Positions 1 to 64,000 of a stretch of DNA of 64,000 nt are shown here, piece after piece; the stretch's first letter is position 1, and the number at the start of each line of letters is the position of its first letter. Below the pieces are notes generated by a model. That model was given only the letters and a program-made list of their open reading frames with translations. It made no database searches and was not told the origin of the DNA. The translations under genes were made by a program, and so were the position numbers. This DNA is from Girardia tigrina (Eukaryota): contig MQRK01235832.1 in NCBI GenBank assembly GCA_001938485.1, forward strand, positions 50,472-114,471, written 5' to 3'.

Positions 1-217
1 ATATATATATATTCTTAAATAATATAAAAAAGTTTAATGAACTAATTTAAACAATAAAATCAAATGAGTAATTAACAGAGTAATGTCAGTTGTAACACTA
101 ATTCGAAAATTTTTATTTTTTGCGGCCCCCGGCGGTTGTGGGATGACATATTAGCAGCGAGTTAGAAAGGGAATAGAGAAATTCTGCAGATAATCTCAGT
201 GAAGGATGTGAGATTTA

Positions 218-496
218 TTAGGCGAAGAGAGTCAAACGATTCTGGAGGCAGAAATGAGCTCGATAGGCATCATTTACTGCCGCCAATATCAAGGGAAACA
301 ATCCGTATTGAATTACCTGATTTGCTCCAGATACGACAAAGTCAATCCAAATTTGTGGCACTCGAGCCTCATTGGGACTGTAGACGTAATTCTCCAATAA
401 ATATCTCAATTGGATAGAGTTGATGTCAACCATATCCACACTTTCATTGTACAGCAGCTCAATATCAGTCTTTTCCATCATCAATAATTTACACAT
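218..496 (-). CDS. AFDN: Afadin exon 10, C-terminal part of DIL domain; 3' boundary uncertain (possible donor at 316, otherwise stop at 218-220)
   Basis: CKLLMMEK...INSIQLRYLLENY...E..VP resembles afadin TTLLTMDK...LNSLQLQALLQNY...EPFIP. Confidence 0.75.
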   Translation of the reverse strand: MCKLLMMEKTDIELLYNESVDMVDINSIQLRYLLENYVYSPNEARVPQIWIDFVVSGANQVIQYGLFPLILAAVNDAYRAHFCLQNRLTLFA

Positions 497-540
497 CTGT
501 TTCAATCAAAGTAATGAGATAAGAAATCTCTAATCTTTAC

Positions 541-867
541 TTGGAGAGTTTGTTGAAAATAGCAATCTGCTGCCAACAGTAATTCGTGTCTCTCTGACCA
601 GTACCTCATCCGATCAATCCGGATCATGATAATTCTCGCCCATCCTCTTGTAATGCGAGTTGGGTTTTCGATAAAACTATTAAAAATCCAACAGTTAATC
701 AAATGGAAAATGCGGGAAAATATTTGAATGATCAAAGCAGCATTAACGTGGCAGTGCTGTAGGACTGCCATACAACTGGACAGTGTCCGGATCAGATCGG
801 ACATATGTTTAGGTTCGGCAACTTTCCTGGACAAGGGACAATCATCCCTATCTGAAGGATCATCTGC
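541..867 (-). CDS. AFDN: Afadin exon 9, DIL domain core
   Basis: CHVNAALIIQIFSRIFHLINCWIFN...GW...WSERHELLLAADCYF matches the afadin DIL consensus. Followed by a 44-nt GT-AG intron (497-540). Confidence 0.9.
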
Positions 868-1689
868 CTGAAAAGAATTAACAAATAATTCTAATGATTT
901 TAAATTAAAAATATATATAATTATATTTCTTTCATACAGACATAATTTTTGTTTTTTAAATTTATTTTAATTATTAATTGTCAATTATTTATATTTTATT
1001 TAATGCTATTTTTTTATTATTTATATTGAATTAATCAATCTTCTCCAAGTTATAATTCATATCTCTGCACTTCATTCTGTCAAATATTATTAATTGTTTT
1101 TTAAAATTATTTTTTATTTTTTGTATTTATTGCTCGCAAGTTATTTTTCATTTAAGGAAAAAAAATTTTAATTTTAAAGATTTGTATGAAGTATAAAAAA
1201 TAATAAAATAAAAATTAATTATTTAAATTATTGATTGCAACAAATAGTAATTTTAATTATTAAGAAAAATAAGCCACTAATTTAAAATTTGTTTTTAAAT
1301 ATATATTTTGCCACTTTTGTAGGATTTAAGTTCTTTAATTCAGTAAACTGCTGTTGTATAAACTCGGGTGATTCAAAAGTTTTTTTTTGTTTTTCCACTC
1401 ATATTGTTAGGAATAACGAAAATATTCTTCTTAAAATTTATTTAATCAAAAATTAAATTCTCGCCTAATAATTTAGATTATTTAAACAACCTTAAATTAT
1501 GTCATATTTCATGACATATTTTAATTTATTTAAATTCTAAATTCTAAATAGCGAGTTTTATTAAAAGTATTCTTGAACCATAATTATTTTTAATTTAATT
1601 TAGTTTATTTGCAAATTATTATTAAGTTATTAATTATATCTCACACATATTTTCAAGATAACAAAGCATGTAAACAGAACACATTTATT

Positions 1690-1975
1690 CTTCGAAATAC
1701 AAGTCTTTATTTTTGATGGTCTTCAACCATCCTTCAGCAATTTGCTCGATTCCACTGGCTATAAATTAGAAACAAAGAAATGATGGCACCCTTGTTCAAC
1801 CTCTTCTACTGAATCGAACTGCCGCCTTTTGAGAAAATGCGCCATTGCCCGAAAGAGGTGGTAGTCGCTGGGGGCAAGGTCAGGGTTGTAGGTAGGATGT
1901 GGACAAACGTCGATCCCATGCAGCTCTAGCATTTTATCTCGAGTCAAACGTGCAGTGTGTGCCGGAGCGTCGTCT
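1690..1975 (-). mobile_element. mariner (DD34D) transposase C-terminal fragment
   Basis: HPTYNPDLAPSDYHLF motif in ORF 1759-1947. No TIRs found. Confidence 0.85.
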
Positions 1976-2362
1976 TGCTATAGAAGAACCATTACGTCAC
2001 TATGGCTTACGTCAAAATAAAATTAATACAATTCGATGTATTAGGAACATTAATGTTTTTTGGACACTTTTATTAGTACCACAATATGAATTGTTATAAG
2101 GAAAATCTTTCGTTGTTAAGTATCGTTCTTAATTGATAAAACGTCTATCCAAAACAAATTATTCAAAAAAATATTTACGGATATTCTTTTCTCAAATATT
2201 TTATATATTTTAATTATTTTTGCAATTATACTGAAATTTCTTTAAAATAATTTAATACATGAAAAAATTTTAGAACTAATTTTAAATATTTTTTATAAAA
2301 TAATTTAATAATAACATTTTAATAAATAGTAATAGAATAATCCTTATGTCAAAAACATTTAA

Positions 2363-2625
2363 AATATCAATCTGCCATCTGGGTACGATAAACAATTCAA
2401 AAATGGCATATCTAATACAACATATAAAAAACCACTACAAAATATTCCTCACAGGATTAATTAGTTTGGACATTAATACAAAGTTTATAAAACTTTATTA
2501 ACGAGTGATTATTACAATAATTGTTGAAATATTTGGTGTGTTGATGTTTTTGTGTAGTGTTTGCATGTTTAAATGCTGTGTGTTTATTTGGGATTGTGCC
2601 TCTCCTAATCAGAAGGATGATTAAT
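2363..2625. repeat. Two divergently oriented 5' portions of the Gypsy-type LTR family
   Basis: Minus-strand TGTGAGGAATA... starting at 2453 with the CCCAGATGGCAGATTGATAT motif. A plus-strand degenerate copy lies at about 2522-2625. Confidence 0.6.
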
Positions 2626-3145
2626 ATTTTAATTATTATAATCTGAAAATAATTTATTTAAATTAAGATTTAATATTCAAATTTTTAATTTTTATTATTG
2701 TAACTTTTAAATAATTTTATTGATTTTATTTTTGTAAAATTTTAAATAATTAAAATTTAATTCAAATCGAATACAGTTAATTACGCAGCACTCCTTATTT
2801 TGCAACTAGTGTTTGCTATCCTGGCGATTATAATATATATATCTATATAAGGATAGTTACAGTGTGAGTATAATCAAATTGAGATATACTTATAGCGGAT
2901 CTAAATAAGTGTAAGTCTTTCAATAGTACACATACCAAGTATCACTAGACTTTTGGGCATCCAGACGCCCTCCATTTTTTGTTTTCCTATATTTTTTGAT
3001 ATTAGTAGACCGTTTTTATTAAATCAGGGGGATTTGTGGATCAGATAAGTTCTTTACAAATTCGATTTTAGTGTTATAAATGACTTTTATATGAGAAATC
3101 AAATAATAACCATAAACGTAATATGTAAAATATAGTAAAACCTAC

Positions 3146-3445
3146 GTCTTCATTCAACAAAACTGGCAACGTGTTAACCATATCATCAGTGAATCCGAAC
3201 GATATGCACTGAAAACACCATTGAGCATTATCGGCGAATAATTCGTAATATTTTTCAAAATAGGAAGAATTAAATCGACTAAGAAGAATATTGTTTTTCA
3301 AAAGATGTAGAAACTCTGTACAGTTAGCCAGCCAGTATGCTTGAATGGGAATGATCGTACGATGCTGCATGATAGACTGGCGGGTTTTCGATGCCACTTT
3401 ATCAATGAACAGGCCGATGATTAACTCCTGGTCCACGGCCGTTGC
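3146..3445 (-). CDS. AFDN: Afadin exon 8, N-terminal part of DIL domain
   Basis: AYWLANCTEFLHLLK resembles afadin AFWMANASELLNFIK. ACAG acceptor, GTAGGT donor, phase 0/0. Confidence 0.87.
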
Positions 3446-5509
3446 CTGTTTTCAATGAAAAAAATCACTTGATAAAATTTATCAAAAAATAAAATGTCCA
3501 TCCAATTATAATTCACAATTAAACAGATGAAATTGTACAAGTAAATATTTATATAAATAATAGTACTAATTACATATAGGAATTATATATAAATTATATA
3601 AATTGGAATTATATAATGCACGAAAGCTGAGCTTAATATAATATATTATATTAACAATTTAATGATTTATTTTCGTTCCTTATTTTTATAAATTGTAATT
3701 AAATAGTTCTTTATAACCTGAGACCCTTTCTACCAGACCAATGTTGCGGAGGAATGATTTCTTAACTGTAACATAGTTTATAATGTTATAAGGAGAACAT
3801 AATTCTGTTTTATTAAAGATGAGAGATGGCAATGCATAGTAAGACAAGTGTATTGCTATGGGGTTGTTCAGAAAACTATTTGAATAAATATTCTAACAAG
3901 CATTTTATTTACAAATGAGTGCAATAACTATAAAAAAAGAATTATTTGCGTGTAGTTTCTGTTAAGAAAGCAAAAAAATTACAATGAAGGTTTTCGATTT
4001 TTCTTTAACAACAGAATGATAACTCAATTATTCGATCAACAAAATTTATTTAATTCACAACGGAATGAGACAAAAAGTTTAGCGGTTAAATCACAGAAAC
4101 TGGAAATTAGGTGTATAGGAATATTAAAATACGAATTATAATAGCTGCTAGTCCTAGATAAAATCTGGACTATGATTGATGAAAAAGTTCTATAATACGA
4201 AATATTGTTAGTACGATTTTGATATGATGATGGGATACTGTTTTGAATTATTAAGTCTTTTGCGTGATTGGTTTGAGTTCATTATTTTTATCTTAAGTCT
4301 GGAAAGCAGGATAGAATTTTTTCTCATCTGATTAGTAAAGGTGGATGAAGAAAATTAAAAATTTTGTCGGAATAAAATCGAATAATGGTAATGAATAGGC
4401 ACCAAAATAGCTAGAAGAGCTAGCTCTAAAGGAATAATTTCTGTTTTATTAATTTTATTTCCAATATCCAATCTGCTATTGTCAAAGAGATTGTCTTGTA
4501 GTTTCCGTGGTTTTTATTATTTTTGGGTTTGTAATTTTACACCCATTTTCTTCTTGATAGGGCACTATGCCACTTAAATAGGGCACTCTATACATAAGAG
4601 TTAAAAAAATAACCATATAAATACTAACTGACCAATGAAATTCAACCATTTTGTCAATTTGATACAATATTTTCATTTTAAAAAGGGCATTAATATATGA
4701 AAAATAAATATGCATGCAAAAACACACATATAAAAACAACAAACACACCAAAAAATTCAAAGACACACTAATATGCATACACAGTTTTTGCATTTTCATA
4801 GTGCCCTTTTCGTTCTAATTAACAAAAAAATTTAATTTTTTAAGAAACATTTTCCAAATTGAAATAAAAATATGGAAATTTATTACTCGGAAACCGAAAT
4901 AAAGATGAAACACAAGAAAAAAAGGAAATTTGGTGTTTTTCAAATCGTCATTTTAACATTTTAATGCGCAATAAACAAAATCAGACTATAAAAACCAAAT
5001 ATTAAATGTTATTTAATAATAACAGAGATGTGTTTCTCTGTACAAAACATCAAAACGTGATCTTTTCTTTTATGAAGTTCATTGGTATTTATCTAAACGC
5101 GATTCGCCTAGTTTTGATGCATTCGTCATCGTAAACATCTCAAATCTCGGAATCTAAATTGCATTTCCAACAGCAGTCCAGTTCACATTAACGCTTTCTA
5201 TAGAACGAGTGCTTTTGCTTCATTCTATTCGCATGTTTTTCATTTATATAATCACAGATTTAATTCCATATCGATAATTAATAATAGAAATAATTGTTGA
5301 TAATTTGATTACAACAATAAATTAAAATTTAAATATGCATTAATGCATATTTTTATATAGAGGGCCCTTAAAAAAGTTTAAATGCCCTAGTAAAAAGAAA
5401 ACAGGTATATTAATCATTATTTATTGATTTATCATTATTAAATTATATTTTAATATTAGATATTTATTATATTATAATAATATTGTTATTATATCTCTTC
5501 TCCACTCAT

Positions 5510-6400
5510 TGGAGCGACCGCTCATGATAAGGTCGTGCAGTAGGAACAGGGGAAGAGATAATATAAATATATAAATAAATATAAAAAATGAAATAAATAA
5601 ATATAAATTTTAATATAAATTAAAATAACTGTGTTTGAGTAGGTCACTTCAGTTACCATCTTTATCAGAATTGCGTTCACCAGGTGTATTAATTGCATGT
5701 CCAACGCAGGGCTCATGATATCATGAGCTAATGAGACAAGTAAGGTAATCGCGAAGTTCAGCTGCGTTGTGGAAGTAATTTTGGAAAAAAAAGATTCTGT
5801 CGTAGATATTTACATATAGAGAGTATAAATGTTCATGAATAAGACAGTAATGCTTATTTTCAAGAAGGTGCTGGGTTTCATCTGAAGCATGGAGGGTCAC
5901 ATTAACTGAGATCTAAATGTAGTATTCCCTTGACATTGATTTTTTTGCATGTGAAGATCATAATTGTCGAAACGTTCGATTGTCTCAATAAGAAAATTGC
6001 AATAAACTTTTACGTTTACCGCCTGAATCCTTTCTGGGGTTTTGTAATGATGTAAAATTGTAAAATATAGTTTTGAAGGGTTGTCAAATTGGTATACAAT
6101 AGCAATCTTTTTAAACGTTGAGATATTTCCTTTTAATGACATCAACAATTTGCGCGTTTTAAAATTTCCAAGGGGATTCTTAAAAACATACTTCTCATCT
6201 ATAACAATAAGAAAGCATTTAGAAATGTGGTTATAAATTAAATAAATCAAGCATCTCTTGGCAGACTCGTAGTCGTTCTTCTTAGTAAACAACAGTAAGT
6301 AAATGTGGATTTAATTCATCTTACCTGCATTGCTATCAAAAATCTTGAGTTTAAATTCAGAAACCATTTTTTACTCATTTGAAACGTCTTGGCCGATTTC
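5510..6400 (-). mobile_element. Degenerate Crypton-like tyrosine recombinase (DUF3504-type) remnant
   Basis: Frame-shifted pieces KKNDYE..LIYLIYNHIS, KNQCQG and ALRWTC...KMVTEVT resemble Crypton motifs (KxxGxxYxP, KNxQGG, HSLRxT...IxxxTGH). Confidence 0.4.
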
Positions 6401-6461
6401 TTGGTAGTCTCTTTTGGTTTTGCATCAACTTTTCAGAATAAAATAAATGATACAATACATG

Positions 6462-7569
6462 CATGGTGCGCCCATTAAATACCCGGTCAAGTGAATAGTG
6501 AGGATTTGGGATGCTGTGGAAACCCACCTTCCCGACTTCGCTAAAAGAGAATATACTTGTGTATATTGGGGCATTATCCTTCAGAAAATAGAAATTGCAT
6601 TTGCAGGATTTTTTTTGGACTTCCTGGCTTTCTGGACTTGCTCGACATAGTAACAGAAGTTAATGTTCACATCCTTGTTAGCATAATCTTTTGAAACCAA
6701 GCCATGGAAATCCCAAAGTTTGTCAAATGTCATGATGTTTTGCAGAAAACTCCAAATCTGCAAATCTCCAACTTGCTTCAATGTTATGAAATTGACCTGA
6801 CAAGAACAGAGTCTTTTTCACACATTTCACTTATGAAAAGTTATGAAGCGTGGAACGAACTGTGAAGAATGTTTTCTCAGATCGTGAGATATTTTTAAGG
6901 AATCCAAACTTCCTTTGTTCACATTTATATTGTCTCAGAACATTCTTGTTGTGATGTGTCTGACAAATTTAACAATATTCTCTAATTTTTCTTTATTATT
7001 TTCGTCAATTTTTCCAAATGTCTTCCGTTAACTTTCTCATTAGAACACTGCCTGCCACGCATATTAAGGATATTACAAGATGGAGGCATTTTTAAAGATT
7101 TATTCACGAAAAAATTATCCGTAATTAACGGCTGCGGCATGACTTTTGAATTCGTAGGTTTTTCAAACAATAACAAAATTTCCTAGGATTAAAACAATAG
7201 TATATTTTATTAATTGAATTTGATAAAAATTGATTCCAGTTGTCGACGGGGATATTTCATGCCTCAAACTTAAACATACAATAAACGTATGCACACATTA
7301 TTTAAACAACATTCGAATATCCCTCACAATGCATAAATTGTGCAATTCAGTCATAAATATTAGTTTAGGGTTGGCCTTTATTATTGTATACATGCCTAAA
7401 GTCCTTAATAATTTCGTTCGCCGAAAACTTCTTCAAAACAAAAAGCTTTAATACACTTCGAAATGTCCGCAAATATTAAACTACCAATAATACTCAAGAA
7501 ATATATCACAAATAAATCAATTAAATTATTATTAGACCTTCATTCCGGGTATTTAATTGGCGCACCATG
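6462..7569 (-). mobile_element. Internally deleted mariner element with ~25-bp TIRs
   Basis: TIRs CATGGTGCGCCCATTAAATACCCGG / CCGGGTATTTAATTGGCGCACCATG followed by TA. Decayed VPR, FLQNIMTFDKLW, DNAP and PHYSLD motifs. Confidence 0.8.
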
Positions 7570-8797
7570 TATAGTCAAGTTATTTTGATAATTTATAAAC
7601 ATTAATTGCAAATTATAAATATAAAAAAAGAAAAGGATTTTCTTTTTAATGAAAGATATACTTACGAAAATAAAAGTAATTTTCTGAAGTATTATATTTT
7701 ATAAATTTATTTACTATTTCTTTGAAACAATGGGAAAATAATGTAAATAAATTGAGACTCGTTTGTAAACAAACCGTTGACAAAAGATTTTGAGAGCAAT
7801 CAATGTTGAAGAGTAAGAGAAATATATTCCTTATCACAACAATTATCATTTGTTCTGTTTTGAGAGATATTATTTATATTTGAAATATAAATGCCATTAA
7901 ATGCAAGGGATACTTTTGATTTAACTTTTCAAAATTGTGAGGAATATCTTCGAATGTTGTGTTGTATGATGTTTAATGATGTGTGATGCATTTTTGGATC
8001 ATTTTGGATGTAGTCGAAAGCGTAGCGATAAAAACCAACATTATCCTGTAACGCTGGCTAACAATTCATGTTTTTTTGTTTTTTACTCTGTCTATAGTTA
8101 AGAGCAAATTTAAGTTTATTTTATCTGTAAGGAATAGTAGCTATATTTTAATATAGATATTTTAATTTCAATATATTTTAAAGTCGTTTTTACATTAAAA
8201 ACACGCTTATTAAAATTATATATATTTATGTAGTGAATTAAAAAAAATCAAAATAATTTTTTTTAAATAACAAAAAAAAAACGATCAAAAAAAAAATAAA
8301 ATTGTGAACGGAGTGATCGAAATGCAAAAATAAAAATTCGAAAAAAAATTATTAGCAAATTATCAAAAAAATACATTTGTTTAAATTTTTCAAAATTTAC
8401 AAAAACTCGAACCGCAAANNNNNNNNNNNNNNNNNNNNNNNNNNNNNNNNNNNNNNNNNNNNNNNNNNNNNNNNNNNNNNNNNNNNNNNNNNNNNNNNNN
8501 NNNNNNNNNNNNNNNNNNNNNNNNNNNNNNNNNNNNNNNNNNNNNNNNNNNNNNNNNNNNNNNNNNNNNNNNNNNNNNNNNNNNNNNNNNNNNNNNNNNN
8601 NNNNNNNNNNNNNNNNNNNNNNNNNNNNNNNNNNNNNNNNNNNNNNNNNNNNNNNNNNNNNNNNNNNNNNNNNNNNNNNNNNNNNNNNNNNNNNNNNNNN
8701 NNNNNNNNNNNNNNNNNNNNNNNNNNNNNNNNNNNNNNNNNNNNNNNNNNNNNNNNNNNNNNNNNNNNNNNNNNNNNNNNNNNNNNNNNNNNNNNTC

Positions 8798-8977
8798 GCC
8801 GACAAAGTTCAGTTGATTCCCAAAGGCAACGACGACGAGCAGTATCTGTGGGAGCCGGCCGCGGTCGGTTCGTCCACCGTCGAATCCGATAATAGCGAGT
8901 CGATCGACCGAGGACCTAAAGCAATTTTTTCCATGAAAGAAGACCAGATCGAATATCCAGAAGGACGGGAAATCAAA
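8798..8977 (+). pseudogene. HSP90: Hsp90 ATPase-domain fragment, next to an assembly gap
   Basis: ADKVQLIPKGNDDEQYLWEPAAVGSSTV...DRGPKAIFSMKEDQIEYPEGREIK matches Hsp90 [28 protein letters not shown]...[24 protein letters not shown]. Similarity ends abruptly at about 8977. Confidence 0.85.
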
Positions 8978-10966
8978 TACGACTGGCCGTATGGGCGTGA
9001 TGGCCGCCCCTCTATTCGAAAATCCGCCATCCTAACTCGGTTGGTGGAACGATTCACCTTTTCACTTTTTTCCTTTTTCACTCAGGAACGAGTCTTCGAG
9101 CGAGAGGATTGCTGCCCGTTCACCGACGGCCACGGAGAGCCGGGCTATCCTTTCAAATCAATGTGGGAACAGACGGAAGCTCCGCGCTCGAGGCGTGCTT
9201 CCACCAACGTCGACTCAATAACGGGGTCATCGCCTCATGTTGCCGCGGTCGCCGCTCGACGCCTCATGTCGTTGTCCAGATCAACCGCGCCCTCGAACAT
9301 TTCATTGGTGTCAGAAGTGGGATCAATTTATTATATACATATTTATAATACGGTTAAATTTAAAAAAAATGTAAAACACCTAAAAAAAGAACTTTGTTTA
9401 AATATTCAAAAATTAAAAAAGCACATTTTTTTATAATAAATTTTATGGACTCCAATTTTGATGAGATTTGCGCTGCAAACAGTTTTTCTAACATTATCAA
9501 TTTAAAATGATGAGTAAAAGTTAAATTAAAATTAATAGATGTTAAAACATTCTTGTTGTGAAAATAGAACTTATAAATAGTTAGGAGGGCATGATGTTGC
9601 TTAGAACGTAAAGATAGGCAAAAGAAAGACAAAAGAAAGAAATTGTTATGGAAGAGAGAAACCATTTGATTTCAGCAATATCTGATCTGGATGGGAAGAT
9701 GCTACAAACAGTTCTCGAACCAAAACTATATAAACTTCAAAATTAGGATTTTACTTTCAGTATGATTGAAACACGACGCAGAAAATTAATTAATTGAAAC
9801 TCTGAAGGAGTTTTATTTTCTTTTTCGATGATATTGAATAACATCAGTCTTTACTTGTTCGAGAATCGGATTGGGTTGGGATGTTGATTTCCATTCCTTT
9901 CTTTTTTTCTTGAAGACCGTGACCAGTTTATCATCTCGACTAGACGCTGGAGAAACTTTCTTATAGTAAACTGTTAAATGCTAGAGGCAGGGAATACCTT
10001 TTGCAATTGATTGCAACACAACCGAAGCAAGATATGAATTAATAAATAAATTAAGAAATTCGGCATTTTTGATCGCGGGAGCTGGGGACCATCGATTGGT
10101 TTTCGGCAATCTTTGACTTTAAAACTCATCATATCAATTTGTTTTTAGTAAACTTAGAAAGTACGGAGAAACAATATTAAATGTTCTTCCTCACCAGATT
10201 TCATTCACTTTATTAGATTCATTAATGTGATTTTTATGAACTAGTTTGTTTTACTATTTTTGTTTTGCATAGCTTTGTACATTTTAGTTTATTGTTCCAT
10301 AATACAGTTAGACACAAAATTATGATTTTTTAAGACGTTCAAATAAACAAAATTAATTATACTTTTTTGTAACGCAAAATACTGTATTAATGTTAGAACT
10401 GTAAGTTTATGTTTTGATTTGGAAATTTGTATATTTGAATAAACGAAATAAAAGTTTTGGTTTTAGAAAAGCTTTTTCATTCTTCGAATTTTGAATTATA
10501 ATGGAAGCTCGTGACTTATCCATAACATATTTCGTTTGGAATTTGATAAAAAGTGGAAGGTGGGATTTCACAATTCATCGGCTCAACGGATCGGCGTCGG
10601 AAGGCCTGGTTACGGGCTGCGGTTGTCTCGGAGAGAAAGATCACTTGGAAAAATAAAGGGGAGCAATAATGTTTCTTTTGCACAATTCCCCGAGGTAGGT
10701 ACGGTTGATCGCGATGGCTGAGAGTCGCAACGGCAAAGCAATGTCACTCTACGACCAAAATTCCTTTGATTTTTTTCAGGAATTAATAAAATAATCTACA
10801 CATAAATTAGCTGTTTTTGAATAAAAATAAAGGATGTAATTTTGCAAAATGCCTCTATAAAACATAGACTTACGAAAATTAGAGATTAATGAAGATTCAT
10901 ATAAATATTTAAAAAATGACGACAATGAATTTTTAAAAGTCAAAAAATTTTCATCAAAATATATTG

Positions 10967-11001
10967 TGATTAATTTCGACGGATCAACCGTCATCATCAG
11001 A
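10967..11001 (-). ncRNA. Minimal hammerhead ribozyme motif (sense to afadin pre-mRNA)
   Basis: Exact reverse complement of 11216-11250. Confidence 0.8.
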
Positions 11002-11215
11002 CTGAATTAACAATGATATACTCGCGTTTATATATCAAAGCAATGTTAATGTAATCATTATGCCATTTAAATCATGAAAATACTTTCAATAAAGTTGAAG
11101 AGGATGGTGTTTGTACATTGATTTTAGGATTAAAAGATTTGATCAACAATGCTTCACACATCACCCTCTCCCATTGCTTTGATATATAAACGCGAGTATA
11201 TCATTGTTAATTCAG

Positions 11216-11250
11216 TCTGATGATGACGGTTGATCCGTCGAAATTAATCA
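11216..11250 (+). ncRNA. Minimal hammerhead ribozyme motif
   Basis: CTGATGA-T-GACGG-TTGAT-CCGTC-GAAA-TTAATC, with palindromic stem III. Confidence 0.8.
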
Positions 11251-11413
11251 CAATATATTTTGACGAAAATTTTTTGATTAATTGAAGATGTTCAAATTTT
11301 CATTACGAGACTCCTTATATCATGTAATGTTTTAAATGTATATTTAATAAAAAATATGAAAGTAATAATTTACTTATGAAAATATTTTGATTAAACAGTT
11401 TAATAACACTCAC

Positions 11414-11635
11414 CCTGTTAATGCAAGTGAGTCGTACAATATCAACTACCATCAAATGTAGAACATAGGCCGAAGCTAGTTTGAATTTGATTTGCGACGG
11501 TTTTATGTCGAGGATGATCGAATCAAGTAGCATATCCTCCTTACTTTTGAAATAGGTGATTTGCACTGGCAAATGTCGAGACAGATGTGAATCAAGATCA
11601 GATATAATTACAGCATCATCATCCTCTCGATCATT
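11414..11635 (-). CDS. AFDN: Afadin exon 7, pre-DIL conserved block
   Basis: LPVQITYFKSKEDMLLDSII...KFKLASAYVLHL resembles afadin LPASIEFRESSEDSFLSAII...HFKLSPTYVLYM. TTTAG acceptor, GTGAGT donor. Confidence 0.87.
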
Positions 11636-12783
11636 CTAAAAAATCAAATCAAATAAATTTTAATAAAAAAATGTTCTTGTATGTTATTGTAAATATCAAT
11701 AGAAATTAATTAAAGAAACATAAATTTCATATGATATAAATGAACAATAATGCCAAAATGTTACGTGTTGACATTTCAACGAAAGACAACACTAGATTAT
11801 CTTGAGACAAAACGATGTCTGTTTTTTTTGTATTAAAAATAATTTTTTGGAAAATATTTACTTTTTTATTATTTTTAATTATTGATAAAGTGTTTATTAT
11901 GAGGAGGTAATTAATTTTTGGTTCGCTGATCAAAATTTAAATAGTTTTAAAAATGAGTATTTTGAATTAAAATCAAATTGAAAATCTTAAAAATAATTAA
12001 GTATTTTAGATTTAAATTTAAAAATATTCTTAATTATAAAAAACATTCATTAAAAATATTAATTAAAAAACATTCTTTATTAAAAATTTTATTAATGTTT
12101 GAAAAATGTATTTTCTAATTTGGAATTAATTCAATGATATGATTAAAAAAATTAATATTTAAAAAATAAAAAATTGAATATTAAATATAATGTATTTTCA
12201 AAATTTCTAAAATAAAAAATATAAATAATGGTTTTTAAAAATATAAGATTTTAGTTGAAAAACGAAATTATAAAAACAGCATAAAAAGATTAAAGTAAAA
12301 AACAAATTTAAACATTAAATATTTTTTTAAAAACAATTTTTTAATATGTAAAATCATTTTGATAAATACTTTTGTTTAAAAATTTAACAAAGTTGAATGT
12401 TGTTTTTCATTTGATTAAAATTATAAATGGATAAAAATTATTTGAAAATAGAGATCAGCGGATTAATTATTAATTAGGAAAATAGTTGATAAATTTGTTT
12501 GAAAGTTGTTTTATAATAAAGATACAATTTGAGTAAAATGAATTCTGATATTGACGTTGCAAATACTTCTCACATTTATAATTTTTTTCTTATATATTTT
12601 TATAATTTCATTTTAATTGGAAAATTGATTGCAAAAATTAGAAAATAGATCGAAACTTCTATACATCGACTCGAAACACTGGTACTCTCTCTGTCTGATA
12701 TCGGCATACATTCACGAACAATCACATCGGTAACGATAATAATAAAAATTATAAAAAAATGAATTAATTTAAATTTTAAATTA

Positions 12784-14209
12784 CAGGGTTTTTCATTGAA
12801 ATTCGACAAAATTGGAGGAGCCAAAAGTAAAATAATTAAAAATAAAGTAAAGGATTTGAAATAATTTTTTTGAAAAAATATATGAATAAAATATAAATGA
12901 ATAAAAATATAATCATACTGTTATATTTATAAAACATTTAGACAATAAAGAATATTTGGTAAAAAGAAATAATATAAAAGTTAAACAACAAAAATTCAAA
13001 AGTTCAATTATTTATTATTTCATTATTCACAGATTTCAGAATGTAAGAAAACATGTTCCTCTAATATCCTTGACAGTCCGTGCCTGAGGTTGACTGCGAA
13101 CCATTTCTTATTGTTTCGAGAAGTTCATTTTCGTTTCTTGAGTTTAACTATATTCTTTTAACTATATTCTTCCACTTTAAAAACATGTTTTCGATCGGAT
13201 TAAGGAAATTTGAATATGGAGGAAGATATAGCAGTTCAAATCCTCTTTCTTCGACTAACTTTTTAATAATTGCTGCATGATGAAACCTTACATTATCCAT
13301 GACAAAAATTTCAGATACAATATTTTTTTGTATGAGATTTTCAACCAGATTTCTTATGAAATCATAGAATATGTCGGTTTTAAATGCATAATCTTGCGAT
13401 GAATAATATATAATTTCATTTTTTTGTCACTGTGCAACAAATCGATAAGTTACGAGATCTCACTGAAGCGAAAATTTTGTTGTCAAATGTACCTCTTTCT
13501 GATCTTCCAAAATTTGTTTTCATTGCTAAAAAAAGCGACATAATCGATAAAAAATATCTGATTTTCATTATAAGAATTCAATTTGTTTAAAAAAGATAGG
13601 GCGTAGTTTCTTCTAAGGCTTACAGTAAATTCGTAATTTCTTTTGACTGGAACCAAATTTAATCTCTTGAATGTAAAATTGAATCCTTCCAGTATCCTGT
13701 GAATTGTTGATCTAGAAACAGAGATATCAAAGTTAGTTTGGACCATATTCGAAAGATCTTTTAAAGATCGAGTACAATCTTCTCCAACCCACTCCGTTAT
13801 TTGAGCCTTCTTTTCATCTGAAAGTTTAGCTCTATCGCCATTTGTAATCTTTTCTAAATTTATTCCAGAACTTAAATATTTTGAAATGATCGTTTGTACA
13901 TTTGTTCTCTTCAAGTCCATTACTTCCGCGATATTCTTGACTGAATTTCGTTTTAAATAGGATGCAATAATTCTATGTCGATTTTCATTAGATGTTGTTT
14001 TAGTTTCTCTCATTTTAAGACATTTAAACTACTGAAGAATTTAACAATCATAAAGAAATATCTAATTTACTGATTATTAATGGATTTTTTTATATTCGGC
14101 TAAGAAAACAATATATTTGTAGTTTTTACATCCTATTTCTGTATTTTTTATGATTTCAAATTTTTAATAATTTTATCTTTGACTCCTCCAATTTTGTCGA
14201 GTTTCCCTG
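12784..14209 (-). mobile_element. Tc1/IS630-superfamily DD34E (Gambol-like) transposon, frame-shifted
   Basis: TIR CAGGG...GAAATTCGACAAAATTGGAGGAG at both ends, TA on the left. HTH ORF 13483-14013; IFFID, VMDNVRFHH and YLPPYSNFLNPIE with 34 residues between D and E. Confidence 0.88.
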
Positions 14210-14339
14210 TCTTATTAAACTTTTTAAATATATATTTTATTTCCTTTATTTAATTTTATTTATTTCATATTATTATTTATCATATACTTAGGGAAAAAAG
14301 GCAGTAAGTCAAGCAAACAAGTCAGCAATATACAATTCA

Positions 14340-14800
14340 ACAATATAAACAGTTTAAGGTTTTTGAAACACAATGATTGATCGTCTTTGGACAAATAGAG
14401 AAGAAGATATTTGAGTTGTAAACAAAAACATAAAATACAAAAAGGATTTTTTTAAAAACTTCCGAAACATAAGATATTTGCGAAATAAATCTGGTATACT
14501 CTTTTTAAACTGGCATATTATTTAGACGTGTTTGACGTGAATGATAATTATAAAAATGACTTATTTTGCATTTGACGGAACTCACGCGACCGACCCAATA
14601 TCAACAAATACCAGTTACACGAAAACATTAAAGGGCACGTGGAATCTATTTATACACCGAAGATGTAAATGATACATTCGAATATGAACACAAGTTTACC
14701 CGGAGCTAACATTCCTTATTTATAAAATAAATATTTAGATGCATTTTTACTTATTTAAAAAAGGAAAGAATTGGATATTTGCCACAAAAGATTGTATTTG
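14340..14800 (-). mobile_element. Decayed CR1/L2-type LINE 3' fragment
   Basis: Weak remnants resembling CR1-group ORF2 C-terminus and 3' tail; many stops. Confidence 0.3.
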
Positions 14801-14838
14801 TAAATGTGTAAAAATTTATCAGTGATTTTAATAATATC

Positions 14839-15683
14839 TTTTATTTATACATATTTCTAAGTAAAATATATAAATTCCAACACTCTTCTCTATGTTTTCT
14901 TCAAAAATTTTGTTTAGACTGACAAACAATTACAATATTTGGCCGATGTGCGCGAAGACTGAACGTAAGGAAACAAAAGAAGGAATACCAAACACAATGA
15001 AAAAAGAGAGAAATAGTTAATGTCTTTAAATATTTATCATTATTAAAAGTATTAAAGCAATTTTTAAATATCAGAAGAGGAAAGTACTAACAGAATACTC
15101 TCATATTTTATTATATTAGCATTTTAAAGAATTCTTTCTACACTATTCATACATTTGTCCGGGTGTGGTCCCCGAGTTTGTTACATTGATATTATCTTTC
15201 ATTATAGAAGTTTGTTTTATTTTTTATTCAAAAATCTATTTTTAATATTTACAACACAATTTAAAAAAATATTACATTTTTCTTTTACTATATTTAGAAT
15301 TAGAAAGTTCTTTTAATTTAACAGAAGTGTTTAATTTATTTTTAATTAATTTTTTTATAACTTGAAATATATTAGCCGATTCCACCACTAATAATATGAC
15401 ATAATTTGATAATAAAAAACACAATTTAATTATTAAAACTTTTATTTCAACAAAACCGTAACACTAAACTTCACATAAAATTAAAACGGTACAACATAGA
15501 ACTATAATTACTTTTTGTTATTCGGATTCGCCGACTTAGTGCTTTAATACCATAATATAGTTGACCGGCGATTTGCCGGCTTCGTGTGTCAATGAGTTAA
15601 GTCACTAGAGTTTTATTTATATATATTTCTAAGTGAAATATATAAATTCCAATACTCTTCTCTATGTTTTCTTCAAAAATTTT
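14839..15683 (+). repeat. ~72-bp direct repeat pair (14839-14910 and 15611-15683)
   Basis: TTTTATTTAT..ATATTTCTAAGT.AAATATATAAATTCCAA.ACTCTTCTCTATGTTTTCTTCAAAAATTT occurs twice. Confidence 0.75.
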
Positions 15684-15839
15684 AGAAGTGGATCATCTAA
15701 ATCCACTTCGTTTGTTTTTTTTTATAATAAGCCTCCCCCGACTGAACGGACAACTGTAGAGACTACAGTACCAGCATTGGTGTATTTGGTAGTGAGTCAT
15801 AGACTCTGTATCGGATAGAAACCAAAAATAGACAATATA

Positions 15840-17150
15840 GAACCTACTGACTTTCTCGCACGGCTTTATGTGCAAGAATGCGAGCTTTCAGTGCACGGGC
15901 ACGCTTCGGTTTTCCATTCAGAAAGAACCAGTCATGATCCCTCGTACCGTGATTCTGTAGAGCTTTGGCTGTGTAAAGACGTTTCGTACAATGAGTAAAG
16001 GGACACAGAAATATCTCAACATCATTTGTATTACTTAACCGAAAGTCGAGAACCACCCTTGGAATCACTCCTGGGTCCGTCTCCGCGGTACCGTCGAGGG
16101 CATTGACACATCATGCATCGCGATCGGGTTCGAAGATTTCGTACATCCTTCATCTGCGTTATTTTTTGAAGCACTAGTACCACTGATACTGCCTTTGGTT
16201 GGGTGATCGATCAATAAATGTCTCTTTCACCATCCATCCGTTTTATGTCTTCATTCATCTATCTTAATTTGTGAAACGCTAGTACCACTGGTATTGCCTT
16301 GGTTTCGGTGATAGATCAATAAATGTTTCATTAACCATCCATCCGTTTTATAGGTCTTGTGACAATTTTCCATGGGACATTGGAAAGGTTTGTCACCAAT
16401 CTGACGCTGCGGCGTCGTGACCGTATGTACGTTTTTGATGTGTCTTCTTAGTTCCTTCTATTCCGCAAAAGCTTTGAAACAAGAAGGATACGTGCATTGC
16501 CCTCTTTTGATACGCGGCTGGAGCATTTTCGGGTACTCTTTCCTTTGTTCAATCACTTCTATCAGTCTTTCAGACACAGTTCCTTTGATTTGGTGCTTGA
16601 ATTTCTCTTCAGTGTCGAGGATTCCTCTCTTATTCAAGCATTCCTGGTATTCGACCAGATCTTCTTGGCCGCCGAATAACCAGAGCATATCGCGGGCGAT
16701 ACGCTCCTTCATCAACTGCTTTTTACGGCCGCTAACTTTTCTATTTCCTGAGGCCATTTCAGAATTTATTACTCTTTTTACCTCACGTACACCTTTTCGT
16801 TTATTGTACTCATAGAATACTTTACGCCGTTTCACCAGTACCACACGCGTCTCGGGCAAACCAATTGGCATATCCGTATTACGTAGTCTGTCAAGTGTAG
16901 TTTTACCAAGAGTAGTGCGTGTACAGGTATTATGAAAAGCTTGTAGCCGGGCTACCTCTTTTTAGGTGTTACCCAGCACTCACTCTCATAATACACTGCC
17001 GGACAAATGCTTGATTCGATTAGTCTTCTTTTCAACGCTATAGGAACTCTGTTACTTTGAATCACAGGCTGCAATTCTCGTAACTTATTCATTCCACAAC
17101 GCAACCGCTCACCAATATCAGGACTGCAGCTACCACGATTTTGACACATA
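15840..17150 (-). mobile_element. 5'-truncated RTE-like LINE with C-terminal C2H2 zinc fingers
   Basis: Post-RT motif LKRRLIESSICPAVYYESECW; then CTYPSC..F...ELRRHIKNVH and CPFTHC...LQNHGTRDH. Confidence 0.65.
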
Positions 17151-17865
17151 GAAACACATATTAAAATGGTATATTTTTCGTATGTTATCGATTCAGTAAT
17201 TCGACTTTCTTGTGTTATTAAGCTACATAATATTGAGAAAATTTTTATGTTAAATAATAAAAAGCGACCCAGGAAAGGTAGGAGGAAATATAAAATGTTT
17301 TAATAATAAATATTAATTTCAAGTCGCTTTATTGATTGAAAAACACTATACTAAAGCAGGGTTTTTACTAAATGTGACTTCGACATATATAAATTATTGA
17401 TTTGTACACAAAAACATTATTCTGAGGTTTAAGAAAGCCAAAAAAGAATGCATACTTTTATTTACTTGTTATAATTATTAGGAAGTTTCCCTAAATAGAT
17501 TAAAGTTTTTATATAAAGAAAATTATAAAATTTTAGTTTATATTTTCAATGAATAAAGAATAAATTAAACCCAATTTAACATAAATAATTATTTTCCTGG
17601 AGACAAAAAGACCTGCGTCAATAAGACATTACATCTTACAATAAACTTTGACAGATAAAATGTATCTTATTTGAATAAATAATTATTTATAATATTTATT
17701 TAAAATTAAAGTCCAACGCGAATTTATATAAATTTCGACAATTTTAGATAGATCAATTCCAAGCGAAATAAATTTATCCTGATAATATTAATATTTTATT
17801 TGTCATTTATTATAGAGGTATTTGATCTATATTCCGATTTTGCAATCAATTTTCCACAAAATATC

Positions 17866-18017
17866 ATTTATTTAGCTCAAAAGCATTAGAAATGGCTTTG
17901 GTTGGTTGACCTTGCCGAATTCTACTTGCAATATATTCTACAATATATATATTGTAAGTAGAATTCAGCAAGGTCAACCAACCAAAGTCATTTCTAATGC
18001 TTTTGAGCTGAATAAAT
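17866..18017. repeat. Near-perfect hairpin with ~70-bp arms
   Basis: ATTTATTTAGCTCAAAAGCATTAGAAATGG... pairs with ...CATTTCTAATGCTTTTGAGCTGAATAAAT, with 4 mismatches. Confidence 0.85.
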
Positions 18018-18028
18018 TTCATTAGTTC

Positions 18029-18390
18029 TGTGAGGAATGTTTTGAATTGTGTATTGATATTTGTGCATGTAGAATGTTGATTCGGATTGTACCTCTCCTA
18101 CACAGATGGATGATTGATATTTTCTTTGATTCCTACTAATTAAAAATAATTTAATTTAATTTTAAAGTAAAAAGATTTAAAATAATTTTTGAATGTATTA
18201 TTTATTTTTTTAATGTAATTTAATTTTAACCAATTAGATTCTTTATAATTTAATAATTTTTATTAACAGATTTTCATTTATTGAAAATAATTAGTTTGAA
18301 CTCAGAAAGAATTGATCAAGAGAGATGTCAAATAGTGAATGCGCTTGTAATATTAATAAATGTTGTAAACCTCATATTGATGTTGTTAAT
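18029..18390 (+). mobile_element. Solo LTR of the Gypsy element at 37501-38900
   Basis: Starts TGTGAGGAAT and is closely similar (reverse complement) to 37505-37924. Confidence 0.85.
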
Positions 18391-19140
18391 AAGTTCAAAG
18401 AAATATTACGATTCTTAAGAAAATCAGCGAAACAGATGCAAAGCATAAGGAGGGTGATTGAAGATCTGAACTTGATGACAATAAAAAAACACCAAATAAA
18501 AGCCTAGGTGGGTGAAAATTGACTTCTTAGTCTGAAGATAAATTGATTGAAAAGATTAATGATGTTTTTGGATTGAATGTGTCGCAAAGTACCATTGGCC
18601 GTAGTCTCACTGTAGTTCCTGCTCCACGATATGCGTATGCTGAGAAATTAAGGACTGATAATGCTAACAAACTAATGTTCTTAAATGAAGTTTGTTTTGC
18701 AGTGTCTAAACGAATAAAAAAGGAAGGTCTCTAATAGGTACTTTTACATTTGTTTTTGTTTCTGTTCTTGCTTCAATAAAAATTCATGACAAGGCATTAC
18801 AAAGTGAAGATTTAAAAGCCGTATTTGTTGAACTTTAAAATATTCATCAACAAAAGAAGAATAAATTATTATTCTGGATTAAAAGATGTAATCATGCGTC
18901 TTAATTTGGTATTAGAATACTTCGTCCTATATTCCACTTATTCAAAGCCAAAGGAGAATTGTTTCTCTAAATGGATAAAACTATGTTATGCACAATTGAG
19001 CTAAAAACGAAGAAGAATTTTAAAGTTTCATTGAAGAAGGTTTTGGTTTAATTGATACATTTAATTGTGATGGATATTTTAAGAAGATACTTAGATTTGT
19101 CTTGAAAGCTGAAAAGAGCGAAACAATTCTTGAATAAATG
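18391..19140 (+). mobile_element. Highly decayed DD34E (Gambol-like) transposase
   Basis: FGLNVSQSTIGRSL, FLNEVCFAVS and ENCFSKW remnants similar to the 12784-14209 element. Confidence 0.6.
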
Positions 19141-20249
19141 TTTTAAATTAAAAATAATTTTTTTGGAAAATATTTACTTTTTCAATGCCTTTAATTATTA
19201 TAATTTTAATAATTTTTTACCTTGTCTATTTTTAAAATTTTTTTAAAATTTAATTTCTTTTCAAAACTTTTTGCAAGAAATAAAATTATTAAAAAATTGA
19301 TTGCAAAAATTCGAAAACTAGTTGCAAAAATTGTAAAAAAGATCGAAAAATCTTATATTCCTTTCACTAAAAATAAATTATCAAGAAATTATTTAGCAAA
19401 AAAAATAGTAAAATAATTTATTTTCCCATAATATATAAAATAAAATATTTTTTTTTCTTTTTATGAAAGGAAACTCGTAAAAGTACTTAGAAAAAAAATT
19501 TTAGATTGATATTTTTTCAAGTAATTCTTGTAAACAAAGTTTTTAAATCGAGTTTTTGAAGGTTTCCTTATTAGCTTGGCGAAAGAAAAGGAAGAAAACT
19601 CCGTATTAGTTTTCTTTATTTTGGTACATAGAATATTTTTCTGCAATTTTTTTTCTGAAAAATTCGACAACAGTTGGTAGGGATAAGTGAAGGCCGTCAG
19701 TCAAAGTCTCCCAACAAGACAAATTAATGGGAAAACACATGCTTAGAAGATAATCACAAATGCAAACACTTCGTCACTATTAATTAAACTGTGCCACTTG
19801 CGATTTCACGCTGGGAAATAGAAAATTAATAAAAAAAGAAACACGGAAAAAGTTTTCAATTTTCAATTAAACTAAAACGTATACTTTGAAAAAAATTAAA
19901 ATAAATGTCAAAGGTTGTTTAGAAAAATAATGTTTTTTAATAAAGTCGAGTTTTTCCCTATTCTTGATGATTTGTCGTAGATTTAATGAACTAATTGCCG
20001 ACTTTTGGCTTTGCAGGATTGAAACTGTTATTTCTGTGTGGTATTTAATTAATGTAGAAGGATAAACAAAAAGAATTCCCGGAGTCTTGACAAATCTCGA
20101 TTTGTCTGTATCCGGACAGCCACCATTACCCTACTGACAGGGCTCTCCTTTCAATTCTTCTAATATCTTTTAATGGTTTATTAAATGAAATTCAGAATTA
20201 TTTGTCTATGAAATATTTGTCTATCTGGTTGATAAATTTATAATAAATA

Positions 20250-20697
20250 ATATAATTATTAACAACATCACAATTTGAATGCAAACATTTATTTACAACG
20301 CAAACAGATTCTTCACAACAATTTTCAGTGGTCATCTTTCTTTGATTAATATAGTTTTTGATTAAATATTTAANNNNNNNNNNNNNNNNNNNNNNNNNNN
20401 NNNNNNNNNNNNNNNNNNNNNNNNNNNNNNNNNNNNNNNNNNNNNNNNNNNNNNNNNNNNNNNNNNNNNNNNNNNNNNNNNNNNNNNNNNNNNNNNNNNN
20501 NNNNNNNNNNNNNNNNNNNNNNNNNNNNNNNNNNNNNNNNNNNNNNNNNNNNNNNNNNNNNNNNNNNNNNNNNNNNNNAATTTCATTAGATTCAAATAAT
20601 TAATCAAATAACATATCAATCCCATCTGAGTAGGAGAGTCACAAATCAAAACAGCATACAAACAACAAACTTACAACATTCACAATTATCCCTCACA
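20250..20697 (-). mobile_element. Solo LTR of a related family, spanning an assembly gap
   Basis: Minus-strand TGTGAGGG start at 20697, CTCCTACTCAGATGGGATTGATAT motif, and a 3' end GATGTTGTTAATAA as in the other LTRs. Confidence 0.65.
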
Positions 20698-20799
20698 ATA
20701 ATAATTATTGCCAAACCTTTAGACCATTATTTTTCTGTTTTTCCTTCGAAATATCAAATTTTTTATAATGTAAAATAATTATAAGTTATCTTTAAGAGA

Positions 20800-21050
20800 T
20801 AAAATACCAATTATAAAATTTATTGCGATAAATTTCAACGGATCAAACGTCATAATCAAGCAAAACTACATCAACACCGGTAAAGTGACCTTTATATCGA
20901 AAGATTGATTACATAATCATTTCTTAATCATTAAAATATCAAAAAATTCTCAATAAAGTAGAAGAGGATGGTGTTTGAACGTTGATGTTTTGGTAAAGGG
21001 TCCGCATCATTAGTGCTTCCCATATTATCCTCTCCCAGCAATTATCAACA
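20800..21050 (-). mobile_element. Penelope-like GIY-YIG 3' end with a degenerate hammerhead
   Basis: WERIIWEALMMR...INVQTPSSSTLLRIF; TTGATTATGACGTTTGATCCGTTGAAAT at about 20831-20859. Confidence 0.7.
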
Positions 21051-22014
21051 TTTGAAAAGTACTTAAATCTACTCTACTATTTAAGCATTTCTTTCTATGT
21101 TGAGCAATGTAATTCTTATAAATGTTAAATAAATTTACAAACCTTAATTCTAGACTATAAGGCAATTTTCAAATAAAGAGCGAAAAGTCGCATATTTCGA
21201 TAATAATTATGCACAACAAAAGAAAAAGCACAAATATTTCCAAACATTACCACTTCATAATTAAATAAAAATCTTCACAAAAGGAAATTATAAGTATTAT
21301 CAAGGAGAAGATCCCTCAAACCAATGGTATCCGAAATATGGCCCACTTGACCCTCAAGAACTATCGGACTTAATTCTTCTATGCTACATCGGCTAAAGCA
21401 TATCTTATTATACATTTGTTGTTATTTAAACTCATGTACAAATCCAGAGCAATTTTATTTTTCATGGATTCGATTATTCAAAAATTAAAGGCATATGGAT
21501 TGACTATGTGAGGATCACGACGAGTTATCAACTTCCATAATCGATCCATAAGCCAAACAATTGGGACTCATTAATTTAATGGTACTTTCTATAGCAAAAC
21601 AACAATGTCGTCGCCATCATCTGCAAATATTTACTGAGTCAACAGGTGAAAATGACGACTACTTTACTGAATTTAGTAAACTACTGATGACCAAATGTAC
21701 TTATAACCCAGTTATAGATAGTAATACCTGAAGATGTATTAGAGTTTTATCGTGGAATGATTATGAAAGGCCTAATGGGTTACGGTTTTACACTGAGATG
21801 TAAATAGACTATCATAACTAGGTATTCAATCTATACCTTGACCAAAATTGTCTTGCATGATTGAGAACAAGAATAAACCCATCTAGAATTAATTTGATTA
21901 ATCTATTCAATCTCCATAATTGAACTTCCCAGATATTGTTTTTTATAATTATTTGAAGTATATTATACTTCCACAAAATTAGACAGGATTGTAAGAAGGG
22001 TGTACTATAGAAAA

Positions 22015-22293
22015 CAGTAAAGCAACCAGGGAGGTTCAAGGGTGCCTTTGAAACACCCAAATTTTTCTAATTATATTTAATATTTATAAAAAAATAAAAA
22101 TGAAATAAATTTAATTTGAAAATTCGACTCAAATTCAAATTCCTATACTCGTATGTAAAAACAACATTATTTAAATTCATGTATTTATTCCGAGTTTTAA
22201 AAGAAATTAATTAAATACATATTTTTTGAAATATTTAATGGGTTAAAAATTATTTTTTGCACCCCCCAATAAGAATTGCTGGTTGCACCCCTG
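22015..22293. mobile_element. hAT-type MITE
   Basis: Imperfect TIR CAG....GCAACCAG / CTGGTTGCACCCCTG. Flanks ATAGAAAA and AGAGAAAG match at 6 of 8 positions. Confidence 0.5.
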
Positions 22294-22329
22294 AGAGAAA
22301 GTATTTCTATCAAACTTCAAAATCCGCCG

Positions 22330-22570
22330 AATTTGCCACCAATGACTCCTAATTTATTCATTTAGCGAAACTTTTCAATTTATATCTCATTACAAAAAAA
22401 TATTTTTATTTAATTTATATCATTCTTAAATTAAGCTTTGATCAAAACCACGCAAAATATATTTGATAGCCATCTTTAAAATTTGTAGAACATCCTCTAC
22501 ATTTCTATATCTTTATAAGGAATGCCTCGTTGTTTTAATATATCATCATCAGCAAACATAAGTTAGTACT
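22330..22570 (-). mobile_element. LINE reverse-transcriptase fragment
   Basis: LMFADD motif at about 22540-22562 on the minus strand. Confidence 0.45.
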
Positions 22571-22689
22571 AATAATTAAAAAAAACCTCTAAAATAAATC
22601 ACAAACGCTCCATGAATCACAAGCTAATCTGGGATGGATTCAAACATCTGTTTAAAGGTTTCATTAGGGAAATGATGCATAATATAGAG

Positions 22690-23770
22690 ATGATATAATA
22701 TAAAGATATATAATTTTCGATGAAATCTTCTTGATTATTAATAACGAGAATATCTCTCCATTTTTAAATTATATGAATTCTTTGCATTTAAATGTAAAGT
22801 TCACTATGGAGACCGAGAATGACAATAAATTATCGTTACTGGATTTCTTAATTGAGAGAAAGAATGGTTCTTATGAGACTGAGATTTACAGAAAGAAAAC
22901 TGATACAGGGTTGTATACAACCCCGAATATTTTTTGTGAATCTAAATATCATAGAAATATGATATTATGGGCGTTTTTCATCTACATATAGGCGATGTGA
23001 TGAAAGTCTTAATAAATTAACAAAATTGTTATATGATAATGGATTTTCCAAATCAGTAGTTGATAATCCAACGAAAGAAACTAGTGATAAATTAATTGAA
23101 AAAAGTAATAGTAGAAAACTTACAGATGTTCAAGATCAAGATCAATCTTGTAACACTTATAAAAATAGTTTAAATCTTAGATACATTTTAACCGTACCTT
23201 ATTCAGAAGGTTTTAAAACATTTAAAAATTTTATTTTAAAAGCAGTAGATAATACAATAAATTTAAAAATAATCTCCCGTACCCAAAAATTGAAGGTATG
23301 TTTAGTAATAAATCTTCAACACCGTTATGATTGTGTTCGGATCTCATTAACCAATATACATGTAATGGGTATAATGTCATATACTTTGGAGGGAGTTCAC
23401 GTCATCTCTGTAAAAGAATCCAGGAATACAGTCGTAAGGAAAGTAATATTGCTTGACATAGTAAACATTGCAAAGGGGAGATAAACATCCATAACTTTAA
23501 AATTATATGCACTCAATTTAAGAATTAATGGGAGAGAGTGACATGTGAAGCGTTATGTATAAGATCTTTGGATCCTAAAATTAACGTTCAAAATGCATTC
23601 TCGACAACTTTATTGATAGTTTTTAAATGCTTTATTGATGACGTATTGATTACATAATCATTATCGGCAGTATATAAGTCCATTTCTTTTTTAAAAATTA
23701 GTTGTTCTGACGATTACGGTTAATCCGTCGAAATTAATAAACATTTTCAATTGGCTTTCAACTTTTAATT
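22690..23770 (+). mobile_element. 5'-truncated Penelope-like element (RT thumb, GIY-YIG and pLTR)
   Basis: FLNYMNSLHLNVKFTMETENDNKLSLLD...EIYRKKTDTGLY; YTC..YFG.SSRHLCKRIQE; ERVTCEAL; ends in a hammerhead motif. Confidence 0.88.
23703..23743 (+). ncRNA. Minimal hammerhead ribozyme motif
   Basis: TGTT-CTGACGA-TTACGG-TTAAT-CCGTC-GAAA-TTAATA-AACA. Stem I is TGTT/AACA; one mismatch at the base of stem II. Confidence 0.7.
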
Positions 23771-24102
23771 TTAACGAATATAGAGAAAAACGACTTTTGA
23801 ATCCAAATATTGTACAAATGCGAGTAATAAAGATCACTTGCTCTGAATCAGTGTGCTAAGAAGAATACATAGAACAGAAAGAATTAAATAGACACATGAG
23901 AAGATTGCACTTGAACACAGCGCCACCGATATTAATTATTAAATATTAATAATCAGTAATATTTAAGTTTATTACATTTTCTTATTTTTATTTTAATATT
24001 TTTGAATCTGAGTGATTGTTGTTGATGAAACCAAATATTTACCAAAATATTGAGATTATATATCGAGATTTATATTAATAAATAAGTATAAAATTTAATT
24101 AC

Positions 24103-24594
24103 CATTTCAATGCTCGGAATATTTTGACTTTCATATGAATCGGTATTATATGATGAACCTTCGAGGTAATCCGATGACAAAGAGAAGGAATCTGTACTAC
24201 CCCTATAGGTGAAAGGCTTTAATTCTCCAGAAGATTTTGTTTGTTTCATATGCCATCCTCGGAAAGCTGACATAGATTCTTCATAAGATGGAAGGGGTTT
24301 CTTTTCTGGTTCTATTCTTTTTTCCAAATGTAAAGAACTGTCAGATTGTGGAGGGGATGAATAAATCTTATTACTACTGTCATTATTATTAATAAAGTCA
24401 TTTCGATGTAATTGAATCGGTCGTTCTTCAAAACGATATCTTGAATGATATTGAATTTCACCTTTTTTATAATTTACGGATTCTGATTTTTTTATGATAG
24501 ATTTTTTTACGAGATTTTCTTTTGAAAAATCGGGAGATGGATGACGATTTCTGATCTTCTTCGATTTTAGTAAATCGGGAGGACATTTGATAAC
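24103..24594 (-). CDS. AFDN: Afadin exon 6, low-complexity region after RA2
   Basis: 492-nt open exon starting VIKCPPD (afadin LKRRPPD). CAG acceptor, GTAATT donor, phase 0/0. Confidence 0.75.
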
Positions 24595-25991
24595 CTGATG
24601 TAGAATCAATTGAAAATAATTTAAAAATTGTTCACCATAATCAATTAACTTCTAAAAACTTTTTTATAAATTAAAAAAAATAAATAATCAAAAAATATAA
24701 ATTAAAACATTCGTGTCAAAATTTTCTTAATTAAAAAGATGAATTTCTTTTTTATTAAAAAAATCTTTTAATTTTAATTTATTTTTGTGAATTAATTTCA
24801 ACGATTTGTTAAATGGTAAAATTTGTGACCCGACAAAAGAGCCAATTATTAAAAAGTTATTGAATATTTAAAAAAAGGATAGGTTTTTAATTTTGTTTTA
24901 TGTTATGTTTATTATGGTGAGTAAGTTTTGGTCATTAGATTTTTATTCACTTTGTTTTTAATTTATTTTTAATTTTCGTGTTAAAATATTTAACAAAATA
25001 AAGTATTTAGAAAGAAATCGAAAGTGATAAACGTACTAGTGTGCATAAAATTATACTAAAAATGATTCTGAAAGCAAAAGAATAGAACTAAAAATAAAAA
25101 CATTTAAATATTATTTGATAATTTTTTTAAGAAAATATTTTTAAAAATTAAAATTTAACAAAAAATCGAATAAGAAATTGATAATTCATTTTATTATTTT
25201 CAATTATTTGGTACAAAAATATGAAAATTCAATCAAGTAATTTTTATGCATTTGATATTATTTTATAACTTATTTTTTAGAAAATATTTGAAAAAGAAAT
25301 CAAAAATAAAAAAAAATATTAGTTCAAAAATCAGTAATAAATATGAAAAAATATTAAATTCTACAAAATATAAATTAAATATTAAAATTTATTTTTGTCA
25401 TTTAATAATTTATTTTCAAAAAGTCATATTTGAAAATTGAAATATATATTTTAAATTAATCAAAAATCAACAAAAAAATATTAATTTTTGATTTTTGAAA
25501 TTAGTTTGACACTAATAATGAAAATTTTTAATAAAAATTTTAGTTAATCCTTTGTTGTTTTTTATATATTACAAAATATTTAATTATAAACATAAGTTTT
25601 ATTCAAAATTAAAAACAATTATTCAAGAAAAATATTATAATTCAAAAATTAAAAAAATCAACGTTTTATCAAAATTAAAAAAATTTTAAAAATTCATCAC
25701 AAAGTATTTACAAAATTGAAAAATAAATTTTATTCTTTAAATAATTTTATTTTATTTTAATTAAAATTAATTCAATTATTAATTTACACATATTTTATTA
25801 ATTTAACATATTCTTTTATTTCATTTATTTATCTTCCGACAACCAGTCCCTAAGTAAATTAATTTAGAATAATTTTATTGAAAAATCTTCTGACCAAAAA
25901 ATCCTTTACCAAGAAAATATATTAAATTTTGTTATCCTACGATCAAATTAATTTAAAATCAAAAACGCCATTAAAATCAAATGTTATTGTC

Positions 25992-26028
25992 GCAATATAT
26001 TTCGGTGGATTTTCCACCATCTTCAGGC
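25992..26028 (-). ncRNA. Minimal hammerhead ribozyme motif (sense to afadin pre-mRNA)
   Basis: GC-CTGAAGA-T-GGTGG-AAAAT-CCACC-GAAA-TATATT-GC, with perfect stem II. Confidence 0.82.
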
Positions 26029-26682
26029 TGAATTAACGACAATTTCGCTGTTTTATATATAGTAAATTAATGATTATATAAACATCTTGCATAATAAATA
26101 ATTAAATATTTTCAACAAAGTGGAAGAGAGACTTGTTTGAGCATTAATGGACGGATTAAGTGATTTAATCAATAATGCCTCACAAGTAACTCTTTCCCGA
26201 TAGTTTTTAAAATTACTGTACCATATTTTAAAATTAGTTGTTTTCACATTAAAATCATTTCTAAATCTCACAAATTTCAAGGTATGTTCTGCAATAAATC
26301 TCGTACTCCTTTGAGTTTATGTTCCAATCTGGTTTATCAATTTTCGTGTAAGGGGTGCAACATTGGAGAGACGTCTCGTCATCTCTGTAAACGGATTCAG
26401 GGGCATGGACGATTGGGTAATGGGAGTTATATTGCTGGACATATGAAGGGTTGTAAATCGGAGGTGAAAACAACTAATTTTAAAATATTGTGCAGTAATT
26501 TTAAAAATTATCGGGAAAGAGTTACTTGTGAGGCATTATTGATTAAATCACTTAATCCGTCCATTAATGTCCAAACAAGTCTCTCTTCCAATTTGTTGAG
26601 AATATTTAATTAGTTATTACGCAAGATGTTTGCATAACCATCAATTTGCTATATATAAAACAGCGAAATTGTTGTTAATTCA

Positions 26683-26719
26683 GCCTGAAGATGGTGGAAA
26701 ATCCATCGAAATATATTGC
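26683..26719 (+). ncRNA. Minimal hammerhead ribozyme motif
   Basis: GC-CTGAAGA-T-GGTGG-AAAAT-CCATC-GAAA-TATATT-GC. Confidence 0.8.
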
Positions 26720-27727
26720 GACAATAACATTTGATTTTAATGGCGTTTTTGATTTTAATAAAAATTTTCCATTATTTTTAAATCAACTTAAATTAATTTT
26801 ATTTCATATAATTATCTTCTGACTAAAAATTCCCGACAAAAATATATGTAAAATTTTATCAAAAAAATGTTTTAATATTTTAATCTTGGTTATAATTTTT
26901 TCATTATTTTAATAAACTTTTAATTTAAAATTATGACCCGGTAATTAATTCTATAATAATATGTCCGCTTGTTTTCTAAGTAAACAGGTTTTATAAACAA
27001 AACTTGTCTTTTTCCAGGAAAAGACCATTGGAAATTCTCGCGAATCAAAATTCCAACAATTATAATAATTTTTAAAAAAACTAAAAACAAAAGTTGACTT
27101 TTTGATGGCCAAAGTGATACAATGACTTTTTAGTTGAATGAGTTTTCTCATTGAATAGATCAAATGAATGCTATAAAATTTTTATGAAGTAATTCAACAA
27201 TTCATTGAGTGAGACCAAATAGAAAAAAGCAGTTCACACAAAATATAATATAATAATATAAAAGTCTCAAAAATATTTTATTATCTTGTAAAAGAAAATT
27301 AAATCATGTTTCAGTATGTAATTATGCTCGGGTTTGGATACTTTAGAGGTATATTAAAAAAAACAAATGAAAGCCTAACTTAAAATACATGAAATCGAAA
27401 TTTAGATAATCAATTTTTCCTTTTAAAATAAATAGGAAAAAAGTTTAGTTTATTGAATGACTTATCTTAGCATACCCTTATCTTAACCCTTAGGTAGAAT
27501 TTTATTTATACAAGTATCTTTTGGGTAACTTACGCAGAGCGTTCAATAAGTACACAACCTAAGGTAAGAAAAATGTAAAACCAAATTTTAATTTCAAAAC
27601 TTTAATATATTAATTTAAAATTATTAAAAAAAAAAAAAAAATTAAAAAAAACAAATTAAAATTTGTGAATAAATTGAAATAAAATTGGCAAGTTATTAAA
27701 ATCAAAACTTGAAAGCCAATTAAAAAC

Positions 27728-27766
27728 GTTTATTAATTTCGACGGTTTAACCGTCATCGTCAGAAC
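27728..27766 (-). ncRNA. Minimal hammerhead ribozyme motif (sense to afadin pre-mRNA)
   Basis: Reverse complement of 27864-27902. Confidence 0.82.
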
Positions 27767-27863
27767 AACTTTGTTGAGAGTTTTTAAATGATGTGCTGAT
27801 TACGTATTGATTGCATAATCATTAACTGCACTATATAAGTAAATTTCGTTTGAAAAATCATTT

Positions 27864-27902
27864 GTTCTGACGATGACGGTTAAACCGTCGAAATTAATAA
27901 AC
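27864..27902 (+). ncRNA. Minimal hammerhead ribozyme motif
   Basis: GTT-CTGACGA-T-GACGG-TTAAA-CCGTC-GAAA-TTAATA-AAC. Confidence 0.82.
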
Positions 27903-28814
27903 GTTTTTAATTGGCTTTCAAGTTTTGATTTTAATAACTTGCCAATTTTATTTCAATTTATTCACAAATTTTAATTTGTTTGTGTGATTTAATAAATTAA
28001 TATATGTTTTAATTTCTGTAATTGTTTTATTTTATCAAACGCATTAACTTTTTTTGCCACATTTTGGATTTTCGTCAGTGCAAGGATTTCAGACGTCGAA
28101 TATAGGAGCGTTCTTTGTTTCGACGAAGACGACGTGCAGTGAGATATACGATCTTTTGCAGCCAACTTATTTACATGATTCCTCATGTAAAAAAACTGTT
28201 TTTCCTCAAACAAATCATGTCAGCCACAATAAATATTTCATACAGTTCATGAAAAAGAATCTAGGAAAATTCATTGATTGCAATTAACCGACAGCAATTC
28301 ATCACCGGTAAATTAATCGACGAAAAATTCATAGTCACAACAATTCACTGAGCAGTTTCACTGATTTAAATGGAAGAAAAGTGTAACTGAAGCTCAATAA
28401 ATGCTTGTATAAGTTTATAGATACAATTTTCGAACATAATCATCATTTATAGAAAGGTTGTACAATTTCAAACACAAACACGGTTGCATTGCTCAATAAA
28501 GATTCGAGTCGTAAATGAGAATGATAAATGAGTATGAAGCAAATTCCTAAAATTAGTAAACTATTCTTGGTTGAGAACTCACAAATACCAATCAAATAGA
28601 CAAAAGTTTAAATGTATATAAAATATTTTTACATCTGTTAGAAAAAATACTGGTTAAAAGGTTGCAAAGCTTCCTTTTGAGTAATTAAACATTCTACGGT
28701 TAATAGCAGTTTTAAACAGTCGAAAATTATATTTACCAAGTGTCTATAACCGACAGAACACATTTCTTTAATGATTACAATATAATACAAGGGTCTTGAT
28801 AAAGGTGACCTTAC

Positions 28815-29092
28815 CTTGAATCTGGTAAATTCGGCATTCTTGTTGGACTGCAATAAAATCTGCAAAGGCGATTCCCATTTCTTTAAAAGAACTTCAGATT
28901 CGACCTTTTGACTATTGGGTGCCTTATATACACATTTGACTAAACAGTAATCCTTTTCCTTTTCGTTTTCTAAACTGTACTTGTCCAGAATCTCCCGAAT
29001 AACGAATTCAGCAGTATCATTTATTGACAACAACAGAGATTTGTATGGAATAAGAGGGTTAAGGCTTTCACCGTAGATTTTAAGAGTACCAC
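28815..29092 (-). CDS. AFDN: Afadin exon 5, RA domain 2
   Basis: GGTLKIYGESLNPLIPYKSLLLSINDTAEFVIREILDKY...DYCLV...ESPLQI. TTTAG acceptor, GTAAGG donor. Confidence 0.92.
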
Positions 29093-30049
29093 CTAAATTA
29101 AAAAAATTCTAATTAAATGAAGTAGAAATAATTTAATGGGGGTCAAAATTAAACAGGGTAGTGGTTCAAAAAGGTCGCACTTAATTCTGAGCGGGTCGTA
29201 AAAATGAAAATTAAAAATATTTAAGGTCACAAGTGCATTTAATGTCTGTATTATAATAAATCGTCGTCCCATGTGATTGGGAAATATAAACGTATTTATG
29301 ATTAGGGAATGTATTTTTTCCTGAGACTCTATATATCTCTCCCAAGAAATGCTTTAAATATCCGACTTTAGAAAACATTATCTTTAAATCCAAGAAAGCT
29401 ACTCTATTTCGATAACCTACATTTGCAAGTAATGCTCAATGCTCAAAGTGCAATGATTGTCGAGAAATAATGAAAATCTGGATTCTACTGGTTAAAAGTC
29501 TGCAAATTTTATTTAAAAATTATGGTACAGACTTAAGGGTTTTTCTGAATAGATTCTATCACAAAATTTTGCCTTTTTTGGATTGGGATTACTCAGTGAC
29601 AGTCGATTTTAATGTCTTGATAGGTCAGGAAATCAGATCCTAGGATTAGTCGGTTGATGTCTGCAAGAATGAAGTGATATTTGAAGGTTATATTTATCTC
29701 AACAATACGAAATTTGAGTCTCAGTTTTCCATAGGTAAAAATGTCGTTGCCGTTTGCTGCTATCGATTTTCAAGTGCACGAGAAAAAGTCGGAACTGAAT
29801 TGATTTTTCGGTGGTATGCTGATAGACCCCATGTCAATTGTTCTTTCATATCACATTTTCTTGATGCAGTGATCTAGTGATAACTATTCTTTTCCGTCGT
29901 CCGTTGTTTAATCATCATTAATTATACTGTTCATCACGTTAATGTAGTCCTTGTATTTTTAATTAATACTGTACATAAAAGGATTTATGGTAAGATATTT
30001 ATGTTCATTGAATCTTTTTCTACTGCAATTATACTGAAAATTGATAAAA

Positions 30050-30252
30050 CCTCTTTTTTGTAACTTAAAAGCATTGTTGATAAGATCATGTGATCCAAAA
30101 ACTAATATTCAAACACCACTCTCAACTAATTTGTTAAGAGTTTTCGATTAGACTTACGTAAGTGATTGCACAATCATTCATTTCTTATATAAAAGCAATA
30201 AAGAAGAACATAATCAGTGATCTGATGATGACGGTTAGACCGTCGAAATATA
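30050..30252 (+). mobile_element. Penelope-like 3' end with a hammerhead interrupted by a DNA transposon
   Basis: LIRSCDPKTNIQTPLSTNLLRVFD*, then TGAT-CTGATGA-T-GACGG-TTAGA-CCGTC-GAAA-TATA. The motif resumes as TT-ATCA at 31601-31606. Confidence 0.8.
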
Positions 30253-31598
30253 CAGGGTGGCCCAGCGGGTGCGGACTACGGGCAAAAAAAGAAAAAAACC
30301 CTGAATTATAATCAGTATAGTTTCTTCTTTTCTATAGTACACGTGTTTTTATTCTATCTTTAGTCTTCTATTTTTTTAAAAAATGTCGACATATTCAATC
30401 GAAGACCAAATTTTCATGGTAAAAACCTATTACTGGAACCAATGCAACTATAACAAGACGATGACAGCGATGAGGAAGAAGTTCAGACCAAATGGACCAT
30501 AAAATTCAACAGTTTAAAGGTGAGAAAAAGTGATATTCTTGATTTTCAATAGTTTTTTGATTCCACTAACGTAGAAAAGTTCGAAAGACTAGGTTCCGTT
30601 AAAGACGACAAAAATGGAATTGCATCAGCAAAATTTACGATCCGGACATACGATAATTCCAAGAGAGTACAAGAATATTACAAGGCAAATACAAGAGCAT
30701 CGCAAAGAAGAGCGTCGCAAGAACTAGGAATCAGTCATTCATCAATTCAGCGAATCATGAAATTGGAGCTTCATCTGTTTTCGTACACGATTCAGTTTCA
30801 TCAACGGGTTTCGCAGATTGCTACCGAGAAAAGATTGGAATTTTCGAATACGATGATAACAATGATAGAACACGAGGAAATTGATGTAAATAAGATTTGG
30901 TTCACCGATGCAGCCCACTTTCAACTGTCTGGATACGTCAACAAGCAAAATTATCAATTTTTGGGAACTTAAAATCCACATATCGCTGAAATGTCACCAT
31001 TACATCCTGCACGAGTAACGGTTTGGTGCGCTATCAGCGCAGAAATGGTAATTGGGCCCGTTTTCATAGAAGGAACAGTGATATCAAACACCTACACGAA
31101 TCTTCTACAAAATGAGTTTATTCCAATGGTTTCTGGACTTGGTATAATGGAAAATTTCGGGTTCATGCAAGTTGAAGCAAGGCCACATCGAATAAGTCAA
31201 GTTTTTGATGTCTTAAGTGTACATTTCGACACACGAATCATTGGATTGGACTCAGAAAAGCATACTGGAAAGGGAATCGATTGGCCACCATAATCCCAGG
31301 ACAAGAACCCCTGTGATTACTTTTTGTGGGGATATCTCAAGTACAACATCCACAGAAGCCCTTTAAAATCAAAAGACGACTTTAAAGCAGTTATTGAGAA
31401 TCAAATCAAGTCCATAAAATCTGATGTACTTGAAATAGTTGTTCAAAACCTTGAAAGTCGCTTTAGGCTTTGTGTAACTTCGCATGGATCACATTTCGAA
31501 AATTTAATTTCTTAAATTATTAAATAAAATGTCTTTTTCAAACGTTTGATACCAATTTTGGCGATTTTAAATTAGTCCGTACCCGGTGGACCACCCTG
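30253..31598 (+). mobile_element. rosa-like (DD41D-related) Tc1/mariner transposon, full-length but inactivated
   Basis: 26-bp TIRs CAGGGTGG(C/T)CCA(G/C)CGGGT(G/A)CGGACTA with TA TSD on both sides. Motifs WFTDAAHFQLSGYVNKQN, VTVWCAIS, FMQxxARPH and WPP*SQDKNPCDYFLWG. Confidence 0.92.
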
Positions 31599-31899
31599 TA
31601 TTATCATAAAATATATTTTTTAATGATGTTTATTTGTTTTTATTAAAAGTAAGCAATAAAAATATAACACCAATAAATACACAAAGTTCTGAAACTGTAA
31701 ATCGATCATTCAGTCGTTTACATCAAAATGGTACCCTGGATCCATCACTGAATATTTACTTTCACAGCAACAATAGAAATAATTAAATAAAAAAATCAAC
31801 CATAACTTCAATCATTTAAAATGTTTGAAAATAATCAAAATATTTAATTTTGTAAACAATTAATCAATATTCACTTTTTCCGTTCTTTTTCATCAAAAG

Positions 31900-32370
31900 A
31901 TTGAATAAGAAAGATTTAGAGGTCCATCTTTCATTCTCTTGGAATCTTTCACAAGGCGTTTAAAAATGGTAATTTTATATTATATTTCTTTCATATTTAT
32001 CGTGTCCTAATTGAACAAAAGAATTTTTAAAAAAGTTTGGAATTGAAGATGAAATTCAATAATATTTTGTTAATGTCATCAACGAAGGGGTTCTTGACCT
32101 TTGACAGAATCTACCCTCGATTTTCCATTACACAACCTGCATTACTAGTACAATATTCATTTCTTTTGTCGATACAAAAAGTACACACAGTATCCAAAAA
32201 AGTAAACAGCGTGTCCAGAGAAGTACACAGGGTGACCCACAAATTACAACGTGTCCTAAAATTCAGAGTAAGAAAATCAAGCAGATTTATCGTCACGGTC
32301 CATTGGTGTAACCCCTGTCAAAAACACGGCATCATCAAATATTGGTATTGTGACGGTCAATAAATAATAG
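31900..32370 (-). mobile_element. Decayed Gypsy RT/RNase H fragment
   Basis: Weak remnants resembling MPFGL and FLDD-type motifs; many disruptions. Confidence 0.35.
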
Positions 32371-32660
32371 ACATATTTTATCAGTTTAAACTAAAATTTA
32401 CTCAAAATCACACCTCAGAACAATCAAATAAATTAATAACAAACGCTTATGAATGAATTGACTTTTAACCTCAACAATGAAATAATAAGTTTTTACATTT
32501 AATTATCTTCCTATTAAGAACACCAATGTGACTTATCATATTTTTATTAGCATAATAAGTTATATTGTCCGCAAGGCATTAGACTCGTCGACTCTTTCGT
32601 ATGATTGCATTCTAACTAATTGATTAATGACTTTAATCTTATCATCTGAGCGAATGGAGA

Positions 32661-33424
32661 TGTGAGGAATATTTTTGAATGGTGTTTATTGTGTGTTGTT
32701 TGGTATGTTGTTTTAGAATTGTGTTTCTCCCACCCAGATGGAAGATTGATATCTTAAATATTTTAAAGTGTCGAGTTGTTTAATCAATTATTAAAAGTTA
32801 AATAATCACTTTAAAATCAAACTAATATTTCATAAATAATATTTTAATAATAATTTCTTAAAATAAATAAAAATTATTTTAAATTTCAATTATAAATAAT
32901 TTTTGTAATAATTTAATTATAATTTAAAGTATAAATTATTTTTGTAATGATTAAATTGTATTTTAAATTTGTTTGAATAATACGACGTTAAAGAATATTA
33001 TTAAAGATTATAAATCAAGAACGATGACGAGCTACGCAAGTTTTACGGAGAATTGTTGTAGTGACAATTCAAAGTGTGATAATAATAAATGTAAAGGAAA
33101 CTCAATTAATGTTCTTAATAGGAGAAATAAATAATTTGTTAAAATATTTACTCAAAACTTATTGGATAGAAATTAAAATGATAATTAATTATTTAAAAAA
33201 TATTAATTTGATTTATTTATTAAAAATTGTAAAAATTAATTAACTTATTTAAAATTGTAAAATTATTTGAAATTAAAAATAAATTTAAACATCACATATT
33301 TTTAAATAAAAAGAATTAAAATATTAATCCTCCATCTGGGTAGGAGAGAGATATTTCCAAATCAACACACATCATTCAAACACAAAATATCAAACATTCA
33401 AAATATTCCTCACAACTCCCTTCC
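32661..33424. mobile_element. Two convergent LTR-family copies (plus from 32661, minus from 33414 with adjacent polypurine tract)
   Basis: Both start TGTGAGGAATATTTT and carry the CCCAGATGGA.GATT motif. GGAAGGGAGT precedes the minus copy. Confidence 0.65.
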
Positions 33425-33495
33425 ATTATGTTTAACGGTAACAAATCAAAGGTACCAATTCATTTTTATTAAATAATTAAACATAACCAAATTAC

Positions 33496-33766
33496 CGGCA
33501 TTAATATTTCCACTTTCTGAGATTTCTTTCAATTTTTCTTCTAATTTAAATTTACGTTTCATTCTCATCAGTGATTCGGGATTAGAAATGGTTCGTGACA
33601 AAAAACTCGGAGTAGACATGAAGCTCGATGATTTCGATAATCGTTTGGATGATTTTGATGGATTTTCCCGACAAAATTTATCGAGACACCGATTTGAAGG
33701 CGAGTTCAGACACGACCGCGATCCTAATTTCTCTCTTTTGCTGTTAGTCCTATTCCGTTGCCCAAC
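33496..33766 (-). CDS. AFDN: Afadin exon 4, RA1-RA2 linker
   Basis: Open frame containing SFLSRTISNPESLMRMKRKFKLEEKLKE (afadin SFTRTISNPEVVMKRRRQQKLEKRMQE). 54-nt upstream intron, GTAATT donor. Confidence 0.88.
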
Positions 33767-33820
33767 CTGAAAGTATCATACGAATTATCTTCGAAAAATC
33801 TCCCACCTACTGCTACTGAC

Positions 33821-33924
33821 CTTGCCACTCGTATCTTTCCGCAAGACAAACAAACCATCCCTGTCATCTCGGCACCATAGCAGTTGTAGCAACAGAGGAT
33901 TCTCCTCAGGTCCTAGCAGCTTGT
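33821..33924 (-). CDS. AFDN: Afadin exon 3, end of RA domain 1
   Basis: DKLLGPEENPLLLQLLWCRDDRDGLFVLRK resembles EKPLVVQLNWNKDDREGRFVLK. TTTCAG acceptor, GTCAGT donor, phases fit. Confidence 0.9.
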
Positions 33925-34189
33925 CTGAAATATAGTCATAATTATCAGCAATGTAATATAACACTGATTATTCAATGATAATTGATAAAAAACAATTTGA
34001 TAGGTTCTCAGTTGGCACAAACACTTTAGTTTAATTTCTTTCAAAAATCGAAAATAATATCAAATAGTTTACAGGTGATAAATTACTAGCTAATGATGAA
34101 AATTGTTTATTTTCAAAAAGCGTGATTGTATATCGCCATTTTTAGATTATTTGAACTATTTACATCTTAATAGAGTTTTCAAGTTTAAG

Positions 34190-34330
34190 CTCAAAAAGAA
34201 TGGTTTTCACCATTTTTTGCCGATTAGGTCTATGTCATCAGCAAATCGTAGGTTGGTTATTCTTGTTCCTCCGCAGCTTATTTCAACATCGTCTAGATCT
34301 TCTATTGCTTCCATAACAATGTCTCTAATT
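34190..34330 (-). mobile_element. RTE-type RT fragment, abutting a Penelope RT fragment at about 34090-34170 on the plus strand
   Basis: RITNLRFADDIDLIG on the minus strand; ISPFLDYLNYLHLN on the plus strand. Confidence 0.6.
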
Positions 34331-34943
34331 AAGATTTAAATAATCGATATTTATTACTTGTCCCTTCTTCAGAAAATTACAAAACATTTAATTTTCCATT
34401 TTCAAATCAATCGATTGTAAATCTTTAAATTTAAAAATTTTATCCCAAATTTACATAAGTTAAAACATTTTCTGCAAAAAGTCTCCAACCCCTCTTAGTT
34501 TTTGCTCGACTATAGTAAACATCAAGTGCCTTGTAAAGATGCAATGTGCTCTGTACATACATCAGAGATTTGTGTCGTTATTTCTGCAAACGGTTCCATG
34601 AGCATTGACGGTAAAATAATGGTATTAATATTGCAGGATATGTCGAAGTTTGTAGGTCAGATAAGTACCCGATTTAAAAGTACTTTGCAGTAATTTCCAA
34701 AAATATTTGAAGAGTTTTTATTAATTGAATTAATCAATTAATCTATCAATAGTGTACAAACAACTCTCTTCCACTGTGTTGAAAGTATTTTATTAGCTTT
34801 GATATGAGTTGATTACGAAATCAAAATTTTAAAATATTGTACAGTATATTTATTGTCCATTTTATGCCCGAATATAGTGAACATTCAGCCGAAGTATATG
34901 AAATATTCGAGACACTTTTCTAATTTAATTATGTTATGATTAA

Positions 34944-35816
34944 ACACTTCTGTGATTTGCCCGAATCCAATTCGGGTAGGTATTTTGCTGACACAGTGAT
35001 TTGCCCGAACTGGATTCGGGCAAATCATACACGAAACTTTTTATAGTGATTTGCCGAAATCCAGCTCGGGTCATTCCCCCACCAACACATCGCGCGCGTT
35101 TAGTGACACATGTCGTAACTTGATCTGGAAAAAGTTTTATTATAAAATATTTTTGCATTTATTAGATCAAACGATATGGAATTCTTACGTTATTTATACG
35201 AAGCGGGGGGGCATGAAAACCCACTTGCAGTTTCGATTGGATCTANNNNNNNNNNNNNNNNNNNNNNNNNNNNNNNNNNNNNNNNNNNNNNNNNNTGGAT
35301 CTAATTGAAGAAATATTGGAGAAATATGCGACAACAGAAGAATATCTTGGACGTCAATCATACACACCACCGACATCGCGATTATTGGAAAGGCATTTTT
35401 TGGAATACATACCCACAACGGCGAAAAGAGATAAACCTACCAGAGAGTGCAAAGTTTGTTGCTCGTGGAAGGACCCGAAGGGCAAAAAAATAAGAAGAGA
35501 AACCCGAACCTACTGCCCTGATTGTAATGTAGGGTTATGTCTGGAATGTTTCAAAATATTCCATACAAAAAAAAGAATACTAATTTTTTATGTAAGTTTC
35601 AGTTTTTAGGTAATGTTTGATTCAAATAAAATATGTTTGATGAAAATGAAACATTTTTTTCCTTTGTCCTTTGATTTTTTTTCTCTACTAATATTGTTTA
35701 TTTATGTTTTATACCGATTTATTATATTTCAAAATATGATAAAAAAACATAATAGTGAAAAAAAAGGGTTGCTTTTTTTGACCCACTTTTTTCCAAGAAG
35801 TTGACCACAGAAGTGG
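34944..35816 (+). mobile_element. Internally deleted piggyBac element
   Basis: TTAA on both flanks, TIR (A/C)CACTTCTGTG, subterminal GTGATTTGCCCGAA repeats. Motifs YKIFLHLLDQTIWNSYVIY and the Cys-rich tail CKVC...TRTYCPDCNVGLCLECFKIFH. Confidence 0.9.
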
Positions 35817-36170
35817 TTAAACAATGAATCATATAAAGATTTTAATTTTAAAATATAGATGGATAGAAAATTTCTGATCGACATGACATTTAATTATTTT
35901 TTTAATATAAAAAATAAACAAACAACATACGAAAATGGTTTATTAACCCAAGGGTTTTTTGGAAATTATACTGTCTTCCAAAGGTTCGACAAAACGGTAA
36001 ATGTGTTTACTAATATTCCGTTACATAAAACAATTCAGTTATGTATTGAACTTTGGGATGAGTTGGTTGAAGATATATCGAAATCAATGAGTACTAAAGT
36101 CTTAAAAATTGAATTTATTTAATTATTTCATATTAATATTATAAATTTTTAATATTTTTTCTGAAAAAAT

Positions 36171-36215
36171 CCGCTGTAAAGTCGCCCGCGGTAAAGTCGC
36201 CCGCGGTAAAGTCGT
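36171..36215 (+). repeat. 15-bp tandem repeat x3 (CCGCGGTAAAGTCGC)
   Basis: Read directly from the sequence. Probably a transposon subterminal repeat. Confidence 0.8.
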
Positions 36216-36604
36216 CTCGCCATATACATGCATAAAATAAGTCACCCGTCTGAACTTTGCTGCTTATAGTAAGGCTCGTCAGACGGGACTGGCAATAAAT
36301 AACTATCATTTATGAATAAAATAGAGGTATTTAACTAAACCAAATGTCTTTTCATAATATTTAAACACACACGTCCTTATTTTCTACTGAAATACAGATA
36401 GATCATAGACTACATTTGCTGCTCCAATGGTCCAAATTGTCCATGCTGGACCATTTGGGCCCTATATCGGGATAGGCTTCTACCTACTGGGAATCCTAAA
36501 TAAATAGACGACTTAAACGAGTTGTTCATTATAATTTAAAACACGCGCCAATAATTTATGAATGTCTTAGTTGTAGTCGCGATATGATGAATGATAGAAC
36601 TGAC

Positions 36605-36794
36605 CGACAGAATTGGCCCGCTCGTACAGTCGATACTCGCGCTCGTCCCGCTCATCCGATGGAATAAAGAACTTCTCCATCAAGATCGGAATCAGCTCCT
36701 TCACTCTCAGCTCGTTGGACACGCGCAAACATTTCGTCTGGAACTTCTCGCTGTTCTCGTAGAAGAATCTCATGACCCCGGTGAATCGGTAGTT
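36605..36794 (-). CDS. AFDN: Afadin exon 2, RA domain 1
   Basis: NYRFTGVMRFFYE...TKCLRVS...LMEKF...YRLYE resembles afadin FHGVMRFYFQ...TKCIRVSS...EKF...YSLYE. Donor GTCAGT, phase 1. Confidence 0.9.
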
Positions 36795-36844
36795 CTAAAT
36801 CACGATCTGTATTCAGACAACACACGACGATCGCCAAAGACTAC

Positions 36845-36922
36845 TTGGTCCGGCGGACTGATCTTGAACAGCTCCAGTCTCGACGAGTTCCATTGATCGA
36901 TCAAGTGAACGACCGTACTCAT
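36845..36922 (-). CDS. AFDN: Afadin/canoe exon 1 (ATG; MSTVVHLIDQWNSSRLELFKISPPDQ)
   Basis: Matches the afadin N-terminus (IxxWNxxRLDLFEISQP). Followed by a GT donor and a 50-nt intron ending TTTAG. Confidence 0.85.
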
Positions 36923-37500
36923 TTCACCACACGAATCGAGATCAAGTTTATTTTCTGTTGATTTGATCGAAATTAAACGGGAAACTGTCGATACGAAAAA
37001 TCATAGAAAGAGAAAAGATATTTATTCGTTTGAAAAAACACGCGTTATTATGATTAAATTTGATTGATTTAAACAAACCATTCGAAACCAGTTTTAATAT
37101 TGTTTGATGAACAATTTTGTATACTGAAATTTTTTTTAAAGAAAACGTTGAAGAAAAACGATGTTTTGTATTATAAGTTACGTAATTCGAAAAGTTTTTT
37201 TTATTTTAATTAAAATTTCATGAAATTATATAATATAATTGCTGGAATTTCATGGAGCTTACGTTATATTTGTATTTTATTATTTAATATCTATCAAGGG
37301 AATTGTCAAAATATTTCATGAATTAAAATAAAGCGGAAGAAATTTAGAGTTGAGTGGAATATTTTTAGTGCTTATTGTAGGCTCTTAGGTATTTCGTTTT
37401 AGGAATGTGTTTCTCTCACCCAGATGGAAGATTGATACTTAAATTATTTCAAAGCGTCGGATTATTAAATCAATTTTAAAATTTAAATACCTAACTGTAA

Positions 37501-38900
37501 TGATATTATTAACAACATCAATATGAGGTTTACAACATTTATTTATATTACAAGCGCATTCACTATTTGACATCTCTCTTGATCTATATATTTCTGAGCT
37601 CAAACTAATTATTTTCAATAAATGAAAATCTGTTAATAAAAATTATTAATTATAAAGAATCTAATTTGTTGAAATTAAATCGAAACATTTTTTTAAAAAA
37701 AAGAACATATTAAATTAATATATTAAAATTTTAAATTACATTAAAAAATAAATAATACATTCAAAAATTATTTTAAATATTTTTTACTTTACAATTAAAG
37801 TAAATTATTTTTAATTAGTAAGAATCAAAGAAAATATCAATCATCCATCTGTGTAGGAGAGGCTCAATCCGAATCAACATTCTACATGCACAATATCAAT
37901 ACACAATTCAAAAGATTCCTCATATACCCCTCGGTTTAAATGGCTTTAGCCATTCAACATTTCTAATCAAAGTTTTACCATCTTCGAGCTGTAACTCGTA
38001 ACTCCTTTCGTGATTTCGTTTCAACACAATTGCCGGACCCATGTAACGGTCATCTTGTTTTGATATATTTTCTTTTTTTATCAACACTGTCTCCAATTTC
38101 AAAAACTCTTCTTGTTTCCACATTTTGTTCGACATTAACTTGGTTTCCGTTAGTTTCTTTATTGTTCTTCCACCAATGTCTAAATCGTCTCCCAAATATT
38201 ATTTCAGCCGGTGAAACACCTGTCATAGCTTGAACTGTACTATTCAACATAAATTCTATTTCCGACAAAACTTCTGTCCAATCTCTGTGGTTTCCGTCCT
38301 TCATTCTAATATTTATAGCATCTCTGATTGTTCGAAATTGTCTTTCCACTATCCCATTTGTATTATGATGATATGGACTTGAATAGATTATCTCTACTTT
38401 GAACCTTTTAATTGTATCTTTGAACAAAGCCGATTCAAATTTTTTTCCTCTATCAACATGGATTTCTTTTGGAGGTCCAAATTTCCATATCCATGTTTCC
38501 AATATCACTCTACGAACTGTTTTTTTCATCTTGCAAGTACGTATTGATATTCGTTTATGTTTCTTTTGAATGGTCCACAGAAGTCCATGTATATTTTCTG
38601 GAAAGGTTCATCTACCGACAATTTTATATGTTTTTCTTTCGTTTTCGCAGTTAATGTCTTTCTTTTTTGACAATTTAAACAACTTTGGACTACTTATTTA
38701 ATGAAATTCCTCATATTTTCCATGTCAAAATCTTCTCGAAGATAGTTATAGACTTTTTTACTATCAGCATGGCATAACAGCTTGTGCATCTCTTCAATGA
38801 AATTTGTTCGTTTTTCTTTTGGGATCAAGTATTTATTGTCCTGAGTTGCCACGCTGTCATTTTATAGTGTCCATTTCCTCGTTTTCCCTTTTCTGATATC
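37501..38900 (-). mobile_element. Gypsy LTR retrotransposon 3' part: integrase, PPT and 3' LTR (37501-37924)
   Basis: HHCC remnant (MHKLLCHA...CLNC), FGPPKEIHVDRG, SSPYHHNTNGIVERQFRTI and GPY/F-like RYMGP. PPT GAGGGGTA abuts LTR T(A)TGAGGAAT...ATATCA. Confidence 0.88.
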
Positions 38901-41699
38901 TTCAACAATTTGTTTTGAAATTTTCAGATCTTTTCAAATATTTAACGTTATTTTTACGAAACATCTGTCTCATTAGATTTTTCTAGATTTTTACCTAACA
39001 CTCAATAATTTTTAGATTTTTATGTATTTTATGTTTTCATTGTTTATTGCTGGTAATTTCGAGCATTGGTATTATTGCTTTTGTAGATAATCTTCCAGAT
39101 TTTGTGTTTCTATTTGTTTTATTTTGTATGATTTGTTTAATTTTTCAGCACAAATGGTTATTCCTTTATTTATTCTTTGATTTTATTCCTTCTTAAGTGT
39201 TTTTTTCAATTCTATCGAAACATTTTGCGGTGATCACAATAATTTCGTCCCGAAATTTCACAAATATAACCATTAAAATACACACTAAGCTATTCAGCAT
39301 ACCATCTCATGAAAGATGTATATATAAATTAGAAAGATAATGGATTAAAATAATGTGAGCAGTTGAACTGTCTATAAATAAAATGAACGTTATTAAAAGA
39401 TTGATCTGTCTACGTATGTCAACAAACAATGTTTATCAAAGAGTTCAAGTGTTTTTATACTATTTACAAGAACTCTTCTTCTCCTCAGTTCAGAATTGTG
39501 ATCTGTCGGTCGAAAAATCTCTCATTTGGCATTATGGACCAAGCACATCTACATTGATTCAAATAATATTCGATTCGGGCCATCAATTGTTCTGTTACTA
39601 GATCCTTCTACATCATTGGCGCGTTAACAAAAACAGTCGTCCGTCTTGTTAATGAACAAACTCGCAAAAAAAGCATTTTCATTATTCATTATAATTATTG
39701 GGTTCTTGATCAAAAGACGTTGTCATTAACAAAACACTTTATTTCTACCACAATGTGAGTTTTTTTAAACAAATATTTCCGAGGAACTTTTGCACTTTCT
39801 TTTTACACAAACCATTGCAAAAATTGATATAAATATAAATATGGTTATTGTATTTTTTTACGAATTAAAATTCTATACTATTTTTTAATAAAAAAATTAT
39901 AAAGTTAATTAAAATTTTGTCACAAAGATTTTGTTGCGTCTTATATTAAATTTCAATTTTATTGTACCTTTAAATTTACCTGTTTCTCAATTAAATTTCC
40001 CAATTCTATACAATAGCATTTTTCATTTCGTTTTTATAATAGTTTTAAAAATTACTTTGGATTTAATAAAATAATATTTGGAAAATAGAATTTAAAATCG
40101 CAATTTCGTTTAATTTAACAACTTTTAAATTACCCCTTTTTTTACATAAAAAACAAAATTATATTTCCATTGATAATTACGTTTTCCAAAAAAAATTAAA
40201 AAGGCATTTTCATTTAAGTCGATTTAATTGTTTTACAATTATATTTTGATTCAAATTAAAATTTCCAAAAACAAAATTAAAATTACATTTTTAATTTACT
40301 TCGATTTAATCGTATAAAAATAAAGTTACAAAAATAGTTTAGTTTACTTTCATTTCGAAAATAAATATTAAACTTTATATTACTTTTGATTTTATCTCAA
40401 TTAAATATTTTCATCAAATTTGAAATTAACTTTTTTACTTTATAATAAATCTTTGCATAAATCTTTTAATAAACCTACCGTAAAATTTATTTTATTTCTT
40501 ACATAAATTAATTTTTACATTAAATTTCTGAAAATCTTATTTTAACATTTTTTTACGGAATGTAATTTGTTTAATTATTATTTTGATAAGATTGTAAATT
40601 GAAAAATTTTATGAACTCAACAACGCTCCCAACAATAATGAAAAGTGAAATAACATAATTATCGCTAAAAAGCGTCCTTCTTTAATTAAAAGTTTTTTCT
40701 TTGTTAACTTTAAGTAAAAAAATCGATCTTAGGAAGAAAGTCTTAAATAATAACCGAAAAAATAACAACACAAAAAGTATTTATTTTTTACTTATCATAA
40801 AACTCCTTATACCATTAAAATAGATTTGTACAACGCAAATAGCAGTGGATTGAACGACATTATGAAAGCGTATCTCATAGACGAACGAATGGGAGTCCCA
40901 ATTCCCGTAGTACTTACATCAACACGAGCGTACAAGAAATCGGTCCTGATCTCAGTGAGCATCGAAACACGGACACAGCATATCCAACCACACGACGACC
41001 AAGACATTTATTTCAACCCACTGATCTCCATCAAACATTTTCTATTCAGGAAAAGACAAAAACCGAATGAAATAATAAACAAACACATCGAGAAAGGATG
41101 GCAGACATCTAACAAACATGAGGCGGCCATCTCGCCCCATCAATCGACAATAACGTTCGCGTTGACTGAACGATTCTATTTCCAAACATGGCGATAAAAA
41201 TATGAAATACGAACTCGCATCGACGACGAGATAAGTCCGATCGATCGAATAAAAACTTGAAGTAAAAATAAAACATATTTATTGTAAACACAAACGTTGG
41301 GTTCAGAACACTTTCCATACATGTTGTTCGACTTGCTTTGTTGACCAAATTTTTTAAACCTTTAGATTATTAACAAATAGTAAATTCTTTTACAGGGTGG
41401 CCCAATGGGTACGCAGCCTCTAATTTTTGCATATTCTAAATCTACTCGTCAAGACGAGTATTTTGATATATAACATGTGAGGTGTAAAAATTCCAGAACT
41501 AGACCTTTTTGCGCAATGAAGGTCAAATTTTGAAACTCAGAATTTTGTTATAAAAATGGATTCATTTTGTGGATTTAAAAAAAATTTTTTTATGTTGTTG
41601 TAGTTGATTTTCTTTTCTCTTTTTTGGTTTTTATTATCAGTTTGTTAATTTTTTATGTTTCTTATTATATTTTTTTGTTTTGAGATCACTACAATCATG

Positions 41700-43075
41700 T
41701 TTCACTGAAGATCGTTTCGACAGGAAATTTTCTTTGAAGTTGTAAAAGTTAGCAATATCATCCTTTGCATTTTGGAGATACCAAACTCAATTTTTCCTAA
41801 CCATATTATGTTGCCTTTGAACGTTGGCAGTAATAAAATTTTTCATTTTTATCTTCAAAATTCTTCTCAATTTCTGTTTCAATAGTGTTTTTGAGACTTT
41901 ATTTCCTTGTTCATATACATTCGTCACATTTAAGATTATTTCGTCCGTGTTTATTTCATAGTTTTCATGTAATTCAAATCTTTCTATTCGATTGTTCGGG
42001 ACTTTAATCACATTTTCAGATTTCATATTATCAAGAGCTTTGTTCCTACAATTCGAGCCATGATTTATTGATCATCATATAGGTTCTCAACAAATTTACT
42101 CTTTTCATGGATACACTGTATTCACAAAGCGTACAATCATCGAGGTTAGAAAAATTATCCGGATGCATAAGATACCGGTATTTAAAGGCCTTAATGATAC
42201 CTTGGTCTTGCGGCTGGATGACTGAGGTGGAAGTTATTGGAAAAAAAGAGTAGTTCTACATTTTGAAAGACGCATGTCTAAACATAGATGGATTTGTCTT
42301 TTCTGTGAAGCCATTAAACTGTCAAGATCTTTTAGCCAATTATAGAATAAAAGTCCAGTCATCCAAGTTTTTTAGTAGATCGATGTTGTATTTTTAGATT
42401 TTTAAAATTTCTTTTGCACTTCTGACACAACGTGGGTCTTGTGATTTAGCAATGGACAAAATTCAAAATTTTTCTCCTCTCATACTAATCGCAAAAAGTA
42501 ATGTAATTCTTTCATTTTGTGGTTTAAATTTTTGCAAATGATCATTTTCATGAATCTATTTCTTGTTGACTTGAAAAGCATTCCAGTTTCATTGCAATCT
42601 CCATATTTTTTGATTTTTTTCTGCTAAAGCTTGGAACGATTCTTTGAAACTTGTTTAATCCACAAGTTCATTCCCTCCAGATAGTATTGTACTTTTGATT
42701 AAAAAGTTTTGCTTAAAGCAAGTCAAACACCCGTTAAATGCTACAAAACCTTCTAAATCCAAGTTTCTTAGCGATTTTAAACGCCTTTGTTTGCAAATCG
42801 TTATCTGAAATACAGTAGTTTTTCGATCTCATTTAAACAAACCATTCAAACTGTGATTCGTTAAGAAAACCGGTTTTTCTTGGCATCGATTTGATCTTTT
42901 CTTCATCAATTTTAGTATTTATTATTTCCTCGTTTGTAGTAATAGTACTATTTACAACGCCAACGGAAACTTTGAATTCACTTGCAATTTCTTGCTGTGT
43001 CAAAAATCTAATTATTTTATCAAATTTGATAATTTCTTTCTTCTGAGTCACAGAAAGCCGTTTTCTTTCTTTTAT
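41700..43075 (-). mobile_element. Decayed pogo/Tigger-like (CENP-B type) transposase
   Basis: RKRLSVTQKKEII...QQEIASEFKVS HTH, NETGM, ERITLLFAIS..GEK and TSVIQPQDQGIIKAFK. Confidence 0.75.
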
Positions 43076-43564
43076 TGATTACTGGAAATTTTCTTGTTCA
43101 TTATTTATTTTCTAAAAAAGGGGAAAATTTAAATTTGCTGTTATTATTTAAAACAAAAAGTAAAAGAAGATAAAATCCATAAAAAACAATATTAATATTA
43201 AATATCACTAATGATCACTAATGTTACCATGTCTAAGAGGCATAATGTAAGCACTTCATGTTGATGTTGTACCAAAAATGTATATTGTATATTGTAGATA
43301 TATTTTGGCTTAGATCATTTATTCCAATGTATCATTCCTGTTTCGTAAACAGAAATTAAGAATCAGTTTTTGCAATTGACTACACAATCATTATTTTCGC
43401 ATTTTGATACAGGTTAATTAAATTATTAACCAGTGTTCGATCCGACCGGGGGGAACGCACGAATAATTCCAATGGGGATGTCAATGGCCTTCATGCAATT
43501 TTTTCGTCAGGGTGTGATCAAGACAGAAATGCTGAGTTTAACTTTTGAAAGGTGGCTGAACTCA

Positions 43565-43770
43565 CCAAAAAATTCCTCAATTTAACGCTCAGACTCAAAA
43601 ACATGAGCCATTAACAGTTCATATGCTTCAAATGCAGTTGCAATGTCATTTGTACCTGAATCAGTGAAAAAACAATACAAAGTTAAATAATGTTAATTTT
43701 ACTTGCAACACTGGTCGAAAAAAAGAATCTTTTTTTATTCTCCCAAGTAACCTCCATCAACTCAAACATC
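43565..43770 (-). other. Possible unannotated two-exon coding fragment with a 46-nt intron
   Basis: MFELMEVTWENKKRFFFSTSVA|STNDIATAFEAYELLMAHVLSLSVKLRNFL stays in frame across GTAAAA...TTCAG (43657-43702) and ends at a GTGAGT donor. Confidence 0.3.
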
Positions 43771-44439
43771 GACTACCAGTTCTAGATAATATAATCTCAT
43801 TTCATTTTATCAATATCTTTCACAATTGACACAGAATCACCGTTAAAAAAGCGTTGATATTTCTGATTTATTTACTGAATTTATTCTCTTTTTCTCGTGG
43901 AAAATTTATTTATCCGTATCTTTACGTTTAATTTTCATCAGTGATTTGTAAATCTTTGTATTTTGATAAGTGTAAAAATAAGTTATCACAAAAAATGTTT
44001 TTTGGAGCCAGTTTTTGAGAAACGAAATTTTGTCGTCGTGTAAACAGTTTTATGAATTGTTCTCATCTGATAAAAACATTTTCAGTTTGTTTGATTAATC
44101 GAAAGTTTCTGAGTGTGAAAATTGAATTGATCGGAAATTTTCGTATAAAGAAAAAGATGATTGTTAAAAAAAATGTTCGAGAAAAGATCTTGCTTTGATT
44201 TATGAATTGGGAACACAGCACAAATGTCGTTGATAACGAAATGAGCGATAAAAGCATTGAAAATTTCGACCCTCGTCGTTCAAAGTGTCGAGAGATTAAT
44301 CACCGAGTGCAGTTGTGATTACAATGCGCCAGTATTGTACGTGACGGATGTGATCGTGCGTCAATCAAGCTACCAGTATTTCGATTAAGACGTCTTCTTG
44401 TCGTGATTCATGAGAAATGTCTTCACGACGTCTTTATAC

Positions 44440-44630
44440 TCTAGCAAATTTGATCCAAAAGATCTCCAATCGCTAGAGCGAGCATTGAGATTGGGGCAAC
44501 CGAACGGCATGTCTCTGATAGACTTGTTGGAGGCACTGCTGAGGCTGGCGGAAGCGTCCGAGGGCGATTTGAGACGGCCGATTGCGATGTTACAGAATGC
44601 GTCACTGCTGGTTGGTGAGGAGCGAGCGGT
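44440..44630 (+). pseudogene. Replication factor C small-subunit-like fragment
   Basis: EALLRLAEASEGDLRRPIAMLQNASLLVG resembles the RFC sensor-2 motif (SEGDLRKAITFLQSA). Isolated GC-rich patch. Confidence 0.5.
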
Positions 44631-45429
44631 CAGTAAGCCTTTGTGTGTTTTATTCCCCCCGTCCAAGAGGCACTATATTGTCGGCGCCGGAGCCTCGCGA
44701 CCATGCTCTGCGCACTCTGTTACTGCCAAAACTAGTGACCTGCAGATGACTATTGATCCGTTGAAATATTTTTTTAATGATGAGCTTTGTTTTTAATATA
44801 AATAAATAAAATGGTTCTGTGTGATCTACTACCTGCATATGATGCTTTGAATGATAAATAAAATTTGGCTTACATTTTCCCCAAATTATTTTTCAATGGA
44901 TTCTTCATACTGATGTTATAATTTGTTTTTGTGTCTTCTTTTCTGGAATTCATTTCAAATGTTAATTTTGCATTTACTAGAAATATCTGACAAAAAGTTA
45001 TAAATGAAGGGATATTATATCACTATAATAATGAATTTTTGTTACTTCTCCATAATGTTTATGTCCTTTATTCCCAAGATAATATCCAGCGGTTTATTGC
45101 CCAAGTTGAATCACCAAAAAATTAAAAATTTTATAGTTGCCCTCTTTTTTAATGAATATATAAAATGGATACAAATATCTATACAGTAATGTGGTTATTT
45201 AGAAATGTTTGAAAATTTATGAGTGAGAACGTACTCGAACTGAAACGCATATTGTCCATCTCCTATGCAGTAAATCTGTAGAATTTGTGTCTCTTAAAGT
45301 TTATTTTTGCAAACTTTTACGTTTTTTTTATCATAGGTAGACATAGAGCTTGACTGAGTTATTGAACCCCTGGAGTGTACTGTGGGAACCCTGGTTGAAA
45401 ACCATTTCTTTTGAACTTTAGTGGTTAAG

Positions 45430-46050
45430 CCGTAGGCACACCCAATTATGCACAAGCCTTCTTCATATATCTTTATTTGAAGCCTCTCTTTTCAGACAAC
45501 ATATACTCAATCTGCTTATTCTTTTAAATCATCTGCCCATCGTCTCTTTTGTCTTGCTCTTTGTCTTTCTCATTTCCCTCTTCCTTTAATCATAGCCTTC
45601 GCTAATGTTTGTTTGCTTATTTGATGTCCGCAAAATTTTCGCTTCTTTCTCTTGATGATTTTTTCTATTGATTCCTATCTTTTACCTTGTACTTTGTCAC
45701 TCTCATCCAGATAAAGTAGTTGGTCTTCTATTCTTTTCACGTAATTTTCAGCATTCTCCTGTAGTACTACATTTCATATGCTTTAAGTCTATTAATGTTC
45801 TTTTGATTTATTTTCCAACTCTCGAATCCATCTAGTGAAGTCCAGACATTAGCCTTAGTGATCTTTATTCTGCTCTAGAGGTTAAAAACTGTGCTAAGCT
45901 TAATCTATGCACTTTTTGTAATACAAATACGATTTCTGATTTCTTCTTCCGTTCCTTTATTCTGTGTGATAGTAGAGCTTAAGTGTTTGAAACTCCTAAC
46001 TTGTTTTAGCTTCTCCCTTCAATGTCGATCTCCAGTTTAACCTCATTGTC
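45430..46050 (-). mobile_element. RTE LINE 3' fragment
   Basis: QVRSFKHLSSTIT...EEIRNRI...ESWKI...RLKAYEM..YRRMLKI motifs. Confidence 0.7.
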
Positions 46051-47187
46051 CTAAAACCATTATTCTGTTATTTTCTCTATTGATTTCCATTTAAAATTTC
46101 ATTAAAGAATTATGTTAGTGAAAAAGTTTTAGAGATTTTGAATTAATTTTACAATTAATTCTAGTTAGTTTTTATCATTAAATGAAATATTATTCAAATA
46201 AATTAAACATAAACTATGTACTTTTTGCAGTGTTATTTTATTTAAAAATATTTTTAGAAGTGAATTTTAAATGAAAAAAATTTCAAGTAAAAATCGTAAA
46301 AATGATTAATTTTATAAAGAACTTTTAAAAATTTAAAAATGAAATAAATAATACATGACTCTCATGACACATGAGAATTTTTTTCGAATACTCATTATTA
46401 AAAAATCCAGAAATAATACTTATTAGAATGACGACAAATGGTGAAGGATTTTAGAAGAATCATCTCGGAGATGTTTTAATAATAATTGTGTCAGTGCTCT
46501 GCAAATGACCATTTACATTCTATCATTTATTTAAATAATAAAAATTATGTTTTCACTTGTTACAAAAGAATTATGATTTAGATCCAAACAAATTCAAAGG
46601 AACCGTTAAATAAATCTTTGCTTATCGATTACAATAATTCCATATCAACGAATAATTGATCGATATCATGCAATTTTGAAAATCCATAGCATCAGCGAAT
46701 AAATTAACTGATTGTAATTGAACTAACTGGAAGGTGTACCGGGCGGTTAAGGGGAGTTACCGTTCTCCGGGCTACTTAACTGTTGGGAGACCCGTTCTCT
46801 CCAGATTTGGTATGAACTGCATGTCTCCGTCGTAATTAATCGGAAATGGGCCTTTCAGGATCAAGAAAATTCCCGGGGCTTCTCGGTCGGCCATTTTGAT
46901 TTTACTGTCGGAACGTTTGACAAAAAACTGTAATCATTGATTATTGTAAAAGTTCTTCGATCCTCATAGAACACTGTCAGATACTTTTGAATTGAAATGC
47001 AAAGACAATTTGACATATGGATTATTTATATTAGACATTAGAATATTGCAAAGAGTAAACGAAGTCAGCCAAATCAAATTGTATTTATCGTTCCTAAAAC
47101 GTGTCAACATTATATCGAGTAAAACAACGACTTTACATAATATTTTTTTAAAAAATCAATTAAACTTTTAAATTTAATGTTAATAAA

Positions 47188-47409
47188 TTTCAAATATTTG
47201 TGAAGATTTTGTTAAGAAAAATGATAAATTTTGAAATTGCAAAAAGTGATAACATAGAAAATGTTTAAGTAGAAATCCAAGGCAAAGAAGCAATTCTTTT
47301 GAATCAACAGATTATGGTGGGTAACGATTGGAGAACATGTATAAATTGAAAGATTTTAATATCAAGAAGGATTCAACTATGCATTTGGCTTTGAGATTAA
47401 TGTGGTGTC
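47188..47409 (+). pseudogene. Ubiquitin pseudogene (not in the ORF track)
   Basis: FQIFVKILLRKMINFEIAKSDNIENV*VEIQGKEAILLNQQ...KDFNIKKDSTMHLALRL/CG aligns to ubiquitin [41 protein letters not shown]...[20 protein letters not shown], with a stop and frameshifts. Confidence 0.85.
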
Positions 47410-48447
47410 CGATGGACAAAACATAAATTAAATAAAAGAAGACAGTTAAAAGCATATGCAACTAGAACCAGAATTCAAAGACGTGATACTTCTACTGAAA
47501 AGCCCGACCAGTTACTGGAAGAATACGATAAGATGTTAAGCCTTGGATATAGATTGAAAAGGAGGAAAATTGAAAGATTGAAAAAACTATTTAATTTCTT
47601 AAAAATATATTTTAGTAGCTTGATATTATAAATTTACGAAATAACTTTTATTTATTTTATTATTTCTAGAAAGTTCTTATTATAAAAATTTCTACTGAAT
47701 ATCAACTTTTAGATTTTAAACTCTGTTTTTGTTTTACATAATTGTTTACTTTTTGTTTGAATTTTAAATCAAAAAATTCAAATAAGGGGGCGAATCGAAA
47801 ATTTTAACGAACTCCTTAAACACTTAAATAATCTAGTAATGGCTTGTTTCCGCGATTGTTAACTACTGAAATTATTCTTATTCCTCGATTTAATGAAAAA
47901 AGTTTTATTTTAAAATAAAGAATCTCAATTTAAAATAAAAGAATCTTAATTTATAATTAAAAATAATATTATACAATACATCATACAACGACATACATAC
48001 CATTTAAAATATTCTTCAAAACAACTAATTTTAAATTTATTGTATAAAGAACATTTAGATAAGTCTCATTTGAATTTTTATTGCAATCACATTTAGAGTC
48101 ATTGCGACTCTCAGAAGGTCTTTCATCGTTTGTCTAAGTTCTAGTTTGTTTTCTTATTTCTGTTTTTAATCATGATTATTCGAACAATTTTTCTAAATCA
48201 TTTTTTAAAATATTTAACTTTTAAAAAATATTAATTAAAAATAATAATTTTAACCATTTCTCAATAAAACTCTAAATAATAAAAATGTTATAAAATTATT
48301 AAAAATGCATTTAATTTAAATTTTACTAAAAAATATTAAACTGAATTTTAATTGTTTAATTAAAAATATGAACTTATAAAATTATTATTACTAACTTTGT
48401 GAATAGTCAATCACTTTTAAATTTAAAGTTTAAATTTAAATAAAAAA

Positions 48448-48557
48448 TACCAATTTCCATCTGAGTGGGAGAATCACCATTCTAAATTCAACATACTTAA
48501 ATCAACATACAACATCCATACATTCACACATTTAAACAATTTAAAATATTCCTCACA
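48448..48557 (-). repeat. LTR-family 5' portion
   Basis: TGTGAGGAATATTTT start at 48557 and the CTCCCACTCAGATGGAAATTGG motif. Confidence 0.6.
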
Positions 48558-48699
48558 TATTGTATTTTGAAATAATGAATTTTGGTCTTTTGGGATTCGG
48601 TCATTTGACACAAACCCGGTTACCTGGAACTTTGAGGTTTACTCCAACTTTTTCTTCTGTTTTACTTGTTGTACTGGTTTGTGCTGGTGTCATTGTGAA

Positions 48700-49420
48700 T
48701 TCTCCAATTTATTCTGTCGCTTACAATTTATGATCCTGTTTAACGTACCTGGTCAGCCACCCATTCGTTTTATATGATGTTTTACACAGTGTACATGGAA
48801 AAAGTAATTGTTGTTGTTGTATCTCATTGGGCTAATCAGGATTAGCAAAAATGGACACCGAATGGTCCCTTTTGATGTATCTGTTCAGCTCCTTCTTTTC
48901 GGCAAACTCCTTGCAGCATTTTTCTACTGGGTATTAGTTATGTTTCTCTCTCTCGTTGATCAGCATCGGCACAGTTGTTCTTGTCCTATTGAGTCTTAGA
49001 GGTCAAATTAAAGAGTTTATGTATGTTTTCCTCGATAAAGTATGGTCTCTGTGAATGATGTGGTTAATGAAATCTCCATAAACCGCATCATATCAAAATA
49101 GCCATTGTATCTCAATTCGGAGGAATTCCGAGATTGATTACTTCTTTCTCCCAATGATCTTTTCCCATCTGATTCGTTTGATCATCTGGTACTCCTGTGA
49201 AGTTTCCATCTTTCTGTGGAAAGTAACTTTACTACTCGCGATAATATCCATGAGATGTGAGAGTGCAATGTTTAGGGTGTCCATATGGATTTTTTCAATT
49301 TTATGTTTCTTCATAATTATGCGGGTGCATAGGTTATGAAGGGCATGCAACTTCTTAATGTTCTTGTCCGCATTCATCCAGCTTTCACAGCAATTTTAGA
49401 CTACGGAGAATATCCTCCAA
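48700..49420 (-). mobile_element. Second decayed copy of the zinc-finger-tailed RTE-like LINE
   Basis: CESWM..KKLHALHNLCTRII...IRWEKIIGR and KEFAEKKELNRYIKRDH, parallel to 15840-17150. Confidence 0.55.
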
Positions 49421-51029
49421 TACACAAGGATTCACACTTGTGACACTTATATTGGTGAACTAGATCACCTTTCATACTCAATCGTATTTTAGCTTTATTA
49501 TAAAAATATTAATTTAATAATTTATTTATTTTATCTTTTATTACGGTATTATTTTATTATTTTTATCATTGTATTATTTGTTTTTTTGTTCAATTATCAT
49601 AATTGTAAATTTTGATGTTATTGAAAATATTTTCTTATTTGTCTCTTAATTTTTATATATTTGTAACAAAAATTATCCAAAGATTTCCGAGCAGCAAAAC
49701 TGAATATAAATTCTCCTTTTCCTGAATTTTCTTTTACATTAATTGTATGATTGGTACGAACTTCATAATTACTAATTAGCATTAGTCAATCTTTGAGTTT
49801 TGTAATTACTTAATGCAAAAATTGGTTTTATTAATTCATCATATATAATTGCCAGAGCTTTGCAAATACGATTCCGTACACTTTGGACACTTCTTCTCCT
49901 TCCTCAACGAATATTTCAACCTTAATTTAGTGATAATTTCCAAAAAAATATTAAATTTATGAAATGTTTTCAATTTTTTATTATTTTAATGAGTAAATTT
50001 TTATAAATATAAATAATAAATTTACTTTTAAAACTCCTTTAATCTTTCCATATCGAAAAATTATTAAACATTAAAAGAAAAATCAAATAATATTTTATTT
50101 TTTTCCTTTAGGAAGTTTAATAATAATTTAAAATATTTCTGATAATAATTGAAAATTTAAGTTTAAAACCTTCTTATAATAATGAATATTTATTTTTTTT
50201 TACAATAAATGTATTTTATATTTTGAAATATTACTTTTTGTTATCGTAAAAAAATATTTATATTTAATAAATAATTCTTTATCTTTAAATTTTGTATAAT
50301 TTCTGATTTATAAATTTATATTTATTCAGAAAGAAGTAATTTTTTTGAAATGATTTCAAATAGAATGTTTAATTAATTATGTATAATTTCTAAATAAAAG
50401 ATTGAAAAAATAATTTCTTTTTTATTATAATATATTTATTGTTAATTAAATAAAAATTATATTTAAATATATTTTAGAGAAAATAAATTTTTTAGTATAA
50501 AATTTAGAAAATAAACTATTTGATAAATTAAAAAGGTTGTCTCATAAATAATTTTAGATACATTAAAATTATGAATTTATTGCAAAAATAAGTCTTTTTT
50601 AATAGCAATTATAATATGATGTATGATATATATTGTCCACTCGAATTCTTTGCGAAATAATTTTCGTATGACAAATATTTTAAATTGTGTATGAATGCGG
50701 TGCGCTTATTTGAGTGTGCGGAAATCGGAATTGTGATTCTCTCACCCTGTTGGAAAATTGGTGTTTTAATGTGTTAGGAATTAAAAAGGCTATGAAAATT
50801 TTTGAAAGAAGGTTATATTAAATATTTACAAATTAAAATTTTTATATAATTAAATATGTAATGTTTGAAAAAATAAAATTACTAAAATTAAGAAGAGCAA
50901 TTAAATTGATAATAATAAATTTTTTTTGAGAGTTTTTAATATAATATAACAAAGTAAAATTTATAATTTCTATGTGGAACGATTTTAAAAAAATTAATAA
51001 AATTAAATGAAACGATTAAATATTTTAAA

Positions 51030-51370
51030 ATTTTTAAAAAATTTATGTCTGGCAATTTTTGTAAATAAATTGGTGAAATATTTCTCCTTATTTGACATTT
51101 GGAAAAGATCATCAATTAAAATAACATCCCCTTTTTGGAAACGTGAAGACCAGTTTTCATCAAATCCATTGATGATCTTAACACCTTTTAATTTACAAAA
51201 TTCATATTCAGTTAGTCCACTTTCACCTCCTCCACCTTGATGCCAATAGATTCGTTTAAATTTGTTTTTAAACATGTCGTTTCTCTGCAATAACTGACAT
51301 ACAAATGTTTTTTTCCACTATCACTTGGTCCAACTATCTGGAATACAGCATTGTTGTTAAGATTCATTTT
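51030..51370 (-). mobile_element. Polinton/Maverick-type A32-like packaging ATPase fragment
   Basis: Walker A VFQIVGPSDSGK, Walker B VILIDDL and LFTKIARH; frame-shifted. Confidence 0.7.
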
Positions 51371-54300
51371 TAATTGTATGTGTATGTTCTCATTTTGTTT
51401 ATAGTTCGTACAAAATGTGTTGCTATTAACCACACATTGTACGTATTTTACCATAAATTATTTATAATATCAATAACATGTAAAAATATTTATTAACGTA
51501 CAAATCTTGAAAAAAATATTACAAGTTAGCCTGTTAGAATGCTACACACAAGTAAAACATTCCTCTGTTTATTTCCCAATTCAGTTTTAATGTCTTTAAT
51601 GCATATGGTTCGCACAACAAGTTCTATATAATCTTCTTTGGTCAAAGGTTGATAACGTGGTATTTTATTAAGGAATTGTAAGCGATCAATTTAACCATTA
51701 CATATTTCATTAGTAAGACGTTTAATTTCTGCTTCTAAATCTATTTTAACCTATGTATTAAGCTGTTTGTTTATAAAGTTAAAACTAATTTATAACAAGA
51801 TATATTAACACAACAATACAACTTTTATCAACAACTTTTAATAATCCTCATTGTCTAAATTTAAAAATCACGTAATATCTTATTTTGGAAACACCTTATC
51901 AAGATAATCGCACAAACAAGGACCTTTTTTGTTTGAATTGTGTTTATGTTCAATTTCATCCTCTGAAACAGCTTCATATCTATTTATATGTTCACTTTCA
52001 TCCTCATTGTCTGAATTCAAGAATGGGGTAACTTCTTCAGGTTTTGCTACCTCATCAAGACCTCTTCTGTTTTATCAGGGAATCATCAGCTAGTTAGTTC
52101 TAACTAACAAAAGACGCATGCGTTATATTTATTATTATTAGGTTTAATTTAATTTTATAAAATTCCGTTCATAAATCTGAGAAAATACTTCAAACTACTG
52201 TTTACATCACGGGTAGTGAACCTTTTCATATCTACTTCACACTTTTTCACTTCGATTTGTAGTAAAATATTCTTACTACCCATCTTTTCTACAGTATTGA
52301 TAATTGATTAAGTAGGAAGATTTAGACAATTTATAGAGTTACAGAAAATTAAAAAATACAAATACAATATTTAAGTACACTAGAAAATATGTATCACAAT
52401 AAACTGTATCATGACAAAGTACCTTATATACACTGTATCAAATGCGATTTACTTAAAAAACCAATGATAAAACATATTTCTATATTAGTTGATTAATACA
52501 TTGAAATATATAGAAATATAGATTCCATTGTAATTAAATGTAATTGACTAATTGAATTATAAATGGAATCCTTGAGGTTGATGCTGCAAACTTAAATATA
52601 TATTAAAATATTAAACGTGCATTGGAAAAAGCGAAATTCTTAATACATTTCATATTAAGTTTCTGTAAATTGTTTAGTCTATTGAACTGGATCAACGTAG
52701 AAGGATTCTAACTAGTAGTGGTAAAAACATAATAGCGAACAATGTGATTTTAATTCCTTTTGTGTGATGTTTTTTTTAAAAATTCTTATTTATGTGAATA
52801 CAAAAAAGCAGTAAACACCTGCAATAGTGATAAGTTGGGCGATTAATACAAGAGCAAATAATCCGCATGCATTATTCAAGTCTTTTTATAGCTTTGAATT
52901 GTTGTACATCAAAACAAACGTATGTCTAAAAAGCGGTAGGGACCAGGTTGAATATCACTGAAATTACATAGTCGTAACATCATTTACTGCAATTGTAGAA
53001 AGCCATAAATTAGTCAGTCGAAATGACTGCACAACGGCCGTCGTCGTAAAATGAATGAATGATTTCAGATTTGGATACGAATGCTTTATTTATTTCTTAA
53101 TTGTTTTAATAAAATTTTATGTTTAAAAAAATGACTAATATTTAATACTCTATTTTTATATATTTATTTTCTTTCTATTATTATAATCGATAAAATCACC
53201 CATTAACTAATGGCAAAATAAACATAAATATTTATTTCAAACTGAAGAATAAAAGCGGAAAGTAGAGAGACAAAAATCAATAGCAATAAAAGACTTATTA
53301 CTTTTGTGAAAAAATAGAAAAGGCAATTTTTTCTTACTTTCTCCTTTATTTATTAGTAATAAAATAAAATAATAAAAGTTGAAAATTAGCAAAATATTTA
53401 TATAAAAATTTTTATTCGTCTGTAATTTTAAAATTAAAATAAAAAATTCAAATTAGAAATTCTCCTATTTATATAATTTTTCTCTTCTTTTTCTTCTTCT
53501 TCGAATATGCAATTTATTAGTGAAATGAAATTTATGAATTGAAATGATAAAATTAAATTATAATTTCCCAATTTTCTAACATGCTACAATTTATCACGTT
53601 TTATTTAGAAATATTTAAAAAAAAGAAATTAATCTTTTAAAAGAAAATATTCAATTTTAAAATATTTTTTAATATCCTAGAAAATTAGATAAAAAATCTA
53701 GTCATATTTTTTTTATTTTTTCTAATATTTATTTTATTTAAAATTAATTAAATATTATTTTGTGAAAAAAATAATTAAGAAAAATATTTATTGTAAAAAT
53801 TAAAAATAATTAGTAATATATCGTGTTTGGTACAGTCCCCGTGTTTCCACATAGACTGACCTTTGGTAGCAGAGAAGCAGGAGCTTTGAACCTCAGACAT
53901 TTCGTGCCATGCCAATTTTAAAATAGTTTTTTTTCAACTGTTATCATCTTTTAGATTAAGCGAAAGCCTTTTTCTTATTAATATCAGATGAAATCAAAAG
54001 AACATAAATTTCGCTTATTTATTATCTCGTAAAACACAAATTGTTTCATAATCTCTTTAAAATTCTCTCTTACTAAAAAAACAAGAAAAGTAATCTTAAA
54101 ATCACTATTATTCCACGTGGTTTGCTATGATTGGTTGACCAATCAGAGCGAGCCATTAGATTTAACTCATTTTTATTTACTTCACACCAATCAATCGGTA
54201 GTTCGGCCAACCCAATATTGACTCTTGATGAATCATCAACTGATAATAATTGTTCCTTTGAAATAAAATAAACAAAATTAACTTTTTTTAATTATTTTAA

Positions 54301-57300
54301 CTTATTAATTTTTTTATTTTATTTAATTTATATATAAGTGTGGAGGGCGGCAATCCAGTCTTCGATCGTTTCCCTGGTCAGAAAATTGAGCATGGGCTTG
54401 TCAATTACGGACTGATCGGTACCCTCAAACCGACGTCGTCAAGCGGTCTCTCGTTCGTCGGATTGCCGACCTGCGACCAACTCGGGTCAATCGATTCTAG
54501 TCGATTTGTCATTCATATTAAGATACTGTTCATTGGACAAGAAAAAAGATGCAAAATTGTAAATAAAAATAACAATATATAATAATTTTAATTTAAATTC
54601 CGAAACATATACTTATATATTTTAATTTTAATTTGATAATATAATTATTGAATATTATTTATTCTTAAAAAATATATTGCATTTTAAAAAAATTCATAAT
54701 GGCAATTTGCTATCGATTTGATTAAAAAATAAATTAAATTGAAAATTTAATTAATAAAAATTTTTGTCTTTAATTATTTAATCAAAGTTTTCTTCGATAA
54801 AGAAACAAATTGCAAAAGAAATTATTATTTATTGATAAACGATAGAAAGTAATGAAAAAGTGGTTTTTTTTCAAAGAAATCGAAATTTTTTTGGTTTCTT
54901 TTTTAGACGGAAAGAAAATTTAGATTTAAATGTAGAAAGATTAATTTTTTTAAAATACGTTTTAATTATTAGTTTTAGAATAGAATAAAAATTATAATAA
55001 ATGATTCGAGATTTAGATTGTATTACGGTTGCCCTGATCCTTTTCATACTCTCTTACATTTACATGGAATAATCCGTCTTGACTTTAGAAGCCCCAGGGT
55101 AGAATATTTATATTATTTTCAAAACTATCTTTTTTATTTATTAAATTTGTTCCATCATATTTGTCAGATCTGTAACTACTGAAACTGTAAATTATTGGAA
55201 TACCAGTTGAGAGAACATCTTAAAATAAATGTTTGAAATCTTCTAGGGGTTATTAAAACAAAACTAAGATCCAATTTTGTTAGCGTGACTTCTATAGTAT
55301 AAATTTGGTTAAGGATTTTTTTAAAAAAACATGAAAATCTTTTTTTTATTTATTTAGTAAGTGACGGATTATCAGAAATTTAGTCACTTTTTAATATTCT
55401 AATTGTGATTATTATAAAGACAGTTTAGATGACGAAATAAATTGTTACCGAAATTGCCTTTGGATATCACGATAAATAAAAAGAAATAATTTGTTAATAT
55501 AAAATAATTATAATTGTCAACAATTTTACAACGGAAAGAAAAACGAAGAGCAATGGTATAATTACATTGGAATGGGGAAAAGGTCAAACAGCTATAAGAA
55601 CGAATAAAGAACAAATAAAGAACAATAAATAAATAGCAAAATATATTATTAGATAAGAAGGGCCAAAATGATTTATTGACCGATTGCACTAACAAAGCAG
55701 ATTTTATAAAATAAAATCTCCGCTCAAATCTTAGGATCGATTATTTTGTGAGTCGGATACGTTATTTAATTATTTAAATTAATCAAATCAAAATCAATTG
55801 ACTTGTAAAAATATTTTTATTAAAAATATTTATAAAAATATACACAATTACAATTTTTTTACAGGTATAAAGCAATATCCCTTTGTGACTTGTATGATAT
55901 TATGTGACTGAGAAACACCGTTCTTCAATCTTGATTATTGAAATGTATAGTTATAAATTATTAATTAAATATATTAATGATGATAATTACAATTCTTTAA
56001 AAGTTAAAATATAATATTTTATTAAGAAGTTTTAATAAATTATAAGCGATGGTTCTCACCGACTGCCAAGGTAAACTGCAACACGCAAATCTCTTTAATT
56101 TCTCTTCGTTTCGCCAAAAGGAAGAATAATCAATCGCAATAATTGAATCAAGAAATCCTCAGGAAATGGCAAATAATTTTTCAGGAATTAAATAAAGAAT
56201 TATCCGACACTGGTCTAAGCAAATACGTCTATTGTAAATTTTGTTAAGAAATTAAAATAAGAATCTTATTTTAAAACAGACGAATCTAATAAACCGGTTC
56301 AAAAAATAAAATTACTGTAAAATCTCTTAAATTTGTTTGAATATTATATAATTTTGTTTATAAATAAATTTTCGAAAAGTTTTTAAATTTAAATTATTAT
56401 TATGTCTAAAGAAGAAAATATTTATGCTAGAAATGGCGTACCTAATTGTGAATATTACTTATTTATTACTCAACCATGATACGGTTCTGTTCAAACATCA
56501 ATATTCTATATTTTTTAGAAATTATTTATGGATGAATCAATACATGTTAATAAAGGCTTAAAAAGACAATCTTAGGTCCCAAATCATCAATTGATTTAAC
56601 AATTACGTCTAATGTACTTATTCCCATTATTTATTTGAGTGACGAAGAGAAGCTGGCGACTGACAGAAACTAACTTGTACTTAAACTGAAAACCATAAAA
56701 ATTAGAATGTTAAATTACAAGTCCCCATTGCCAAACAGTAGTGAGGGACAGGTTTATGTGCGTCAGTTTATCTTAAACAATTGGCAATTAAAATTAGTAA
56801 TTTTATCAAACAATAATTGAATTCCGACAAAATATTAAATCCCTATTTATCGTTGATTAAAGTTAGTAATAATCCCTCAATAAAATTCCTATAAAATTAA
56901 ATGATGTTTCCTTACTTCCTTACATTAAATATCAAGATTCAATAATTATATGAACATCCTTTTATATCAAGTAGTATATATTATCTATCAAGATTACTGT
57001 TTCCTATATTAAAAATGATTTATGGACCCATGTTAAGATAAGGAGCCCCTCATTGAGCGAATGACGAATATTATTTAATATAAATGGATTATTAATCATA
57101 AAACCTGATTAGACCTTGCAAAAACCTTATCAACCATGAGATTAAAATGGATTTTAGTAAATCCATTGGAATTTGACGCTCTTGAATATTTTCTGTAGTT
57201 CTCATCTACAACCTTCTTGATTATTCATGGATATCGTTCTCATATGAATTGAAATTCCATTTAGACTCAATCGCACTTCAAACTATTAAGAGCACTGACA

Positions 57301-58164
57301 TAATTATTATTAAAACATTTATTATCATTGAAATTTGAGTCATCCCCAAGATGATTCACCATTTGTCATCATTCTAATTAGTGCTATTTCTGAATTTTTT
57401 AAATCCTTTACCGAACAAATAAAAATGATGTTAAAATTGACTAAAAATTTAAAAAAATACCTTACTACATATGTAAATTAGGGCATTTAAACAAAACATA
57501 AAATTTTTAGTAAATATTTTTAATGATTTTTAATAAATAATAACTTTTAGTATTAAAATGGTCAGAATTTACGAGAAATTTATAATATACCAAAGAAATA
57601 CAAAAAAAAGAATTTCATTACAAAAGTGAATAATTTATTAAAATTGCACCGCGATACTTATAATACTATTATTTATTACTTTTAGTAATAAAATTTTAAG
57701 TAAATAATTTGTTATTTTATATTACAATAGGAATATTTAAATCCAAATTAAAAGGCGCAATAAAAATCAAAAACGAATCCTCGCGACCTAATTTGGGGTC
57801 GCGACCCACAGTTTAATATACGCTGATTTAGAGTATAAAAGGGAAATACTGTCGGATAGTTAGGTACGCAGGGTTCGTGTTAGTTAGTCTTCTTTTATTC
57901 CGTTTTTAAATCAATAAAAAAGCACATTGTAAAGTTGTTTTAAGTCAATAGATTTTAAAAGGAAAAGATAAACCGACGAGAAATAAATAGGTTTAAAGTG
58001 AGGTCTAAAGATCTGAATAAGACAAGAATGAATAATCTAACAATTATTTATATTATTAAACAATCTTTTCATTTGCTGCTAAAAGGAAAAGCACGATTGG
58101 CTGTTGGAAGAAAACTGAATTTAGAATCTGTTGAACATCAAATATTTCTGTTTTAAAATACATT

Positions 58165-59208
58165 ATGAGTAACACGACTGAGTTTTTTAACAATTCCACA
58201 TTGAGTAAAAATGAGAGAATAATCTACCAGATTCTTCTGTTCCTAGGAGCTCCGATTATCCTCTCCGGAATGATATCGAGTGTTCTAAGTACGATTATGT
58301 TTTTTAGGGATTCATTTACTCCTCGTTCGACAAAATTCATATTACAAACTTTATCAATAACTGATTTTCTATTTTTGATTTCTGTCGTTTTTTACATCGA
58401 AATGAAAATTATCTACGTCCTCTATCCGCACTTGACGTATGTCTTAAAACCAATCAGGGAAAAGTTTATATTCAGTGATATTCTTGTGATGCTCGTTAAC
58501 ATTTCCGAATTGTTCAGAAATTGGTTGACTGTCTTAATCGGCATTGAACGTTATTTAGTGACCTGTCACCCCTTGAAAGTGGCCAAGTACCAAGACTATA
58601 ATAAGTCACACCGTGCCGTTATAGCGATTGGTATATTTACAGTTTTGCTTCGACTGCCAATGCTTATTAGGCGCTTTACATACTACTCGGAAAATAGTCG
58701 AATGATGGAGATAAGTAAAAAATCCTTGGTTGCTCATCATATTATCGAAGCTATTTTTCAGTCCTTTCTACCAGTAGCAATTCTTTTCTTTTGCTTTGTC
58801 AAAATAACAAAAGCACTAAAAAAGTCGAAAGCCCTTCGACTGTTTCATCGAAGAAACGCCGTTTCGATTAAAAGGAAAATGCATATCACAAGAATGCTTA
58901 TAATAATAATAATCCTCTTTTCTCTTTGCAACACTCCCCACATAACGTTCGTGATAATCAAGCAAACGAAATTCTCAGATCTCACAATCATGTCAATGAT
59001 ATGTTGGTTTTTTAGTATTCTTTATTCTTCGAGCAACTTTTTCGTTTACATTATTTACATGAAACGGTATCGATATATTATTGCCAAAATGTTTGAAAAC
59101 GAATTATGTTGTTCTTGTGATACAATGGAATCTTCGGAGAATAGATACCAACTTGTGAGTAGTTACCACGAAAGGACGATTAAAACTTGTACATCAACAT
59201 TCCATTAA
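58165..59208 (+). CDS. Intronless rhodopsin-class GPCR, FMRFamide/peptide-receptor-like (347 aa)
   Basis: N-terminal N-glycosylation sites, seven hydrophobic segments, LSITD in TM2, ERYLVTCHPLK (DRY-like), FSLCNTP in TM6 and SNFFVY in TM7. Uninterrupted ORF. Confidence 0.92.
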   Translation: MSNTTEFFNNSTLSKNERIIYQILLFLGAPIILSGMISSVLSTIMFFRDSFTPRSTKFILQTLSITDFLFLISVVFYIEMKIIYVLYPHLTYVLKPIREKFIFSDILVMLVNISELFRNWLTVLIGIERYLVTCHPLKVAKYQDYNKSHRAVIAIGIFTVLLRLPMLIRRFTYYSENSRMMEISKKSLVAHHIIEAIFQSFLPVAILFFCFVKITKALKKSKALRLFHRRNAVSIKRKMHITRMLIIIIILFSLCNTPHITFVIIKQTKFSDLTIMSMICWFFSILYSSSNFFVYIIYMKRYRYIIAKMFENELCCSCDTMESSENRYQLVSSYHERTIKTCTSTFH

Positions 59209-59571
59209 TTGAAATATGATTTCATACGACTGATGTTCCTTGCTATCTGCATGAATATGTACTAGTGAAGAGCTCAAGACACATGGTTTATTGAGAGAAG
59301 AAGGAAGATCAAATCAAGTTATGAACCAAATGTTATTAGATTCAGCCATGGAATAGTTGATTAGAAATGACTTCAGTGTTTTTTATTTACTTTATTCATA
59401 TTATGAGTCTAAATTCAATGGATAAAATTCAGTTTATTTTTGTATTTTTAAAAAACATTAATTTCAAATTATATTGTGTAATTTATATTTATTCAGATAA
59501 TTAAAAAATAGTTGCATTTTATTTTTGAACACAGAAAGATGCAGTTTACAGGAAAAATTTTTATTATTACT

Positions 59572-59610
59572 GACAATTAATTTCGATAGTATATCCGTTA
59601 TCATAAGGTC
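59572..59610 (-). ncRNA. Degenerate hammerhead motif
   Basis: GAC-CTTATGA-TAACGG-ATATA-CTATC-GAAA-TTAATT-GTC. The core G is mutated; stem I GAC/GTC is retained. Confidence 0.45.
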
Positions 59611-59820
59611 ATTAATACATTATGAATTTTAAATCTGCGTATGTAGGCAAGCAGTGATTGTGTAATCAATGAATAGTTGCAATCTCTATTTGTTTGTTTC
59701 ATAGAGTATTTCGATTGATCAACCGTCTTTGTGATTTTGACGAAAGAGTTTCGACACATAAGGAGGTCACAGAGATATGATATTTATAAATCGAGTCTTG
59801 CGAACAAAAACATAATAGTA

Positions 59821-62188
59821 TATAGCGTGGCCACAGGTTTTTAAAATTTTTCTGGAACATTTCTACAAAAATGTGGGCTAATTTTTATTGTTTTAAAAAA
59901 CCGTAAAATTACAAACTATTTTTTTAATCATATAAAATGGTATTAATAATTTAGTTTTTATATTTTTCTGGGCTATGGATCTTCTTCAATAAGTCACAAT
60001 TTCCTTTGATCTCCCTGTAAAACTCAGAACAGATAAAATCAGTGTTACATGGAATGGAAATACACGCATTTATCGCGTCTATTGTCAGCTGGCTTTCATC
60101 ATATTTCCAAAATCTGTTTATCATTGAAAAGATTCTCTCAACTTCAACTGAAGTTCCTGCGACACTCATTGCGAATTCCACCAAAAACTCAGTATTAGTT
60201 ATTTTCACGAAAATGAGTAAAAACTTTCGTCCACATATGCTCTGCCGATGCGTTTGAATTATTCCAATCAGACTTTTGCAGATTAACATATGGAATTAGT
60301 TGATTGTATTCGTCGTGAAGGAAACTTTCATCAATACTGCATGTGTTTCTGTGTTCAAGAAAGAAATCTTAAGATTTCTCAACTAAGCTCCAATCAGGAC
60401 TTCTATAGAGGATCATCCAGTCAAAAACTTGAATTCCACCTGAGATATTTTCCCATTCTTGCAAATACTTGATAATGTCATTGAAAAGTCTTGAATTTGA
60501 CTATTGACGACGTTTTTTGCTTCATTATTTAAAATTTCAAGCTCTTGTCTCGCATCCTGTGGCAAAAAACTTTGATCTCGTCGGTTGATTAATTTAGATT
60601 TAAAGGTTTGAAGAATGGCGTTGATTTCAAAACCAGCAATTTGAGAATGCTCGAGTCTCAAAATAACATCATTGATAACCTTGATTTGATTATTGAGGAA
60701 ACAAAGCCTAAACTTTGTCGATTTGCAGCTGAAAAACTTTTGAATCACTGGTGGACATTTGTCGAGTGAAGCAAAATATTGCTTCAAAGGTGCGTAAAGC
60801 TCAAGGACTCGATTTAGAGCTGGTGATAGCGAAATAAATCGTGTTTTTGAATGAGATAGTGTCGGTTTGTATAAAACAACCAATTCCTCGCAAAGTGACT
60901 TGAAATTTTCGTTTCTTTTTGTGTGAATCATAAAGTATTTATGAATTTTGTACAAAGCCTTCTCAACGTCAATATCTAGCATCATACATGCTTTACATGT
61001 TGCATTGTGCATTACATGAACCTTGCGTCATGCACCAACAAGTTTACGATTAAGTTTCTTTTCAAGAATCCCCCAAATGTTTCCATCACTTGTTCTATTT
61101 AAACCACCAAAATTTAAATTTGTGTTATCAGTACTGAAGGAAATAATCTTATCAACAATTTGAAAATCATTTGCAATCTTTAAAATTTCCTCGACAATTG
61201 TTTCAGATCTTTCGTTTGTGATCGGAGTGAGTCCAATTCTCTTGCAGCTCACACCTTTGATGGGATCAAATGATCGTGTGATTATTGGAAGCATTTTTAT
61301 ATTTCCGTGATTTGAGGAGTCTGTCATGATTAAGATGAAGTGTGCATTGCTTAAGATGTTATGAACCTTTTCATCGATAAAAGGTGCAGAAACATGTTTC
61401 ACGATTGCCGTTGTCTTTGTCTTGCCGAGAGAAAACTTAGGTTCAAATAAAACTTTGAAGAGATTTGAAGAACAATCGTTAGAACGAAACGAAAAATTGT
61501 GTTTAACGCTATGAAAAGCAAGAATTCCTTCTTCCAAAGCAATTATTAGCTCTTCAGTTGTCGATTCAATTTTTTTGAAGAATTCAGTGACTTTTTTCAT
61601 GAGTTGGCATTTGAGATGGCTGTTTGATGGCGATCAGATTTTGAATGATCTACGATTGAAGATCTTCCACCTGAGGCAATTGAAAAAGATGTTGAGCATA
61701 AACTGCAAACGGCTCTTGAATCATTGCGCTCATCCTTCTTGATAAATTAATGTTGTTTTTCTCTTTTTTGAATTGCTCATTTTGAAAAATATGAGAATTT
61801 CTTAAATAAATAATTAAATTGATCAAAATAATCATACAAGATACATATACTTAATATACTTAGGATACGAAGCTCAATTAATTTACTTATCGATCAAAAT
61901 TTACATATATTAATTAATTTAACTTGAGCAGGTTGAAACAGAATAAAAATTTAAAATAAGATTGTTGGCGCGGATTTTAAAAAAATACGCTACAAAAGCA
62001 TATTGCTTATTAATATTAATAAATCATTATTTAAATTAAATAGCACTATAATTTATAAAAAGTAAAATTTTTTCAAATTTTTAAAAAAAATTGAAAATCG
62101 GGGACAAATCGTGTTCTTCGGGGACCGGGGACAAATGTTGAAAATTGGGGCCTGTCCCCGGAAATTCCTAGCAGATGGCCACGCTATA
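59821..62188 (-). mobile_element. Full-length hAT (Blackjack-like) transposon with a disrupted transposase
   Basis: 13-bp TIR TATAGCGTGGCCA, duplicated flank ATAGTA, subterminal GGGGAC repeats. Motifs TDSSNH, STDNTNLNFGG, HVMHNA, KTRFISL and TSVEVERIFS (dimerization domain). Confidence 0.9.
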
Positions 62189-62480
62189 ATAGTATCATTT
62201 TCAGAAACATTTTGTGACAAATATTTGTCATATGAATTTTAGAGTTATTAAAACCACCGACGCTAAGTACATAATTAGAATATTTTTTTAGACATTAAAA
62301 TTACCACAGTTAAAGTCAGAATCAATTTGGTCTAAGGACCCTGTTCCGATTGTTCAAGTGAAAAAATAGTTAACAAAAGTAACAGCATCAATGCATATGT
62401 ATCAAAAGTCTGTCATTTATGAACGAAGAGATTATCTCTCTCTCTCTCTTACAGTTATTATTATTTTTGTTGAATAAATT

Positions 62481-63053
62481 TTATTGAAAAATAATTACGC
62501 AACATCCTAATATCTGTTCTCCACATCTGGATTTCTTTCCACTACAATTGTTTAGCTTGAACAAGTTAATAAATAGACTATACACTTCGAATGAAGCTGA
62601 ACAGCAATCATCAAATTTAGAGTAGTCTTTATTAAGTGAGAAATTATCGACATTTAAAAAACTAATGTCCAAGTAAGGCCAAAAATATCCCCAATGAGCT
62701 TTCGCCAGGCCTGAATTTTGACACTTAAATACAGAAAAATTATGTAATGCATTCTTAAAGTTTGTATTGTTGCTTATAAAAGGTAAAGATAAGTACCCTC
62801 TGTCTGTTTCGCATTGTATTTGATTCTTCATGTGCTCAGATCCGCATTGGAACACTTCTATAGAACGGATGTTCTCCATCCGTGGTACAGCCTGTACTAT
62901 TACCAATAAAATTTGGAATTGTTTATTGCTTGAATCATTACAAACATTTGGGAAATACAAATTATAATTTTGAATGATCACTAAAATGATGAATAAACTA
63001 ACAGTTACCTTTTCCGAAAATATTTCCAGAAATATTCTTTTTAAGTTCAACAA
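62481..63053 (-). other. Unidentified Cys-rich ORF, possibly exons of a gene extending past the window end
   Basis: 190-codon open frame with internal GT/AG signals; further exon-like GC-richer patches at 63140-63366 and 63690-64000. No recognisable family. Confidence 0.25.
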
Positions 63054-64000
63054 CAGTTACATTTAATATTAAGTTAATCCTGATTGAATACTGTTATTTA
63101 TTTTTATATATTAATTGTTAGAGTCTAAGGCCACTTTGTTGGGAAAAGTTTCTTTGATCACAACTCTTGATCGAAGATCGTGTCGATCCCGTAGAATCGT
63201 TTGGGTTCCGCAGTCGGTACAATGCTAGTGGACCATATATGCAGTGCAGAATGTTCATTCAGATCAGACCACTTCGGTTCCATATTCATTCCGAGGAAAT
63301 CGGAATTCGATCAGTTCAATCCTGGTGGACCACTGCAATTTTGACGACGTGATTCATGATGAATATCTGTAATGATGAATAATTGTAACGAATAATTGTC
63401 TTTTCTATAACATAAAAGTTGAATTTGTTCTCAACACACATGAAAATTATCATTAAAGTACGATTTACTTTATGGTTTGCTTGCATCCACTGTGTCCCAT
63501 CTTTTTATTTTTCATATCTTAGAGATGATTTTTTGGTTGAAATCTAAAATGATCGCTATTTCCTACAAGAAATCTGTGGTTTTCTGACATAATAGTTTAT
63601 GAGAAATTGAAAATTATACAAAAATATGATTACAAAGTAATACAGGTTTGAATAATTTAATAGTTTGATGGTAAACAACACTTTACCAGATAGATGTAGG
63701 TCTTCTCCCCACGGCAGCAGCATATGAACTAACTCATGCGGCACTTACCCGTAATTAATGACTCATAGAGACTATCAGGAGCTGAGTCGGTGAATCATAC
63801 AGAAGTACTCAACTGATCATGGGCCCCACCACGTGTTTCCACGATCACGCTCAGAAAGCATGCTTTTTTAAAGATGTGAATTGCAGGCCCTGGCCTCCGT
63901 ACTATTTTAGTTAACACGCGAACAAGACAAGCTTCGGACACTTTAGCCTAGAGATGAGAGCTCTAATTTCTCAGGGAAACCTCGTGGAGGTATATCCGAC

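What the first reader, a model, noticed from the sequence alone, without database searches (positions are those of the whole stretch)
10940..11277. Fold-back cassette: ribozyme plus its own antisense, 137 nt downstream of afadin exon 7
The 106-bp arms with a single mismatch indicate a young insertion. On the afadin (minus) strand the antisense arm is transcribed first and the sense hammerhead second, so the pre-mRNA should fold into a duplex that masks the ribozyme. All three intact hammerheads that are sense to afadin sit in such fold-backs, whereas the unpaired intact ones (23703, 30218) are antisense to the gene and the unpaired sense copy (20831) is degenerate. Inference: selection tolerates intronic sense ribozymes only when self-silenced. 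The cassette could also be a tiny non-autonomous unit or a dsRNA/siRNA source.
Basis: partly seen in the sequence, partly recalled or inferred. Interest (0 to 1): 0.7.

Follow-up and report, generated by a model that had tools for sequence, protein, structure and literature searches.

The report
Fold-back Penelope retrotransposon stub in intron
This hairpin-shaped insert in an afadin intron is the broken-off end of a very common jumping gene, pasted twice head-to-head in a layout already described, and its small self-cutting RNA motif is likely inert with or without the second copy, so it is ordinary.

Summary
The 106-bp inverted repeat with a hammerhead in each arm is real. It is the 3' end of a high-copy Penelope-like element (PLE): the loop encodes the last 33 residues of a PLE ORF (97% identical), a ~43-bp tail lies at one end only, and a probable 11-12-bp target duplication flanks it. 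This layout, and opposite-strand hammerhead pairs 100-700 bp apart, are published (PMC8557442, PMC3846280, PMC4209133). The selection idea is not supported. Both 'intact unpaired' controls are damaged: 23707 lost G10.1, and 30222 is split by a mariner-like element. Every fold-back holds one hammerhead per strand. In 51 dynein/myosin gene intervals, unpaired intact hammerheads were 7 sense versus 5 antisense. The motif is the minimal dimer type, for which a published monomer showed no cleavage. The junction is unique in the genome, so this is no replicating mini-unit. One residual hint: 7 of 15 fold-backs but 0 of 15 unpaired sense copies lie within 400 nt of a donor, though the mirror control (0 of 14) matches. 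The scan noted such stubs before, in this and other genomes.

The parts
10897..11277 (-). Whole insertion: 5'-truncated Penelope-like element with an inverted copy of its 3' end in front; element sense = afadin sense
11172..11277 (+). Inverted 106-nt copy of the element's 3' end (no tail); antisense on the afadin pre-mRNA; 100% identical to family copy L022
11215..11251 (+). Minimal type I hammerhead in the inverted arm (core 11217-11223, predicted cut after C at 11249)
   Evidence: sequence
11172..11173 (.). Inversion junction with 2-nt microhomology; the 30-mer across it occurs once in the genome at up to 2 mismatches
11072..11173 (-). Last 33 codons and stop of the PLE ORF (C-terminus of the GIY-YIG-type endonuclease); 97% identical to residues 463-495 of P0154
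10940..11045 (-). Body arm: 3' end repeat (pLTR part) of the element, one mismatch (10953) to the other arm
10966..11002 (-). Minimal type I hammerhead sense to afadin: core CUGAUGA 11000-10994, bulged U, 5-bp stem II with G10.1-C11.1, GAAA, palindromic UUAA loop on a 1-bp helix III, predicted cut after C at 10968, 2-bp proximal stem I
10897..10939 (-). About 41-43-bp 'tail', present at this end only and shared with other family copies
10886..10896 (.). Probable target-site duplication, left copy (11 of 12 nt match, one 1-nt indel)
   Evidence: 0.4% of 20,000 random intron pairs reach this score
11278..11289 (.). Probable target-site duplication, right copy
11414..11635 (-). Upstream afadin exon (open frame; weak homology 11572-11453; donor GT at 11413-11412); 5' boundary approximate

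Best explanation
The cassette is a short, 5'-truncated insertion of an abundant Penelope-like retrotransposon whose inverted second end copy was likely made during insertion itself, and whose minimal hammerhead is likely inactive in the afadin pre-mRNA whether or not the antisense arm masks it. Shown: PLE identity, one-sided tail, unique junction with 2-nt microhomology, frequent fold-backs of variable length in the family, and no orientation bias among unpaired intronic hammerheads in the sample. Inferred: the element's protein nicked both strands about 11-12 bp apart and primed two cDNAs near the RNA's 3' end, one from the tail-side start site (276-nt body) and one from the inner start site (106-nt arm); repair joined them head-to-head. 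Masking of the ribozyme is a geometric by-product, not a selected trait.
For: Loop = PLE ORF end. Longer family copies carry an RT (RVT_1, E 2.8e-08) and a YIGET endonuclease motif; relatives are RT proteins up to about 850 aa, 7 of the 120 listed with GIY-YIG PF01541. 808 exact copies of the 35-nt hammerhead. Family copies share the 3' end and differ at the 5' end. Body ends fall at +41 to +45 in 15 of 27 loci and +5 to +16 in 8 of 27; 7 of 8 complete fold-backs have the tail on one end only. Fold-backs covering the hammerhead occur in 6 of 25 loci not picked for that shape. Orientation test outside afadin: unpaired intact 7 sense: 5 antisense (p 0.77), strict 4: 4, gap-free 3: 2, damaged 7: 6, plus 12 fold-backs; a 10% sense share is rejected (P 5e-5). 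Without the antisense arm the active monomer fold is still not predicted (P helix III 0.0, stem I 0.001). Papers: inverted copy plus one-sided tail (PMC8557442; PMC3846280); opposite-strand pairs and no monomer cleavage (PMC4209133); both strands cut and extended, two RT start sites, no hammerhead cleavage without protein (PMC11167929); splicing survives intron cleavage by a hammerhead (as summarised in PMC2995048).
Against: The sample is small (95% interval for the sense share 0.28-0.85), so a mild bias is not excluded. 4 of the 7 unpaired intact sense copies have an assembly gap within 1 kb on their 5' side that could hide an arm, and 2 of the 3 gap-free ones had no family neighbour in the sample. 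Fold-backs were commoner inside mapped genes (12 of 37 insertions) than outside (4 of 31; p 0.085; with afadin 15 of 44, p 0.058). 7 of 15 fold-backs but 0 of 15 unpaired sense copies lie within 400 nt of a donor (p 0.006, post hoc). Within afadin itself no intact unpaired sense copy was found. The test genes are nearly all dyneins. No cleavage or RNA data were obtained. The dual-priming step rests on another species' element in vitro.
Confidence: 0.88

Rival explanations
1. Donor-proximal filter: the fold-back arises during insertion, but sense hammerheads in the first ~0.5-1 kb of an intron can cut the nascent RNA (helped by PLE protein or a second copy in trans), so near donors only masked copies persist.
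For: Within 400 nt of a donor: 7 of 15 fold-backs, 0 of 15 unpaired sense, 5 of 14 unpaired antisense; fold-backs near the donor only versus the acceptor only were 5: 1 at 400 nt and 7: 1 at 1,000 nt. Fast intronic ribozymes can abort splicing (Fong 2009 as summarised in PMC2995048). The anole PLE hammerhead is protein-assisted.
Against: The hammerhead sits at the element's 3' end, so a sense copy's motif is pushed away from the donor by geometry. The mirror control is the same: 0 of 14 antisense near an acceptor, 4 of 15 sense near an acceptor. 5: 1 is not significant (p 0.22). The pattern was found post hoc in a gapped assembly.
Confidence: 0.07
2. One reading: selection tolerates intronic sense hammerheads only when an antisense arm silences them.
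For: Holds for afadin alone: 3 intact sense copies all paired, 1 intact unpaired copy antisense. Slight excess of fold-backs inside genes (p 0.06-0.09).
Against: 7 intact unpaired sense copies in dynein introns, 3 with no gap within 1 kb, two of them 277 nt apart in the same orientation. Both cited controls are damaged. In 2 of 3 afadin fold-backs the inversion adds the sense copy.
Confidence: 0.02
3. Same identity but a different route: the inverted arm came from self-priming on an antisense template (Arkhipova et al. 2013) or from a later local rearrangement.
For: Some family junctions overlap by 12-14 nt (L003, L007), as in the palindromic junctions of PMC3846280.
Against: This junction overlaps by only 2 nt, the two outer ends match the family's two preferred 3' ends, and one target duplication brackets both arms.
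Confidence: 0.15
4. A tiny non-autonomous fold-back unit that replicates as such.
For: It contains two end repeats; pLTRs alone can mobilise what lies between them (PMC3846280). L002 and L003 are fold-backs of similar size.
Against: The junction 30-mer occurs once in 1.43 Gb; L002 and L003 have different junctions and 82-85% identity.
Confidence: 0.02

Closest known systems
EN+ Penelope-like elements with inverted pLTR, one-sided tail and TSD (Pen2a_Av, Arkhipova et al. 2013, PMC3846280; scheme in Craig et al. 2021, PMC8557442; passages read)
   Same: 5'-truncated body, adjacent inverted end copy, 30-40-bp-class tail on one end, short TSD, microhomology junction, hammerhead in the end repeat, ATG of the ORF inside the repeat.
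   Different: Only the last 276 nt survive; the TSD has a 1-nt indel; no full-length parent was retrieved.
Minimal hammerheads (min-HHR) of metazoan PLEs (Cervera and De la Pena 2014, PMC4209133; parts 1-2 of 4 read)
   Same: Type I topology, unpaired base before stem II, G10.1-C11.1, palindromic loop on an unstable helix III (38 of 45 intact motifs here); pairs on opposite strands 100-700 bp apart were reported in Schistosoma.
   Different: Stem II is 5 bp rather than 7-8, and proximal stem I is 2 bp, nearer the D. virilis-type variant. Activity of this motif was not measured.
PAc, Poseidon element of the green anole (Frangieh et al. 2024, PMC11167929; parts 1-2 of 4 read)
   Same: RT plus C-terminal GIY-YIG; two preferred 3' ends that bracket a tail; ORF start overlapping the hammerhead.
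   Different: Tail and start-site sequences differ; the parts read show no head-to-head product, so dual priming here is inferred.
Non-LTR retrozymes (bioRxiv 10.64898/2026.07.22.740005; part 1 of 5 and passages read)
   Same: Short PLE-related units with type I hammerheads; mildly depleted from introns in Xenopus.
   Different: Retrozymes are head-to-tail tandems that replicate as units; this is a single head-to-head insertion holding ORF sequence. The words orientation and antisense do not occur in that text.

Membership tests
EN+ Penelope-like element (Penelope/Poseidon type) | Single ORF with RT followed by a C-terminal GIY-YIG endonuclease | tested here: met
   Family copies L013, L020, L022 carry RT then YIGET; loop matches the C-terminus of P0154. 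Pfam did not score the endonuclease piece itself; it aligns to PF01541-bearing relatives at E 1e-10 to 1e-17.
EN+ Penelope-like element (Penelope/Poseidon type) | 5'-truncated copies with a shared 3' end and an inverted adjacent copy | tested here: met
EN+ Penelope-like element (Penelope/Poseidon type) | 30-40-bp tail at one end only | tested here: met
   41-43 bp here; 7 of 8 complete fold-backs
EN+ Penelope-like element (Penelope/Poseidon type) | Short target-site duplication | tested here: inconclusive
   11 of 12 nt with one indel, p about 0.004; no empty allele among the 15 of 26 joints shown
EN+ Penelope-like element (Penelope/Poseidon type) | No Zn-finger-like linker between RT and EN (separates it from Neptune/Nematis); clade by RT phylogeny | tested here: inconclusive
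   No C-x2-5-C-x-x-C in P0154; no tree against named clades was built
Minimal type I hammerhead of PLEs | CUGANGA, bulged base, G10.1-C11.1 stem II, GAAA, palindromic loop III, UH, stem I | tested here: met
   Rfam's hammerhead models did not detect it at E <= 1
Minimal type I hammerhead of PLEs | Self-cleavage (weak, as a dimer or with protein) | not testable with these tools
   folding predicts no monomer fold
Non-LTR retrozyme or other non-autonomous unit | Unit copied whole to several places or in head-to-tail tandems | tested here: not met
   junction unique; arrangement head-to-head

The most novel reading that the evidence does not exclude
Sense-oriented Penelope hammerheads are purged from the first 0.5-1 kb of host introns unless an inverted arm masks them, which would be genomic evidence that these minimal ribozymes cut host pre-mRNA in vivo.
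Probability: 0.07. Interest if true: 0.55.

Novelty: new member of a known kind. Interest (0 to 1): 0.12.

Why it matters
As it stands it matters little: one of very many stubs of a known retroelement in a published layout. The useful result is negative: a first strand-bias count of intronic PLE hammerheads in this genome shows none, in line with these motifs being near-inert as single copies. Two full-text searches touching orientation of intronic hammerheads listed no such count, but only titles and abstract starts were seen for most hits and the library lacks most subscription papers. If the donor-proximal depletion were real, it would bear on the open question of whether PLE hammerheads cleave in vivo.

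Tried and rejected
Rfam scan of the window found no hammerhead; the motifs came from pattern and profile scans. A blastn against phages found nothing. A genome-wide count of antisense-sense pairs was not obtained, so fold-back rates rest on 30 family loci and 1.7 Mb of fetched DNA. The kinase family search gave almost only single-exon matches and was not used. NCBIfam gave only sub-threshold RT matches. Assembled contigs of runs X1, X2, X9 and raw reads of X21 were laid on 10200-12000: the cassette has about four orders of magnitude more depth than its flanks, X1 spans the left junction, no empty-site joint was among the 15 of 26 joints shown, and X21 did not cover the locus; so polymorphism and A-to-I editing are undecided. 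No RNA run was laid across the intron, so splicing and exon number stay unchecked. In one search a 32-nt match between two separate insertions was scored as an arm and a 3.1-kb pair was missed; both were corrected (8: 5 became 7: 5). 34 of 127 profile hits (E > 0.1) were dropped before counting; reversed sequence gave 0 hits at that cut-off. Arm homogenisation by gene conversion was considered (loop 97.6% to nearest copy, arms 99-100%) and set aside because the arms share no private change against L022. A literature search on exon tethering found nothing. Supplements of the papers were not read.

Full report
Observation. Each arm holds a hammerhead core, at 11000 on the minus strand and 11217 on the plus strand. 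Afadin runs on the minus strand from about 36925 to beyond the window's left end. An exon with weak homology (E 0.007) ends at 11414 with a GTGAGT donor, 137 positions from the cassette. The label 'exon 7' fits a count of homology and ORF blocks but was not checked against a transcript. Folding predicts that the arms pair completely and that the sense ribozyme's stem II does not form.

Identity. The loop encodes WERVMCEALL...LLKVFS-stop, 97% identical to the last 33 residues of an RT-bearing protein, P0154. A search of the genome with the loop and one arm returned 814 candidates, 40 scored, and the 35-nt ribozyme occurs 808 times exactly. The 30 fetched loci share one 3' end and stop at different 5' points. 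The longer ones carry an RT followed by a YIGET endonuclease motif, and their relatives include GIY-YIG-annotated proteins. The junction has 2 nt of microhomology and occurs once in the genome. An 11-of-12-nt repeat brackets the whole, a score reached by 0.4% of random intron pairs.

Fold-backs are a family habit. Leaving out the query, three loci ranked for their similar shape and one duplicate, 6 of 25 loci have an inverted arm over the ribozyme, with arm lengths from about 90 to 380 nt. Of 8 complete fold-backs, 7 have the tail at one end only, on either the body or the inverted arm; body ends cluster at +41 to +45 (15 of 27; the reference itself ended at +45) and +5 to +16 (8 of 27). Published accounts describe this: an inverted 5'-truncated copy and a one-sided 30-40-bp tail (PMC8557442, passages), inverted pLTR with tail and 8-10-bp TSD (PMC3846280, passages), and minimal hammerhead pairs 100-700 bp apart on opposite strands (PMC4209133, parts 1-2 of 4). 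The anole PLE protein cuts and extends both strands and starts reverse transcription at two sites that bracket the tail (PMC11167929, parts 1-2 of 4). I infer that two cDNAs primed from the two nicks were joined head-to-head; self-priming on an antisense template is the published alternative.

The ribozyme. It has the minimal PLE form: bulged U, G10.1-C11.1, a single A-U pair closing a palindromic UUAA loop, and a 2-bp proximal stem I. In PMC4209133 a single motif of this class showed no detectable cleavage and dimers little; the anole motif did not cleave without protein. With the antisense arm removed in silico the monomer fold is still not predicted (helix III 0.0, stem I 0.001), though such folding ignores tertiary contacts. 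Splicing is reported to survive intron cleavage by a hammerhead but not by a fast HDV ribozyme (summary in PMC2995048, passages; the primary papers were not read).

Any fold-back has one hammerhead on each strand, so three paired sense copies come with three paired antisense copies. In the 26k and 27k fold-backs the element body is on the plus strand, antisense to afadin, so the inversion supplied the sense copy. The two 'intact unpaired' motifs are damaged: 23707 has T at position 10.1, and 30222 is separated from its cleavage site by a 1,346-bp mariner-like element (the mariner label rests on the TA duplication, terminal repeats and recalled transposase features). In the window all three unpaired copies are therefore damaged, whichever way they face.

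Orientation test. I located dynein and myosin exons in the genome, fetched 64 contig pieces (1,697,371 bases, 145,673 N, including the afadin contig) and mapped exons with 40 full-length dyneins. This gave 52 gene intervals (47 dynein, 4 myosin, afadin; several dynein intervals may be parts of one gene) spanning 1,123,840 bases. A profile from 37 motifs gave 127 hits, of which 93 at E <= 0.1 were kept; reversed sequence gave none. 'Intact' is my definition: exact core and GAAA, paired base of stem II, UH, and 2 of 3 stem I pairs. Outside afadin there were 12 fold-backs and 25 unpaired motifs: 14 sense and 11 antisense; intact 7 and 5 (p 0.77, sense share 0.28-0.85); strict 4 and 4; with no gap within 1 kb 3 and 2. 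A 10% sense share is rejected (P 5e-5) and 25% is unlikely (P 0.014). Caveats: 4 of the 7 sense copies have a nearby gap, 2 of the 3 gap-free ones could not be extended into a family, and the genes are nearly all dyneins.

Results against my reading. Fold-backs were 12 of 37 insertions inside non-afadin genes and 4 of 31 outside mapped genes (p 0.085); 'outside' includes contig ends where an arm can be cut off. Within 400 nt of a donor lay 7 of 15 fold-backs, 0 of 15 unpaired sense and 5 of 14 unpaired antisense motifs. This is what a donor-proximal filter would give, but the mirror is the same (0 of 14 antisense and 4 of 15 sense near an acceptor). The simpler account is that the motif sits at the element's 3' end and is recovered best when that end faces an exon in a gapped assembly; many of the first 100 exact matches listed likewise sit near contig starts with the element's 5' side facing the break. 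The donor-only versus acceptor-only excess of fold-backs (5: 1, p 0.22; 7: 1 at 1 kb) remains unexplained and untested.

Verdict. A real, young, ordinary PLE stub. Masking of the ribozyme is predicted but is best read as a by-product of how these elements insert. Earlier notes of this scan reach the same filing for other stubs here and in other genomes; they are unchecked and were used only as leads.

Noticed in passing
window 30253-31598: A mariner-like element inserted into the TA of a hammerhead's palindromic loop III (motif at 30222), splitting the ribozyme from its cleavage site.
   Followed up: yes
29 unpaired intronic motifs: The hammerhead (3') end of an element faces a nearby exon far more often than the 5' end does: 9 of 29 within 400 nt versus 0 of 29. 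Probably an assembly or retention effect; not resolved.
   Followed up: partly
G000:C200681:49369 and 49646: Two intact hammerheads of different families, 277 nt apart, both sense in a dynein intron and both with a CATG loop III; they could in principle form a mixed dimer.
   Followed up: no
window 10998-10897 (minus strand): An ATG inside the ribozyme core opens a frame (MMTVDPSKLITIYF...) that runs through the arm into the tail, as for the ORF start in published pLTRs.
   Followed up: partly
L006, L007, L011, L024, L028: Family copies with internal inversions at the 5' end that do not duplicate the 3' end, resembling twin-priming products (term recalled from LINE-1 work).
   Followed up: no
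window 17866-18017: A 71-bp-arm hairpin (94%, 10-nt loop) in an afadin intron with no hammerhead; only sub-threshold Rfam hits.
   Followed up: no
window 18061-18397 and 37501-37893: An inverted pair of related repeats 19 kb apart, the right one next to an integrase-like ORF (38050-38607; label recalled).
   Followed up: no
window 58135-59208 (+): Intronless rhodopsin-family GPCR ORF (7tm_1, E 3e-13).
   Followed up: no

Follow-up and report, generated by a model that had tools for sequence, protein, structure and literature searches.

Minimal hammerhead motifs and Penelope/Poseidon-type insertion debris in a 64-kb stretch of the Girardia tigrina genome

A 64,000-nucleotide stretch of Girardia tigrina DNA (contig MQRK01235832.1, here called the window) carries a family of small hammerhead-like motifs, which raises the questions of what these motifs are, which element left them and whether they cleave. 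Our data indicate, with a probability that we put at about 0.9, that these are hammerhead ribozymes of the minimal type I form, situated in the pseudo-LTRs (pLTRs) of Penelope/Poseidon-type elements, and that the window holds insertion debris from around ten events and six subfamilies.

A first-pass annotation had claimed eight near-intact motifs and two degenerate copies, the latter at about 20831-20859 and 59572-59610. All eight were found where they had been placed. Both degenerate copies are genuine, covering 20821-20865(-) (E 2e-8) and 59569-59613(-) (E 1.5e-7), and we add two relics, 44734-44778(+) (E 9e-4) and one around 34883-34910(+) in which stem II is deleted; the covariance model was trained on the same hammerhead families, so its E-values are rough. 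A strict structural descriptor gave seven matches in the window and none in 300 shuffles, and a genome-wide search with the core pattern gave 25,397 matches versus 18 with the reversed control. The eight near-intact motifs amount to five insertions, including three inverted pairs and one copy split by a Tc1/mariner element (Table 1). The class of this transposon was assigned from its termini, TA site and transposase-like peptides, the fragments of which had no Pfam match. No target-site duplications of Penelope insertions were callable in the AT-rich flanks. The assembly gap at 20374-20578 is spanned by no motif or Penelope piece, the nearest piece beginning at about 20815.

Table 1. Penelope pieces, hammerhead motifs and the interrupting transposon in the window.
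Position	Strand	Feature	Subfamily	Content	Label
10892..11172	-	ORF-sense Penelope 3' fragment	D	about 33 last GIY-YIG codons, 71-nt UTR, long tail	
11002-10966	-	hammerhead in 10892..11172		palindrome AUUAAU, triplet AUC	
11172..11277	+	inverted arm, same insertion as 10892..11172		hammerhead 11215-11251; upstream ORF absent	I4, 99%
20815..21073	-	decayed Penelope 3' end		hammerhead relic 20865-20821, core mutated	
22704..23774	+	Penelope copy, 5'-truncated and frameshifted	B	RT C-terminus to GIY-YIG	
23703-23743	+	hammerhead in 22704..23774		G10.1 mutated to U, G10.1-C11.1 pair broken	
25953..26247	-	inverted arm	A	includes GIY-YIG C-terminus; stops at first 3' end point	I1, 95%
26028-25992	-	hammerhead in 25953..26247		palindrome AUAUAU, triplet AUU	
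26248..26775	+	ORF-sense fragment	A	GIY-YIG with CCHH 26284-26613, hammerhead 26683-26719, partial tail	
27640..27768	-	inverted arm	B	begins 5 nt ahead of core; hammerhead 27766-27728	I2, 97%
27765..27990	+	ORF-sense fragment	B	final GIY-YIG codons, 75-nt UTR, long tail	
27864-27902	+	hammerhead in 27765..27990		palindrome AUUAAU, triplet AUA	
30068..30252	+	Penelope 3' end	U	hammerhead 5' part 30218-30252, joined to 31601-31606	
30253..31598	+	Tc1/mariner-type DNA transposon		inserted in stem III palindrome; CAGGGTG termini, TA duplication, broken transposase	
31599..31650	+	split hammerhead 3' part and tail		cleavage triplet, stem I 3' strand; matches subfamily U copies elsewhere	
33990..34910	+	old Penelope copy		RT to GIY-YIG; hammerhead remnant about 34883-34910, stem II deleted	
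44734..44778	+	hammerhead relic	C-like	core mutated	
59569..59650	-	hammerhead relic	F-like	core mutated	

The motifs have a type I core (CUGANGA, GAAA, NUH and C3-G8) with a stem II of 5 bp and a stem I of 2-4 bp, and the stem variants and AUC, AUA and AUU triplets quoted in the annotation are right. An extra nucleotide lies between positions 9 and 10.1, being U in 25,397 genomic motifs and another base in 817, and the adjoining G10.1-C11.1 pair is G-C in 24 of 26. The claimed covariation of the paired parts was borne out by a score of 0.455 versus 0.187 in shuffles (0/500), and of at most 0.208 with slid partners; these counts take in shared ancestry, with about 7-10 subfamilies as the independent units. 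Stem I shows three to four pair types per position, its columns holding AU, GC, UA and GU, and UA, CG and AU. Five stem III palindromes were seen (AUAUAU, AUUAAU, ACAUGU, ACGCGU and ACUAGU). The palindrome pair is kept in 96% of 36,471 genomic motifs, pair 15.2-16.2 being U-A in 23,229, C-G in 11,937, C-A in 607 and U-G in 698. A search of Rfam matched none of its hammerhead families up to E 1; the minimal form is not modelled in Rfam. Single-strand folding, as expected for a minimal motif, did not produce the hammerhead fold and gave no advantage over shuffled sequence (z 0.03 to -1.1).

The annotation's assignment of the motifs to Penelope pLTRs is supported by the coding sequence that precedes them, a reverse transcriptase (RT) with a C-terminal GIY-YIG endonuclease carrying CCHH; placement as Penelope/Poseidon was made by domain anatomy with the clade criteria of PMC8557442. 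A 362-aa ORF of family A (L062) has RVT_1 above cut-off followed by GIY-YIG at its C-terminus, and the window copy 22704-23624 shows the same order. The CCHH motif of L062 (VYEFSCNGC...YIGE...H...H) includes a CxxC that sits after the GIY half and before the YIG half, and the window copy at 26284-26613 matches it except for a 3-codon deletion. No cysteine cluster that could represent an RT-EN linker zinc finger occurs in the linkers of L061-L064; this finger is present in Neptune and Nematis (PMC8557442). Full-length relatives are 800-840 aa long. In a metagenome relative sharing 60% amino-acid identity, the same motif follows the stop by 77 nt, and in two further relatives it sits at the ORF start; no relatives were found in JGI metagenome contigs.

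ORF-sense motifs trail the GIY-YIG C-terminus at a fixed distance in copies that are 5'-truncated. Every plus-strand or ORF-sense copy had been said to lie 70-90 nt past a GIY-YIG stop. This holds for ORF-sense copies with an intact stop, at 70-77 nt, and fails for 11216(+). That motif and 27728(-) have no endonuclease stop upstream and belong to inverted arms with just 45 and 5 nt of element ahead of them, while in the 23707 and 26026 copies the stop codon is mutated at a position that is still homologous. Copies stop at either of two favoured 3' points, separated by about 35 nt and corresponding to the known tail, and many possess a second 3' end in inverted orientation. The marks of Penelope/Poseidon insertion are present, namely 5' truncation, an inverted 5' copy and a 30-40-nt tail, often at one end.

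The extra U lies within an AUG (A9-U-G10.1) whose frame stays open over 21 codons in 64 of the 83 copies, versus 1 and 3 of 83 for the other two frames. The AUG frame is open in all seven subfamilies, with 3-nt indels, and the ORF of the Anolis Poseidon element likewise starts at stem II (PMC11167929). We infer that the ORF of the active parent may start at this AUG. The loci recovered from the gapped assembly yielded no full-length element with the 5' ribozyme-ORF join and no full-length ORF between two direct pLTRs. Apparent long 'open frames' from the genome search proved to be runs of N and were rejected. A profile of the AUG-frame peptide against 150 relatives gave no N-terminal match. 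As a general rule, the idea that the extra U exists solely as part of the AUG was rejected, since the relatives L078 and L079, as well as further families in this genome, retain the U but with a different frame in use.

The active parent would be a tandem pLTR-ORF-pLTR with its ORF beginning inside the ribozyme. Two same-strand copies would pair via the 6-nt palindrome into a double hammerhead. Its cut, weak and probably dependent on the element protein, would fall 27 nt downstream of the AUG and leave a unit-length RNA that lacks the start codon. The palindrome duplex is worth -0.2 to -0.8 kcal/mol, so that the dimer is not favoured in nearest-neighbour terms. It is a doubtful further step that ribozyme and start codon form one switch, whereby the cut 27 nt past the AUG would end translation and commit the RNA to transposition, and intact sense copies in introns would persist mainly if masked by their own antisense arm.

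Self-cleavage of the window motifs at the NUH, as a dimer or with protein, is putative. An alternative is a motif that does not cut in vivo and persists because it serves as a signal for protein binding or folding, or because coding at the start of the ORF constrains it. Monomers were uncleaved and dimers gave low cleavage (PMC4209133), catalytic mutants left in vitro insertion unchanged with no RNA reads ending at the site (PMC11167929), and stem I has just 2-4 bp here. However, the catalytic core positions are all invariant while the stem codons vary freely, H17 is U, A or C and never G in seven family consensuses, and the Anolis element showed protein-assisted cleavage with C3/G8 rescue (PMC11167929). 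We regard the non-cleaving alternative as possible, if unlikely; it touches function alone and is compatible with identity as a minimal hammerhead. The window copies themselves are most likely silent, since they stand alone, run antisense to the host gene, carry mutations, are interrupted or are masked by an antisense arm of their own.

The two members of each local pair lie on opposite strands and therefore cannot form the dimer substrate; read-through gives a long hairpin, with energies of -189 to -485 kcal/mol. Arms of a pair carry the same subfamily variant in 6/6 pairs (about 0.001 by chance) and their junctions fall 1 to 221 nt upstream of the core. We propose that each strand of the cut target would act as a primer for copying the same RNA (or RNA variant) into cDNA, and that the two truncated cDNAs would then join by their 5' ends. 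Three short inverted cassettes within 17 kb, together with the genome-wide excess of divergent pairs at 85-115 nt spacing (122 versus 4 for the control), might instead suggest a non-autonomous MITE-like or retrozyme-like family with ribozymes in fixed terminal inverted repeats. This is largely refuted and very improbable: junctions and spacers differ in 11/11 examined pairs, the spacers measure 93-2069 nt and consist of ordinary ORF/UTR sequence, the tandem arrays that retrozymes require (10.64898/2026.07.22.740005) are absent, and repeated junctions among the 85-115 nt pairs look like assembly haplotype duplicates. That the pairs are assembly or amplification artefacts is likewise very improbable: the assembly is fragmented and short-read, and no junction is spanned by an independent contig, but the arms diverge by 1-5% and stop at different tail points, and the arrangement is documented for Penelope-like elements (PMC8557442).

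The retroelement copies sit in introns of an afadin-like gene, whose model was searched exon by exon; all those from 10.9 to 34.9 kb are intronic, with one cassette about 140 nt away from a probable exon. Retention for host regulation, by intronic cleavage or dsRNA, is nevertheless scarcely credible, as the copies are decaying in the manner of neutral repeats, one has been interrupted by another transposon, motif density is merely near the genome's upper tail and there is no evidence of conservation.

The finding is an ordinary one of a kind described in 2014 and leaves existing knowledge unchanged. The extra nucleotide at 9/10.1, palindromic stem III (15.2-16.2), multiple subfamilies per genome and opposite-strand pairs were all already reported by Cervera and de la Pena (PMC4209133), as were the type I pLTR core, G10.1-C11.1, the predominance of single truncated copies among many variable families and the 100-700 bp spacing of the pairs. 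Stems II and I are shorter here than the 7-8 and 4-5 bp of Schistosoma, and the D. virilis type, with its 2-nt palindromic insert and 2-bp stem I, is closer (PMC4209133). Poseidon of Anolis carolinensis (Frangieh et al. 2024, PMC11167929) shares RT with C-terminal GIY-YIG, AT-rich targets, the ORF start at stem II (inferred here), a cut about 26-27 nt downstream (predicted here) and two 3' end points defining the tail; these lie about 65 and 100 nt past the AUG here, compared with 111-118 nt and a second site in Anolis. Animal non-LTR retrozymes also carry type I hammerheads related to pLTRs, but they are tandem arrays without coding remains, whereas the present copies, scattered or inverted, retain endonuclease sequence (10.64898/2026.07.22.740005); no tandem units with a hammerhead in each occur in the window.

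At least 36,471 motifs, belonging to no fewer than ten subfamilies, were counted in the genome, compared with about 9,000 in Xenopus (PMC4209133), although the descriptors differ and haplotypes are duplicated in our assembly. With at least 36,000 motifs the genome supplies natural material for studying covariation in the dimer palindrome, and its numerous inverted pairs preserve a record of how the two ends of a Penelope insertion arise. Furthermore, its copy number suits an in vivo cleavage test by intron orientation bias of lone versus paired copies. Several subfamilies within 20 kb, singled out by the annotation as what stands out, are not unusual: high within-genome hammerhead diversity is a headline result of PMC4209133, three inverted pairs account for six of the eight motifs and, at an expected density of about 1.1-1.6 motifs per 64 kb, the window lies in a modest upper tail.

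All eight hammerhead motifs called in the first-pass annotation are present in the window where it placed them. With a strict descriptor, which required the core, the extra U, a stem II, an exact 6-nt palindrome and a 2-bp stem I, there were seven matches in the window against none in 300 shuffles. The eighth motif is interrupted, inside its palindrome, by a Tc1/mariner-type element (30253-31598) with a TA duplication; its two sides, when joined, correspond to a subfamily that is intact at other genomic sites. A covariance model trained on 29 copies retrieved all eight motifs and both degenerate copies already named, together with an extra relic at 44734-44778. Rfam holds no model matching the window motifs. 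No motif is touched by the assembly gap at 20374-20578, the closest Penelope piece beginning at ~20815, and nothing here depends on continuity across the gap. A weak stem II-like remnant at 59701-59727 (minus strand, E 0.16) precedes the 59.6 kb relic by ~100 nt on the same strand and is possibly a second truncated end. The motifs are real and were correctly identified, and they belong to a known kind, since every structural feature listed for them is already contained in the 2014 paper (PMC4209133); they add new subfamilies from a further host, at very high copy number.

The covarying stems proposed at first pass are supported, with a score of 0.455 and 92% of cells paired over 26 distinct copies, compared with 0.187 in shuffles (0 of 500 reach the score) and at most 0.208 with slid partners. 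In stem I, both inner pairs occur in several forms among the seven subfamilies. Genome-wide, pair 15.2-16.2 is U-A in 23,229 copies, C-G in 11,937, C-A in 607 and U-G in 698, hence Watson-Crick in 96% with five distinct palindromes; copies inside one subfamily are not independent, and what supports covariation is that the pair switches repeatedly from one subfamily to another. Before stem II the additional nucleotide is indeed U, in 25,397 genomic copies against 817 others, mostly scattered point mutants. The assembly also holds ~12,000 more motifs with palindromes ACAUGU, ACGCGU or ACUAGU, families that do not occur in the window. The catalytic core is fully conserved, an argument that active elements are selected for catalysis. 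By nearest-neighbour energies the dimer is marginal, in agreement with the low activity of dimers (PMC4209133) and the protein-dependent cleavage of the Anolis element (PMC11167929).

The ORF-sense motifs lie 70-77 nt downstream of the stop codon of a GIY-YIG C-terminus, the stop being mutated in two copies. The earlier statement that each plus-strand or ORF-sense copy follows such a stop holds for these and fails for the inverted arms 11216(+) and 27728(-), in which 45 and 5 nt of element sequence, respectively, precede the motif and there is no endonuclease stop. The AT-rich animal genome searched (1.43 Gb, 255,254 contigs) gave 65,388 first-look candidates for the endonuclease. In subfamily A, a 362-aa ORF runs from the C-terminal half of the RT (Pfam RVT_1) through a linker with no cysteine cluster to a GIY-YIG domain with a CCHH motif. 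Because this anatomy fits the criteria separating the Penelope/Poseidon type from other elements (PMC8557442), the element is, on its predicted domains, of that type. Relatives are 800-840 aa long; one (60% identity) shows this motif 77 nt past its stop, and in two others it stands at the ORF start, one of them having the U3-A8 core variant already described in 2014 (PMC4209133). L079 and L078, full-length Penelope relatives, come from a single metagenome sample: L079 has the U3-A8 variant at both ends (3'-flank and about 285-330), its AUG within loop II, and L078 a canonical core at 263-295, upstream of the ORF. At four loci (L066, L022, L041 and L058) Penelope copies of differing subfamilies adjoin or interrupt one another, consistent with AT-rich targeting.

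Within the ribozyme, A9, the extra U and G10.1 together form an AUG. Read in this frame, 64 of 83 copies stay open for 21 codons (other frames, 1 and 3); the open frame occurs in every one of the seven subfamilies, and variants in length differ by 3 nt. In Anolis, too, the ORF begins at stem II, and the cut lies 26 nt further on (PMC11167929); here it would fall 27 nt downstream. We infer that the ORF starts at the ribozyme AUG; none of the genome loci examined gave a 5' ribozyme continuous with a complete ORF, and the AUG-frame peptides did not match the N-termini of distant relatives. The overlap is not universal, as other families retain the U yet read another frame.

Six of the eight motifs sit in three inverted pairs, and the eight therefore represent five insertions. 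By expectation, 64 kb would hold 1.1 matches to the exact pattern; the window has seven, from four insertions (P ~0.03 for at least four per 64 kb), and many of the roughly 22,000 stretches of this size in the genome would reach this motif density. Public contigs confirm a very high copy number for the repeats and show that the spacers are unique.

Two 3' points ~35 nt apart are the preferred ends of the copies, and the interval between them is the tail that has been attributed to two internal reverse-transcription start sites (PMC11167929). In most inverted pairs one arm stops at the first point and its partner at the second. A fixed non-autonomous cassette is ruled out by the inner junction, whose distance upstream of the core ranges from 1 to 221 nt among 11 pairs compared. 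Both arms have the same subfamily variant in six of six pairs (~0.001 by chance), divergent pairs at 85-115 nt spacing number 122 against 4 in the control, and an inverted arm is present at roughly one in four of 30 loci that carry the endonuclease. We infer an origin by two-strand priming, in which both strands of the cut target would prime copying of one RNA and the two truncated products would then join. In vitro, the Anolis protein cleaves and extends each of the two strands; the inverted arrangement as such is long known. A read-through transcript of a pair is predicted to form a hairpin with the ribozyme buried inside it (-189 to -485 kcal/mol), and opposite-strand copies cannot form the dimer. 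In one pair the two arms continue, at 27640-27655 and 27975-27990, for ~14 shared nt past the point where the subfamily normally ends; this stretch, which has a stop in the frame of the AUG, may be copied donor flank or a palindromic target.

All ribozyme copies between 10.9 and 34.9 kb lie within introns of a minus-strand gene whose RA domains have afadin as their best solved match. For each of the three intact sense copies, its own antisense arm comes first in the pre-mRNA; lone copies in host introns are antisense or core dead, the orientation counts being too small for calling bias.

Host-gene and other features of the window
Feature	Position	Strand	Remarks
Afadin/canoe-like gene	221-37000	-	two RA domains and DIL
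RA domain	36570-36794	-	afadin/canoe-like gene
RA domain	28641-29108	-	afadin/canoe-like gene
DIL domain	505-966	-	afadin/canoe-like gene
Probable exon	near 11414-11575	-	afadin/canoe-like gene
Additional hammerhead remnant	near 34883		stem II deleted
Hairpin	17866-18017		71 nt, near-perfect (94%), 10-nt loop
Second dispersed repeat family	2352-2721, 18029-18392, 20248-20311, 20591-20698, 32652-33423, 37347-37922, 48444-48512		partly inverted
Rhodopsin-family GPCR	58165-59208	+	intronless, 347 aa
Further transposon debris	13483-14013, 1762-1977, 38050-38529, 60413-61600, 15847-17299		

The hairpin, where Rfam matches fall far under the gathering score, is probably a miniature inverted-repeat element. 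Pieces of the second dispersed repeat family flank the assembly gap on both sides, and a search of this family for the hammerhead pattern found none. Relatives of the GPCR fall in Pfam PF10324 and PF00001 (best identity 65%). The transposon debris comprises, in the order of the positions listed, a Tc1-like HTH, a mariner-like peptide, an LTR-type integrase fragment, probable hAT-like transposase pieces, and LINE-like and zinc-finger fragments.
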